Shown here piece after piece: positions 1-64,000 of a stretch of DNA of 64,000 nucleotides. A program made the position numbers and the translations under genes. The notes below the pieces were generated by a model, which worked only from the letters and a program-made list of their open reading frames with translations, was not told the DNA's origin and ran no database searches. Source of the DNA: Convolutriloba macropyga (taxonomy: Eukaryota). Every line of letters starts with the position of its first letter. Positions within the stretch are counted from its first letter, which is position 1. The DNA lies in assembly GCF_964194025.1 (NCBI RefSeq), contig NC_134472.1:44206001-44270000 (forward strand), written 5' to 3'.

Positions 1-34
<34 letters not shown>
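1..34. repeat. (TGT)n microsatellite; the (ACA)n 3' tail of the adjacent minus-strand LINE
   Basis: Perfect tgt repeats at the window start, about 45 bp downstream of the LINE ORF2 stop on the minus strand. Confidence 0.85.
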
Positions 35-2640
35 GGGGATTTACAGCTGTGCTGAAGGGTCTAAAGTCCCAGTCATCAAATTAAAATAATGTCCAATAGC
101 TTCTACAGTTTTGACAATCGCAGAACAATTGCCAAGTGCAAATATTTCGCTCAGAAAATTTCTTCATGAAAAATTTCTACACTGTACGTAATATTCGGTT
201 TTTCAGTCCAGATGGTTCCCTTAAATTTATTAAATTTTCTAGGCGGTTTGCAATTCGACAGGTTTTAAAGGTGAATTCGCTGCGCGCTTTCTCTGTTCGA
301 GTTTTCGTCATTTTAAAATTTCGTTGTTCCTTGTTTCCTTCGTATGTACTTCAGGTAGCTCGATGCTGCTATTCTCTTCATTCAAAGCTTTTGAAACCAG
401 CAATAGATCGTTAAGTTGGATAAACATTGGTAATGGCAATGTGTTTAATAGTCGAAGCTGGCTTTTGTATTCTGTATGTTTATTTCCCGTTATCCATTTG
501 ACTACCTTATTTTGAAACTGAAACTTGTCCAGAATTTGAATTTCAATTCTTCCTGCAGTCAAGCACGTGAAACCATACAGCAATACCGACAAAATTAAGG
601 ACTTATATAATCCCAATTTCCCAAACGTGTTTACTTTAGTTGCAACATTTCGCTTAAGCATGTACAGAACTTTATTTGCTTTCTTCATTCTTTCTTCAAT
701 ATGTTGTTTCCACGATACATCAGCCGCCACGCGAATACCAAGATCTTTGACAGTCGTGGATTTCGCGAAATCTTTTCCCATCAATTTGTACTGTTGGTCT
801 CTACCTCTGAAATTCAGATACGCACACTTGTCTATTGCCAGCTCCATTTTATTTTGGATTATCCAGTTCTCAATCCCATGTAGATCATCTTGGACTTCCC
901 AGTAGCTTCTTTGTACAGCCAAAATTTTAAGATCATCAGCGAAGATAAAGGGCTCAGAAAACATCAGGACATCTGGAAGATCGTTAATAAATATACAGAA
1001 CAGTATAGGGCCTAGGAGTGACCCCTGTGGTACCCCGCTTGTTCTATCGAGTATCTTCGAAATGGTATTGTCCACACGCACATATTTTTGTCGATCACTC
1101 AAGTAGTCGATTAAAATTTCGAGCAAACATCCTCCAACTCCAATGTCAATCAATTTTTGAATTAACTCATAATGTGGTACTTGGTCAAAAGCTTTTGAGA
1201 AGTCAGTGTAGAAAGCAATAATCTCTGATTGAGGGTCGTGATCAAGAGCTTCATATATTCTTTTGAGAAACAGCAGCATATTTGTTTGAACAGATCTTCT
1301 CCTTACAAAACCATGTTGACTCTTAGTTAGGAAATTTTGAAAATGATCATACAAGGCAATGTATATACATTTTTCCAGAATCTTGCTATCAATGTTCAAT
1401 AGTGAGACAGGCCGGTAGTTTTCAACTTTTCTTCGGTCTCCTTTTTTGAAAATAGGCGTTATGGCAGCAACTTTCAAGCTATCGGGTTGTTTCCGCATCC
1501 TTTTTATGTTCCGAAGGACAGAATGCATGATGTTGCAGAGATTCTTGCTCGTCTTTACGTAAAAAACCGGAGGTATACCGTTCGGTCCTCTGGATTTTGT
1601 GGCATCAATATCATCCATTATATTTCTGATGGTATTCTTCGAGATGTCAAAATTTGTAAGAGGGTTTCTGTACTTTGAAATCTTTCAAACTGAAATTAGT
1701 TTTTGGGGAGAACACGGAGTGAAAAAATTGATTTAACATAATTACTTGTTCGCATCGAAGTGAACTTTGCTTGGTATCATTCATCAAAACCTTGGGCAGG
1801 CAGGCAGATTTGTTTAGGCTTTTCAGATGTTTAAAAATTCTGTCTGTATTTCTGGATCCCAGTAAATTTTCTTGGTACACAACTCTGTCTTCTTCAGCTG
1901 AATCAGTGACTTGGATTTCCAGTTTTAGAACCAACTGTTTTCTGTAAGATGTTGGTTTATTCTCCAATAAACGTTTCTGTGTCTTCAGCTTATTAATCAA
2001 ATTTGAAGTACCACAGGAAATCCAAGGTGGCAGTGATTTCCTATGCCTTGTTCTTTTCGGGACATACAAATCAAAAATTCCGTCAAGCCTTGTGAATTCT
2101 TCTCTCATTTTGTTGATGTTGGTGTAACAAATTGACTGGAACGGTTTTTCAACAAGATGCTCGTTTATAGCGTCATAGTCAGCATACCCAAAACTTCTAA
2201 AGTTCTGTATTAATGGTTTTGTTTCAGTAACTGGGTTTTCTAAGGATAGACGAATAGCTTCATGGTCAGTTAGATTATAGATCGATGGAAAAGATTTGTC
2301 TAATTCAGCGGATAGATGACAATTTATCCAAGATGTTGTTTCCACATGTCGGGAAGTCCATAATTTGCCGAAACAATTTCTCTTCAAACATTTCGATGAC
2401 TTTGTCTTCAGTCTCGTTGGGACTATACAGTTTCTTCCAGTTTGCTTCTGGAAAATTAAGGTCTCCACAGATGACAATTGGTTTGTTTTTAGGAATGTTT
2501 CTCAGGAGCAGTTGGAAGTCCTCTACCGTGTATCGAAATGAGCTTGATATGGGTGGATTGTAGAACGCATATAGAAATACTTGAGTCAGTCAGAGTAATT
2601 TTACACGCTACACATGAGTTGGGTAGAGTGGAATTTATTA
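1..2640 (-). mobile_element. 5'-truncated CR1-group LINE (APE endonuclease + reverse transcriptase), frameshifted
   Basis: ORF 308-1618 has RT motifs NYRPVSLL, QHGF, DFSKAFD, GVPQGSLLGP and FADD. Upstream minus-strand frames give APE motifs (FYNPP at ~2560, ICGDLNF at ~2470, TDH). The C-terminus reads WQLFCDCQNCR with a stop at ~81, followed by a simple-repeat tail. Confidence 0.9.
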
Positions 2641-2830
2641 GATTTCAGCGATCTAACGCGAGATCTAACGCTAGTGTTCAGCGATCTAACGCGAGATCGA
2701 AAAAAAATTGAAAATCAATTTGAGTTAGATAGTTCAAGAGCACTGGTGCATTAAAAATTTATTGTTCATAACTAATTAATGGCTCTCGAACGAAGTTCAT
2801 AGCAATTATTGTAAAATTGTGTGTCTTTTT

Positions 2831-3203
2831 AATTGCTCTTGAACGAAGTTCATAGCAATGATTGTACACGTGTTGGTCTTTTTTTATGCAAATCTTTCGC
2901 TTGATCATTTTGCACTATTCTTCTAGAACATTCTTTGAGTTCGTTGATCATTTTTGAGTGATCTCTATTGCCCTCAATCTGTAGTAAAGCTTGTTGCTAA
3001 TATAAAATTGGTTGAGGCATTGCAAAATTAAGTGACTCATGGCGCAGTGGTTAGTGCGGGTGGTTATGAAGCGGGAGGTCAATGGTTCGAATCCCAGCGG
3101 GGAAAGATTTTGCACCCATAAAGAAAAATTGCTTTAGGCTACAGACCCTCAATTAAATTGCCTCGCCTGTCGAGCAGTTCTTCTGACTTTTGTCGGTTTG
3201 TTT
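2831..3203 (+). mobile_element. Non-autonomous Helentron-like element (HINE family 1) with tRNA-like cargo, nested in another family-1 copy
   Basis: 5' aattgctcttgaacga...agcaat (subTIR + IR). Degenerate 3' subTIR followed by hairpin ctgac-tttt-gtcgg. A second 5' end lies at 2778-2830 and its core sequence resumes after 3203. Confidence 0.7.
3034..3105 (+). pseudogene. tRNA-derived sequence with Pol III A and B boxes (not a functional tRNA)
   Basis: A box tggcgcagtgg (3040-3050) and B box ggttcgaatcc (3084-3094). Acceptor and anticodon stems do not pair. Confidence 0.75.
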
Positions 3204-4139
3204 TTTATGCAAAATTTTTGCTGGAATGTTTTGAATTTTCGAGTGACTTTTACGCTCTTGACTTTTGCGTATCGCGCTTTTTTAATTGTTGTCTCCATCG
3301 ATTATTCTTACGACCTGACTTCTTGGAATTGACTTTTTCAATGACTCCAGTGACTTCTACTGCAGGTCAATTGTGCGACTTTCCTCACTCGAAAAAAATC
3401 TAAGTAGTGCCAAACTTATATGCCCTAATTCTTTAGTGCTAGTCTTGAGTTTTTGATTTCATATCAATTTTGAAAAGCTCTTTTAAGGCTTTTTCCTTAT
3501 AGACCGTATGTGTCATAAAATTGACAGTCCGAATCTATGCCACAAAGTTTAGTTGTCTATTAAAGGACTGGTGGTCGATCTGTCTATCTAATTTCTTTAG
3601 TTGTTTCAATTCATGGAAAGCCACCAGCGTCTATCGTGGCTATTTTCCGGCAATCTGCCGGCTATGTTTTGCAATTTGACTTGTTATGCTAAGAATTTGA
3701 CTTGAGTTGGGGCACTGTCTTTCTTACGTTTCGAGGAGGAATATTGGTCGAGCGTCTTTTCTTTCTTGACCGGTAATTTTGTTGTGTATTTGAAACAGGA
3801 AACGAAACGCATGAAAACAAAGTTCTTAGGGCAAATTGCTGAAGACAATTTTTAGCGGAAAGAGTGCCTTTCTGTTCATGTCGCATTTTTGAGACAGAGC
3901 GAGCAAAGTAGGTGTGACAATTTTCTCTGGGCGAGCCGTTTTCGGTTTATACTAAATTTTTTGGCCGAAGTCTGTTTTTCTCATTAATATTTAATCAGCA
4001 AATTTTGAGAGATGTTTGAACTTTTCTTCTAGAACATTCTTTGAGTTCGTTGATTGCTTTTGAGTGATCTCTATTGCTCTCACTCCGCAGTAAAGCTTGT
4101 TGCTAATAAAAAATTGGTTGAGGCATAGCAAAATTAAGT

Positions 4140-4220
4140 GACTCATAGCGCAGTGGTTAGTGCGGGTGGTTATGAAGCGGGAGGTCAATGGTTCGAATCC
4201 CAGCGGTGGAAAGGTTTTTT
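4140..4220 (+). pseudogene. tRNA-derived sequence, copy 2, followed by a T6 run
   Basis: tagcgcagtgg and ggttcgaatcc boxes; tttttt at 4215-4220. Confidence 0.75.
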
Positions 4221-4840
4221 GCACCCATAAAGAACAATTGATCTAGACTACAGACCCTGACTTAAATTGCCTCGCCTGTCGTTCAAGAGCAATTCTTCCG
4301 ACTTTTGTGGGTTTGTTTTTCATGCAAAATTTTCGCTGGACCGTTATGACTTTTCGAGTGACTTTTACGCCCTTGACTTTTTCGTTTCGCGTGATCTAAA
4401 ATTCTCTCTCAAACACAATGTCAAGCAGCTGAACTCAGTTGGCGGCAATTTAATACTAAAAGTCAACTGAAAAGTGCGCTGAAACTTGTGCCATTTTTCA
4501 TTTAAAATCTTAGTAGTGGTATATGTTAACCTCTAATGTGGTTATTTGAAGCGCACTATTGAACTTCTTAGTCCCATTTGGACCCCCCCCCCCGACTGAA
4601 GCAGGCTGCAATTGATTAGAGCGCCCACTAGTCGTTCGAGCAATTCTTCCGACGTTTAGTCGGTTATGTTTTGTTTTGGCATTAAACCTATAATTTTCTC
4701 GTTATAAAGCGGAAGAGTGAAGATTTTCCAATAGTTAAAGTAAAGTTCTGCATTTCATTAACCGCCACGAAGCGATATCCAAATTTTTAATGGAGTCATC
4801 TTGGTTATTTTTCACGTACAAAAGGTGAAAATTGGTTTTT

Positions 4841-5127
4841 AATTGCTCTCAAACGAAGTTTAGCAATTATATTGGTCCTGTCGGTCGTTTTTTATGTGGT
4901 TTTTCGCTTGCCTGGTTTCCGCTTTCACAGAAACTGTTTTGGAGACTTATACTTGTGGTTTGAAGGGTGCTTTTCATTGGTTAACCCCATCACTTCACCC
5001 ACCCCCCCATTTGGTGCAGCCAAAGACAATCCTCCCACCGTTGCCCGCCCCCATAGCTAGCTACTGAGGAAGCCAACCGCTCGCCGGTCATTTGAGAGCA
5101 ATTCGCCCGACGTTAGTCGGTTATGTT
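4841..5127 (+). mobile_element. HINE family 1, complete short copy
   Basis: 5' aattgctctcaaacga + IR agcaatt. 3' tcatttgagagcaatt + hairpin ccgac-gtta-gtcgg + ttatgtt. Confidence 0.8.
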
Positions 5128-5143
5128 CTATCGTTTTATTTTT

Positions 5144-5515
5144 AATAGCCGCGAACCTGATAGTGGCTATTATTGGGGACATCGTGGTTTTTTTTAATTA
5201 ATTGTCTCCATCGATTATTCTGACGACCTGACTTCTTGGAATTGACTTTTTCAATGACTTCAGCGACTTCTACTGCTTTGCAGTTGAAATTCGTGTGCGT
5301 GACGTCATTTCTGCTTTTAGGTCAATTTTTTAGGGCTTTTTCTTTAGAGACCCTATGTGTCATAAAATTGACAGTCCGAATCTAAGCCAAAAAGTTTATT
5401 TGTCTATTAAAGGACTTGTGGTCGATCTGTCTATCTTACTTCTTTAGTTGTTTCAATTCATGGAAAGCCACAAGCGTCTATCGTGGCTATTTTCCGGCAA
5501 TCTGCCGGCTATGTT
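5144..5515 (+). mobile_element. HINE family 2
   Basis: 5' aatagccgcga + IR gtggctatt. 3' tcgtggctatt + hairpin ccggca-atc-tgccgg + ctatgtt. Confidence 0.8.
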
Positions 5516-5957
5516 TTGCAATTCAAAGAATTTGACGTGAGTTGGGGCACTGTCTTTGGTCGAGCGTCTTTTCTTCTTGACCGGTAATTTTGTTGTGTAT
5601 TTGAAACAGGAAACGAAAAGCATGAAAACAAAAATCTTAGGGCAAATTGCTGGACAATTTATAGCGGAAAGAGTGCCTTTCTGTTCATGTCGCATTTTTG
5701 AGACAGAGCGAGCAAAATTGGTGTGACAATTTTCTCTGGGCGAGCCGTTTTTGGTTTATACTAAATTTTTTGCCCGAAGTCTGTTTTTCTCATTAATATT
5801 TAATCAGCAAGTTTTGAGAGACGTTTGACCATTTCGCACTCTTCTTCACGAACATTTATTGAGTTCGTTGATCATTTTTGAGTGATCTCTATTGCTCTCA
5901 CTCCGCAGTAAAGCTTGTTGCTAATAAAAAATTGGTTGAGGCATAGCAAAATTAAGT

Positions 5958-6038
5958 GACTCATAGCGCAGTGGTTAGTGCGGGTGGTTATGAAGCGGGA
6001 GGTCAATGGTTCGAATCCCGGCGGTGGAAAGGTTTTTT
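5958..6038 (+). pseudogene. tRNA-derived sequence, copy 3, followed by a T6 run
   Basis: Near-identical to 4140-4220. Confidence 0.75.
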
Positions 6039-6659
6039 GCACCCATAAAGAACAATTGATCTAGACTACAGAACCTGACTTAAATTGCCTCGCCTGTCGT
6101 TCAAGAGCAATTCTTCCGACTTTTGTGGGTTTGTTTTTCATGCAAAATTTTCGCTGGACCGTTATGACTTTTCGAGTGACTTTTACGCCCTTGACTTTTT
6201 CGTTTCGCGTGATCTAAAATTCTCTCTCAAACACAATGTCAAGCAGCTGAACTCAGTTGGCGGCAATTTAATACTAAAAGTCAACTGAAAAGTGCGCTGA
6301 AACTTGTGCCATTTTTCATTTAAAATCTTAGTAGTGGTATATGTTAACCTCTAATGTGGTTATTTGAAGCGCACTATTGAACTTCTTAGTCCCATTTGGA
6401 CCCCCCCCCCCCGACTGAAGCAGGCTGCAATTGATTAGAGCGCCCACTAGTCGTTCGAGCAATTCTTCCGACGTTTAGTCGGTTATGTTTTGTTTTGGCA
6501 TTAAACCTATAATTTTCTCGTTATAAAGCGGAAGAGTGAAGATTGTCCAGTAGTTAAAGTAAAGTTCTGCATTTCATTAACCGCCACGAAGCGATATCCA
6601 AATTTTTAATGGAGTCATCTTGGTTATTTTTCACGTACAAAAGGTGAAAATTGGTTATT

Positions 6660-6961
6660 AATTGCTCTCAAACGAAGTTTAGCAATATTAGTCCTGTCGG
6701 TCGTTTTTTGTGTGGGTTTTTCGCTTGACCGACTTTCGCTTTCACAGAGACTGTTTTGGAGTCTTATACTTGTAGTGTGAAGGGGGTTCTCAATGGTTAA
6801 ACCCCCCCCCCCCAACCACTGCACATGGTTCAGGCCGGAAGGGCCCCGTGCAGCCAAAGACAATCCTCCTACCGTTGTCCACCCCCCTGGCTAGCTATTG
6901 AGGAAGCCAACCGCTCGCCGGTCGTTTGAGGGCAATTCGCCCGACGTTAGTCGTCTATGTT
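6660..6961 (+). mobile_element. HINE family 1 copy
   Basis: Same termini as 4841-5127, with a C-rich centre. Confidence 0.8.
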
Positions 6962-6977
6962 TTATCGCTTTATTTTT

Positions 6978-7458
6978 AATAGCCGCGAACCTGATAGTGG
7001 CTATTATTGGGGACATCGTGTTTTTTTTAATTCATTGTCTCCATCGATTATTCTTACGACCTGACTTCTTGGAATTGACTTTTTCAATGACTTCAGCGAC
7101 TTCTGCTGCTTTGCAGTTGAATTTCGTGTGCGTGACGTCATTTCTGCTTTTAGGTCAATTGCTTGATTTTCCTTACTCAAAAAAAATCTAAGTAGTGTCA
7201 AACTTATATGCCCTAATTCTTTAGTATTAGTCTTGGGTTTCTGGTGTCGAATATCAATTTTGAAAAGCTTGTTTAGGGCTTTTTCTTTATAGACCCTATG
7301 TGTCATAAAACTGACAGTCCGAATCTAAGCCAAAAAGTTTATTTGTCTATTAAAGGACTGGTGGTCGATCTGTCTATCTTATTTCTTTAGTTGTTTCAAT
7401 TCATGGAAAGCCACAAGCGTCTATCGTGGCTATTTTCCGGTAATCTGCCGGCTATGTT
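6978..7458 (+). mobile_element. HINE family 2 copy, longer internal region
   Basis: Same termini as 5144-5515. Confidence 0.8.
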
Positions 7459-7787
7459 TTGCAATTCAAAGAATTTGACTTGAGTTGGGGCACTGTCTTT
7501 CTTACGATTCGAGGAATTTTGGTCGAGCGTCTTTTTCTTGACCGGTAATTTTGTTGCGTATTTGAAACAGGAAACGAAACGCATGAAAACAAAAATCTTA
7601 GGGCAAATTGCTGGACAATTTATAGCGGAAAGAGTGCCTTTCTGTTTATGTCGTATTTTTGAGACAGAGCGAGCAAAGTAGGTGTAACAATTTTCTCTGG
7701 GCGAGCCGTTTTTGGTTTATACTAAATTTTTTGGCCGAAGTCTGTTTTTCTCATTATTATTTACTCAGCAATTTTTGAGAGATTTTT

Positions 7788-8201
7788 AACTGCTCTCGAA
7801 TGAAGTTTCAGGCTTTTTTGTAAATATGTTGGTCTTTGTAATGGAAAAGTTTCGCTTGAACGTTTTGACTTTTGAGTGACTTTTGCGCCCTGACATTTTC
7901 GTGCTGCGTGATCTAAATTTCACTCTGTCATAAAAGTCAGTTACTGAATTCAATTTGCGGCAGTTTACTACAAAAAGTCAGACGAAAAGCGCTCCCAAAT
8001 TTGTGTCATTTTTTCACTTAAATTCAAATTTTTGGGGGGGTTTTAGTGGTATATAATAACATCTAATGACGTATTTGAAGCCCCCCCCCCCCAAGTGAAT
8101 TTAGTTACAACAACCCCCCCCCCCGACTGAAGCAGGCTGTAATTGATTTCAGCTCCCACTAGTCATTCGAGTGCAATTTTTCGACGTTAGTCCGTTATGT
8201 T
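7788..8201 (+). mobile_element. HINE family 1, variant subfamily
   Basis: 5' tgctctcgaatga pairs with 3' tcattcgagtgca. Degenerate hairpin cgacgttagtcc + ttatgtt. Confidence 0.7.
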
Positions 8202-8474
8202 TATTTTGAACATCTGAGGCAATTATCGCGCTTTAAAATCCAGTTTTGACCTGATTTCGTTTTTTTGCCATTTTAGATGTTTTTGTATGCTTTTTCAACT
8301 TTTTAAGGTCTTTTGTTTAAAGCTGATCTTTTTATTATTAGTAGTCTGATGAAATTTGTGATCTGCTCAGGTTTTGGCTTTTTTTATAAGAAATTTGCGC
8401 CTTTTTTAATTAATTTTGAAGTTTTTTGCCTGTTCCGTCTGTTTCCCGTTAGTTTCCCATTAGTTTTTCTTGTT

Positions 8475-8876
8475 AATTGCTCTCGAATTAGAAGCAATTA
8501 TTGTAACCGTGTGTCTTTTTAATGCAAATTTTTCGATTGAACGTTTTGCGCTTTTCTTCAAGAATAATCTTTGACTTCTCAAGTGACTTTTTCACGCACT
8601 TTTTCTTGGTTTTCAAATGGTTTCAATTTCTCTCAATTCGAAATAAATTTTGTTGTTCGAACAAAACCGATTGTTAGAAACTTGGCGACAGGTCCCTGGT
8701 AGCCGAGTGGTTAATACCTCCGTCGAATCGACGGAATCGGGAGGACGGGATTCGAATCCTACTTTCGGATGATGGTTTGGTACCCATAATAAAATTGTCG
8801 CGGCTACAGCCCCTGAATTAAATGGAGCCGCTTGTAATTCGAGAGAATTTTTTTCGACGGTAGTCGGTTTATATTC
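8475..8876 (+). mobile_element. HINE family 1 variant carrying a second type of tRNA-like cargo
   Basis: 5' aattgctctcgaatta + IR agcaatt. 3' taattcgagagaatt + hairpin cgac-ggta-gtcg. Confidence 0.75.
8691..8770 (+). pseudogene. tRNA-like sequence of a different type
   Basis: A box tagccgagtgg, B box-like gattcgaatcc, and internal hairpin ccgtcga/tcgacgg. Confidence 0.6.
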
Positions 8877-9032
8877 AAGATTTCATTTAGAATTTTTTGG
8901 GAGGAAGACTGGAGGAGGGAAGAGGAATGAGGACACAAATTAAAGAGAATTTTTGAAGGGTCTCTTTGGAACATTTTGAGACAAAACTTTTTTTGAGATT
9001 AAAGTTTTTCATTACAGCGCTCCTATTTTTTT

Positions 9033-9543
9033 TACAATTCAAAGAATTTTGAATTGTATTGGGGCGCTGTCTTTTCACACATCTTCATGATTTTTGAAGT
9101 CAAATGGAGTAGTGATTTTGGTCACCACGAAACATGAAGTGAAGCGAAAAAGCGAGTGGTTTTGCGGCATGATTTTTTTTCACTCTAATTTTAAAGTAGA
9201 GTGGGAAAGCGGTGCTTTCGGTAGTGGTTTTTGTTCACATGCGGCAATTTCGCTTTGATTTTACTGTTTTTTTCAATTTTTTGGATCGTATTTTTTCTAA
9301 ATGGTTTTCCCAATCCATTCATAGTTTCTTCTACGCCTAGTTTTTTGTTTTAGCCAAATTTTCATTTCTCGCTAGTTGTTTGTTCAAATGCGGCATTTTG
9401 ACATTGATTTTCTGTTTTTGTTTTTTGATCTGATTTTTTGGAAATGGTTTTCCCAATTCACTAATAGTCCGTTCTAGGTCTGGTTTTTTGTTTAGTCAAC
9501 GAAAATTCTTTGAATTGTACGTCAGGGCTTGTCCTGCTATGTT
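9033..9543 (+). mobile_element. HINE family 3
   Basis: Perfect 18-bp subTIR pair: tacaattcaaagaatttt (9033-9050) and aaaattctttgaattgta (9502-9519). 5' IR ttgaattgta; 3' hairpin cagg-gcttgt-cctg + ctatgtt. Confidence 0.8.
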
Positions 9544-10296
9544 TTTTTTACCTCGTCGAATAAAATTCTTTTGCTTTACCTTAGTTCAGATTGTTCAACA
9601 TTTTGCTTGAAACCTATTTGACTTCTCTAGGCTAGTTTCACTCTTCTCACGTTCTGCTTAAAGTGTTTTTAGAAGCAGTTGCTCAGCAAAGCAATTCAAA
9701 ATGAACAGAGTCTGTATCAAAAAACGAAGTCGGAATTAGAAACGGGATAAATCCATAAAGCTTAATTTTAGATGCCAGTTACTCGAACTTTGTTCTTGGT
9801 TACCTTCTGTAATGCTTATTGGTATTGATATCTGCCCCTGTATGGTCTCACTACGAAAAAAAGTTTGTTTAGCTCCAAGATGACATCAAAATTGTTCACA
9901 CTTGTAAAATTATTTGTACAAAAATCATTTTTTCAATAGTTTTTTCTCTTTTTTCAATCCCAATTTTGGTTATTGGAGTCAACGGCGGCTATTTTCTGGC
10001 AATCTGCCGGGTATGTTTATTTTTTGGTTTTTTTCTCCCTCGGTGTCCCTTGCGTGTAAGTTTTGTGTTGTTTTTTTCCTATCGTTAATCGTTTATTAAT
10101 AGCCGCACAGCGATATCGGGGGCTATTATTGCGCTTCTCTTGGTTTTTCCGTCAAGATTTTTGTTACGACCATATGACGTCACAACCACTTCAAATCTGC
10201 TTTTTGTTCATTCGTTCATGCAATTTTAACGGTAGTGCGTGCGTGATGTCATTTTTCGCTCTTAGTGGAGCGATTTTTTTGTTCATTTGCGTGATT

Positions 10297-12140
10297 AATT
10301 GCTCTCAAACGAAGTTTTTTTAACGCGACCTGTCGGTCTTTTTTTAATGCGATTTTTCGCTTTACCGATTTTTCGTCTGACGCTTTTGACTTTTCGTCCT
10401 CAAAATCGGTATAGTCAGGTAGCGCCCAGCGGGCATTAAGTGCTCTTAGAGCCTTTCAGCTCTGTTTCAGCTCAAACTGTTTTGGAGACTTATACGTATA
10501 CTTATGGTGTGAAGGGCGGTTCTTAGAGGTTGAAGACACCCCCACTGTTGACCCCCACTATTGCCACCACCCCCACCACACTGTTGCCCCCCACCCCCGT
10601 GTTACCCCCACCCCCATCAGTCCCCGGTACTCCCCCCCCCCCCACCACCACCACCGTGACTACTGACGAACAACCGCTTGCTAAAAACGCAAATTTATAC
10701 TATGTTGTCACTTTTTTCAAGCTCTGAAAATTTTTGACATTTTTCGATTTTTATCAGCCTTAGGTGTCAAGAAACCTCCTTTAGGTTTTAATAAAAGGTT
10801 ACTGCATAGCTTCTAGTGGTAATGGAATGGTTTCAACATTTTAACATCACGAATTTTGGCATTTTTTGACAAAACAAGTTTTTACAATCTTTTGATTTTT
10901 TTTTCTTTTTTCAGGTCTTTCCAGACCCTGGGGCCAGAAAACATCCTCAGGGGTTTGATAATAATTTACTGACAAATTTTTATTGGCCATGGAATAGTTT
11001 TTCAACTTTTTTGATGTCACAAATTTTGGCAATTTTTGATAAAACTTGCTTTTTTCAGGTTTTTCTTGAAAATTTGTTGTTTTGTAGGTCTTTCAGCCTC
11101 AAGAGCCAAGAAACCTCCTCTAGGGTTTGAAAATAGGTTACTGTATAATTTCTATATTAAATGGAATGTCTTGCAAGATTTTAACATCACGAATTTTAGC
11201 ATATGAGCCTCAAGGGTCAGAAAACTTCCGTTAGGGTTTGATAATAAGTTACTGGAAAACTTTTGTTGGTCATTGATTAATTTTCAACTTTTTAATATTA
11301 CAAGTTTATCATTTTTTTTTATAAAACTTGCAATTTTTTAAGTTTTTGAATTTTTTTTAGGTTTCTCTAGCCTCAAGAGCCACGGAACTTACTGTAGGGT
11401 TTGATAATATGTTACTGCATAGTTTACATATGTAATGGAAAGTTCTTCAAGACTTTAAAATTACGAATTTAAGCAATTTTTTAAAATATTTTCAATTTTA
11501 TGTTTTTGATTGTTTTTCCTTCAGCAGAGGCCCTGGAACCTCCTCCAAGGTCTATTATAAGCTGCTGCGTAGTTTCTGAAGTTAAAGGGATGGTGATCGA
11601 ATTTTTTTCAAGTTTCAATAATTTTTGGATAAATTTTCAAATGTTAAAAGTGTATGGATCTTTATGAGCCTGTGAAACTAATTCAGGCTTGAAACAGGGA
11701 TACCGGATAGTCTCTTGAGACAATGAAATGGTTTTGATGAGATTTTAATTTCTTGGATTTTAGCAAGTTTTTGTTAAAAATTTTTTGACTCTTTTCAAAA
11801 ATTTTGAATGTTTTTATCCTTTTCTGAGCTTAACTATCATGGCCAACGAAGCTTTTCAAATCTTGCAGATGGGTTACTTAACATAACTCCAGAGACAGAA
11901 AGTAGTTTTTGAGCTTTTCACTGCGAAATCTGGAAGCTCTTCTTTTAGTTTTTGCAATATTTTGCAAATTTTTAAAATATCAGTTTTTTATTTGATTTTA
12001 CTAACAAGGCTAGACAACTAATAGTTGCAGAGTCGAATCAAGCTAAAGGGAACCTCACTAAACTGTGGCTAGCTATTGACGAAGCCAACCGCTCGCCGGT
12101 CGTTTGTGAGCCTTTCGCCCGACGTTAGTCGGTTATGTTT
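10297..12140 (+). mobile_element. Long HINE family 1 copy enclosing a degenerate tandem array
   Basis: 5' aattgctctcaaacga at 10297. 3' end with hairpin ccgacgttagtcgg-ttatgtt at ~12119-12140. Confidence 0.65.
10700..11990. repeat. Degenerate tandem repeat, unit mostly ~140-170 bp
   Basis: Recurring aaacctcct..agggtttgata..gttactg..aatggaat..aacatcacgaatttt at ~10771, 10941, 11111, 11221, 11385, 11537 and 11675. Confidence 0.8.
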
Positions 12141-13349
12141 AAATTTCTGGTCACACTTGACTTACCTCACTCTCAAAAATGACTTCCTCACTTTGAAATT
12201 GACTTTTGTTTACTTTAATTCAAAGAGATAAGGTCAAATGGGTGTGTGGCTGCTCTAAATGAAGTTTATTTGAGAGCAGCGAATAGAGGCAGCAAAAACT
12301 TATATAGATTTTTAATCAAAATGGAACATATCAGCCTTGATTGAAAAGACGATTTTTTTGTCTTTCTGTTTTTTAGACTGCAGATCTACGAAGCTATTGC
12401 GGCTATTTTCTGGCAATCTAACCCAAAAAATCTAGGGTCTATTAAAGGAGTGGTGGTCGATCTGTCTATCTTATTTCTTTAGTGGTTTCAATTCACGGAA
12501 GGCCACCAGCGTCTATCGCGGCTATTTTCCGGCAATCTGCCGGCTATGTTTGTAGTTTTGATTTTCCTTGTTTCTACTATTTGTAGGTCTAGTTGTTTAC
12601 TCAAATAATTTTGTTTGAATTGTATTTCAGGACCTGCTATGTGTTTGTTATTAAGGTTGTCTTTAGTCAAGTGTTTGGCTTAAAAAAAGAAAGAAGTCAA
12701 TTTGTTTTACCTCACTCAGCAAAATGACTTGCACGTTCTCTAGTTATTTAAGTTCACTTGAGGACACAAGATTAGAACTGTCTACTGTGAAATGGCCACG
12801 TTTTCAGTTTATTTATAGAATGTAAACTTTAAATGAAATTGAATAGTTGTCATCCACAAGTCTATTTTACTTGTAGGACATCAGCTTTTTAAATTTGAAT
12901 TGACAAGAATAATGTCGAATCTGAATTTATTCTGCAATAGATTTTTTCCGTACTGTTATTTTTCAAAGGGCTTGAAAAGTCAATTTTGTGGCTATTGTCC
13001 GGCAATCTGGTGGTTATGTTTTATGATGATTGATAGAAATGAATTAATCATAAATTTAAGGTATGCTTGGTTGGGGAACTCATGGTTGAAATCATTTCTA
13101 AGTTCAGTTGATTCTCAAAGTTTTCTTGCGATCAACCTCATGCCCACAAATCACCATGGTGCGCACGCAATTGAGTATATGCCTTTTGTTTGTTCCCAGA
13201 AACCCTCACAATCGGGTCTTCAAAATCTCGTCATCAACCCAGACAATGGGGTTGAACGGAAGAAATGAGCATTGTCCCCACTCATTTGGTGACAAACAAG
13301 TTCGCGCACAGCAATAATTGGGCAACTAAAATTGGGCGAGCTAAGACTG

Positions 13350-14940
13350 TAAATAAACGTTTGTGGGGCTGAGGGTGTTGTCACAGGAATGAGTCTCATA
13401 ACAGGGGATCTCTGGCGCTCAGCATTGTGGCTGAACTTCTCATTAAAGTCACTGAGATTCCTTGAGATAACCTATTGTAGGCAATTTATAAACCAGCTGG
13501 TTGAAAGTTTCGGTTATCGGCAAGCAAGGCTATACGTTTCAAAGTTTTTCGTACCAAATCTGAGAAGCCCCCGAAAGATTCAAACGCGAGTGGTACAAAC
13601 TGGATACCTATTTCGGCACATTTTTGGGCATATTGTTCATATTTCCTATCTTCAGCATTTGTCAGAGCAAAACCACACCTCCTCGCCGCATCTGAAATTA
13701 GACTGGGCTGCAGTGGGGAAGATATGGTTACATCTAACGCAGATGGTTGTCCCGCTGACCAGCTGGGCAAGTATATGTCTCCTGGCCTAGAGTTATTATC
13801 CGGAATCAAATTTTCTGTTCGTAGATGGGTGCTAAGTTCGCGGTCGAGCAAGCAGCAAATATTCTATCCCTCACTCTATCGTGCCGCGATATCATATCAC
13901 CCCGACCATGACAGCTTAAAGCGTCCTCACCCAGCTTGTCCAGTCTGCCGTTTTGACAGTAAGGGCATTTTCGTTCCTCAATGTATAACGGAACACCAAT
14001 CCGATACGTCAATGTGGCTCTAAATTCATTTGGCTGAAGGTGAAGGCCCAGGCTAGGTATTGGAGGTGCGGAAAGCCAGGCACCAAATTGAGGCAACGTT
14101 AGTGAAAGGAAACGAGCTTTCTCCCGATTTGAAATCTGATTAGCAAGAAGCTCAGAAAAAGCAGCATCGTCAAGTGCCTCCTGAATCTTGTGATGTGAAT
14201 ATTGGCTTATTTCTAGATTCTTCAGTTCTTCCACTGTTTCTTTAAAATATGGTTGTTTGTAATTTTCTCACCGGTTATTTGTTCTACCAAAGCCTCTGCC
14301 TGCGATACTCACCCAACGAACACTGCTTTCAATTGGTCAACTGCTTGTCTAATTCCAACGCCCGTTTTGCTTATTGGTAGACAAGCCTGCTTCCAAGCGT
14401 TGTCACTTATAACGGTTCCTAACACATTCTCAAATGTTCTTCGTCAGATGGAGTGTTACATCGCAGGGAATATACCATCTTTGGGGCACCAAGACAGCTT
14501 CGAAGAATTCCAAATGCACAATGTGGGTCGTCCAGATACGCCAGGTTGTCGAGCAGTTTTTCTAGTTTGTTGACTCTTTTCCTCAAAGATGCAGCAACAA
14601 AGCAGGGATTGCCGATGGCAGCGCCCAAGATCTCAAGTCCTTCTTTGCTATTTCTCTTTACTCTGCTATCTATAGCGTTCAGATCAATGGGTGACCAAAG
14701 CTCACATTTTTCTATTCTGAGCTCTAAACCGCACCCTTCACCCAAATTTGTCAACAAATTCAATGCTGTGCAAAGTTGTTGGTGGGTACCAGCAAGGATG
14801 CCATCGTCCAAATAAGATTTGGTAATTTTGTTTCAATTTTTTTAATGATTTGCCACAGGGCTAGTGAAAACAAAAGAGACCCCAAAGGTTCCCCTTGTTG
14901 AACTCCCGATTGGCTACTTAAATATGTGTTGTGTTGTTAA
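13350..14940 (-). mobile_element. 5'-truncated RLE-type non-LTR retrotransposon, CRE-like, frameshifted
   Basis: RT motifs GVQQGEPLG and YLDDG. Knuckle CPYC...DALSC, then RHDRVRD. Restriction-like endonuclease motifs RPGDIY, LDVTI, AEDRKY and FVPLAFESFGG. Confidence 0.85.
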
Positions 14941-15640
14941 AATGCAAACGACTGTGTTGTGAGTAGCAAAATCAATGAATTAATTGATTTCAAGAAATTT
15001 GCCGTCTTGGAAGTTCTATTTTCTGTAAAAAGAAGTTGCTTTCACTCGATCGTATTTTTCCTTAAATGTATGAAAGCAGAAGTCGAGAATAAGAGCCCCA
15101 ATATTTCTGTTTTTATAGCTCTTCAGGTTCGTTTTTCTTTTAATGCAAAAGCGATAAGAGAGTGTTACTGGCTTTTTCTTGTTTTTACAGTTCAAAATAT
15201 ATATTTGATTTGCCCCGTTAACTTTTTAATATATCATTTGTCGACTTGAGACACCTCAACAAAATAGAAGCACTGCATTTTTCAACGCTTCGGTCGTATT
15301 TTTGCGCCGCTCTTGCTGACAAAGAATGATATCAAGTTGAAAAGACCGTTTTCATCTTTTTTTAGATCCAAGCGGAAGGGATTTTTAGTCTTGTGGCGGT
15401 TTTGTTAATTTTGTCAATGTGACAAAAATGTGTTGACAATTTTAACACTCAATTTTTGATGAAAATTTTTCGCACGTCTTTCTTTTAGTGTTGTAACGTT
15501 TGTTTAGTTGCTGCCGAGTTTGAAACTTATTGTATTTTTCCCCCCTCTATATGGATTTTAAGCACTAGATAAGGTTGACGTGACTTTGTTGTTGTGAAAA
15601 CATGGAAAATTTGTCCCGCAACGATGTGTTTGGTATTTAG

Positions 15641-16231
15641 GAAGACATGCGTATAACCAAGAGGATTACATTTTGTGCTCCGAGTATATGGGCATAGCAA
15701 TGAATCTATTCGAGGAAAAGCTTGCAACGGCGGAACAAGCGATCGAAGAAACCGTTTGTCCATCTTGTACAGAACCCAACAAAGATTCGATCCAACATTT
15801 TGTAGAAATTCTTGGCGCTGGTTACGATTACTATCACTACTGCGAATACAAATTGGGTAATTACGAAAGTGCGGTCAAATTGGCTAACAGATCGTTACAG
15901 CTGAAAGCAAGTGAGCGGCTGCAAATAAATGTTGATATCATAATGGGATATATAGAAGACAAAACGCAAATAAAAAAGGTTATAAAATTTAAACCCAGAG
16001 AAGCAGATTTATGCAATCAAGGAATTTCAAACAAAGCCGATTCCAATAATGGGGAAGCAAGAATGATGGAGAAACATTTCAGAAGTTGGGGAAAATGTGA
16101 TTATAACAGAAACTTCAATCCAGTATTGATATTGCAACCCATCAAAAGGGAGATTTATTCTGAAAATCCACGAGTTGAGTTCTGGCATGAATTCATTAGT
16201 TCAAGTGAAGCAGAAGAACTTAAAGAACAAG
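15641..16231 (+). CDS. P4HA: Prolyl 4-hydroxylase alpha subunit, penultimate exon (TPR substrate-binding domain, linker, start of catalytic domain); 5' boundary uncertain
   Basis: Translates LGRHAYNQEDY..., KCDYNRNFNPVLILQPIKRE and PRVEFWHEFISSSEAEELK. Donor G|gtaagt after 16231 (phase 1). Candidate acceptor tttag at 15636-15640. Confidence 0.8.
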
Positions 16232-16415
16232 GTAAGTCAACTTTTGAATTATGCAGTTTATTGTTGCTTTGCATTATTATGGATTCTGATTAATTGGGAT
16301 CTTTAAACGTCATAGACGGCAAGTTTGCAGTAATATAAGCAAATATTGTAAATTCATTTTTTTGGGAAGCAAAATAGTTGTGTGAGGGTTTTTGCGAAGA
16401 CCTCAGAAGTTTTCC

Positions 16416-16834
16416 AATTGCTCTCAAAGTTTGTAGCAATTATATATATGTCCTGTGGTCTCGTTTTAATGCGATTTTTCGCTTGACCGATTTTTCGTCT
16501 GACCCTTCGTCCTCAAAAACGTGATAAAGCGGTAACTCCCGGAGGGTAGGAAGCTCTCTTAGAGCCTTTCGGCTTACTAGACTCTAAGTATGCGATTCAC
16601 CGAAAATGTTCGGATACATAAATTCATGGCGTCAATGGCGGTTTTTCACCGCCTCACCCCACATCTCCCCCACCCTCTGCATATAGTTCCACCCGTAACC
16701 CAGCGTCCCCGTGCGCTCACCCCAAACCCCTTCAATTAAGCTAAAGTTACCCTCCCTTAATCGTAGTTAGCTACTGAGTAAGTCAGCAGCTCGACGGTCG
16801 TTTGAGAGCAATTCGCCCGACGTTAGTCTGTTTT
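16416..16834 (+). mobile_element. HINE family 1 copy inside the P4HA intron
   Basis: 5' aattgctctcaaa..agcaatt; 3' tcgtttgagagcaattcgcccgacgttagtc. Confidence 0.8.
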
Positions 16835-16990
16835 ACAAGTTTAACAAGGCTGATATCTTTGCCGTGAGCTTGTTTCATACAAACATTGCAACGTTTAACT
16901 TTTTGTCGAGAAAAGTGAGAACAGAGCAGCGTTGTACTGCTCAGAATTAGGGCTCCATCTGACACTTAAAATTGTTGTATTTTGTCATAG

Positions 16991-17508
16991 GACTTCCTGA
17001 GCTCTCAAGATCAGAAGTAGAGTCAAGCCCAAATGAACAGGATTGGGCCGAATACAGAGTTAGCCAGTCTAGCTGGTTGAGTCACGACATACCACTTGTA
17101 CGCTCAATAGGTGATCGGATTACACAAGCAACTAATCTCACAATGAAGTATTCTGAAGAGCTGCAGATTGCAAATTACGGCGTTGGTGGCCAGTACGAAG
17201 CACATTATGATTACACGGATCCAGACAATCTAGACGACCATGCTCTGGAAGCTGGTAACCGGGTCGCAACTGTCCTCATGTACCTGTCGGACGTCGAACT
17301 AGGTGGAACGACGGCATTTCCGAAGTTGGGTTTGAACGTAAAACCCGAGAAGGGAGGAGCTGTATTTTGGTACAATATTAAAAGAGATGGTCATGTTATA
17401 AAAGATACCCTGCATGCTGCGTGTCCTGTTATTGTCGGAATCAAATGGGTGGCCAATCAGTGGATCAGAATGCATGGACAAGAGTTCGTATATCAGTGTA
17501 TTGCGTGA
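16991..17508 (+). CDS. P4HA: Prolyl 4-hydroxylase alpha subunit, last exon (2OG-Fe(II) dioxygenase domain)
   Basis: Acceptor catag| before 16991 is in phase with the 16231 donor (KEQG-LPELSRS). Motifs LQIANYGVGGQYEAHYD (HxD), GNRVATVLMYLSDVELGG and HAACPVIVGIKWVANQWI (distal His and 2OG-binding Lys) are intact. Confidence 0.93.
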
Positions 17509-18102
17509 AATCAGATCTAGAAAAAATCTGAAACTGGAGCCATAAAAGACTTTTAGACAATCCATTTTCTGATTTAGATGTCGGAAAACTATTTTTACTC
17601 TAGCTTATGGTGATAGCATAATAATTTAACTATTCTTAAACTGTATTTAGTGAAATATACGAATAAGGTGATATAGGTTTTGCTACTTTGTTTTTGGTAG
17701 CCGCGAAACGATAGTGAGGCTATTATTTGGCTCATCGTGGTCTTTTTATTAGCCGCCGTCAGCCTCTCAACTGCTATTCTTTTGGTGCTCTCCAGGAAGT
17801 CATTGTATTGGTGCTCTTTTTAAAATCCAAAAACCTGGATTGTATTGGTGCGCTTTCTTTTTTATGATCTTAACTTCAATTTTTGAGGAGTCAACGAGAA
17901 GTCAAATTAAAGTGGCTATTTAAGTAACAATGGACTAGTAATGGGAGCGAAAATTACCAAACTACCTTAAAAGTAGAGTATGAAATTGGTGTTCGAACAA
18001 ATTGTCTGTTTTTGGTATGGAATTTTTTACATGCATGAATTTGACTTCCGTTTTCAGTGTCTGTATTTCTCTGGAGTGCCATTAAAGTATAATACATGTG
18101 TT

Positions 18103-18466
18103 TAATTGATCTCGAGAGAAGTTAAGCATTCATTGTAAACCTGTTGGTCTTATGCAAAATTTGGCTTTGCCGTTTTGACTTTTACGCCCTTGACTTTTTC
18201 CTTTCGCTTGATCTAAAGTTCTCGCAGTCACCAATTTCAGTAGCTTAACTCACGTAACGGCAGTTTACTAAACTGCGCCAAATTGGTGTGATTTTTTCAC
18301 TTTAAATTTGATTACTGGTTTTAGTGGTATATAATAACATCTCATGGTGTGATTTGAAGTCCTTCTTTTTTAATTTAGTTTCTTCCCGCGACTGAAGCAT
18401 GTACAATAGATTCAAGCTCCCACTAGTTGTTCGAGGTGTATTCTCTTGACATTGGTGGGTTATGTC
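18103..18466 (+). mobile_element. Degenerate HINE family 1 copy
   Basis: Colinear with 7788-8201, with eroded termini. Confidence 0.65.
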
Positions 18467-18814
18467 CTCATTAAATCTATTAGGAAGTGTCTAATCCCTC
18501 AATGATCAGCTGAGGCTTTTTATGACTTCGACACTTCGTTGGCATATTGGCGAATTTCAATTTTTGACTTTTATATTAATTCTATCGTCTTGCTTAGTCT
18601 CATTAACGATAGATCGCATAGGCTGCTAATGAGGCTTCAGGGAGTCAAATAAATTACATCATTTCATAGCTAATGGTTTTATGACTCGGCAATGATTGTT
18701 TTCATAAAATACTAGCCAGTTTTGAGGTTTACCTGTGATCATTTTCTTTTTGTTGTCTTATTAGGTAGTTTGATTTGCAACCCAAGTCAGCCTCTCTACG
18801 GCCTCTCTCCTTTT

Positions 18815-20038
18815 AACAATTCAAGAATGTTGGTGCTCTGTCTTTTTTGTAAGATATGTTTGCACGTTTTTTCTATGTTTTTTGTGCTTTCAAAACGGGA
18901 TTAACAGGTAACGCTCAGTGTGCATTAGGTTTCGTTAGATGGCTTCAGTAGGTTTAGAGCGTTAAATCGGGCCTAATTTCAAGGTGAAAAGGTTTTTTTG
19001 TTTTTGTGCCTGAAATGGTTCAATTTTTCGCTTTTTTGTCATTTTTTGTGTTTTCTGTTAGCAGGGTATAGAATTAACGCTTTTCAAAGTTCTTAAAGTT
19101 TTTTACAAGCCGTAAGATTTTTTGATGTCTCATTTTTGTGCTATATGTTTTGTTAACACAAACTTAAACACCAAAAATGATAGTGATTTTTCCAAGTTTT
19201 TGAAATTTGTCAGTTTAATTTCTATCTTTAGGGCTCAAAGTTTCATAACATGCCAATTTTTGTAAAATTGTTTTAATTTTTGTTTTTCGATTTTTCGAAT
19301 TTTAGCAACTTTTAATAAAATTTGCTGTTTTTCCATTTAAAAATAATTCTCCTTTTTTAATGTTTTTCTATTTGGCAAATAAAACTCTTTTAGGTCAATA
19401 AATTGAGTAACTGGATAGTTTTGTAGAAACAACTAATTGGTTTTGAAGATAATATTACAATTTAGAAACTTGAAGATAGTATTACAATTTTTAGAAACTT
19501 TTAAAATTTACAAAACTTTTTGAAATCTTTGTCAATTTTTGCGTTTCGTCTTTAAGGAAAAATGAAAACTTCGGGCTTGGAAATGGGTACTTTGGTAGTT
19601 TACAGAGACAACTATTTGGTTTTGCAGATTTTAGTTTGACAAGTCAGCCAGTTTTCAAAATTATGTTCATTTTTTTGGCTTGAAGATGGGCTACTGTAGA
19701 GACTCGTTAGACATTTATATCGATTTGAGGTAATAAATTGTAGCTTAATAATTTTTAAAGGAAATAAAGAAACCATAATACTGAACGGTTTTGAGATCAA
19801 GAAGCTTTCTCATATTGTGCGCTCGGGTCACTTTATATATTTCAATCTGAATTTAAATAAAGTTTGGTTTTCAGAGTTAAGCTTTAGGAAATTTTCTATT
19901 GTCAATAATTATTGTTTTAGCAGAAAATTTGTGATTATTTTGCTGGCATTTTTCATTTGGTCTGGCGTTCAGGTATCGTAATTTTTGGTTTTTCAATCAA
20001 TTCTTGGAATTGTAATTCAGGACTAGCCCCGCTATGTT
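18815..20038 (+). mobile_element. Long degenerate HINE family 3 copy with internal tandem repeats
   Basis: 5' acaattcaagaat..ttggtgctctgtc; 3' attcttggaattgta..caggactagccccg-ctatgtt. The interior resembles the 10.7-12 kb repeats. Confidence 0.55.
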
Positions 20039-22949
20039 TTTTGATTCGCTGCACCATTCGTTCTCGTTTTCTTTTGTTTTACAGAAGTCAGGACTTTCAC
20101 GTTTGACTCCTGGTTTACCGCTTTCAGTGTTTAAACTAAATGCGTTTCAAATTCTTTCCCTCATTGAAAGTAAAGTATGGAATGTGGTCAGTGTCAAAAG
20201 ATCAAAATCAGTAGAAACGGAATGAAACTATTAGAACTTTTGACACTTAGAAATAAAGGCTGTCAATTTTTTGCCACTTTTGTTTCCATCGCAATTGCAT
20301 CAAGCGATACAACGAGGGCTAGTTTTTGGCAAGTTGTCGGCTATGTTTAAGAGTGGGTTTTTTGGTTGCTAATGAGGCAACATTTAATCTAATAAATAGT
20401 TCAAGTTTTAAAACTAGTGGTTTTCATGTTTTTGTGACTATCCTTTTCCGAATGATATTACCGGATGCATTTTTAAGCTTTGCCTGTTTTTGTTATTCGT
20501 GTGCTTGGTCTTATCCTTGATCTCAATAATAATTTTTGTTTGACCTCAAGTGGGGAGTAATGTTTGTTAATTTATAGGTTTCAGGTTTTAGCTAATATGC
20601 TACTTTGAAGCCCTTCGTTTCTCAAAGATTTTTGTGTTTTCGGTGACCTTGGCTCTTTTTCTTTCTAATGGAAGTAATAAAATTTGGTTTGTGACTTTTC
20701 TTGCCATTGTTTCGAACAGATTGATTTTTGCCAATTTAGTCAGTCGTTTCCCCTTTCTCTATCTATTATTTATTTCGGCAAGTTTGTAATATGGTGTACG
20801 CAATATAAGGATGCGAGGCGGGGATAGCTGTATCAATTGATATAATCAGTCTCAGTTGATTTTTGCAAAACTAAATAAAAAATTTTATTTGTGCGCATTC
20901 AGGGTCGTTTGCGTCGTTTACTGTCAAAATTTGAAGTTGCTGAAAAATTGTTACTTTTCGGGTCATAAGTTAATTCAATTCTTTAGATTGTGTTTCAAGT
21001 CCTTGCCTGCTATGCTTTCTTTGTAAGATGTTTTCACATTTTTCCCCAAGATTTTGAGCTTTCAACGACAATCAGGTAACGCCCAGTGAGCAATAAGTAT
21101 TAATAGAGATCATAACCTGGCTTTAGTAGTCTCTCATTTGCTTTAGTATTCTCTCGGAGTGCTAAAACTGGTGTTGAAGGCCTAAATTCGAGGTGGAAAT
21201 GTCATTCTTGAGAACAAAATGTTTATTTTTTTGTTATTTTGCAATGTTCATAGAGCGCTCTTACAAGCCCCATAATTTTCTTTCATATCTGTGCTTCTTG
21301 TGCTATATGTTTTGGTAATGGAATATTCAGCAACCAAAATGGTAATTATTTTTGCAATTTCTTTCACGTTTTTTGAAAATGTTTGTTTTTTCGGTTTTTC
21401 GATCTTTGGGGGTCAATGGAACTTTTCTAGGGCGTGAAGATTGGTGGAGACGAAAAATGGTCTTGAAAAATATAACAGAAATTTTAGCGACTTCTCAAAA
21501 AAGCTTGTAATTTTTCCAGCATCTTTTCGATTGCAGCTTTTTGCATCTCTAATGGCGAGTTTCGCTTTTTAGGGTATGAAAATGAGTTACTTGACTGGTT
21601 CTAGAGATAATAAAGTAGTTTTTAAGATAAATAATTCAAGTTATAGCAACTTTATGTAAAAATTGCCGATTTTAAATGTGCAAAAGATTGTCATTTTTCG
21701 AGTTTTTAAATCTTTAGTGGCCAATAAATCATTTTTAAAGATTTTGTGGGAGTTAATGGGTATTTTAAAAATGATCAAATTTGGCTGTCAGGATTTTAGT
21801 TTAAGAATTTGAGCGATGCTTAAAGTGTTGCTCTTGTTTTGCTCTTATTTTGAGGGTTGGCTATCGGAAACGTAAATGATAAATGTTAAGGTACATCATT
21901 TGTTTATGCTGGGATTTTTCAAGGTTTAACAGTTTTTCTTTCCAATAAAGAGCTTGAAAAGGCGCGATTAGATAGATATATGATACAGATAGTTTAGTTT
22001 TTGATAGTGAGTACAAAATTTTTTCTCGTTTTTTCTGTCACACGATACTCTCATAAATCTCATTTTTTGAGTCTTACGGATCTATGCTGGAACTTCGTGA
22101 TACACTAACTCACAGTAAACAGTAATATTGAATTTAAAACTGTAAATTCTGAAAAAATTAACTTTCCGAAAGTTTTGATCATCAAAAAGTTTTAGCAGAT
22201 AAAATGTATCGATCAGAATTATAGCAGGTTCTTGTCATTCGTATGAACTGTTGAACAAAAGAATGTGCTAATGGTTGCTCATAACTAAAAAAAATACAGA
22301 TCATGTAGTCTTCTGAACCACTTCAACCAATTTCCAATAATTATTTCTACCTATCGACTATAATTGTTTAAAAAAAACTTGAACAGCCACTGCGGTCAAT
22401 ATCGCATTTGACGATTCAGAGCAAATGGAAGGTAAAATTTGTGTTTTGCTCTAGAAAAATTTTCTTCTTGATTTGCTTGACCTTAATTGTTCTCTTTCAG
22501 CATTTAAATTGTTGACTTAACTGCGTACCATTGAAAATGTGCTTAGAAGCTTAAAATTTGCCTTCTGATAACAGTAGTCGCCTGGAAAAAGCGCTAGACA
22601 CGAATGATTTAAATTGCGCACAGGCTAGGCGTTCATCCGATTCTAGTCAGTTTATGTTTAATGTGTTCTTTTAATGTTGACATTTGATGCCAAAGTTCAA
22701 CAAATTAGAACACATATTTCTTTGAATTGTGTCTAAGGATTTTTTCGATTCTATTGGATCTTTAAATAAGACAAAAAATAAATTTGCAACCAACATAAAT
22801 TCTGAAACCTGCAGACAAAATTGAGAACTGCAACGCTACACTTGTAACGTAACTATAAAAAATGTACAGAGCCCTACAGCCGAAATGCGATAATTTCATT
22901 AAATAGTTTTTCCTGCTGTTTAATAAGTCTTTTAAAACCGACAATTCCC

Positions 22950-25900
22950 AGAGAATAAAACAAAAAGAAAACGCATATTAACCGGCTAGGCTTGGAGAAA
23001 TTTATCTCTATATTAAAACACCCGGTTAGGGTTGAACTTCAATTAAAAAACGATGAACCAGTCAGACAGAACAATGACATAGAAGTTTACCATCGTACTT
23101 GTGTGTTATGTGGCGAAGCATCCCAAGAAACTGAACTTCTCAACTGCCTCCTGTGCCAAAAAAACCAGCTCACAAGTCGTGTTGGCCCAAAAGAAGCAAC
23201 CCAGCGAAGTATCTTGTGGTCTTGTGATAAGTGTAGGCTTCCATTAGTAGCAAATATTACATTTGAACTATCAGAATTAAAGGTAGAAGGTTCCAAACTT
23301 CAGAAAGTTGGAGAAATGATGGACGTAATTCACTATCAGGTAAACCAACCGTTTCTTTTACCATCACCTCAGAAACATCCGGCTTTCTTCGTACAGCAAA
23401 ATTTTTCGGAAAAGGGAAAGCTGATAGCAACAGTAGCGTAAAGAGACCGAAACCAAATGTTGGGGAAGGCCGCAATGAAAGTGAATTCAGCGTGCCGAAA
23501 ACGATCAAATGAAGGAATTCAGCGTGCCGAAAACGATCAAATCAAGGAGATTCAAATCAAGGAGATCAAATCAAGGAGTTCAAGGGAAAATTGCACAGAG
23601 GATCTAAAAATTGGGCGCCGGAAAAATTGAGCTGGGTACTTCACATAAGATAGGTCAGCAAAGAAGCATAAAACTTAAGAAGCTATCACCTTCTCCTATC
23701 AGAGACAGCAGCAGATTTTGTTGAGAAACGTGATTTTTGGCTACAAAATGTACACGTGGTAGGTTTTATCTTAAGGAAGAAGCCAGTAACTGGCTTAACT
23801 CACATCCACAGGATGAAGAGCCTTTTCAGTGACTTAATAAATCAACAACAAATTCTCTTCTAAATATCAGATGAATATAAAGTAAAACTGCTAGAATTGG
23901 AGATGAATTTCTGTTGAACGATTTAGGTTAATCTTCATAACTGAGTCATGGTTGTCTACAGAATTTGATCAAATTCATATAGTAATTCAAGTGTGCAAAA
24001 ACCTCATATTTTCACCACTACACTCATCCACGGAATTGGGCCAAAGTTGTGAGGCTTGCAGTCATTTTTAAACGCGAGCTAAATTTAATCGTTATATCGT
24101 GGAGTAGTACTATCGACTTTGAAACCTCTTTCTTCAGCTTGCAGGTGGGAGGACATAAAGTTCGCGTGTTGTATAGACCGCCCTCAGGTAGTTTCGGAGT
24201 TTTCGTTGAATATTATTTAAACGTATGTATCCTGCCTGTATCAATGGAAAGCGATCCGATCCTCTTGGGTGATTTCAACCTCACACAAAGCTCTGCGCTT
24301 GAATATATTTTTTAAAGAAGCAGTACTGAGTCAGCTTATCGAAGAATCGCTCCACCAAGGAGGTAACATTCTCGACATTTTGAACACTGATCAGCGCTCT
24401 GCGATTTCTAAAATGGAAATCAAATATGATTAATACAGTGATCACAAAATAATGAAATTTTATTTACGTGGAATTGAATTGTTTAGACATCAAAAAATGT
24501 GTTTATATAATCATGGAATAGGAATGATGAAAGCTGCTTGTTACTGAAGCATGTATTGTTGCTAGATGAACCAGAAAAAAATGCTAATAAAGGTAGGAAA
24601 TTAAAGAACCAGAGTTTTTCCTTTACTCGTCGAAGAGTTACAAGAAAGCAAAAGAAACCATCGTAACATTGAAAGGAATTGCAGGAAACTGTAAACATAT
24701 AACAACTGAGAGTCAATTCTGAATGCAAAGCGAAAACTAACTGGAGTCAATTCAGAAACGCAAAGCGGTCTTTGATAAAAAGAAAACAGCATTTTTTTGA
24801 AAAGACCATTAATAAAACCTTGATTTGAAAAAATAATTCAGTTGTCTTTGTCAACTACTCATCATCAGATCTGTGGAAAAGCTACTACCGCGCTGGGGTT
24901 CAGACAAAAAATAGCCGATTGTTTTTTGACCACAAGACAAGATTCCAAGTTTCATAGAAAACATAAACATGATCACGTATGTAAATCTATTGTCAACAGG
25001 TGACTTCAACTTAAGCAACCGTTTATTGATGGACTACTTTTAATATTTTAACGTTAATTCTCTATATCAAATCCTTAGGGAGATGTCTAATGCTTTCTGC
25101 TATTAAGACCTACTATCAGAACTCTGCAAGGCATTTAATAAGTCGTGGACTGCTTTCTAACTCTCGTAAACAAAAGAGTCCCAGGTTTGGTCCCAAAATT
25201 TTTCAAAAGACGCATCATCAGGCCCAAATTCCAAAGAAAAAATTTTGCACCTCAGAACCCAAAATACTATTGCCCCATAGCAAACTCATCCTTCCTATCG
25301 AAAATGTTAGAGAAAGTTGTGTGGGAGCAACTGAAACACTATTTTGTAAAGTAAAGTACTTGACCCTTAGCAGTTTGCTTACACAACATTTCAATCAACA
25401 GAAAGGTGCCTTCTGAAAACAGTCCACCATTTTTATATTGAAATTGATTAAGAAAACTCAGTTCTGGATAAAGCCTTAGACCGAAAAGCTGCTTTTGACA
25501 CCTTTTTGATTTTGAAAAGCGGTTCTTTATAACTGAAGCATGTCAGGAGTGGATTATGTCCTATATTGCCAATCAGAAAAAGCATGCACAAGTTAAAAAG
25601 GTTTTTGTCTTCTGATTCAGATTTTCGGTATGGAGTTCCCCAAGGCTCGATTCGCGGCCCTCTAGTTTTCTCAATGTACTTTACACCAATTGGCAACCTC
25701 CTCAGGAAAATAGGTGTGATATCAAATATCAAATGTATTCCGATGACACAGTTTTGTATGCAGACATGCTAAACAGTTAAGAAGAAACTGCATTTGAAGA
25801 TTTAAATGAAAAGTATACAAAGTCTCTGAAGCTTGCGTCGCGTTAAAACTCAATCTAAATCGTGATAATACTGAACTGCTTTTGCTATCTGACAAGAAAA

Positions 25901-26560
25901 AAAAACGATCAACTATTAGGAGTTTGGAGTTCAATGGCATTGAAGTGGAATTGAATAAAAGCAATTCTTGGAGTAGTAGACGATCAGAGTTTAATTTTTT
26001 TCAAGCAAATCAATAAAGAGATCATAAGTTTTTGTTACACCGAGGTAAGAAAATTGTACAGCATTACTTGAATTGCGAAAAATTGCAGTGCAAAATCTTT
26101 TGTCGGGGCTGGATTACTGCAAATCTTTGCTGTGTAGAAAAAAATCAAGCATTTTAACGCTGCAATGAGTTGAAAACGCAGTTTCTTTCAAATTCAATCT
26201 ATGGAAAATCGAATCTTGCAAATATTATAGATATAATATGGAGGTGGTTACCTATTGCCCAAAAAATTGGTTTCAAAAAATTAACCATTGACAATAAAAT
26301 TGTATATGGTATTGATATACAGAAAAATTTCAGAATTATTTATTGTACAAGAGAAAAAAAGTAGTAAGCGACCATTAAAAAAGTGGAATCTAAATGTTCA
26401 GAGCTTCCACAGCTCGTATGAAAATAGAGCTTTTTCGGGTAACGGTCGGGAAAAATTCTATCCCAACTGCGCAATACATCAGAACACAATATCTTTCGTA
26501 AGGAGATTAAGAACGTTTATACCATCTGTCACTGGAAACTACTTTTCAGACGAAAAATGA
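22950..26560 (+). mobile_element. Decayed L2-like LINE with PHD-finger ORF1, APE and RT remnants
   Basis: ORF 22992-23441 has CxxC...CxxC...WxCxxC (PHD-like). APE remnants: ITESWL, LYRPPS, LLGDFN, SDH. RT remnants: SFLSKMLEKVV, YGVPQGS, YSDDTQ, LNRDNTE, LDYC, WLPI. Confidence 0.85.
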
Positions 26561-26609
26561 AACGTATGCTGAAAAAGTCCAGTCGAATAAATTACATTGA
26601 GACAAATCT

Positions 26610-27100
26610 TTGCAAAAGATGATTCTCTCCTGTTGAACTAAAAGGACGGTACAGAAAATTTATTGCTCTGCCAGAGAACAAGAGATTTTAGGATGAAAAT
26701 ATGTTGATCACATTGTGCCCAGGAAGATCTATCTCTAGTCTATGCAGTGATAAGACTTTTGTTATTTCAAAATTATACAATGTTACAAATTTAATCGTGA
26801 TGACCGGCACTAACAATTTCTCTGACCAAAAGTGTTGCCTCTAATGGGACAAAAAGAAACATCTGACAAAATTTGTTTCTTCAATGGAAAGTTGAAATTT
26901 GACAACATCAATGTGAGCATCATGGCCCTCTTAAGATGGCGAGATAAATCAATTATCAAAAAAACATGACTGTTACCGTGGTGTGACACGGGAGCACAGG
27001 ATGTCATTCGCTGAACACAAGAAATTCGGATTCAGTCATATTTTTCCTGATGGATTAAGTTTAGATGGCACTGTTTTCAGAGAAATGGGGTCCGATTTCC
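26610..27100 (+). pseudogene. Degenerate SGNH/GDSL esterase-like fragment, probably transposon-derived
   Basis: Ordered blocks across frameshifts: DDSLL (~26618), LCPGRSI...LIVMTGTNNF (one frame, ~26710-26820) and DGLSL (~27050). Confidence 0.45.
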
Positions 27101-30100
27101 GAAACGCTATCAGACAACACAAAATTATGGTAAAGGTAATGGAGAGCTAGTATTTAAACTTGTGATCTATATTTTCAAGATCAAATTGTGCTTTTAAGCC
27201 CTGGTTAAAGCGAAGAACCATTTGAGAAAAGAACTATTTGTCACCGTTAGAGACAAGAACCATTTGTCTTGTTTTTGATCGGTTAGAGCAGAAAACAATA
27301 AGAAACACCTGTGTACTGAAGATGTAGAAAACCAGAAGTTCTACTACTTCTATTACATCCCTAACTGTTCGATAAATCTTGTCCAGTTTGAAGAAAAAGT
27401 TTCGAAGTTGGGAAATTTTCTCGAAACTTTTGAAATTTTACTTGCTCTAGCCTCTATTTGGTAAGCTTGCCGTGTGCTGAATACGTTTAAAAAAAAGAAC
27501 AACAAGATGTGCAAAAAACGGATGAACTTTCAATCCTTTTTGCCACTCTTGACGGCTGTTGTTCTTTTCTTTAGTTTCAAACCTTGTTCTCTGCGCCTTC
27601 TATAGGGTGCTGCATGTCCTCGACCGGCTGGAAACCAGATACATTATATTCGAGGAAAATGTATGCAATGGTAGCAGCGTGGAAGACGGAAGAGTTATAT
27701 GTAAAAATCAGCTTGAAAGTTACAAATTTTTCTATGCGAATTTCAACAGTGTGAATGTAGTGCATTTCTTAAGATAGGAACTGACACCCCTACCTGAGTG
27801 ATTATACCACGATGAAGGGCTACATCTTTGTGGGAACACAAAAAAGAGCTGTTTTTCTTTTCAGAAAGTTTTTTTACCATGTGAATTTGGTATCTCTTAT
27901 AGTATATTGGTTTAGTTATAGTTTTGATTTGTCAGGCCTCATCATCTCTAACCGCAGAAGCTGCTAATGAAATGGCGGCAAAGGAGAAATTCAGCCAAAC
28001 TTGACCATATTAGAGTCCCTCTAGATAACTCTTTGCTTCAATTAAATGTCAAAATAACTTTTGCTCCTAATTAAGTCTTCCGAGAGTCGGATTAGCTGTT
28101 TATTGTATCTCGGATTGCTAACTTTTCATCGCATTTTTTTGGAGAATTGGAGAAATTCTATATTTTGAAATGATGAATCTGCTTTTGGGCTTTTACGACT
28201 CAGAGATCATTGCTCAGGTAATTGCAAATCACTGATCCAAACCCTGTTATCTACTTCACGTGGTTCTCAAGGGCAGTTTCACGTGAATGCAGTGCATCAT
28301 TCATTGCCATTCTTAATTACTTTTTGAGAAAATTTACGTTTGTCCCCCCCCCCCTCTCACCACCACTAAACTTTGCGCACCCCCAATTACAAAGCGTGCG
28401 CCATTATAAAGTGAACCTTTATGCAAAAACATAGCACGTGCTGTGTGGGGAAGGGGGAGTGAGCACAAACGGAAAAGATCCATTTTTGAATATGTTTATT
28501 TAACTCTATAACCCCAGAGGTTGAATTTTAACAGGTTAAAAAAGATATAAATTTCTAATTCATATTTTGGACTTTGTTGATGAAATCACAAAGGTTGCGA
28601 CAAGAACATCCTTAAAAACTTGTCGGAGTGTGAATTATTTCGAACAAAAAATTCGATGACCAGAAGTCAAACTACTTCTGTACCAACACGTCATTAGGCC
28701 TCATAATAATACATGTGGATTAGACACGCTTGTTTTTGTCTTCATTTTATGCAATTTTCTGTCAGTACTTCTGGGAACTTTTTAATGTAAAAAGAGTTGA
28801 TGTTAATTTGATCCAATCTACTCAAAGTATACATAGAAAATGCATTCAAATTAGGCGATAGGCATAGAATGAAAAACTGACCGTTCTATTATTGATCTAT
28901 TTAGGAAATAAACCCCCTCGGGAGACCCCCGCTCCCCCGAAGGTGTAACGGCTGCTTTACTATCAATGACAAGGAAAGTTTTATTCCGCCGCGTTCGCTA
29001 TTAGCAGTTTACAAGCTGTCGAGATACTGCCGCGCTGTTCGCGTTCGTAACTTTATATCCGCTACACTGTAAACTTTCGTCGCATTAAACGTTGTTTTAT
29101 TAGTCCAAATATCCAATCTTTCAGTTTTGCGGAGTAACAAATTCGATTGCTGGAACTACTTAGTAAGTTCCAATCGACTAATGAAATAATTTTTCTGAGT
29201 TTTGGTTAATAACTCTATAATTCAAGTTGGAGCTATTCAGAACCGGGAATTTTCTATCCCTATAGGTTATTCACTGTTTATTCTTTTAATCGAATCTAAG
29301 GGGTACATTCGGTTTCAGAAATGAACACAATTCACAGAGGAGAACCCGTCTTTTGCCATAAGCGGACTTGAATTATTGGTCAAAACAGGTCCTTCGTTAG
29401 CCACTGGGGCCGAACCCATAGAGACGACGTAGCATCTAGGTTTTTTTGTTTCAAATCTTTGAACTGTAAATCTATCTTTCACGCCTATTACTTTCAACGA
29501 ACTGAATATAAACATTTCGTTTGGTCAAAAAAAGGAATTGTCGTCACCCTAATGTTCAGCTTGGGGAAGTTCTTCCATTTCCTTTTGCCCAGGTTAATTT
29601 TTCAAGGCCAAATCGATTGTAAGATAAATTAGATGTTTCACGTTAGCAAGACACAGTACTTTACTGCTCAAGTAAGATTGCGATTTATCAATTTAGCATT
29701 CAAACTTTAAAGTTTTCCGCTCCTCTGTGGTTGTGGTATCATTTCTATCTATAGCCTGCTATTTTGGTTGTAAATGGCAATTCTCAACCCTTGATTGGGT
29801 GAAACCAACTATGTGGACATAACCCCAAAACTTCACTTTTTCCATGCAGAACTGACTTAAGGGTTGGTGGTTAACCATGTAGATTATCCATGGAATATTC
29901 CAAATTCACATCAGGATTTCGGTAGCATTGACGTAATAATCTAAGTTAAGATAAAGCTTACTCCGTGTTATTATATTTAGAACCGAAATATGTAGACATA
30001 TAGCGACTCAGATTTGCGTTGCATGTTTCTCTGAATGTGTTGTTTTAATAAAATAGATGTTTGGGACAATTATTAATGCTCGGCAATTAATGAGATCATT

Positions 30101-30331
30101 TGATGATAAAATCATCAGTTTAGCAATTGTGTAGATTTGCGTGATTGTGATGGGCTTGATATGAGAGTTTTTCTGCATAATTTTTTTCGATAGAATCGTT
30201 TCCAATTTTTCCGAAAATAGTTTTCAAAAACAATTTATGATTTCAAAATGTGAGTTATTTTGAAGCTTTCTAGACCATATTGAGCGAAAAATCTTGTCTA
30301 GGTAGCGATTAAGCTAACAGTGATATTTCTG

Positions 30332-30967
30332 ATGATTTTGGGTGACAAAATGTGGTATTCCGGCATTATATCTGTTGCTGCGATTTCATTTCGAAGTGTA
30401 CGTTTTTGCGGTCCCAGCAATTCAAATGGAAATGGCACACTTTGCCAGTGTTATTATCTAAAAGGACAAAAAGACTCAGCGGAATGCAATTTGGAACAAG
30501 TAAAGAGCTCCGATGGAAAATCTTCAACAGTTTTTAATGTTACAACATCAGACAAAGTTCCCTATGACTCGATTACCTTCTGGGCAACTGACCCAAATGT
30601 TGTTTTGGATACAGTGAGTCTGCAAATTGTAGAATATGATGGTCAGAACGTATCCACACTTGTCTCGAAATTTATTAACGCGCTTCCAAAAGTGAGTCCT
30701 GACGGAGTAATTAAATTGGTAGTCATGACCGTACCCACAATTTTAGCCGAGGATCTGCAGTTGTCTATTAAGATGTTGAGAGACAAATTCACCACTCAGT
30801 CTTTTTCATTGTATGTTTCTGGTTCAGTAAAGAAAACTGATCCTCTCAAGACCATTGATTTGAGCTTTGTGCAGACACTCCGTTATTTATACGTAGATTC
30901 TAACAGGGAGATACTTAATCCACTTACATACCTTAAAAAACTAGCTTCCGAAAAAAAGCAACAATAA
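30332..30967 (+). CDS. Unknown protein with hydrophobic N-terminus, Cys cluster and LRR-like C-terminus; possibly a truncated or pseudogenised gene
   Basis: An ORF of more than 200 codons in AT-rich DNA. Contains C..CQC..C and LKTIDLSF/LRYLYVDSN; an LRR-like GLTNL follows the stop in another frame. Confidence 0.45.
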   Translation: MILGDKMWYSGIISVAAISFRSVRFCGPSNSNGNGTLCQCYYLKGQKDSAECNLEQVKSSDGKSSTVFNVTTSDKVPYDSITFWATDPNVVLDTVSLQIVEYDGQNVSTLVSKFINALPKVSPDGVIKLVVMTVPTILAEDLQLSIKMLRDKFTTQSFSLYVSGSVKKTDPLKTIDLSFVQTLRYLYVDSNREILNPLTYLKKLASEKKQQ

Positions 30968-31649
30968 TAAAGAATTTTTTAGGGTCTTACCAATCTAGTT
31001 TTTCCAATGAGTGGTTTGAAACACTTCATTTTGATTGTGCAGGACTTTTACCAATGATTTGTTTTTAAGAAATGAAAGTTCTGTCTTGAATAGATTCATG
31101 TGACTGTTGGAATATTTTTTGTATTTTTGCATTAATTGGCTTAGTTGGGATTAACCGGATGTAATAACTGAAAATGGTTGAATCACTTTTTAAGTTGTCG
31201 TACAGATTTTTAAAGCTGTAACACCATTTGTGAAAACTATTATCCTTGTGACCACTGGGCTGTCCTTTTTTACCTGGAAGCAAAGTTTTAAAAGCCCATT
31301 TTAGGAGCTAAAGGCGAAAAAAATAGTTCTGGGCTCCTTCTTTGTAAGGTGTAACAATCTCTTGTATGTGTCACATGGCTTTAAAAAAAATGCGTGCATG
31401 ATGAAAGTTAAGTGTTTGCTATGCACAAGAACAAGCTATTACGCTTGGGATGTCCTCTGCAACAAGTTTGCTAGACCAGATTTAATAGTAAAAGAATATA
31501 CGTTACCTAGCTGTGTTTGAACAGACCTCAATGAATTAAACGAAAAAAAAAATCAAAAGAAACTATTGCCTAATACGCAGTTGTGTCAAGTATTGATCTT
31601 GGTGTGATAAGTCTAAAAAATTAAATATATGAAAGCAGTAAATTATTTC

Positions 31650-34600
31650 GAAGTTTAAAAACATGTCCAAATGAACTCAAGCTCAATATATACACAAAAT
31701 AGCGGAATTTAGTTATTCATACCATCAAACATAAAAGAAGAAATTTTATACAATAACAAAATTTAGCTTAAATTTTCGTACTAAAATTTTTTCACTAAAA
31801 GCCTATCAGAGCTTAGAGGACAACAAGGAGGAGGTAATGAGCGAGGAAACAAGGAGGTCATGTCTACCAAATGATGAACAGATAGAAAACTCCAAAAAAT
31901 CAAGTGTTTTTCAAAAAAAATTAATGTATGAAGAAAAAAACATCCTCCATAGCAAATAACTCAGTGGAGCAAAAAAAAATGATGCATTAGATTGATGAGA
32001 TATGCCAATTTTAAGAAAGTAAGTCAAGATGAACAGCAAAATCAAACAACAACAACAGATATTAATTACATCAAAAATTTTATGTCGGTTTTAAAAAAAA
32101 CTTAATGACGAAGTCAAAATAGCGTCAGATAAAACTGAAAATAAGGAAAAAAATGCACTTCGCCAGAAAAGATATGGGATCAGTCCATAATAAGGCTTGG
32201 TAACAGTTAGACAAAACAAGAAAAACAGTAAACTTTAAAAAATTGCTTTTTTTTAACAATTATTTAAAAAGGAATGAAAACCAGTAGAAATCGACTGAAA
32301 ATATCCCATAGGTTTACGATTACCTATGCTTCTATGAAAAAGGCTTTAAGACCTGTCCTTATTCAATTTTTATGCGGTTACAAAAAGAACAACGAACAGA
32401 CGACAAACAAATTTCATTAAAACTTGCGAGAAAACGCTGTCGAGGCGGTGTAACCATAAATCGCCACTCAAAATATCTTTGATTGCGCGTTCCCTGAAAA
32501 CAGATATTGTGGTATTTGCCTCTCATTAATGAGACTAGGTAACAAGTAGACAAAAGAGAAAAAAAAGGCAAAATTCAGAGACACTTTGTAGTTTCCGCAG
32601 AAAAAATATTTTCAAAGACATGGAAGCCATTAGCTACAAATTTAAATAATTAAATAAGTTCGATTATTCGTCAAGAAGAGGCCCTTGAGATCTGTAATTT
32701 TCCAGAATATGTCTAATGTCTACAAAAAGAACCTCAATTTTGAAAAAAAAACCAAAAATTATTTTTTTTAAACAATTGTTATCAAAGCCATGAAAGCCAT
32801 CAGCTATGTACTAATATCAGAATATTGGCTTACCTACTCTAGAATTGAATGCCAATGAAATTTGGCATTATACAAGACATTTTGTGCGACTAAAGAGGCA
32901 GAGTAAAAACAACAGTTAAAAACAAAATGAAAAAAACTCGATTAATTTTGTCGAGAAAGTGGTGTCGAAGCCCTTTAAACCATAAATTATATCTTGAGAG
33001 ATTTTGATACGATTAATTATGCCCTATTTGAACGCCAATAATGTGATATGCCTAAATGCCCAAAAAACTGAAATCTAGTAGGGTCAAAGCCAGAACACCC
33101 CAACTTAAGGTGTAAAACCGCAATAGAGATTAAACTTTAATTAAGTAGAAAGAAAATGCATTCTTTCTTTGCTGACACTAAGCTACAAAAAGACCAACTT
33201 AACAAAAAAACAGAGGCAAAGTTTATTAAGCCATTATTTCTTCATAAGAAATATCTTAAAAGTCAAACGACCATAAACTTTTAAGTAAAAAACTAGATGC
33301 ACTGATTTGGAGCTGCTTAGGAGGCCATTTGGACCTATCACTACTGAACTTTAATTTGAACTGTTCTGTTCTTTAATTAATAAGTAAAAGATTGATTTTT
33401 TTAAATAAACGACCGACTGATTAAACAGTCCAAGATTAGTCCAAAACTAGCCCTGCTAATGCTGTTCGTCCAATACAAACACTTTTCAAGTGTTAAAAAT
33501 ACAAATGATTTTTAAGTTGAAAAATCAAAAATAAATGCTGCGTTTTTGTTAATTAACGAGTAAATTTAGCAAAAAACGGCAAAATTACTCTCAACAGAAG
33601 TTGAAGGACGAATACCCATTTTTTTGTGTCTACAAAGATTGGGTTAGTGTTGTTTCGTTGTGTACTTCCGGCAAATTTAATCAAAGTGGACTCAGAAGCT
33701 TATTTCGTACTGTTTTTGATGAATAAGGCTGGAGTTTGAACATTTAGCCAAAATTTTTGAAAAAAAGATTTAATAAAAATAGTCAACAATTTTTTTGTCT
33801 TTAAAAGGAAAATCAACAACACTATTATTAAAATTTTAAACAAATTTTAGCAAAATTGAGGCAATTTTAGACACACAAACAACGCAATTAGGGAAAAACT
33901 TTCGGAAATATAAATATCGTTTAATAAATTACCATGGGAATTCAATAATGCCACGCTAGAGGGCCGACATTATCAACGACCAAAAATCGATGTCTTTATT
34001 TAAAAAATCATATCAAAGTCAAACTCGCATCAGATAAAATCTAAACAAAACAAATTGACCTATTCGTCAGTAGGAAAGATATGGGACCTGACATTAATGC
34101 GATTGGGTAACAAGTCGATAAAAAAGAGCAAAAAGGCGTGAATTTTAAGAATACGTTTCTGTTTTTGAAAACAATTAATTTCAAATAATAACTGAAATCA
34201 CTAAAATGCTTTCTTATATCTCTATAGGAAGCAATTGAGACCTGTCATTATCCAGTCGGCGGCTTACGGCTACAACAAGAAAGACAAACAACGGCAAAAT
34301 AGATAAAAAGCCTATCAAAGTTTGCGCAAAAATGGCATTGAAGCCGTTAAAAACGTAAACTTCTCACCAAGAGCTTTCAAAATGTACAATTACTCTCTAT
34401 ATCGAAGCTAATGGGACCTACCATTAGTGTTATAATTCCGTAAGGTATAAGAAATCCTGACTATGGTTCTGGATTTGATAATTCTGATAATAGAATATAT
34501 GAAAACAATAAATTGTTTCGGAGTTTATTAATATGTGCAAACGAACTCAAGCTCAAAAATTAGAATTCAGTTATTCTTACCAACAAACATAAAAGAATTT

Positions 34601-37600
34601 TTACGCTAACAAAATTAGCTAAGTTTTTCGTACTGAAAATTTTTTACTAAAAGCCAATCAGAGCTTAGAAGGTAAAAATAGCCAGGTGCTGAGCCACTGC
34701 TTCAAGCAAATTGGGGAAACAAGATAAGTAGTGAAAAGTAAAGCGCCTGATTTATTTTTTTAGAAATTAACAGTTTTGATTTTCATCTATATAACTCTCT
34801 ATCGAATGAAAAGTAGTCAGTAAATATGGCGGTCAAGGAGAAAACTTTTCATTGTATGATTGCTTTGCATTTCATGTATCTAAATTGTTAATTGAGCTAA
34901 CAAGGAGGCCCACTAATGAGCATACGCACAGAATTTCCGACCGCGTCCATCCTCATTCTTGACTTAGTTCGCTACCAAACGATGAAGTGTTAGGAAACTT
35001 TCGAAAACATAGATATTGTCCAATAGAACACCAATGAAATACATTAACGCCACGCTGGAGGGCCGACATTATCTTCGACCAAAATTTGATGTCTGCTTTA
35101 AATAAATCACAAAGAAATCAAACTTGCATAACATAAATTTAAAACAAAACATATGAGCCTATACTTCATTAGAAAAGATATAAGACCTGATCTTAATGCC
35201 GTTGGGTAACAAACCGACAAAAAAGAGCAAACAGCTGTGACTTTCAAAAAAGAAATTCTTTTTTTTTCAAAACAATTAATTTCAAATAATAACTGAAACC
35301 ACTAAAAGGTTCAATTAAATCTCCATAGGAAGCAATTCAGACCCGTCATTACCCAGGCTGCGTCTTACGACAACAACAATAAAGACAAATACCGGCAAAT
35401 TAAATAGAGTTCCATCAAACTTTGCGCGAAAATGGCAGAGAACCGTTAAAAACGTGAACTTGTCACCAAGAGCGCTAAAAATGTTCATTTACGCTGTATA
35501 TCAAAGCAAATGAGACATACCATTATTGTTATAATTCCATAATGTGCGGAGAAATCTTGAGTACGGTTCTTGATATGATAATTCTAAAAAATTAAAAATA
35601 TAACAATAAAATGTGCAAACAGTATCAGGCTCAATATATACATAAAACTGCGGAATTTTGTTATTCATATCATCAAACATAAGAGAAGAACTTTTACACT
35701 AACAAAACTGGCAAAGGTTTAAGTACTGAAAATTTTAATCTAAAAGCCTGTCGAAGCCTACGGGACAGAAACAGTCAAGTTCTGGGCCGCTGCTTAAAAT
35801 AAATACATATACATCATAAATGCTCAGCAATAATGCGCCTGAAGGACATTTTTACGTATATAGATTTTGATTTGTGTCAATATATCTCGCGAATACAATA
35901 ATACCACGCTAGAGGGCCGATTAAACTGGTTGAAATAGGACTAATAGAACAGAAAATAATAAAAATAAAATAACAAACATTAACTACGACCAATACTTGA
36001 TGTCTGTATTAAAATAAACCGCAACAAAATCAAATTTGCATCGGATAAAACCAAAAAAAATTACCTATACTTCATCAAAAGGGTCTGGGACCTGATCCTA
36101 ATCCGATTGGGTAACAGGTCGATAAAAAGAGCAAAAAAGTGCGAAGTTCAAAAATACGTTCCTATTTTTTGAAAACAATCAATATCAAATTGATTAATAT
36201 CATCAAATAATAACTAAAATCACAAAAATGTTGGTTTATCTCTCCATAGGAAGCAATTGAGACCTGTCTTTGTTCGGTCTGCGTCTTTCGACTACAACAA
36301 GAAGGACAATTACCGGCAAAATAAATAAAGTTCCATCAAACTTTGCACAAAAATGAGTACGGTTCTTGAGTACGGTTCTTGATATGATAATTCTAAAAAA
36401 TTAAAAATATAACAATAAAATGTGCAAACAGTATCAGGCTCAATATATACATAAAACTGCGGAATTTTGTTATTCATATCATCAAACATAAGAGAAGAAC
36501 TTTTACACTAACAAAACTGGCAAAGGTTTAAGTACTGAAAATTTTAATCTAAAAGCCTGTCGAAGCCTACGGGACAGAAACAGTCAAGTTCTGGGCCGCT
36601 GCTTAAAATAAATACATATACATCATAAATGCTCAGCAATAATGCGCCTGAAGGACATTTTTACGTATATAGATTTTGATTTGTGTCAATATATCTCGCG
36701 AATACAATAATACCACGCTAGAGGGCCGATTAAACTGGTTGAAATAGGACTAATAGAACAGAAAATAATAAAAATAAAATAACAAACATTAACTACGACC
36801 AATACTTGATGTCTGTATTAAAATAAACCGCAACAAAATCAAATTTGCATCGGATAAAACCAAAAAAAATTACCTATACTTCATCAAAAGGGTCTGGGAC
36901 CTGATCCTAATCCGATTGGGTAACAGGTCGATAAAAAGAGCAAAAAAGTGCGAAGTTCAAAAATACGTTCCTATTTTTTGAAAACAATCAATATCAAATT
37001 GATTAATATCATCAAATAATAACTAAAATCACAAAAATGTTGGTTTATCTCTCCATAGGAAGCAATTGAGACCTGTCTTTATTCGGTCTGCGTCTTTCGA
37101 CTACAACAAGAAGGACAATTACCGGCAAAATAAATAAAGTTCCATCAAACTTTGCACAAAAATGAGTACGGTTCTTGAGTACGGTTCTTGATATGATAAT
37201 TCTAAAAAATTAAAAATATAACAATAAAATGTGCAAACAGTATCAGGCTCAATATATACATAAAACTGCGGAATTTTGTTATTCATATCATCAAACATAA
37301 GAGAAGAACTTTTACACTAACAAAACTGGCAAAGGTTTAAGTACTGAAAATTTTAATCTAAAAGCCTGTCGAAGCCTACGGGACAGAAACAGTCAAGTTC
37401 TGGGCCGCTGCTTAAAATAAATACATATACATCATAAATGCTCAACAATAATGCGCCTGAAGGACATTTTTACGTATATAGATTTTGATTTGTGTCAATA
37501 TATCTCGCGAATACAATAATACCACGCTAGAGGGCCGATTAAACTGGTTGAAATAGGACTACTAGAACAGAAAATAATAAAAATAAAATAACAAACATTA

Positions 37601-39450
37601 ACTACGACCAATACTTGATGTCTGTATTAAAATAAACCGCAACAAAATCAAATTTGCATCGGATAAAACCAAAAAAAATTACCTATACTTCAGTAGAAAA
37701 GACATGGGAACTGACCTAAATGCGATTGTTTAACAGAACGACAAAAAACAAGAAAGTGAGAATTCCAAAAACAAGTTTCCATTTTTGGAACGCATCAATT
37801 TTAAATTGACTAACACGATTAGATGTTAGCTGAAATCACTAAAATATTCATTTAATTCCCTATAGAAAGCTATTGAGACCTGTCATTATCCAGTTTCCGT
37901 CACACGATTAGAGAAAGAAGGACGAATACCGGCAAAGTTGAAAAGTTTCATTAAACTTTGCTCGAAAATGGCAGTTAAGCCAAAAAAATCAAAAACTTGC
38001 CACCAAGATTATTAAAAATTTTCAATTGCGCAATATATCAAAGCCAATATGACCTACCATTAAGTTTAGTAACATGTCCAAACGAACTCAAGCTCAATAT
38101 ATACATAAAACTTGCAATTTATTTATTCATGCCAACAACAATAAAAGAAGAAATTTTGCACTATAAAATTTTGTTAAATTTTAAGCGCTAAAAAATTTCC
38201 CCTAAAAGCCTATCAGAGTTTGATGACAAAAACACTCAGGTGCTGAGCAACTGCTTGAAGCAAACTTGCAAAACATGATTATTGGTGAAAAATAATGTGC
38301 TTGATTGACTTTTTCACGACTATAGGTTTTTGTTTGCAGCAGTATATCTCGCGATCGGATATAAAGTTGTCGTTAAATATGGCGTTAATCACAATTTTTT
38401 TTGTTTTTATTATTGCATTGCATTTCAGTTTAAAAAATTATCGATTGTTCTAACAAGGAGGCTCGGTTATGTTCGTACGCACATAATGTTTTGACATCGC
38501 TCATCCACATTCTTGACTTAGTTGGCTACCAAATGATTAAGAGGTAAAAAACTTTCAAAAATATGCATATCGTTCAATAAAAAAACCAATGAAAAACAAC
38601 CATGCCACGCTAGAAGACCGACAAAACTTGTTGTTAATGAATCTTCTAGAAAAGAAAACAAAAATCAAATAACGAACATTAACTACGACACAAACTCAAT
38701 ATCTATAATTAAAAAACAAAACCAAATGAAACTCGCATCAGATAAAACATAAACAAAACAAACTAACCTATACTTCATCAAAAGTGTCTGGGACTTGATC
38801 CTAATCCGATTGGGTAACAGGTCGATAAAAAGAGCAAAAAAGTGCGAAGTTCAAAAATACGTTCCTATTTTTTGAAAACAATCAATATCAAATTGATTAA
38901 TATCATCAAATAATAACTAAAATCACAAAAATGTTGGTTTATCTCTCAATAGGAAGCAATTGAGACCTGTCTTTATTCGGTCTGCGTCTTTCGACTACAA
39001 CAAGAAGGACAATTACCGGCAAAATAAATAAAGTTCCATCAAACTTTGCACAAAAATTCCATCAAACTTTGCACAAAAACGTTGCATTAAAAACGTAAAC
39101 AAGAGCGCCAAAAATGATCAATTAAACTGTATATCAAAGCCAATGGGACCTACCAATGTACGGAGTAAACTTGAGTACGGTTCTTGACTTGATAATTTTA
39201 AAAAATTAAAAATATAAAAAACAATAAACTGTTTCGGAGTTTATTAACATGTCCAAACAGTATCAAGCTCAATATATACATAAAACTGCCAAATTTTGTT
39301 ATTCATACCATCAAAAGTAACAGAAGAAATTTTACACTAGCAAATTTGGCAAAGTTTTAAGTACTGAAAATTTAAGTACTGAAAGCCTGTCAGAACTTAA
39401 GGAACAACAATTTTGGAGTTTAAGAACATGTCCAAATCAACTCAAGATCA
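31650..39450. repeat. Complex tandem array of ~0.8-1.1 kb units of differing ages
   Basis: Recurring aactcaagctcaatatatac, ccacgctagagggccga and ataggaagcaattgagacctgtc blocks. Confidence 0.85.
35555..37692. repeat. Near-identical 809-bp tandem repeat, ~2.6 units
   Basis: tacggttcttgatatgataattct at 35562, 36371 and 37180; only a few substitutions between units. Confidence 0.95.

Positions 39451-39495
<45 letters not shown>
39451..39495. repeat. (AT)n microsatellite
   Basis: Read directly from the sequence. Confidence 0.95.
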
Positions 39496-39500
<5 letters not shown>

Positions 39501-41219
39501 TTGAATCTAGTTTTTTAGACAAACAAAAATAAAAGAAGATAATAGGACTACGTAGAAATGGCAACAAAGAGAACCCCAAAATTTGAACGTTGTAGAAACC
39601 ACAAAACCTCTCTAAAAAACTGAAGGTTGAAGCCATCCGTCAAAACGTATAACCAAAAGAGAAAATGTTTTTGGGATAAACAAAAGTGGTTGACACTTCC
39701 TATTAGTGGGATTGAAATACAATTTGACAAAACAAGGAAAAAAAACAGTTGAGAAATAAACTTTCCTTAAAAAAAATTATTTGAAGGTCATTAAAAGAAA
39801 TTAATCTATAACCTGAATTCTTTAACTAGGCTAAGTTATACGTCCTGGAGAAGCAATTTTTTTATCAGGTATTTGACCCACTACAGCAAAAAGAAGACGA
39901 CTATAGGCAAAATTTAAAAAGAATTGTCCTCTAAATTTTGCAGTATCTCAGCTCAAATGCATAAACTATTCAGCAAAAAGAATTAACGTATTCAAATACG
40001 CCTTTTTTCAACAATGTGAATTTTCCTAACTATGCTCTTCTTTAATTGGATTTGTCAAAAATTTCGTAATTCGACAACGGAACAAAAGAAACTCAAAAAT
40101 GTGAAATTACGCACAAAATTAAAAAAAAGTTTTGAACACCCTTAGTATCAAACCAAAAATTCAGTAGTTAAACACAAAAGCGTTGCACACGTCAATTTAA
40201 AATGCACAGAAATTGGGCTTCCGCCTGTTTTTTCTTTGACTTCGCGAGAAGTAGAGAGAAGTAAGTTAAAATAGTGGCCATTTCAAACGTTCACCCCCAA
40301 TTCCTTAAAACATAAATATCCAAAATCATAAGAGACATTAGATAACAACTGAAGGTATTTTCTAGGTTGAATTATACCTCTGAAAATACTTTGGTCGGAA
40401 AAACTAAGTCTTTGAACTGCAAAAAATTAACAACCGAAAGTAGAAACTAAGGAGTCCAAAAATTTTTACGAAAATATTGATTCAAAGCCAGAAAAATCAT
40501 AATACTAACTCTGAAACCATAATATATGGTCATTTGTTATAAATAGAATCGATCAAAAATTAATTGTCAGTAATTTACTCAAAAAACTATGAATGTGGAA
40601 ATAATTTGAAAAAATTGCAGCGCCCATGAAAACCTTAAATGTTTTCCACCGTAGGGATCCATGGTGAGATGAAGATCAGCGCTAGGAGAACACTCGATTT
40701 GTGCGTCTCAGAAAGCACTTAATTGTTCAAATTGTTGCGAAATTTTCAGACCAAAACTTTTCAGTATAACCAATAGAAATAATCCGTTTTGTATAATTAA
40801 TGAGTGTAAATTTGCAAAAAAAACCTGGCAAAATTATCATGCGAGAAGACTTATAAAGCTAGCAGGATTACCACTATCTCTTTTTAAGCTTACGAAGAAT
40901 ACGATTACAGTTTAAAGTGTCTAATTCTAGCAAATTAAAATAAAGTGGGCTGAAAAAGCATATTTGATCCCATTGTTGAAAGAAAAATTCTGAAAAATTC
41001 TATCCAAAAAAAAAACTCGGATCGAACAATTAAGCGACCCTCCTCAATCTTTAAAGATAAAAGCAAAAATACTACCGTTACCATTTTACCATATTTTTAG
41101 CAATGTTGACGAACATTTGGTTCTAAAAAACTGAAAATGTGAACAAAAACAACGGAATTTTTTTTTAATCTTCAAAAATGTAAATTTAAAGTTATAACCA
41201 CAACAAAAACGTTTGGTTA

Positions 41220-42480
41220 AATATTTACATTTTCAAAATCGCCTCGTAAATATATGAATAGTTTGGTCTTTATACTTCAGTAGAACAAATTTCTAAAGCC
41301 TCTTACTTGTCTATCTATTGGAACACGTTCATGCAGTTTGACCATTTCACTGCTTTTTTTTTCCTTAAATTTATTTTTAGTTTTCTCTTTTCGGATTTCA
41401 GTTGGCAAATTATTCCACTTCCTAGAAAAATTTCTAATCAGTGATCTGTCACTCTATTTGGATTGGCACTTATTCTTTGGAAAGTACTGGAGAGTTTTTG
41501 GTTTCTCGACTGCTCTCTTTATATTGTGAGAGGAGGTCAAAAAATTTAAGAAGACAAACGTTTTTATTGAAAAGCTCTGCTGGTGAAAGTTTGTCTTTCA
41601 ATAATAGATCTCTTGCGCTGTCAAACTTTTTGCGCAGGTGGCAAACCTTTATTCCCCAATTTATTTGTCTATTAACTCTCTGAAGTGACTTAACCGACAA
41701 CGATTGAAAAAAAAATGGCACTGAAATTGAGATGGGACAAAACAAGTGATTTAAACAGCCCGATTCTTGCTTTTAAGGGTAGAAAATGTCTTACTAAGTA
41801 AATTGACCTAATAGCATTTGCCATTTTTGTTAACGTTTTGTTTAGCTGAATATCAAAATTTAGATTGTTATCAATCATTATACCTAAATAACGACAACTT
41901 GTTTTTGACTCTATGAAAATTCCATTATAATGAAATTGTTCACTTTTTGATTCCCCATTTTTTCAAAAAATCTCAATTTCTGTTTTATCTCTGTTTAAGG
42001 TTAACATATTTTGCCTCATATAACTGTCAGTATTTTCAAATACACTATTAATTTCGCATAAAAGATTTTCATCAGATTAGGAATGACAAATAATGCATGT
42101 GTTATCTGCAAACTGTAAAACGTCCTCTCTTTTTTTCATTTTTTTCTGGGAAATCGTTGATAAAAAGTATAAAAATTAAAGGTCCGAGAACTGTTCCTTG
42201 AGGTACTCCGTGATTGATTGTCACCCAGTTCGAATATTCAATGCCGTTCTTTACGCATTGTTTTCTGTTAGATAAAAACGATTCTAGCATTGCAATTGAT
42301 TCCGTACTAAATCCATATTTTGCAATTTTTTCGAGAAAAATTTTGTGAGATATTGAGTTAAAAGCTTTGGCCAAATCCAAGAAAATACTAACAACGGTTT
42401 CGTTTTCTTCTAACAAACTGTTCACTGATTCTGTCAACGATATTACTGTATCATTCGAATATTTTCTTTTCAGAAACACA
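41220..42480 (-). mobile_element. 5'-truncated CR1-group LINE RT fragment
   Basis: FLDLAKAFNSISH, GVPQGTVLGPLIFILFIND, FADN (frameshifted), YLGIMIDNNLNF and FKSLVLSHL. Confidence 0.88.
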
Positions 42481-44057
42481 AATATGTTCTGCTATTCACA
42501 AAACTTTGAACCTCGATAACTCCCTTTAAAAAGCGCAAAAGAAAAAACTTTATAATTCCATATTCTAGCTGGATATTCTTTCTAATGCTCATATTCTTTC
42601 TAATGATACCATCACAACTCTCTACGATGTCTATATCGATCGGCCAAAATTGACTGAACCCATTTGAGTATATAGTTCCTCGCCCCCCCCCCCCACCTCT
42701 CTCAAGTGGGTCGGAACAAATACGCAAACAGCAACTGGCATTGATGAAGTTGCAATTAGTGTACTTAAAATATGTAAAATAGTTTGTACTGACATAGCAG
42801 GATTTCGATAGTGGATTAAGATGCTACTTGCTGACAGTGTCATTTTCATTTTACCCAATTCATTAATTGGGGGCTATTTCGTCGTGCGGCTTCAACGTGT
42901 AGCAAATCAACATCTTGACATATTCCTCAGAAAGAGCAACATGTCAGCAGTCACTACTGTTTTTTGGGATGCGAGTCTAATCCAAGTGATCGTTTCCAGT
43001 TAAAGATGTCGAAGCTTTCCTTAACTTATTGATGATAGGCTAGGCGAAGGTATCTAACTGAAGCCATGGCTCTGATCAGAGCTATGTTGCGACTAGGGGT
43101 AGATCAATGAAAACGTAATCATAAAATGTCGCATCGTAATCACAAAAACAATTATTGATTTTCAAGAAATGATTAAATTTTGTGTTTCGAGTAAAACGGC
43201 AAAACTTGTGCTCTAAGTGATAAAATTGTCATGGATAACGTTCACAATTTTGATAACAACTGCCGAAAATTTCTCAATTAATTTGAGTCAATGTAAAAAT
43301 TTATTTTTTGAAATTTTTTCGTAGTTCTATTTTTTCTAAGGTTGACTGAGCTAAGGCTGTTCGTATACAACTTTAATACTTACATGAAAAGTTTCAACTT
43401 GCTATCAACAAACAGATTCATTGAAAACACAACTTTTTAATTTAACTGAAATATTTTAGACGATATTTGAAACTTGTTGGTGTATTATTTAAAATGTGCA
43501 CTTTCACTGTTTAAAACAAGCCCATGTATAAGAGTTCGATTTCAAATTTCGTTCAGATTTTGCAAGCCTAGCACTACGAAAAACTCAACTGCGATATCAT
43601 TCCAAAGGATACATTAACTTATACCTGAAATTATCCGGTAATTTCTTCCGTGCACGAATTATTTTTTTAATCTTGACGAACGGGAAAAATATAGTGCCGT
43701 ATGACATGCATGGAAAAATGGTAACTGCTTAGATCTACTTTATTAAAAATGGTAACTGCTTGGACTAAGTGTCTTTAATTAATTTATATCTTCTTTGACA
43801 TCAAAAATCGTTCCAAACTCACAAAATTTCGAGCAAGCTTTAGCTGTCTACCCACTTTGAAGCCTCAAAAAGATGCTTTGATAGCTTTTTTTAGGAAGAA
43901 ACAATTAAAATATCTTTATTAATGAACATAATCAGTTGCATCAAGGTGAGCAAACTACCTGAAAAAAAATCAACTGTTGAGAATTTTTAAAACCGAATGA
44001 AATGTGATTACTTCGCGGAACCAACACAGAGACGCTCCTATAGCGGCAAACAATTTT

Positions 44058-44288
44058 AGTAGTAATATGTGAGCAAAGCTGGGGTGGGGGCGTAAAAAGA
44101 CGTACCTATGTATAAAGATTACGTATAGCCTATTTTCATCAATTTTCCAAAGACGTCCCTAATAATAGTGAGAACAATAGACCTGTCATCTTATCATAAT
44201 TACCCAGGGGTATTTATCTTAATTACCCCACGGGAAAAGCATCCAGTTCTCCGATCTAATGTATTTCAGGTAATCTCATCTACTTAAT
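44058..44288 (+). repeat. Polinton left terminal inverted repeat
   Basis: Reverse complement of 59598-59836 (e.g. tatagcctattttcatcaattttccaaag, tcatcttatcataattacccaggggta); about 85% identity by eye. Confidence 0.95.
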
Positions 44289-44489
44289 AAAATCCATCTG
44301 CAGATCTTTTATTTTTAATAATTTATTCTCATTTTATTCACTTGCGCAAGGTTTTCACAATTATAACTTTTTTCACTCATTAACGTAAAGAAAGTTCTAT
44401 TTTATCATTTTTCATTGCAATTCAGTCAATGTTTACTAGAATTTACCCGATTTTGTGCTGATATACGCAAATTTTGGCAATTTTACTAT

Positions 44490-44995
44490 TTGTTGCCAAT
44501 AAATACCCAATTCTTATAAAAAAAACCCAATTCTTACCAAACATTACCCAATTATTGACAAAAAATACCCAATTCCTGACGAAATAACACGTAATTTTTG
44601 ACAAAAATACTCAACTCTTGTAAAAATACCCAATTATTGCCAAAAAATACCCAATTCCTACCAAAATTTACGAAAACCACAAAATTTTTGTCAAAAAACC
44701 CAATTATTGCAAAAACTACCCAAATATTGCCAAAAATCACCCAATTATTGCTAAAAAATACCCAATTCGTGGCAAATAACACCCAATTCTTGGCAAAAAT
44801 ACCCAATTCTTCCCAAAAAATACCCAATTCAGGCCAAAAAATGCCCAATTCTTGGCAAAAATAACCCAATTCTTCCCAATTAATACCCAATTCTGAGCAA
44901 AAAATACCCAATTCTTGCCAGGAAAGACCCAATTCGTGGCAAATGATACCCAATTCATGACAAAAATTAATCAATTTGAGCTGAAAATACCCAGT
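44490..44995. repeat. 21-bp minisatellite (consensus ~aaaaatacccaattcttggca), about 23 units, subterminal in the Polinton
   Basis: acccaatt recurs every 21 bp. Confidence 0.92.
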
Positions 44996-45237
44996 TTTAT
45001 CAGCATATTTCGAAAAATTAACCAAAATTCAAAGAGATTTATTCAAATTTTTCCTAAATTTTTCTAAATTACTCGCATTATTCCCACAATTGCTTAATTT
45101 GGGAAATTTTCAAGTTTCAAAATGTTTATTGTAAAAAAATATCACGTGATCCCATTATTTCTGTTAGGAGGTAAATCCTCTCTGCCTTGTGAAGTTTCCT
45201 AATAACAAATCTACTGTGTCATCTGTTAATGACCATA

Positions 45238-46688
45238 AAATTCTCACGTGTTTAGTCAATTACGTCATAATAACTTCACAATTACATCATAACAACGTCC
45301 AAATTACGTCATCCTAACGTCACAATTACGTCATTATGTCGTCATAATTACGTCTTATTTAACAAAGAACTTTTCATTTCCGTTTAATTTCTTTTTCCTG
45401 ATTTACAGAATTTAGTGCAGTTGAGTACAATTATCTTTACAACTTCTGAAAAATTTTTTTTTCATCGCAACTTCCATTTTAACAGTTTTTTATATCTTCT
45501 TTTTCACTTCTAATCTTACATTTTACTTGTAATCCTACTTTCAGAAATGTCGCGAAATTCGGATCAAAAAGAACTTTGCAATGCTTGCGATAAGTTCATT
45601 TTGAAATCCAATATGAGTAGACATCAAAAGCTTCACGCGAGAGCTTGCTCACAATGCTCCCTGTCATTTCCTGACGACGAGAAACTGCAGCATCACATTG
45701 CTTCAACGTTCATTTCAACGTTCTCCACATATTATCAACTTCTTCATCATAAACGAAACAATCACCAGCATTCTGTTCCAGTGGCTTACGATGACGTTGA
45801 CTTAACTATCGATGGAGACTCTCCCGCTCTTCACAGTTAACTTCGAACGGTTCAACACTTTCTGTGAGACTCGATTCTTAAATTGTCCTGAAAAAACTTC
45901 ACAACTTCAAAATAATGGAGATTAAACATGAAACAGTGATAGAAAAATTGGACTTTGTTTGCAACGAGTCACCCATTTCAGCTAAAAGCAATATTTTGTT
46001 TGGATTCATGCTGTAGAGTGTGCAAAATCCAGAGGAATTTCGCTATTGCTACGCAGTGGATAACAACCCCGTATTCTTATATCCTATGGTTCTCTCTGAT
46101 GACTCAGATCCCAATTTTATCAAATCAAAGCTGAGAGAAGAGGAAATTTTACCAAGTCTGATTAATAAACGTCCAGACCCAAAATAGAAATTTTATTGCG
46201 TTACAAATGTCAATTTCTTTGTATTTCTCCTCAGTGGTATTCCTCTGGGCTGTATCATTCAAAATACTCCATTTATTTTCCTCAGGAACGGTTACGTTAA
46301 GTGTTTTGTTTCAGATTGTGAAAAAAACCCAACCAAGACAACCTATGTATATTCCGAGCAATGGCTTACGATTTGTACGGTAGTGTTGAGTTACAACTTA
46401 AAACAATCTAATTGATGCAGACATTCCTCTCAGCGACAAGAAGAGATGACGAAACCTTTCCCGGAATACATGAGGACGATATTCCAGTTCTTGAGGCTTT
46501 AGTTGTCAGAAATATTCAAATTTACTCAATATTTTTTGAGGAAGAAGCTGAAATGTTTGCTGAGGTTTCTCGCCGCTTGTCGATGAAACACACAAAGACA
46601 ACATCGTTACTGAGATATGAAAATCAAATTTGTTGGACGGCAGATATCAAAAAATTCCTCAAAAGGTTCCGGTGCTACATATGCGATC
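45238..46688 (+). pseudogene. Tandem duplicate of the pPolB upstream region and N-terminal part
   Basis: Colinear with 46689-48188. Same MSRNSDQKELCNAC start at 45547 and 47001; junction at tgcgatcaa|attctcacgtg. Confidence 0.95.
45241..45356 (+). promoter_or_regulatory. Phased array of AATTACGTCA (ATF/CRE-like) motifs upstream of pPolB; duplicated at ~46692-46807
   Basis: Motifs at 45258, 45280, 45302, 45324 and 45346 (exact 22-bp period); E-box CACGTG at 45245. A regulatory role is inferred. Confidence 0.5.
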
Positions 46689-47000
46689 AAATTCTCACGT
46701 GTTTAGTCAATTACGTCATAATAACTTCACAATTACATCATAATAACGTCCAAATTACGTCATCCAAACGTCACAATTACGTCATTATGTCGTCATAATT
46801 ACGTCTTATTTAACAAAGAACTTTTCATTTCCGTTTAATTTCTTTTTCCTGATTTACAGAATTTAGTGCAGTTGAGTACAATTATCTTTACAACTTCTGA
46901 CAAATATTTTTTTTTCATCGCAACTTCCATTTTAACAGTTTTTTTATATCCTCTTTTTCACTTCTAATCTTACATTTTACTTGTAATCCTACTTTCAGAA

Positions 47001-50000
47001 ATGTCGCGAAATTCGGATCAAAAAGAACTTTGCAATGCTTGCGATAAGTTCATTTTGAAATCCAATATGAGTAGACATCAAAAGCTTCACGCGAGAGCTT
47101 GCTCACAATGCTCCCTGTCATTTCCTGACGACGAGAAACTGCAGCGTCACATTGCTTCTAAACCTGAACCATCTCCCACTCAAATATAAAGTTTTCATGC
47201 AGCAGCTGCATTTCAACGTTCTCCACATATTATCAACTTCTTCATCATAAACGAAACAATCACCAGCATTCTGTTCCAGTGGCTTACGATGACGTTGACT
47301 TAACTATCGATGGAGACTCTCCCGCTCTTCACAGTTAACTTCGAACGGTTCAACACTTTCTGTGAGACTCGATTCTTAAATTGTCCTGAAAAAACTTCAC
47401 AACTTCAAAATAAAGGAGATTAAACATGAAACAGTGATAGAAAAATTGGATTTTGTTTGAAACGAGTCACCCATTTCAGCTAAAAGCAATATTTTGTTTG
47501 GATTCGTGCTGTAGAGTGTGCAATATCCAGATGAATTTCGCTATTGCTACGCAGTGGATAACAACCCCGTTTTCTTAAATCTTATGGTTCTCTCTGATGA
47601 CTCAGATCTCAATCTTATCAAATCAATGCTGAGAGAAGAGGAAAGTTTACCAAGTCTGATTAATAAACGTCCAGACACAAAATGGAAATTTTATTGCGTT
47701 ACAAATGTCACTTTCTTTGTATTTCTTCTCAGTGCTGTTCCTCTGGGCTGTATCACTCAAATTACTCCATCTATTTTGCTCAGGAACGGTTACGTTAAGT
47801 GTTTTGTTTCGGATTGTGAAAAAAACCCAACCAAGACAACCTATGTATATTCCGTGCATTGGCTTACTATTCGTACGGTAGTGTTGAGTTACAACTTAAA
47901 ACAATCTTATTCATGCAGACATTCTTCTCAGCGACAAGAAGAGATGATGAAACCTTTCCCGGAATACATGAGGACGATATTCCAGTTCTTGAGGCTTTAG
48001 TTGACAGAAATGTTCAAATTTACTCAATATTTATTGAGGAAGACGTTGAAATGTTTGGTGAGCTTTCTCGCCGCTTGTCGATGAAACACACAAAAACAAC
48101 ATCGTTACTGAGATATGAAAATCAAATTTGTTGCACGGCAGACATCAAGAAATTCCTCAAAAAGTTCCGGTGCTACATATGCGATCAAGTTTTCGACAGA
48201 TCCTTCAATCTTATGAGGCACATGCAAAACTGCTCCGAAAACACGCAACACAAATATCCAACAGGAGCCCATCAATTAGCAGAAATTATTTTTGATCGTT
48301 TGGATGACGTTAAAATTAATGTTCCGCAAGAACTTAGTCTTTTTTTTCATCTTATTGTATTTGAGTTTGAGTCAATAACCGTCCCCAACAATACACTCAG
48401 AAACACAGATTTGACTTTGTGGATTGGAAAACATGTTCCCATTAGCGTGTCGATTGCTTCCAACCTACTTGAAGAACCAATATTCATTTGCAACCAAGAT
48501 CCATATCAATTGATTCGTGATTTGGTATCAAGCTCGACTAATATAGCACACTTCTAATGAGGGAAAAACTCAGTGCTTTCGTTTTGGAATTGGGAAAAAA
48601 TTGTTGGGCAGTTCGACAGTTGGTTCCAGTGAAAGACAGGCAGGTACCCACGGGAGCGGAAGACATATTTGACAACGAAGTTGAAACCGAGGAAGAGGAG
48701 AACGAAGACCTTGAAATTCAGAGACTGAGATGCGAGCTCAAGATGTTATCAAATTCGAGACAACACTTTGAGAACTGTTACAGCACCATTCCTGTATTTG
48801 GCTTCAACAGTTGCAGGTACGATTTGAACTTAATCAAAGAGTATCTTCTGCATCATCTCTTAACAGAAAAAACGTTGTTCCCAAAGTGATTCGAATGGAA
48901 AATAAATATATCGGAATGAATTCTCTTGGTCTACAATTTCTGGACATTTTAAACTTCCTGGGAGGAGCAACAACTTTGTAAAACTTCCTAAAAGCTTATG
49001 GGGCCATTGAAGAAAAACCTTTCTTCCCCTGTGAATGGTTCGACAGTATTGAGAAATGGAATGTATCCCAACGGCCTCCAATCAACAGGTTTTCGAGCAA
49101 GTTGAAGAACCAGAACGTGCTTTTGGTCGAGTAGAATAAGTTCGTGGAATTGAAAAACGGTTGAATGGAACAGAATGAAATTTTGAAGAAGTTGAGACTC
49201 AAGAAATCTCCACAAAATGCCGAAGAAAATTACTTGAAGCTCCAAAATATTTGGGAAAGAGAAGGCATGCAGACTTGTCGCGACTTCCTCATGTGGTACA
49301 AAAACAAAGATGTCGGACCTACACTTGATGCAATGACAAAAATGGTTGATTTTTATCACTAAAAACGAGTAGACATGTTAATACTGAGTTACAATCTTCC
49401 CAAATTAGCCATCAGATTTCTCCATTCCTCAACAGATGCTGAGTTTTTTTTCCGATTTTGTGAAAAAGATAAAGACTACGACAACTACATTGGAAAGTGG
49501 CTAACAGGAGGACCCTCAATCATTTTTACACGTTTTGCAAAAGTCGGGGAAACAAAGATAAGAGAGTCCGAAAATGTATACAAATCTATAGTGGGCTTTT
49601 TGCTAGTCAACTTTATCTTTTTTCTATGACAAAAGAGATGCCAACAGGGCCCTATACAAAAAAGGAGTACAATAAGGAGACTGAAAAATTCCAACCGAAG
49701 AGGAGCTGGAGAAGCTACTTTGAGCAGCAGGTCATGGACTACTTTCAACAGATTCATCCCAATTGTAAAATACAAACCCAGTTCACACACAAGAAACAAA
49801 AGAAGATCGGACGTTATTTAGTGGATGGGTTTTGTAACCATTGCAACACAGTTTTTGAAGCGATGGGTTGCTTCTTCCATTTTTGTCAGTGTCAAGAGGA
49901 AAAACAGCTTCTCTTCGAGGATATTGAACGTGGATTGAAGCGAAGAGAACGTGACAATGATAGAAGAGAGTAACTGAAAAGATTGGAGTTAAACGTCGAA

Positions 50001-51286
50001 GAGATCAGTGAGTGTCAATGGAAGAAATGGAAGACAGACAACACAAATGGGGTGAAAGGTTTTCTGAAGTCAAATAATCCCTTCCGACCATCGATGTCCA
50101 AAAAGTTGCTCATTGAGAAAATCAAAAGTTGAGAACTGTTTGGTGTCGTCGATTGCAGTCTTGAAATTCCAGAGGAAATGTATTATTACTATGAAGACTT
50201 CCCTCCAATTGTCAAAAACTGTGAAGTTGGACGAGTTGATATTGGAGAGCACATGAAAGAGTTTGCAGAACGCAACAAGTGATTACTCAGACCCAGAAAA
50301 ATGCTCATGTCCAGTTTCAAGCTTGAACGAGGACCCATTAATAACGCCACTGTTGTTATTCTATCTGGAAAAAGGTTTTATCCTAAAAGACGTTTTTGGT
50401 TTCTGCAATACACTCCCCGACGCTGCTTTGAGACTTTTGTTCAGAATGTTGTTGATGCTGGCCGCGAAGGAGATCAGAGCAAGGAGTCAACAGTCGTTGC
50501 GGAGACAATGAAGTTGATAGTAAACAGTTCGTACGGTTATCAGATCATGGACCGTAGTCGACATACGAATACCAAGTATGTGAAAGGATCTCAAGTGGAC
50601 AAATTTATTAATAATAGATTTTTCAAGACTATGAATGAGCTACCGGAACAAATTTATGAGGTAGAAATGAACAAAACATGTATCGAGCATAAGGAACCAA
50701 TAATTGTTGGCTTTTGTATCCTCCAGTACGCCAAACTTACAATGTTGCAACTTAAATCCAATTTCTTCTCCTCTTTTTGTGATCCAAACAAATAAGAGTT
50801 GATAGACATGGATACTGATAGTCTATACATGGCACTTCGTGAGGACAAAGTTGACGAAATCATCGAAATGCAACCATTGTGACACTGGATAAGACAAAGC
50901 GACTGCAAGATAATTTCGCAGCAAACTCAAGCAGCAACTTTTTCTCACGAGAATGTTGCAACAATCATGCGAACTTTGACAGGAGAACCCCAGGCTTGTT
51001 CAAAGAAGAATTTAGATGCTCAGAAATAATTGCTTTGTGCTCAAAAACTTATTGCTGCTACGATTAGCAATCAGGTACTGTAAAATGGGGCTCAACAAAA
51101 ACTATACCGACGAACCTTTGGCCAAATACAGAGATGTTTTGCTTGATGAGGGGCAAGTATATTCAACGAACCGATGATTTCGCGTAGTCGACAATAAGAA
51201 ATTGTGCAGATATGAGCTCAAAAAAATGGGGCTGTCATACTTTTATTACAAGCGTAAAGTCTGCCAGGACGGAATTCACACTACTC

Positions 51287-51290
<4 letters not shown>
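47001..51290 (+). pseudogene. polB: Protein-primed family B DNA polymerase (pPolB), multiple stops and frameshifts
   Basis: N-terminal C2H2 fingers and DNLCIFRAL. Exonuclease motifs VFEFES, FGFNSCRYDL, WYKNKDV. GGPSIIF; VDGF..FEAMGCFFH insert. Polymerase motifs KLIVNSSYG, DTDSLY, TPGLFKEE, KTYC and DGIHTTPL. Confidence 0.95.

Positions 51291-51344
<54 letters not shown>
51290..51344. repeat. (AT)n microsatellite at the 3' end of pPolB
   Basis: Read directly from the sequence. Confidence 0.95.
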
Positions 51345-51346
<2 letters not shown>

Positions 51347-51557
51347 CTCATCTTCTAAGAGTTTGTAAATTTCCAGCCTTCTTTATTTTTATATCATTTT
51401 TAATTCACTGTTTACCTCACAAAATGTCTTTTAAAAAATCATCGTATAAAATAACTGAATTAGATAAAAAAAACACAATCAAATAATTAAGTACAAAATT
51501 TACAATTCCTTAATACAAAGTTTTGAAAACCATTCGCATCATTTTACGGATTAATGT

Positions 51558-51986
51558 TTAAACATTTATAAAGATTTTGGTTGTCAAAACGTACAAAACA
51601 TCAGCAAAGAACTTCAATATATGAAAATTATTTAAATGTTTAGACGAGACTTGAGAAAGTAACACATGTGCGAAATATATAGCATATAAACCACACAGTT
51701 CTGAATCTTGGAGTTTCTCCTGTACTAATGATCCAAAGTTTGATTTAGTCCTGATGCCATATTTTTCCAAAACTTCTCCCATGGAATCATCGTAGAACAA
51801 CTTTCCATTTTTATTGGCTAGCAAAATCCAGTGGGAGCCCTGTTGAGTAGATGGATCTGTAATGATTATAAAAAACGGGTTTGTAGGTAATTTTCTTGGT
51901 CGAAGATCAGCAGGGAAGGAACCGAGATATTTAAACTTTAGGTGTGGGAACCTGTTGTCAACATGTAAGAAATTTTGTTTATTCAT
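51558..51986 (-). CDS. Polinton adenain-type cysteine maturation protease (PRO)
   Basis: YLGSFPAD, TDPSTQQGSHW (His), FYDDSMG (Asp) and LQDSELCGLYAIYF (Gln/Cys). Confidence 0.9.
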   Translation of the reverse strand: MNKQNFLHVDNRFPHLKFKYLGSFPADLRPRKLPTNPFFIIITDPSTQQGSHWILLANKNGKLFYDDSMGEVLEKYGIRTKSNFGSLVQEKLQDSELCGLYAIYFAHVLLSQVSSKHLNNFHILKFFADVLYVLTTKIFINV

Positions 51987-53240
51987 TTTTGGTAACTAAT
52001 CCCTCTTTGTCAATTGCAATGGAACTTATACGTTCACCGCTAACAAATAAATCTACAGTATTGGTCAATTTGTTAGCAAAGTAGAGCTCTAAACGAATTC
52101 CTGCTCCAACTACATCAGGAAAATGCATTTCGACATTGGCCTCCTGTGTTGAAGTAAGATCGAAAAATAAATGAAAATGGTTTTCAAAATCCTTGTATTG
52201 AATGTTAGGACCGTCATCATCAAACTTGAGTGCTTTAATCGTATCAGCATAAGCCCTCACATGATTTTCCGTTTTCAAGTTAACTATAGTTTGATTCCCA
52301 CGCACAATTTTAACTTCCCGAAGACCAAATTTACGAAAATGGAACAGATTTGTGTTGTAGGGTCCACTGAAATCATTATTCAGATTCATAGCAATATCAA
52401 TCATTCGAATTGGTTTGTTTAAAAATATATTTTCTTGTATAAACTGATTCTGTCCAGCGGGAATGATAAAGGTTTTTGGAAGTTCTTCATTATAGTAAAT
52501 TATGGCTAGATCTCGCAGCAGACTGCTTTTGAAACTTGTCATCCAGTTATCCGAGATTGCTAGCTGTCTAGTAAAAAGGCACGCTTCCAAAATAAAAGCT
52601 TCAGAGTTCAATCCACCAGTATCGATCAAATAGAACGTTGGAGATGACCGGATCAATTTCAGTCTGAGGTTGACATCTGGGAGAAGTAATTTTTCACAAG
52701 CAAATAGACCTATTGCTAACGGACCGTAAAAAGTAAATTCATCTTTATCCTTTTTAAAAACAGTATCTGTGAAAGCTCTTTTTGTAAAATCCTTTGGCTC
52801 AATCTCGTATCGATATCCTTGGCATTGAGATAAGCTTTCCTTTGTTTCTTTTGTGCCTGAAAAATCAGCAGAGACAAAAGCTTGATGGGTATAAAGAGAG
52901 TTGGCACTGTGAACTTGTTCATTGTTACTTCGCAATTAGAGAAAAGAGGATGAAGGACATGTCTTACCAATAATGTTTCTTCGGCATTATATAAACGTGT
53001 TCAATCTCCTTTAATAACCCTTCCTCTGATGAATAATCGAGTAGATCGCAAATCAGTACAAATATTACGATCAGTTTCCATTTGAAATTCGATTGTTGAC
53101 TTGTTTAAGAAGTTCGTTGCAAATATTTGTTGTTCATTGGACCAAAGAATGGGGTCTAAAATTGGAACTCTCCCGCAAAAATCTAGCATAGAGTGAGACA
53201 AGGAATTCTTTTGCTTTTTAGCCGACCGTTTTTTATAATG
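51979..53240 (-). pseudogene. Polinton major capsid protein (double jelly-roll, PY), frameshifted near the 5' end
   Basis: IEF..TDLRSTRLFI, LHPLFSNCEV, KLLLPDVNLRLKLIRS, NLFHFRKF, FFDLT and IRLELYFA; positioned between mCP and PRO. Confidence 0.85.
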
Positions 53241-53254
53241 ATAATTGAGGAAAT

Positions 53255-54030
53255 GATCAAGGTTTTTCTGGAAAAGTAAGGTTAGTTGAACTTGACCAAT
53301 AGGGAAGAAGGGAACAAGGTGTCCAGCTGCGTTTCTTAATTCTACATGCATACTGTGGAAGTTCGATTTGATTACTGTATGGAATCTCAAGTGTTCGAAA
53401 TTGCGATAACTCAGAACTAGAGATCTCTTAAATATCCCATCATTATGGAAATTTCGGTGTTTGAACGGGAAGGAACGTAGAAGAGGACAATTCACATATC
53501 ACCAACTGAATTGGGTTCAACTATATCCAAGTAGAGTAAAACTGTATGTGTTCCAGTAAAATCAAAAGGGAGATCTGCTTTTGCCCAGGACTTGGTATTG
53601 TATGAATGATGCATTTTGAGATCCTCTATTGCAAAAAATTAGTCTTTGACTTTTTTTGCCGATTTTGATAGAAATTGGAGGATGTAAGTTTTTGGGATGT
53701 CGTGCTTTTTTGATTGTATCTGCACGATTATTCGCAAATTCCTCCAAAGAGTTGAAATGCAAAGACATGCTGCATTTGAACTGCTGGTTGAATGGCAAAG
53801 ACATGCTTGAATTTCTCATCATAGTGAAATGTCATCAATCCTCCTTCAATGTTATAACATATACCGGGATACGATACTTCGTTTAAAGCTACTTCCCAAG
53901 ATCCATACAGTTCAATTTTGTCGGGACGAAAATTAGTGAACGAAGCCCTTGTATTTTGAGGATGAACTTGAGAGGAAGCGTTGGATGCCAATTCTAGATG
54001 AAACGAATTTATGATGTTTGACTGTTCTGT
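53255..54030 (-). pseudogene. Polinton minor capsid/penton protein (PX), fragmented
   Basis: FHLELASNASSQVHPQNTRASFTNF...WEVALNEVSYP; CPLLRSF; FHSMHVELRNAAGHLVPF...LTLLF. Confidence 0.85.
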
Positions 54031-54039
54031 GTGACGTTT

Positions 54040-54380
54040 GTTTGGGAAAATGATTCGTCAAGGTTCTTCAGAAGGTCTTTCCTAATTTTTGCCGAACAAA
54101 ACCTTGTCCAGTGTTTTTCCTCTTTTTTATACCTCAACCAACTTGTTTTTGTATTGTCGATTTTGCAGTTTTCTTTACTGCTTTTTTAATTGAAGTCTCT
54201 CTTGATAAAACAGCACCAATTTCGGGAATTTCTGACTCGATTACTTCTCGTCCAATTTTTTTCCTGAAGGTAAAACGTAATTATTGAGAATGGGAAGACT
54301 TTTTCTAGCGACTGTTCTAGCCAAGGCTCCAAAGCCACGCTCCCTCTGACGAGGAACTTCTTTAAATTAAGGTAGATTGT
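54040..54380 (-). pseudogene. Small basic Polinton protein (putative virion core protein)
   Basis: Manual translation across frameshifts: PRQRERGFGALARTVARKSLPIL...IKKAVKR...QKQVG*G, followed by a K/R-rich tail. Confidence 0.55.
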
Positions 54381-54402
54381 AACCGTCCGTTTTCTAGCGC
54401 GT

Positions 54403-55363
54403 CTAATTGAAAAATGATTCTGCAACTTTTGACAATTTTTGTTCGTAAGAGATTCCATCAATGTTTTCACCTTTCTGATCAACAACAAAATATAACGGGA
54501 AGGGTGCTAAAGTGTTTGTTTTTTGAACTAGGAAAATTTCATGTGTATAGTGAGGCTTATATCTTTTTTGAAGTTTGCTCTCTGCTAATGCCAACCTAAC
54601 TTTATCTCCTACTTGAAACCTGGGCTTTGTATTTTTTGTAGCTTCATTCGTTTGTACATGACAGTCCAAAAATCAGCATTCACTAAATCTTTTGGCGCCA
54701 ACCCAATATTACGATTGATTCTTGAGCTAATGACGTCAACAAATATTTGCAGTTCTTTGATGTAGTATATTGTGTCTTTTTCTTCCAGGTAGCAGTAAAT
54801 TAAATTTTTCAGGGTTCGCATAGCTCTTTCGCCAAAAAGCTACTTTGGTTTCACTATCAGTGTGATAATATTTGACTCCCACATCCTCACAGAAATTGGC
54901 CATATCTCCAAAAAACTCTTTTCCTTGATCTAGCCATAATTTTTTCGGGAAATTGAGCCCGCTCTTCTTTGAACACATTTTGGTAAAGGCTGCTTTTACG
55001 GCCTCTGCTCCTTTTCTCCCTAATGGTTCTACTTGCAGGTATCGAGAAAAAACATCTACAGTAACGAGTAAAAATTTGATACCTCGTTTCAATCGTGATA
55101 GTTTATCCATTTTTTGCAAGTTCCAAGCACCAAATCTCATCAATATAGCGAGCATACCCATTTAGTCGCTAAAATTTTCGTCTGATTCCATTGTACATCG
55201 TATAAGAGTCTCTTGGTTGTAACAATTCTGTAATTTTTTCGCGACTGATTCCACTTGCTTTTGTTAGGTTGTTGATAGAACCAAAAGTTGCTGGTCCCCT
55301 CTCCTTATACAATTTCTGCAATTTGATTCTATCTGAAACTGTAATTGAACCAGTCTGAGCCAT
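54403..55363 (-). pseudogene. int: Polinton retroviral-like DDE integrase, frameshifted
   Basis: PATFGSINNL, FLLVTVDVFSRY, LWLDQGKEF, KVAF-ERAMRTLK, IGLAP and PRFQVGDKVRL; no C-terminal chromodomain seen. Confidence 0.92.
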
Positions 55364-55799
55364 ACTGTGTCCTCAAATTGTTATTTTCAACCCGATGTGG
55401 TCTCAGATTCAGAACTTTAAGAATAAAGAAATAGTTTGGATCAACTGGAACGTTTTTCAATTTAATTGAACGGAGGAAAGTTTTTATGTCAACTCCTGTG
55501 TCAACGTTGTCGACAATAATTGTACTGGATAGTGAAATTTTCGACCATATGTTTTCGTATATCTCCCTCAAAGTTTTCAATGTCTCCGGATTGTTCTTAT
55601 AGTGAAATTCCAGGTATGTCTTAAGTTCTTTAGATTGACGATCGGTTTTTTCGGAACTGACATCCTCTTTCGGTTTTTTGACAACTGGGAAAACTATTTC
55701 TTCTTTTCTATAGATCTCGCTGTAGGGTTCCGATAGTTTCCTTTTTCTGGTCTCCCACAGTTCTTTTGGAACAAGAATGTTGAAAATTTGTTCATACAA
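55329..55799 (-). CDS. Polinton hypothetical protein
   Basis: 156-aa ATG ORF tightly packed between neighbouring genes. Confidence 0.6.
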   Translation of the reverse strand: MYEQIFNILVPKELWETRKRKLSEPYSEIYRKEEIVFPVVKKPKEDVSSEKTDRQSKELKTYLEFHYKNNPETLKTLREIYENIWSKISLSSTIIVDNVDTGVDIKTFLRSIKLKNVPVDPNYFFILKVLNLRPHRVENNNLRTQYGSDWFNYSFR

Positions 55800-56080
55800 G
55801 GTTTATATATGTAACTTAATATTGTTATTCCAGCTTTTGAGCTCAATATAAGTCTTCTGGATTTTAGGGTTGTTGCTTTTGATGTGAGCTTTCTAAGTTG
55901 TTTTCGGAAGCGAGCAAACTGATTTCTTCCTACTCCTGTGAGGTTTCCTCCAATCAAGTTTACAGTACACTCACAGAGAAATCTGATGAAATCATTAGGA
56001 CAGGGTAGAAGAAAAGCTGGTTGAAAATTCTTGTTGAGAGTCCGAAAGAGATACAAATTATAATAATTATGTTTGTTTAT
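55770..56080 (-). CDS. Small basic Polinton hypothetical protein (CEC..N..GN motif), boundaries approximate
   Basis: FIRFLCECTVNLIGGNL...FRKQLRKL...SRRLILSS within ORF 55694-56119. Confidence 0.6.
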
Positions 56081-56675
56081 CATTACTATCACTAATATGA
56101 GCACGACTGTTCGGTACAAAGAATTCTGAATGAAATGAAGTTACATCTGAACAATATCTTAACAAATCAGGGTTAGATGGTCTCAAATCGATCAAAAGGT
56201 TCCAATATGGTTCTTGGGTAGCTTCATCATACCACTGTTATAGTTGTTTTCCCAGACCCAGCTGTTTTCCCAATATATCAATTTGCTGCACATCTCGGCG
56301 TGATTTGAACAAAACAATGTGAGTAGTCTGAAGCTCGGCATCACGTCCAGTTTTGTTTTTGTGGAAGAGATTCTGATTGACATATACAAAATTTAAATTT
56401 CGATGTCTACCGGCTGTCGCAATTGCGCTAAATTTTTCCGACTTGGAAAGAATGTCTAATGCGTCATCGAATATAAGTAAATATTTTGTGCTGCCAGCGG
56501 GTAAGTTCTCAATTAATTCAAAGTCAATACCCTGAATGATTTCTATGTCTCCGATTGATTGAATCATTGTGTCGTAAATTGGCTGAAAGTGCTTATAAAA
56601 GTATAAAATTCAATCAAACGAGGGTTTAAAATTTTTCATTTGTAAGCGTTCCTTTGTTAATGTGGTCTTGTTCAT
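56066..56675 (-). pseudogene. Polinton A32/FtsK-like packaging ATPase with Walker A missing
   Basis: Walker B LLIFDD, AGRHRN, VNQNLF, THIVLFKS and PYWNLLIDL. The ATG at 56675 runs MNKTTLTKER-LQMKNFKPSFD with no GxxGxGK. Internal stops present. Confidence 0.88.
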
Positions 56676-56677
56676 TT

Positions 56678-56932
56678 TATGCTCTGGGATTAAGAAGTAT
56701 ATTACCTACAGCATTTGAAAGAATAGCAATCCAAACTGTTCGTTTGTCACAAGTTTTTGCAAAAATAACGTTGATAATTGAAAAAGAGAAGAAGTATTAA
56801 TACAACTAAGCACTGGAATATTGACAAAAAAGCTGTTCTAGAGCAAGCGCGTCCACAAATTTTCCAAGGAGGTGGCTCCTGATTGTTATTATTGAAAATG
56901 AAGTCAGCTGTGTGATTGTTATGATCTGTCAT
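56678..56932 (-). pseudogene. Small two-TM Polinton membrane protein, frameshifted
   Basis: WKICGRACSRTAFLSIFQCLVVLILLLF continues after a frameshift as ...VWIAILSNAVGNILLNP*. Confidence 0.6.
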
Positions 56933-56959
56933 TAGAGTGCGACTGATTTTTGTTCGTTT

Positions 56960-57420
56960 TTAGGAAAAAATGATTCGCACTTTGATTAAAGGCAATCGTG
57001 GTGACAATTTCAGAAAATAACAGTATGCTAGACTTGTTATATGTCCCAAGAAACAAAAGTTTAATTTTGAATTAAGGAATGGAACCATGTAACAGTACCC
57101 GAGACCAATATTTAGATTTGTTTTCAGGAATGCCGTTGCATCATGAAATGTGGCATGTAAACGAAAAACTTTTGACCAATTCAAAAGTTTCTCCAGTTTT
57201 GAATCACCAACTCCTATTAGTTCTCCAAAGGGAACATCTCTGTTGATTTTATCTAGATCTACATTTTGTCAAAATTTCGACAGAGAGCCAAAAAATAATT
57301 TTTCCTTTTTGTATTTCCTACACAAAATTGACAGATTTCCTTTTCGAACTCTACAATTTTCTCAATATTCATGTCAAGCAACTGTTCTGAAAGGATTTAA
57401 TTCGAAAAGTGAATAAATAC
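56960..57420 (-). pseudogene. Polinton accessory gene with G-x-G and H-x-x-x-HD motifs (possible PLA2-like fold)
   Basis: In-frame extension of ORF 56960-57184 reads VPFGELIGVGDSKLEKLLNWSKVFRLHATFHDA..GLGYCY..LGHIT; stop at 57269-57271. Confidence 0.45.
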
Positions 57421-57429
57421 AAATTACTT

Positions 57430-58050
57430 CTATGCACTTTGCGATTTTGTTTGGTTTTTTACTTTGTTCAGCACTGAAATAATTTCATCGCTCATTCGAT
57501 GTAGTTTCTGCAACTCTCCAATTCTGACAGAAAGCAAGCAATTCCTTCTAAAACTGTCTTTTTCAGTCCCTCGTGTGAAGAGCTTGATTGTGAAGTAACA
57601 TCGATTCAGGTCATCTTGGTAAAATGTTCTGGTGACACGTACTTTTTGTCTAGCAGTCTCACTCACCTCCCAGAACACATCGAGTTTCATTTTCTCCTCC
57701 ACATCAATTGGTTGGAAATAAGTTTCGTCAGTAACCAACTTTGCAGTAACTTCTGTGGGTTCAAACTCTAGTGCTTCTTTTAACATCTCAGGTAATTTTT
57801 GGATGAAAATTTTCAATTCCCAGACCGACAGCATCAGAAATTAATGCAGAACAAGTTCGCCTTCGACATTTTCACAAAAGATTTTCAAGTGTGTCCAATT
57901 CGAGCTTGTATTGATAACTTTCTCTGGGATGCTGATTCGAATTTTCCGTTTGCTGTATTCTTGGAAAGTCCAAATGTTGTTGTTTCCTGGGCGATCCTCA
58001 TTTGGTTTGGGTTCAGTGTCCTCAACTTTCACTTTGATATCATTTTCCAA
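57430..58050 (-). pseudogene. Single gene split by one stop; two tandem PC4-like (ssDNA-binding) repeats
   Basis: ORFs 57841-58050 and 57430-57834 are in frame and two codons apart. The two halves share W-x5-R/K-x-K-I/V-R-I/V ... L/I-K-I/L-F ... S-V-x(1-3)-E-L. Confidence 0.55.
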
Positions 58051-58453
58051 AGAAAATATGCTGTCATTATGATAATCGAACTGGGAAGAAGGAATGACTG
58101 GTTTTTCCTCTATGATTTTGTTTGCGGAAGGGGAACGCGTAGGGTTTTTTGCTGTCAGCTGAGACTGAACTTCGATCCATCTGTGGCGTGAGAATGTGAA
58201 GTAAGTAAAAGATGAGTTTTTAAAGCAAAAATAAGAAAAATTGTGTTAAAAGGATGAACTGAATATTAAAATTGAGAACATTTGCGAAAAAAAACTTCGT
58301 AACCAATGAGATCAAGCAAAAGAAGTCGTAGCCAATGAGAATTGAGTGTGCATCATGACGTAATATTTATGTCACTTCTATTTTAAGAAACATCGCTTGA
58401 TTTGACAAATGATGTCAAGTGAGGGAAAGTTTTGCAGAGAAAACAAGCAACTG

Positions 58454-58855
58454 CTAAGACTTATATTGGAGAGCACCTGTAGTTCGAGAATGGAACATTT
58501 TGATGAAGTGGTTGGTTCTGATCATTGTCATTTTCTTGGATAGGCGGAAGAATAGGCGGTCTTGAAAATTGGGTAGAAGTACGAAATTGTTGACGTTATC
58601 TTCGGCTAAGTGGAGGCTATGATGTCTAGCAGCCTCTAAAGTTCTCCACGAATCTTTCGGAGGTGTTGAATTAGTAGTCTGTGTTTTTATTGTTACTCTT
58701 GTGCAATACACCTCAAAGAATGATTCGATGTTGTTATCGGTTACTGTTGTTTTAAATTTCGATTCCTCCTTATTGGGAACGAAATCTAAATCAGAATGAA
58801 GTGTCAAAAGAAAAGATGCTGAAGGAAGTAATGGAAAGGTTGGAGTTTTTTGCAT
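58454..58855 (-). CDS. Polinton hypothetical protein
   Basis: 133-aa ATG ORF with no recognised motif. Confidence 0.4.
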   Translation of the reverse strand: MQKTPTFPLLPSASFLLTLHSDLDFVPNKEESKFKTTVTDNNIESFFEVYCTRVTIKTQTTNSTPPKDSWRTLEAARHHSLHLAEDNVNNFVLLPNFQDRLFFRLSKKMTMIRTNHFIKMFHSRTTGALQYKS

Positions 58856-59530
58856 TTTTTCTAGATTTTTTTTTTAGATTTTGTCTAGATATACTATGTA
58901 AATAACAGCATTTTTGAAAGATTTTTTATTTTAGTAAAACGATATTTTTTTAAAAAAAATTTAAAAACTCACATAAAGAAATCTTCAAAAACAAAAAAAT
59001 TGAATTATAGAAAAAAACATCAAACTATGCATTTTTTGTTAAAAACCTTATGTAATATTTTAGTTAGCGAAACAATATTTTTTTCAAAAAAAAAATTAAT
59101 TAAAAATTTTACATAAAAAACTTCAAAAACGGAAAATTGGAAAAATAGAAAATTTGAAAACATCAGCATTTGCATTTTTGTTTAAAACGTTATGTAAAAA
59201 TCGGCATTTTTGAATCCAATATTGTTTAATTACATTGACCTTTTTTCGAAAAAAAAATTAATTATTATAAAATAATTGCTTTAGAAAATCTTCAAAAACT
59301 AAAAAGCGGAAAAATCCAAAAAATTAAAGTTTCAAAATATGCATTTTTAATCAAAAACCTTATATGAAAGACGACATTTTTCAATCAAAAATTGTTTTAA
59401 GTAAGTTAACATTTTTATGAAAAAAAAATAGTAATACAAAAAAAGTTCGAAAAAAAACTTTTTTTTCAAAAACTGACAAATGCAAAAAAGAAAATATCAA
59501 AATATGCATTTTTTTAATCAAAAAGCTTAT
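58845..59530. repeat. Degenerate A-rich ~145-170 bp subterminal repeats of the Polinton
   Basis: Recurring cttcaaaaac..tgcattttt..aaaaccttat at ~59028, 59171, 59340 and 59505. Confidence 0.7.
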
Positions 59531-59597
59531 GCGCCTGCTGGATCTATCTGTTAAAAAATTATTTACTTGAAAAAAAAGACTTAATCCTTGAAAAAAG

Positions 59598-59836
59598 ATT
59601 AAGTAGTTAGGATTAGCTGAAGTGCAATAGAGCGGAAAACTGGATGCATTTCCCCCGGGGTAATTACGATATTTACCCCTGGGTAATTATGATAAGATGA
59701 AAAGTCTATTGTTCTCACTCTCTTTTTTAGGTACGCCTTTGGAAAATTGATGAAAATAGGCTATAAATAATCTTTATACATATGTACGTCTTTTAACCCC
59801 CCCCCCCCCCCCCTCATCTGCTCGCATATAACTACT
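59598..59836 (-). repeat. Polinton right terminal inverted repeat
   Basis: Reverse complement of 44058-44288; ends ACTACT followed by the TSD AATTTT. Confidence 0.95.
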
Positions 59837-62800
59837 AATTTTTGGAACTCAGGGCTTCATACTTTTCTCATCTGTTATGGTTTCAGTAGATGAGGTCAAT
59901 TGACAATCAGAAACAAAAAATGCAAAAATTTTGCTCTTGTCCTCAGAAAACTGAGACAAAAGCTATACTTCAATGTACCTTGCTATGAAGACTCATTGCC
60001 ATAACTTGATTTTACATTATCTATTATTTCGTGCTCGTTCCCAATGGTGTTCTTGACTGAGCGCATGTAACGACGAAGGCTTTCAATAAAAAAGGGGGAG
60101 TTTTGAAAGTATTTTTTTTCTTTTTTTGTCTGCATTTGTTTTTAGGGTATCAGAAAAATTTGTAAAATTTTTCTCAAAATTTGTACAATTTTTTTGTGTG
60201 GATTGGGACCAGCAATAACCACGCCTACTGATGAATCAGTTTCCAAAACTTAGGAATAATCTTCTATTTATTATGTATAGTTAGTTCTACTTTAACTTCA
60301 TATTCAATTGTCTTTTCTAGATTCCTTGCAAAAATATTCCCATAGCTGCCATTAGTTCAATTTTGTTCACTTTATGTCATCAGTTAGTTTTCTCTGAATT
60401 GGCAACAGAATGAGTTCTTTTAGTTTGCAATTTTTCTGTTTGGTGTATTAGTATGCTGTTGTATTAGTAGTTCGTTGTGTCTAGCATGTATTTTATGAAT
60501 TTAAAGTTATCAACAAATAATAACTGAGAAGTCTTCGCACCTGTTTTGGCGGAAGTATTTGTTCAAGAAGTATAGCTTCATGTCAGATGGTCCTGATTTT
60601 TTCACGAGTAATTTAAAGATAAATGTTAAATTTGCATTGGTGGTTTGCATAGTGGTTTCTACTTTTTATCATTTGTTGTCTGCGTCTGATCTTGTTTGCA
60701 TCTGCAAAATTTTGAATTTGCAATTTTTCCTATAGTTATTCTAGAACTATCATCATCACGAATTCGAAGCTAGAGCAAAGTTTACTCAAATGTTGTATCA
60801 AGCACCTGAGCGTATTAAGAAATTTGAATCGCCCCTAGAAAGTATGAAAATACGACTTTAAACCGCAAGTAATTTCAAAAGAGGATTAAGTTTCTATTTG
60901 AGTTCAGTTCCATTTACATTGACATATTTGATTGATTTTTCTTGAGTGTGAGGATGTCTTCTTTGTTTTATTGTGATTTATTGAGTACGTTTTTCTCAAA
61001 ACTACAGCATTTAATAGCAGCACCACCAAATTGTTCAAAAACTGATGAATGAGGTGGAGAGTAGTGTATACTATGTGCTATCCAACCACCTAAAAAAATT
61101 TTGTTAAAAAACACGTAATTTGCATTATTTTAAATTAAAATTCGGTAGATATTTTTATTTTATCTTTCATTTAGAATCAGGTAATTTAACCGATTTTTTT
61201 CAATTTTTTCTAAAGCGCTTGAATAGCACATAATATACATTACTCTTATGTTGACATAAACTAAAACATCATTTAAAACCAAATTAAATCTGAGAAAATA
61301 TCACAACATATGTCGACCTATACTAAAACTTCATTCATAATCAACTTAAAACTAAAACTTCTTGTCTCACTTGGTGTAGTGGTTAATTCATCGAGTCAAG
61401 TTAAATTGATTTGGCAAACGGAATTTTTGTTTCGTTGCCACTCCAAATTAACGGTGGTAAAAGAGCCTCTAAAACAGATAGTTTTAAACAAAAAGAAACC
61501 AATTTGCGAAAAAAATCTGATAAATTTGGTTCATAAACAGAAAACCCAGGAAAAAAACCGAAAATTTTTATTCTTCATTAAATTTCCTAACAAAATTCTT
61601 TTGAAAATGCTAAAATGCAATTTCCTAATCTTTATTTCGTGAAAAATTTTAATTGCATCTTCTGGTATATCAGTCACCCACCAAGTGATTGACGGAGAAT
61701 TATTAAACGATTAGAAGCTGCAAAGTGGAAAGAATTAAAGACCTGACAAAAATTGTATATTTTTCAGAGTCACGTCTAGCCCTCAAGTGTCAACTTATAT
61801 TAGCAAAACCTACATAATAGCTCATAATTAAGATTTTTCTAAAAAAAATGCAGCCAGGAGCGAAAACTTGGAAGAAATAAACAAAACACAAAAACAGATA
61901 AAATTCATCAAAAGTTTGTTCAAAGTAGCTCATTTCTCTTCAAAAAAAACTCAAATTGAATATCAGTCAACGTGAAAGGTAGCAAAAGCTGCCAGAACAA
62001 CAATTTCAACCACACAACTCCCAAAGGCAACAAATACTTGAAAAAAAATGCAGAAACTGTTAGGAAAGCCTTAAACAATAGCTCAAAATTGAATCTTAAA
62101 GTGTAATATTTACATCAGATAGTCAAAAATGCTTCAAATATTAGTTTGGATATTTGAGTGAATCCTTGACTGAAACAGTAATAATTAAAATTTACAAATT
62201 GTTCTGAAAAAACAGCACGTGATCAAAAAATTTTGCTCGATAGCAAAAAATGTTTCACACAAGCTTTTCTTGCTCTCTTAAAAACGCAGCATGAACACAA
62301 AATTTCTCTTTTCTTTCTGCTCTTTAAATCTTTCAGCTGTTTAACGGAAACACTTAGATTTAACGTGCGGTATTGAATTTTACATCCTGTTTCAAATACA
62401 CTTCAAAAAATACCTGATAAAAAGACGCTCTGCCAGTACTCTCCATCGAGTCGCAAAATGACAGTACACCAATTCAATTCAAATTCTTTGAATTGTACTA
62501 AAAGCTCCAATGTTAACTTAGTTAGTGAAAATATCATTCAGCTTTTCTCGAAAAGTTTCCTTCATGTTAGACGAACCCTTTTGGCAATTATTTCACATTT
62601 CGTAATTTGATTTTATTTTTTGAAATAAGTTATAATGTTTAATGTTCCCCGTACCTAACTCCATTCGTGTTTCAGTACGGGGCAGTTCAGTACTCCCCAG
62701 ACGTTTGTTCTCCTTTCTGAGCCGCCACGACTGTTGCACGTCTGTCTTTGTGCCGTTAATAGACGGTTGAATGCAAATTTCACGCGAAAAAGCGAGTAAA

Positions 62801-62841
62801 ATATATTACATGGGAGACTTGCATTTACAACTGCCCAGTAC

Positions 62842-63041
62842 NNNNNNNNNNNNNNNNNNNNNNNNNNNNNNNNNNNNNNNNNNNNNNNNNNNNNNNNNNN
62901 NNNNNNNNNNNNNNNNNNNNNNNNNNNNNNNNNNNNNNNNNNNNNNNNNNNNNNNNNNNNNNNNNNNNNNNNNNNNNNNNNNNNNNNNNNNNNNNNNNNN
63001 NNNNNNNNNNNNNNNNNNNNNNNNNNNNNNNNNNNNNNNNN
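62842..63041. other. Assembly gap (200 N)
   Basis: Run of exactly 200 n. Confidence 1.
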
Positions 63042-63499
63042 CTCATAAACTTCCTGTTCTTTTGAAAACGTGATATTTCTTGATCCAAAATATGGATGTT
63101 TTGTTTTTTAAAAGAGGAGTTATTAGTAGTTCATTACAATCTAATTGAAAAAACATAAAAATTCAAATAATCTTTCAACGAATAAACTTTGCTAAACTAT
63201 TTGAATTTTTTTGATTTTGCTCATAATAGCAAAATGAAAATTAGTTTGCAGACCTTTTCAAAGTTTTTATGGAAACCACAAAAAAATCAAAATTGAAAAA
63301 AATTAAACATGACTGAGCCATAGTCATTTCTCTTTTTGTTTTAAAGTTCTAGGTAAGAAAAGTTTTTCTAGGTAGCTAAAACTTTCTAAGTATGAAAGAA
63401 GGTCACAGAAACTGTTTGAGGATCATATCACACCCTACGACGAGTGCAATTGTTGGGCAAGATCAGTACCCTAGTTGAGAAATTTTTGGTTTTTGAAAA

Positions 63500-63720
63500 T
63501 AAGAAATTGTCAGTATCGTCGTTTTTTGTAGCCAAAGCCGACGACATTTCCTATAATTTTTTGTCGGTATTGTCGTTTTTGTTCGCTATTTAACACAAAA
63601 GCTTCGGTATCGTCGCTTTTAAACGTACGAGAGATTCGGTATAGTCGTTTTTAACCTTAAGTGAGATTCGGTATCTTTTAGAGAAAAACCAATCGGCACT
63701 GGGGTTTTGAAACGCAACCA
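63500..63720. repeat. Short degenerate tandem repeat with core tcggtatcgtcgttttt
   Basis: About six copies at ~30-55 bp spacing. Confidence 0.65.
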
Positions 63721-64000
63721 ACCGTCAAAATCGTTACTTGCAAACTACAAGAAGTATGTAAGAAAAGCACTCAAAATTCAGTGAATATGAATTAATCAAC
63801 AGAATACTAATCAATGTTCAACAAGTATGTTACACTTTTGAATTAAAAATTAACCAAGAATTCCATAGTCATTCATTTATGTTTGCCAATGAGCTTAAAA
63901 AAGAGTTATCAAAGAGTCTGCCCACTCCTTGGGATTATTATTCTATGAAGAACGCTTGAAAATCCTGCAAAAAACCCGTATCATAACGTTTGACTACATT

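What the first reader, a model, noticed from the sequence alone, without database searches (positions are those of the whole stretch)
2778..21015. Three unrelated-sequence families of non-coding elements share one Helentron/HINE terminal grammar
Seen: each family has a 5' subterminal repeat that folds back on a nearby IR, the reverse complement of that repeat near the 3' end, then a short GC hairpin and a common (c/t)TATGTT terminus. No TSD was seen. Family 1: aattgctctcaaacga / ccgac-gtta-gtcgg. Family 2: aatagccgcga / ccggca-atc-tgccgg. Family 3: an 18-bp perfect pair at 9033/9502 with cagg..cctg. Established: this layout defines non-autonomous Helentrons (HINE, DINE-1-like), which insert in T runs. 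Inference: these are probably unannotated rolling-circle families mobilised by related Rep-helicases. The ORF track does not reveal them.
Basis: partly seen in the sequence, partly recalled or inferred. Interest (0 to 1): 0.8.

Follow-up and report, generated by a model that had tools for sequence, protein, structure and literature searches.

The report
Non-autonomous Helentron (HINE) repeat families
This stretch of an animal chromosome is packed with short non-coding passengers of Helentron rolling-circle transposons, present in thousands of copies genome-wide; it is a sound annotation of a known kind of mobile DNA, not a new mechanism.

Summary
Window 2778-21015 is a mosaic, all on the + strand, of three repeat families (F1, F2, F3, each with subfamilies). 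All share one layout: TT, a 5' subterminal repeat that folds on a nearby inverted repeat, a T run, a body that often holds tandem repeats, the reverse complement of the 5' repeat, a GC hairpin, and (C/T/G)TATGTT followed by T.

Each family gives thousands of first-look candidates on all chromosomes. Paralogous empty sites show insertion next to or inside T runs with no target duplication. Elements nest in each other at fixed T-run hot spots or sit head to tail.

The genome encodes at least four lineages of Helentron-type Rep-helicases. One young lineage (at least 9 copies, 94-100% identical; OTU, Rep, PIF1, APE-like endonuclease) ends in the F2-type 3' terminus, with unrelated flanks in 4 of 4 copies examined. 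Its last 60 bases are 88% identical to the window's F2c copy. Its 5' end was not reached. F1 and F3 are not securely tied to a partner.

The local copies at 3.5-7.8 kb are partly a 1.84-kb tandem duplication.

Two earlier unchecked notes of this scan describe the same system elsewhere in this genome.

Verdict: new members of a known kind (HINE/DINE-1-like).

The parts
2778..2826 (+). Solo F1-type 5' module (subTIR plus fold-back IR)
2829..3206 (+). F1c element with a tRNA-like internal segment and a decayed 3' end
3278..3668 (+). F2a copy lacking its 5' module; 3' subTIR, hairpin and CTATGTT at 3634-3668
3481..7790 (+). Tandem duplication (period about 1.84 kb, 92% identity) of a composite of F2a, an F3-like 5' part, F1c, F1b and F1a
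4316..4670 (+). F1b copy, 5'-truncated, ending in hairpin CCGAC-GTTTA-GTCGG and TTATGTT (second copy at 6134-6489)
4840..5127 (+). Complete F1a element, 288 bp (second copy at 6659-6961)
5143..5515 (+). Complete F2a element, empty at the F3 hot-spot T run (second copy at 6977-7458)
7786..8201 (+). Complete F1b element
8473..8870 (+). F1d element with a tRNA-like internal segment
9033..9543 (+). Complete F3 element. 18-bp subTIR pair at 9033-9050 and 9502-9519, internal 143-bp repeats at 9230-9493, hairpin and CTATGTT at 9523-9543. Sits inside a T run.
9550..10017 (+). Body and 3' terminus of the F2c element that hosts the F3 copy. Its last 60 bp are 53/60 identical to the 3' end of the autonomous group D Helentron.
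10097..12550 (+). F2b element split by a nested F1a
10296..12139 (+). F1a element (1.84 kb) nested in F2b, with about 150-bp central tandem repeats at 10728-11517. Paralogous empty sites were found.
12610..13020 (+). Solo decayed 3' ends: F3-like at 12613-12643 and F2-like at 12988-13020
16416..16832 (+). F1a copy with a decayed terminus, inside the intron of a prolyl-4-hydroxylase-like gene (exons end at 16229 and resume at 16989)
17696..17866 (+). Stack of three 5' modules (two F2-like, one F3-like), each sitting in the T run of the one before
   Evidence: read from the sequence
18102..18465 (+). Diverged F1b-like element (67% identity)
19966..21018 (+). Matching stack of 3' ends: F3-like at 19966-20042, F2-like at 20316-20349, decayed F3-like at 20972-21018
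   Evidence: read from the sequence

Best explanation
These are non-autonomous Helentron elements (HINEs, the DINE-1/pearl kind): short non-coding DNAs that keep only the end signals of rolling-circle transposons and are moved in trans by Helentron Rep-helicase-endonuclease proteins encoded elsewhere in the genome.

Shown here:
- The common end layout in three families.
- Thousands of dispersed copies.
- Insertion in or beside T runs without target duplication.
- Strict orientation, nesting at fixed T-run hot spots, and head-to-tail joins.
- A young autonomous Helentron lineage that ends in the F2-type terminus.

Inferred from what is known of HUH/Rep transposons and of the Helitron Helraiser (PMC4778049):
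- Rep nicks the T-rich boundary at the 5' end. The 5' fold-back and subTIR probably position it.
- The helicase peels off one strand.
- The 3' subTIR, GC hairpin and YTATGTT act as the stop and cleavage signal.
- The released, probably circular, single strand is joined next to a T in a T-rich target.

Because an element's own T run and 3' terminus are themselves good targets, elements pile up in the same orientation. A missed terminator makes composites that move as one unit.
For: Layout and boundaries:
- In 44 copies from other chromosomes TT precedes the 5' subTIR every time. Similarity stops at YTATGTT plus T.

Copy number and spread:
- First-look candidates number 3196 for F1, 5010 for F2 and 6715 for F3, with scored hits on C1-C16.
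- Summed word depth over the HINE bins is roughly 4000-5700 times single copy (a rough figure only).

Empty sites:
- F3 in L022 against L035, flanks 100% identical: a 9-T run is split 6+3, with nothing duplicated.
- The window's F1 at 10296-12139 against L032, L040 and L035: gaTTaa in the empty site becomes gaT[T-AATTGC...TATGTT]Taa.
- F2 in L031 and F1 in L006 and L012 behave likewise.

No coding capacity: no ORF above 100 aa in 2778-12560.

Autonomous partner:
- Group D (C16, C6, C1, C2, C4 and others; at least 9 copies at 94-100% identity) has OTU (weak), DUF6570, Helitron_like_N at 67 bits and PIF1 at 102 bits.
- It has endonuclease motifs ETW, GDFN and SFHRP, with a sub-threshold Exo_endo_phos_2 match.
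- Its Rep motif 2 is VEAQYRGSLHLH, which carries the S that PMC4067079 gives as diagnostic of Helentrons.
- Four copies end in GGCTATTTTCCGGCAATCTGCCGGGTATGTT(T), after which the flanks are unrelated.
- The last 60 bp are 53/60 identical to window 9958-10017.

Hairpin stems differ between families but always pair.
Against: - The 5' end of group D was not reached.
- The endonuclease calls rest on motifs and on two Pfam matches below threshold (E 0.003 and 0.009).
- F1 is linked to a Helentron only by adjacency at one locus (C8). F3 is linked only by a decayed F3-like end inside group D.
- No allelic (polymorphic) empty site was seen. The one unique-context copy tested is present in two individuals.
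- The exact cut is ambiguous by 1-2 nt: T^T, T^N or A^T.
- No Helentron has been shown to transpose experimentally, so the mechanism is by analogy.
Confidence: 0.9

Rival explanations
1. They are MITEs: deletion derivatives of cut-and-paste (DDE) transposons that move by excision and leave a target-site duplication. Related bivalve and insect elements were first classed this way, with an 'AA' TSD.
For: Short, non-coding, high copy number, with inverted repeats 11-18 bp long. PMC3879986 classed the similar DTC84/pearl elements as MITEs.
Against: The inverted repeats are subterminal and the two ends are asymmetric, with a hairpin and heptamer only at the 3' end. Empty sites show no duplication, including one pair with 100% identical flanks. 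Insertion is orientation-specific into T runs and not A runs. Head-to-tail joins occur. A Rep-helicase element carries the F2 end.
Confidence: 0.03
2. They are non-autonomous canonical Helitrons, moved by the RGLPHAH-type Helitrons that are also abundant in this genome.
For: About 20 of the Rep loci are of the canonical type. Canonical Helitrons likewise make no TSD and have a 3' hairpin.
Against: Canonical ends are 5'-TC...CTRR-3', inserted between A and T. The canonical group A here ends in ...CTGCTAG followed by T. F1-F3 instead start with TT + subTIR and end in YTATGTT, and have subTIRs that canonical Helitrons lack. The F1 3' fragment 1.5 kb beyond a group A copy lies outside the shared unit.
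Confidence: 0.03
3. They are tRNA-derived SINEs copied through RNA by LINE enzymes.
For: F1c and F1d hold a tRNA-like stretch with box A-like and box B-like motifs (TAGCGCAGTGG, GGTTCGAATCC) near 3040-3095, 4150-4210, 5968-6030 and 8700-8775.
Against: The stretch is internal, not at the 5' end, and is absent from F1a, F1b, F2 and F3. ARAGORN and Rfam find no tRNA. There is no A-rich or simple-repeat tail and no TSD.
Confidence: 0.02
4. The pattern is a local product of segmental or tandem duplication, not transposition.
For: 3481-7790 is a 1.84-kb tandem duplication, so several local copies arose that way.
Against: Each family has thousands of candidates on all large contigs, with unrelated flanks.
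Confidence: 0.01

Closest known systems
DINE-1 / INE-1 of Drosophila and their Helentron partners (PMC4067079)
   Same: 5' subTIR with a nearby IR that folds on it, 3' subTIR, short 3' stem-loop, central repeats, preference for TT, no TSD, very high copy number, and an autonomous partner that shares the ends.
   Different: No sequence similarity was tested or expected. Here the palindrome sits only 7 nt from the end and the subTIR about 30 nt from it. Three or more families share the last heptamer YTATGTT.
HINE-Mo and HINE-Cq of the mite Metaseiulus and of Culex (PMC4067079)
   Same: [quoted passage not shown]
   Different: In the mite the subTIRs are themselves palindromic and no separate IR exists. 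Here the 5' arm pairs with a separate IR, as in DINE-1.
Cg_HINE of the Pacific oyster and the pearl/DTC84 elements of bivalves (PMC7492417, PMC3879986)
   Same: Left module with subTIR, IR and a GTCY-type microsatellite. F1 has GTCC-TGTC-GGTC here. Satellite-like central repeats, right module with subTIR and palindrome, T-rich targets, no TSD, frequent insertion into other repeats.
   Different: In the oyster no autonomous Helentron could be related to any Cg_HINE. Here one lineage shares a 3' terminus with F2. Whether this genome is a bivalve is not known to me.
Helitron2 (Repbase class; described in PMC4067079 and PMC5148889)
   Same: Asymmetric terminal inverted repeats plus a 3' palindrome, and insertion at TT.
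   Different: Helitron2 proteins lack the endonuclease. The lineages examined here show APE-type motifs after the helicase.
Canonical Helitrons, for example Helraiser (PMC4778049)
   Same: HUH Rep plus PIF1-like helicase, a 3' hairpin acting as terminator, terminator bypass that creates composites, and no TSD.
   Different: Canonical ends are TC...CTRR inserted at A^T with no subTIRs. The canonical lineages in this same genome have RGLPHAH Rep motifs and a CTAG end.

Membership tests
HINE / non-autonomous Helentron | Subterminal inverted repeats of about 11-15 bp, a few nt from the 5' end and upstream of the 3' palindrome | tested here: met
   F1 has 16 bp, F2 11 bp and F3 18 bp. The 5' copy starts 1-2 nt after the boundary T. 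The 3' copy lies 2-4 nt before the hairpin.
HINE / non-autonomous Helentron | Short palindrome (stem-loop) close to the 3' end | tested here: met
   Stems of 4-6 bp end 7 nt from the terminus. They are predicted to fold, and the stems differ between families yet keep pairing.
HINE / non-autonomous Helentron | No target-site duplication | tested here: met
   Paralogous empty sites for F1 (3 events), F2 (1) and F3 (several), one with 100% identical flanks. No allelic empty site was obtained.
HINE / non-autonomous Helentron | Insertion into TT or T-rich sequence, with strings of T at the boundaries | tested here: met
   TT precedes the 5' motif in 44 of 44 copies. T runs of 2-10 lie at the junctions. 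In one F1 case the empty site has a single T (T^C).
HINE / non-autonomous Helentron | No coding capacity; often central tandem repeats or a microsatellite | tested here: met
   No ORF above 100 aa. Tandem repeats lie at 9230-9493 and 10728-11517. A GTCY-like remnant sits in the F1 5' module.
HINE / non-autonomous Helentron | Interspersed, high copy number | tested here: met
   3196, 5010 and 6715 first-look candidates, with scored hits on all large contigs.
HINE / non-autonomous Helentron | An autonomous Helentron shares both termini | tested here: inconclusive
   The 3' terminus is shared between F2c and group D. The 5' terminus was not reached. F1 has adjacency only. F3 has only a decayed internal end in group D.
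Helentron (autonomous, group D and the C8 locus) | Rep with the Helentron-type motif 2 (S between G and P/L before HxH) | tested here: met
   RGSLHLH, RGSAHVH or RGSVHIH in L046, L050, L060, L064-L066 and L068-L070, against RGLPHAH in the canonical loci. The criterion comes from PMC4067079.
Helentron (autonomous, group D and the C8 locus) | AP-type endonuclease fused after the helicase | tested here: inconclusive
   The motifs N.QS, ETW, GDFN and S.H/QRP occur in the right order after PIF1 in both lineages. Pfam Exo_endo_phos_2 scores only E 0.003 and 0.009, below the cut-off. There is no PDB hit by sequence.
Canonical Helitron (non-autonomous) | 5'-TC ... CTRR-3' ends, insertion between A and T | tested here: not met
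   The ends are TT-subTIR ... YTATGTT. The A^T reading is possible for F1 and F2 only by shifting the cut, and not for F3 in T runs.
MITE of a cut-and-paste transposon | Terminal inverted repeats flanked by a target-site duplication | tested here: not met
tRNA-derived SINE | 5' tRNA-related Pol III head, 3' tail, TSD | tested here: not met

The most novel reading that the evidence does not exclude
The hairpin plus YTATGTT may be a universal stop signal read by several diverged Helentron Reps, so that families with unrelated subTIRs form one cross-mobilising network.

Group D would be the worked example: an F3-lineage Helentron that landed in the hot-spot T run of an F2c element, lost its own terminator and now stops at F2c's. 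In it one hairpin arm and the heptamer are mutated in all copies.

Targets would be chosen because they mimic an element's 3' end. F1, F2 and group D each hit the same GCGTGAT^T site in different copies of F2b, and resident TATGTT-T ends are hit as well. This would parallel the end/target equivalence of IS200/IS605.
Probability: 0.3. Interest if true: 0.55.

Novelty: new member of a known kind. Interest (0 to 1): 0.35.

Why it matters
For this genome the result is practical. Three high-copy families and their subfamilies, which an ORF track cannot reveal, can now be masked and named, and the T-rich, one-strand mosaic at 2.8-21 kb is explained.

More generally, links between HINEs and their autonomous partners are scarce outside Drosophila, a mite and a mosquito. 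The oyster study could not make one (PMC7492417). A young, apparently intact Helentron lineage that shares a terminus with a HINE family gives a concrete enzyme-substrate pair for the first transposition assay of a Helentron.

The composite structure of that lineage and the recurrent hot spots are testable hints about how termination and target choice work.

Tried and rejected
- The F1 3' end 5.6 kb downstream of a group A Rep (C5:77.5 Mb) first looked like an F1 partner. It was rejected. Homology among group A copies stops 1.5 kb earlier at a CTAG end, and group A has the canonical RGLPHAH motif.
- The C8:8.816-8.823 Mb Helentron (OTU, DUF6570, Rep, PIF1, endonuclease motifs) is followed 130 bp after its stop by a complete F1 HINE, with no other terminus within 1.1 kb. 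Only one 70% relative exists, so its ends cannot be defined and the link to F1 stays a suggestion. The expected chance overlap of my two hit lists is about 0.03, and this was noticed after the fact.
- The 2493-aa OTU-Rep-PIF1 ORF family (L071) has no F1-F3 termini within 10 kb.
- I walked upstream of group D for its 5' end and met only satellite. A search with the satellite unit was not scored because it had too many candidates. The junction pattern search gave 593 hits against 7 in the control, but the listing was too long to locate the copy I wanted.
- ARAGORN and Rfam give nothing for the tRNA-like segment.
- The Atlas search named the neighbouring gene's family but not the organism. Run names are coded.
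- Laying contigs of three runs on 12600-18590 showed no insertion polymorphism.
- The periodic AACATAA at 34.5-37.3 kb belongs to an unrelated 809-bp tandem repeat without the HINE layout.


Full report
WHAT IS THERE

The window is part of contig C5 of a 1.18-Gb animal assembly. From 2776 to about 21020 the + strand is T-rich (AT skew -0.07 to -0.24). It consists largely of short repeats, all in the same orientation.

The 18-bp F3 pair is perfect. The composite 3' end patterns occur 5 times (F2) and 3 times (F1) against 0.00 expected in shuffles. Perfect hairpins followed by NTATGTT cluster at 3662-12544 on the + strand. As single-stranded DNA the three 5' modules fold back with z-scores of -4.7, -3.5 and -5.9, and the 3' GC hairpins are predicted.

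Part of the local abundance is secondary. 3481-5327 and 5328-7160 are 92% identical, and the unit runs on to about 7790. This is a 1.84-kb tandem duplication of a composite of five element pieces.

FAMILIES AND BOUNDARIES

Searches of the window's own genome gave 3196 (F1), 5010 (F2) and 6715 (F3) first-look candidates. The 40 scored hits of each search lie on many large contigs.

I pulled 44 further copies with flanks from the fetched loci. The consensus layout is the same in all three families:
- TT (44 of 44 copies);
- a 5' subTIR whose first 7-9 nt pair with an IR 6-16 nt downstream;
- a short TATTGGGG / GTCY-like stretch;
- a T run;
- a body;
- the reverse complement of the subTIR;
- 2-4 nt;
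- a hairpin;
- (C/T/G)TATGTT followed by T.

Similarity to other copies stops at these points. The families are unalike in the subTIR, the hairpin stem and the body. They share the module order, the TT start, the stretch after the 5' hairpin and the last heptamer.

No ORF above 100 aa lies in 2778-12560. Bodies hold tandem repeats (9230-9493 in F3, 10728-11517 in the long F1).

EMPTY SITES

Many copies sit inside other repeats, so paralogous empty sites were available among the fetched loci.
- The cleanest case is F3 in L022 against L035. The flanks are 100% identical. A run of nine T in the empty site is split 6+3 in the filled one, with nothing duplicated.
- The window's own long F1 (10296-12139) is nested in an F2b element (10097-12550). 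Three empty F2b copies read ...gcgtgaTTaaattt..., and the filled site reads ...gcgtgaT[T-AATTGC...TTATGTT]Taaattt...
- An F2 in L031 entered the homologous site of another F2b copy. So did a group D Helentron (L081).
- F1 in L006 entered a site with a single T (gaT^Cta).

In every case the inserted piece can be written as T + subTIR ... YTATGTT placed after a T. It can equally be written one base to the left, placed before a T. The cut is ambiguous by 1-2 nt, and no target duplication exists.

F3 is found again and again in the T run that follows the 5' module of F2 (L017, L020, L021, L022, L031, L034, L040). The window's two F2a copies are empty there. This may be a hot spot, or one event amplified as a composite. 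I did not separate the two.

Three of 44 5' junctions abut the TATGTT-T end of another element. F3 head-to-tail tandems are visible in the hit lists.

In the window, 17696-17866 is a stack of three 5' modules, each in the T run of the one before. Matching 3' ends are stacked at 19966-21018 (read from the sequence).

These features are the ones that define HINE/DINE-1-like elements in PMC4067079 and PMC7492417.

AUTONOMOUS ELEMENTS

Pfam Helitron_like_N matches about 90 places in the genome. Rep motif 2 splits the fetched loci into two groups:
- RGLPHAH, the canonical Helitron type, in about 17 loci;
- RGS[LAV]H.H in L046, L050, L060, L064-L066 and L068-L070. The S is the residue that PMC4067079 gives as diagnostic of Helentrons.

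Group A is canonical. Similarity among its copies ends at ...CTGCTAG followed by T.

Group D (L060, L064, L066, L068, L069) has at least 9 copies at 94-100% identity.
- On C16 the + strand carries ORFs with OTU (weak), DUF6570, Helitron_like_N (67 bits) and PIF1 (102 bits) in a 1251-aa frame.
- That frame ends with ...NVQS...DIVFLCETW.... A further exon has ...VGDFN...SFHRP... and a sub-threshold Exo_endo_phos_2 match. This is an AP-type endonuclease by motif order, not by score.
- About 190 bp after that exon lies a 65-nt stretch that aligns to the F3 3' end. It is decayed: one hairpin arm and the heptamer are changed. A 25-nt internal F3 motif lies nearby at 96% identity.
- It is followed, exactly as in the window at 9544 onward, by the body of an F2c element (76-79% identity).
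- In four other copies (C6, C1, C2, C4) similarity runs through this F2c body to ...GGCTATTTTCCGGCAATCTGCCGGGTATGTT(T). After that the flanks are unrelated to each other.
- The last 60 bp are 53/60 identical to window 9958-10017. That is above the 80% that PMC4067079 uses for a subfamily.

So an apparently coding-competent Helentron lineage moves with an F2-type 3' terminus.

Its 5' end was not reached.

A second Helentron lineage sits at C8:8.816-8.823 Mb. It has OTU, DUF6570, Rep, PIF1 and the motifs ETW / GDFN / SDQRP, and its Rep is 46% identical to group D. A complete F1 element follows 130 bp after its stop, and no other terminus lies nearby. With only one 70% relative its ends cannot be defined, so the link to F1 is a suggestion only.

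HOW IT MOST LIKELY WORKS

Shown: the structure, the spread, the insertion behaviour, and a Rep-helicase lineage that shares one terminus.

Inferred, by analogy with HUH transposases and with Helraiser, in which a 3' hairpin is the terminator and can be bypassed (PMC4778049):
- Rep cleaves at the T-rich 5' boundary.
- The helicase displaces the strand.
- The 3' subTIR, hairpin and heptamer stop and release it.
- The strand is joined beside a T.

The stems differ between families but always pair. The heptamer is shared. This fits a structural stop signal plus a short cleavage motif.

Group D is most simply read as an F3-lineage Helentron that sits in the F2c hot spot, lost its own stop signal and now ends at the next one. 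The alternative is an F2c-ended Helentron that carries an F3 fragment as a passenger. That is not excluded without the 5' end.

COMPARISON AND NOVELTY

The elements meet the tested defining features of HINEs. They fail those of canonical Helitrons, MITEs and SINEs (see the membership table). The closest described relatives in layout are DINE-1, with its separate IR, and the bivalve Cg_HINE/pearl group, with its GTCY-type microsatellite and satellite-like core repeats.

I could not consult Dfam or Repbase and do not know the species. Whether these particular families are catalogued is therefore open.

Two earlier first-reader notes of this scan (s1-254648, s1-214649) describe the same multi-family system elsewhere in this genome. 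They are unchecked and add no independent evidence.

The kind is known, and the members and the F2-to-group D link are new to my knowledge. Interest is modest.

Noticed in passing
window 3030-3100, 4145-4215, 5965-6030, 8700-8790: The F1c and F1d subfamilies carry an internal tRNA-like stretch with box A-like (TAGCGCAGTGG) and box B-like (GGTTCGAATCC) motifs. ARAGORN and Rfam call no tRNA. It may be a captured SINE head or tRNA pseudogene.
   Followed up: partly
L078, L083 (C16:33938357-33944900) and L084 (C4:49039800-49042800): The group D Helentrons carry multi-kilobase arrays of a roughly 100-bp satellite upstream of their ORFs: at least 6.6 kb on C16 and at least 3 kb on C4. The unit is so abundant genome-wide that a search with it could not be scored.
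   Followed up: partly
window 15673-17508: A prolyl-4-hydroxylase-like gene (2OG-FeII_Oxy_3 by Atlas features). A contig of run X5 joins 16229 to 16989, so the intron that holds the F1 copy is spliced out and the gene is probably expressed.
   Followed up: partly
L071 (C2:35745001-35755000), ORF 1075-8556: A 2493-aa open frame with OTU, a weak Helitron_like_N and PIF1. At least seven loci have frames of 2468-2515 aa, several of them clustered at C10:43.25-43.64 Mb. The termini are unknown, and motif 2 does not fit either the Helitron or the Helentron pattern I searched for.
   Followed up: partly
G000:C5:77505302-77510770 and relatives (L041, L051, L054, L061, L062): A young canonical Helitron lineage (94-99.5% identity) with an intron-split Rep, an RGLPHAH motif and a CTAG 3' end.
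   Followed up: partly
genome-wide; window 10289-10296: The junction GNGTGATT + AATAGCCGCC occurs 593 times against 7 for the control pattern. F1, F2 and group D each entered the same GCGTGAT^T site in different F2b copies. A small hairpin (CGCTC..GAGCG) lies about 25 nt upstream. The site may mimic a 3' terminus, or the count may reflect amplification of a composite.
   Followed up: partly
window 33900-39400: A roughly 809-bp tandem repeat (81-89% identity between units), A-rich on the + strand, without the HINE layout.
   Followed up: partly
window 13000-15000 and 1-2500: Another high-copy repeat: summed word depth is 80-400 times single copy at 13000-14999. The long open stretches look like retrotransposon remnants but were not analysed.
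   Followed up: no
window 4587-4597, 6401-6414, 8081-8130, 10540-10655: Long C runs and CCCCA-like tracts are a regular part of F1 bodies just upstream of the 3' module.
   Followed up: no
window 44493-44966: A 21/42-bp minisatellite of about 22 copies.
   Followed up: no

Follow-up and report, generated by a model that had tools for sequence, protein, structure and literature searches.

A decayed Polinton provirus in Convolutriloba macropyga and the palindromic elements that likely parasitise its family

Polintons replicate by protein-primed strand displacement from their terminal inverted repeats (TIRs), and their integrase leaves 6 bp of the target site duplicated (the TSD). Animal Polintons, or Mavericks, with (AGT)2//(ACT)2 ends measure 12.7-24.6 kb (Barreat and Katzourakis 2021, PMC8097293). 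Compared with the sections of that paper considered here, the element that we describe from the window (the whole analysed stretch of 64,000 nucleotides of Convolutriloba macropyga DNA) is alike in its 6-bp TSD, AGTAGT/ACTACT ends, TIRs and size, and in its pPolB, INT, ATPase, putative PRO, MCP and mCP genes, purifying selection on virion genes and converging modules. However, its ATPase lies in the capsid-strand block rather than with pPolB, its accessory genes differ, and a palindromic derivative accompanies it, whereas those sections describe none. Integrase and adenovirus-like virion genes are likewise shared with the adintoviruses, as covered in the portions of Starrett et al. 2021 (PMC8502044) used here; a PLA2-like gene, if real, would fit the Alpha-class virion module; no GasderminX/Cupiennin gene of the Beta class was recognised in the window family. 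VSR-containing pPolB2 Polintons have been reported from a marine nematode and from molluscs (Jeong et al. 2023, PMC10748475, consulted in part); the likeness here is a nuclease-like insert in pPolB, a weak hint (DUF559/MTES_1575 at E 0.03-0.2).

The element proper occupies positions 44058-59836, exactly 15,779 bp, from AGTAGT to ACTACT. Sequence comparison places AATTTT at 44052-44057 and a perfect match to it at 59837-59842, so that the length, termini and 6-bp TSD of the original prediction are confirmed, its span of 44052-59842 taking in both TSDs. The left TIR (44058-44288, plus strand), common to coding sister copies and palindromic satellites, and the right TIR (59598-59836, minus strand) align over 231 bases with 32 mismatches (86.1% identity, K2P 0.153), in agreement with a divergence of about 15% first judged by eye. 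Polinton-type TIRs (AG...CT-type ends) and 6-bp TSDs are present in the window element and its sister copies. The junction of left flank and TIR was bridged without differences by contigs from three of four DNA runs (all of a single study that may be the source), and among the short read contigs listed none joined the flanks across the whole element, so no empty site was seen. Rfam gave no matches between 43500 and 60500. The first inspection had overlooked a plus-strand array of about 22 21-bp copies at the left end (44490-44990), also found in every satellite arm, a degenerate array of about 160-bp units at the right end (58890-59530, plus strand), expanded in satellites, and a 1.46-kb tandem duplication of the 5' part of pPolB (45235-46696 and 46686-48194, plus strand, 96.4% identical). 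The duplication is private to the window copy: of 11 sister copies, 10 have the region once and the other gave no match.

Mapping natural ORFs of sister copies onto the window yielded a gene order that bears out the proposed plus-strand pPolB converging on a minus-strand block. The broken pPolB (45547-51291) is recognised from the sister ORF and from motifs, with N-terminal C2H2 fingers and with Exo and Pol A-C motifs. In transcription order, the minus strand carries a 193-aa hypothetical gene (58300-58873, broken, partly deleted, 3' end approximate); genes for a protein of 249 aa in which a two-fold internal repeat is weakly visible (57433-58180, broken; hhalign P 0.005), a 150-aa protein (56963-57423, broken) and an 84-aa membrane protein (56680-56932, broken); an A32-like packaging ATPase of 246 aa (56004-56745, broken, ends approximate); conserved hypothetical genes of 106 aa (55775-56092) and 156 aa (55332-55802, broken), both delimited by sister ORFs; the retroviral-like INT of 314 aa (54421-55363, broken); a core-like protein of 112 aa (54059-54400, broken); the mCP, or penton, of 266 aa (53265-54062, broken, start approximate); the MCP of 412 aa (51985-53213, broken); and PRO, a putative adenain/Ulp1-like cysteine protease of 131 aa (51594-51986), free of stops and frameshifts.

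Most of the proposed labels withstood scrutiny by fold, Pfam, motif, hydropathy or composition. The predicted MCP model, built from a database protein (P0001) that is 82-90% identical to the window pieces, is a double jelly-roll (pLDDT 82) matching an iridovirus MCP (Foldseek E 2e-16) as well as the Mavirus and Sputnik MCPs; the mCP model, from a sister-copy ORF (pLDDT 70), is a penton-like single jelly-roll whose best match is the Mavirus penton (E 7e-10), followed by adenovirus pentons. The window ORF of INT matches rve (E 4e-9), and the ATPase matches Pox_A32 both as a window fragment (E 1e-5) and as a sister ORF (E 7e-9). Hydropathy identifies the 84-aa protein as transmembrane, and the core-like protein is basic (28 K/R against 6 D/E). 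In the sister ORF, pPolB displays Exo I-III and Pol A-C motifs by sequence pattern, five of them visible in the window; vOTU-like motifs are likewise assigned by pattern. PF03175 does not match the pPolB of the window family; relatives at 43-45% identity score E 1e-8 to 1e-9. The Alpha adintovirus PolB is of the OTU and pfam03175 type; with vOTU-like motifs and no PF03175 match, the pPolB of the window family may be closer to the divergent Beta PolB in the available portions of PMC8502044. For PRO, sub-threshold Pfam matches (Peptidase_C48 E 0.003, C5 E 0.03) and a fitting position adjoining MCP lend the label weak support. The PC4-like and PLA2-like names, in contrast, found no support in Pfam, the ESM Atlas or PDB sequence profiles and stand as unproven, motif-level guesses. 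The 249-aa and 150-aa genes retrieved nothing from these sources (best ESM Atlas score 0.76-0.77, below lead level); the Gly-rich and His/Asp motifs of the 150-aa protein are conserved across eight aligned ORFs with no profile match, and its PLA2-like character is presumed from a motif.

As proposed, the Polinton in the window is complete and encodes a capsid; this copy is old and dead, 11 of its 13 genes being broken. The prediction of an old, dead element holds for this copy and not for the lineage, because the TIRs of nine two-ended sister copies are 93.9-99.7% identical. A genome search for further copies returned many: 112 of 125 scored MCP matches reach at least 67% identity, some being fragments of one copy. 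The 11 copies sampled came mostly from the upper ranks of this match list, so that the sample is biased to young copies; nine have both ends and measure 14.3-15.8 kb, eight of these with perfect TSDs. The family is not old and, with over 100 copies in the genome, has spread recently. The proposal of an undescribed lineage is plausible on sequence grounds: we found no named close protein homologue for the proteins of the window family, MCP relatives being unnamed ENA proteins at 82-90% identity and the next full-length MCPs standing at 48-55%. The MCP alignment gave 140 pattern matches in IMG/VR, none confirmed.

In the TIR tree, the two TIRs of the window do not group as sisters, as would be expected if the element were a chimera of two copies and its TIR divergence no date. 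However, the perfect TSD, end-to-end collinearity with a sister copy, an interior uniformly 84-86% identical to all 11 sampled copies, and near-neutral window-only substitutions (dN/dS 0.37-1.77) speak against such a fusion; the TSD and the uniform divergence largely refute it, and we regard it as very improbable.

In the family, dN/dS for changes common to several copies is 0.05 for MCP, 0.11 for mCP and ATPase, 0.20 for PRO and INT, and 0.11-0.22 for pPolB. These ratios indicate purifying selection on the capsid genes, and capsid particles have likely been the family's means of spread.

Many mirror-image elements of 12-20 kb that bear the ends of the window family are present in the genome as well. 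Among 18 TIR-bounded loci analysed, 16 are palindromes (52-100% self-complementary), and one found separately brings the set to 17, of 11.6-28.8 kb, without polymerase, integrase or capsid genes. Both TIR clades include coding copies and satellites. Having helper termini and TSDs and lacking the core genes, the palindromes have the properties of a non-autonomous Polinton derivative; most likely, they are fold-back satellites of the window's family, and they likely parasitise its enzymes.

Long inverted repeats assemble poorly, and the satellite interiors are known from the assembly alone, as would suit chimeras of assembly or amplification. Yet the main arm blocks are 91-99% identical and never 100%, the arms differ by 1-9% and in array copy number, the flanks, for the most part, are not palindromic and carry direct TSDs, and the centres are related between elements. 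An artefact accordingly seems hardly credible. Palindromes formed in the chromosome after insertion, by inverted duplication or recombination, and never mobile as such, would account for two loci with inverted rather than direct flanks and for local duplications inside copies, the window's included. We consider this improbable given perfect direct 6-bp TSDs at both termini in 14 of 17 satellites, at unrelated sites on different contigs (one further palindrome has a TSD mismatch), and an internal breakpoint and arm anatomy common to 16.

Those 16 of 17 satellites have one origin: each retains a remnant of the 3' tip of pPolB that ends at one common point, and several independent palindrome origins are rejected on that account. 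The remnant matches the sampled coding copy at no more than 73-84% identity, which makes the parent of the satellites an older relative rather than one of the sampled helpers. The orientation of the ~160-bp array is opposite to that expected from a simple deletion.

The satellites also keep an orphan gene and a gene order that the helper family has lost and co-resident Polintons retain. Seven such elements, with MCPs 45-55% identical to that of the window family, have the same core and most accessory genes. All seven carry a DEDD-like gene, have the order INT-mCP-core-MCP and place pPolB in divergent orientation to the virion block; the six with a TIR pair span 17.6-19.2 kb. The window family, in contrast, is convergent and shorter, lacks the DEDD-like and orphan genes and has the order INT-core-mCP-MCP. 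Orphan-gene homologues (30-47% identity) occur in five of the seven, on the pPolB strand adjoining a terminus. The matches listed define at least 104 orphan loci, 66 of the 104 with one scored match; 36 of the 38 with multiple matches converge head-to-head, and none diverge. Against 1.84 billion representatives, the orphan ORF gave 74 matches, mostly close fragments, and no family. Over its N-terminal 170 codons, changes common to several satellites show a dN/dS of 0.22 (44 S/42 N, p 5e-11), single-arm changes 0.73; the C-terminal half evolves neutrally, changes common only to both arms of one element include stops, and just 4 of 25 arm frames found are open over at least 265 aa.

Taken together, these results make it probable that the window holds a decayed Polinton provirus of a family exceeding 100 copies, likely capsid-spread, and that palindromes with the same termini likely borrow its polymerase and integrase. 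A family ancestor would have undergone internal deletions that spared one terminus, an accessory gene and the pPolB 3' tip; the retained arm would then have doubled by fold-back into a molecule with two identical origins, copied and integrated by helper enzymes. For 28 of 30 arms, the closest relative is the partner arm within its own element, and arms may become alike with each mobilisation or close to it; gene conversion after insertion could alternatively produce this likeness. Helper capsids may also package the satellites; the hint comes from their size, and the size match is weak evidence because 16 of 17 share one founder, two measure 26-29 kb, and one locus, with an inner span of just 3.5 kb, is probably a ~9-kb element.

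No virion, RNA or extrachromosomal form of the helper or the satellites came to light. This, the spread of sizes, from ~9 to 29 kb, and the near-monophyly of the satellites would also suit a purely intracellular transposon with vestigial capsid genes, the palindromes being ordinary non-autonomous foldback elements sized by their founder. We find this rather unlikely, since purifying selection on MCP, mCP, ATPase and PRO is at least as strong as that on pPolB and INT, the independently derived palindrome N18 likewise measures 12.3 kb, and the exact TIR-motif matches (the first 100 of 213 considered) include no TIRs in opposed orientation less than 11.5 kb apart. Beyond the capsid-spread helper with its enzyme-borrowing palindromes, we tentatively raise a bolder possibility, to which we give less than even weight: a snap-back satellite, long-lived and integrating in the germline, in which a deletion derivative has doubled into a giant hairpin. 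Its length would be kept near that of the helper by the need for capsid packaging; it would exchange termini with helper subfamilies, or co-evolve with theirs, and carry its own accessory protein from the helper's ancestor. Such a satellite, if real, would preserve a fossil record of a dsDNA virus's defective-interfering genomes and argue indirectly that animal Polintons make virions.

On its own, the window copy is ordinary, another decayed Polinton; the novelty lies in the system of helper and palindromes. Particle formation and replication of Polintons in animals are long-standing open questions, and recent helper insertions together with a large dependent palindromic family make them testable by observation. 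The satellites, moreover, preserve a gene and gene order lost from the helper lineage, and dozens or more inverted repeats of 12-20 kb may affect host genome stability and assembly quality.

Palindromic mini-replicons of phi29 reportedly offer a snap-back-type parallel, and Kapitonov and Jurka 2006 may list non-autonomous Polintons. Butterfly polintons have gene-containing TIRs of ~2 kb, according to the portion of 10.1101/2025.02.07.637071 considered. In the literature on non-autonomous, foldback and snap-back forms of Polintons and Mavericks, as represented by the sections used, including those of PMC6431247, PMC3014272, PMC11662393, PMC3671162, 10.1101/2024.01.15.575659 and 10.1101/2025.02.07.637071, we found no giant palindromic Polinton. 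With snap-back and copy-back defective viral genomes, such as AAV snapback genomes (PMC8235507), and with Foldback-type transposons (Galileo, Tetris), taken together and in the partial accounts used, the satellites share a near-total inverted repeat, two identical termini, helper dependence and internal tandem arrays. In contrast to these, they are heritable, stand integrated between Polinton TSDs, lie near helper-genome length and bear a gene under past selection.

The Polinton/Maverick copy in the window runs from AGTAGT at 44058 to ACTACT at 59836 (15,779 bp in total), is flanked at both ends by an AATTTT target duplication and qualifies as a Polinton. Mapping the natural ORFs of sister copies from the same genome onto the window reproduced the gene order of the original prediction, and its proposed check on the capsid proteins was borne out in predicted structures. 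The model of the major capsid protein (MCP; pLDDT 82), built from a database protein 82-90% identical to the window MCP pieces, matches the double jelly-roll capsids of iridovirus, PBCV-1, Mavirus and Sputnik (best E 2e-16), and that of the minor capsid protein (mCP; pLDDT 70), built from a sister-copy ORF, resembles the Mavirus penton (E 7e-10) as well as adenovirus pentons. The integrase (INT) and ATPase passed Pfam thresholds; the protease (PRO) fell below threshold in the Pfam search. In pPolB, pattern matching picks out exonuclease and polymerase motifs, and an insert gives a weak nuclease-like match. Among the smaller ORFs, that of 84 aa contains a transmembrane stretch, that of 112 aa is basic, that of 150 aa maintains Gly-rich and His/Asp motifs across families and that of 249 aa shows weak internal repetition (hhalign P 0.005); the PLA2-like and PC4-like labels given to the last two found no backing, as no search recovered PLA2 or PC4.

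This copy's terminal inverted repeats (TIRs) share 231 aligned bases with 32 mismatches (86.1% identity, K2P 0.153), in agreement with the divergence of about 15% estimated by eye. A 21-bp array lies internal to the left TIR and a degenerate ~160-bp array internal to the right one. The 5' part of pPolB is tandemly duplicated (45235-46696 and 46686-48194; 1409 matches, 53 mismatches) in the window copy only, the probe having given a single match in each of 10 sister copies and none in the eleventh. Because the duplication is 3.6% diverged, compared to 14% for the TIRs, it probably post-dates the insertion. The left junction is spanned, with 0 differences, by contigs from three of four public DNA runs, all from a single study that is possibly the source of the assembly. 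Stops or frameshifts interrupt 11 of the 13 window genes, each compared with single sister ORFs; PRO and a 106-aa ORF are free of both. A (TA)n microsatellite expansion (51289-51346) abuts the 3' end of pPolB, and an assembly gap of 200 N (62842-63041) lies 3 kb off the copy.

A search of the host genome (1.18 Gb, 4694 contigs) yielded 125 scored MCP matches, 112 at no less than 67% identity and 13 at 45-53%. We sampled 11 coding copies, 10 from the upper ranks of this list and one from another genome search, and each of them shares 84-86% identity with the window copy. Both ends were in range for nine, which measure 14.3-15.8 kb, with perfect target site duplications (TSDs) in eight and TIR identities of 93.9-99.7%. 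For substitutions common to several copies, dN/dS was 0.05 in MCP, 0.11 in both mCP and ATPase, 0.20 in both PRO and INT, 0.11-0.22 in pPolB and 0.09-0.37 in accessory genes, and private and window-only changes were closer to neutral (0.34-1.77). Taken together, the little-diverged sister TIRs, the low shared dN/dS and the near-neutral window-only changes show that the lineage was recently mobile with its virion module under selection, and that the window copy is an ordinary, dead one that decayed in place. The "old, dead copy" originally proposed is upheld for this copy, but the age does not extend to the lineage, given its sister TIRs. The close database matches (82-96%) are unnamed ENA proteins. 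They probably derive from the same host, as other resident families likewise have MCPs to which ENA proteins correspond almost exactly; after these come full-length MCPs at 48-55% identity. In one acoel, Mavericks make up 4.5% of the genome (PMC6451197).

The termini of this family also bound giant palindromes without polymerase, integrase or capsid genes, here called satellites. Only one of the first nine TIR-bounded pairs taken was a coding copy. Of the 213 exact TIR-motif matches, the first 100 provided 11 further opposed pairs without an MCP match, and the 10 analysed comprised eight palindromes and two decayed coding copies; one additional palindrome was reached via the accessory gene described below, and two more loci were covered in part only. 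The 17 palindromes seen whole (analysed loci L001-L010, L013-L020, L041-L046, L049-L054, L057-L060 and L076-L077) span 11.6-28.8 kb (median 15.9 kb); 14 have perfect, direct 6-bp TSDs, one has a TSD with a single mismatch and two have inverted flanks. The inverted host flanks at L003-L004 and L041-L042 may reflect larger inverted duplications or assembly problems. Each arm consists of the TIR, the 21-bp array, an "orphan" gene absent from the window's family, a short pPolB 3' remnant, the ~160-bp array and a near-perfect hairpin centre; among 11 satellites measured, nine have an unpaired gap of 0-155 bases. The interior sequence and the pPolB breakpoint are common to 16 of the 17. The exception, the 12.3-kb palindrome N18 (L059-L060, G000:C7:53.18 Mb), has an interior unlike the other 16, with duplications close to the TIRs along with a DEDD-like ORF and a remnant near the PLA2-like region, and likely arose independently. 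Coding copies and satellites are both present in each of two TIR clades. A packaging limit possibly restricts satellite size, although the satellites' shared ancestry and a single short locus confound this reading. Two satellites (L018-L020 and L015-L017) are enlarged to 26-29 kb; in one enlarged satellite the 21-bp array reaches ~600 copies, an expansion that could seed satellite DNA.

Elsewhere in the window, the minus strand holds, at 308-2501 and 13806-14832, a LINE-type reverse transcriptase (RVT_1, E 4e-29) as well as fragments resembling a second non-LTR element (no Pfam match), and host prolyl 4-hydroxylase alpha-like exons (TPR_P4H, 2OG-FeII_Oxy_3) lie at 15598-17508 on the plus strand. 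The hydroxylase exons and the LINE reverse transcriptase mark the host as an animal. Two large degenerate tandem arrays (2800-8200 and 31600-39400; units of ~0.8-1.9 kb) have opposite AT skew, and ~290 bp of the former matches an insertion within one satellite.

The orphan gene, assigned to no protein family by family and sequence database searches, gave, in a search of the genome, 150 scored matches among 1041 candidates, at 104 loci; at 36 of the 38 multi-match loci the copies converge, with inner spans of 3.5-25 kb (median 7.6 kb). Over its first 170 codons, dN/dS is 0.22 for changes common to several satellites compared to 0.73 for single-arm changes; most copies are broken, and the C-terminal half is neutral. 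The DEDD-like ORF of two satellites is 74-89% identical to the version in two distant families (resident Polintons with MCPs 45-55% identical to that of the window's family), which points to its capture from a different Polinton family.

Replication of Polintons by TP-primed strand displacement and their rve integration are established (10.1101/2024.03.18.585575). Read from the orphan end, distant families present the TIR, the orphan, the virion block in antisense and pPolB in sense, and a satellite arm is the same minus the middle. In the origin we propose, a deleted arm arose in an ancestor of the window's family that still had the old arrangement, and a fold-back would have doubled this arm, leaving two identical origins usable by the enzymes of helpers, the coding copies. 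One simple deletion does not account for how the ~160-bp array is oriented. In the orphan region, the closest relative of 28 of 30 arms is their own partner, and this likeness suggests that one arm was copied or repaired from the other around mobilisation, although gene conversion after insertion may have produced it as well.

In the published literature searched we found no giant palindromic Polinton, and the palindromic satellite system is worth follow-up. In all seven distant-family elements examined (L061-L074 and L081-L087), pPolB diverges from the virion block, and a DEDD-like gene and the order INT-mCP-core-MCP are present. The orphan lies at the PRO end, directed inward, in five, and the six with a TIR pair measure 17.6-19.2 kb. 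Additional unannotated ORFs separate pPolB from the virion block in two. By contrast, the window's family has convergent modules, measures ~15 kb, lacks the DEDD-like and orphan genes and has core and mCP swapped. This comparison indicates that its gene order is derived, and comparable gene rearrangement is known among Mavericks (PMC8097293).
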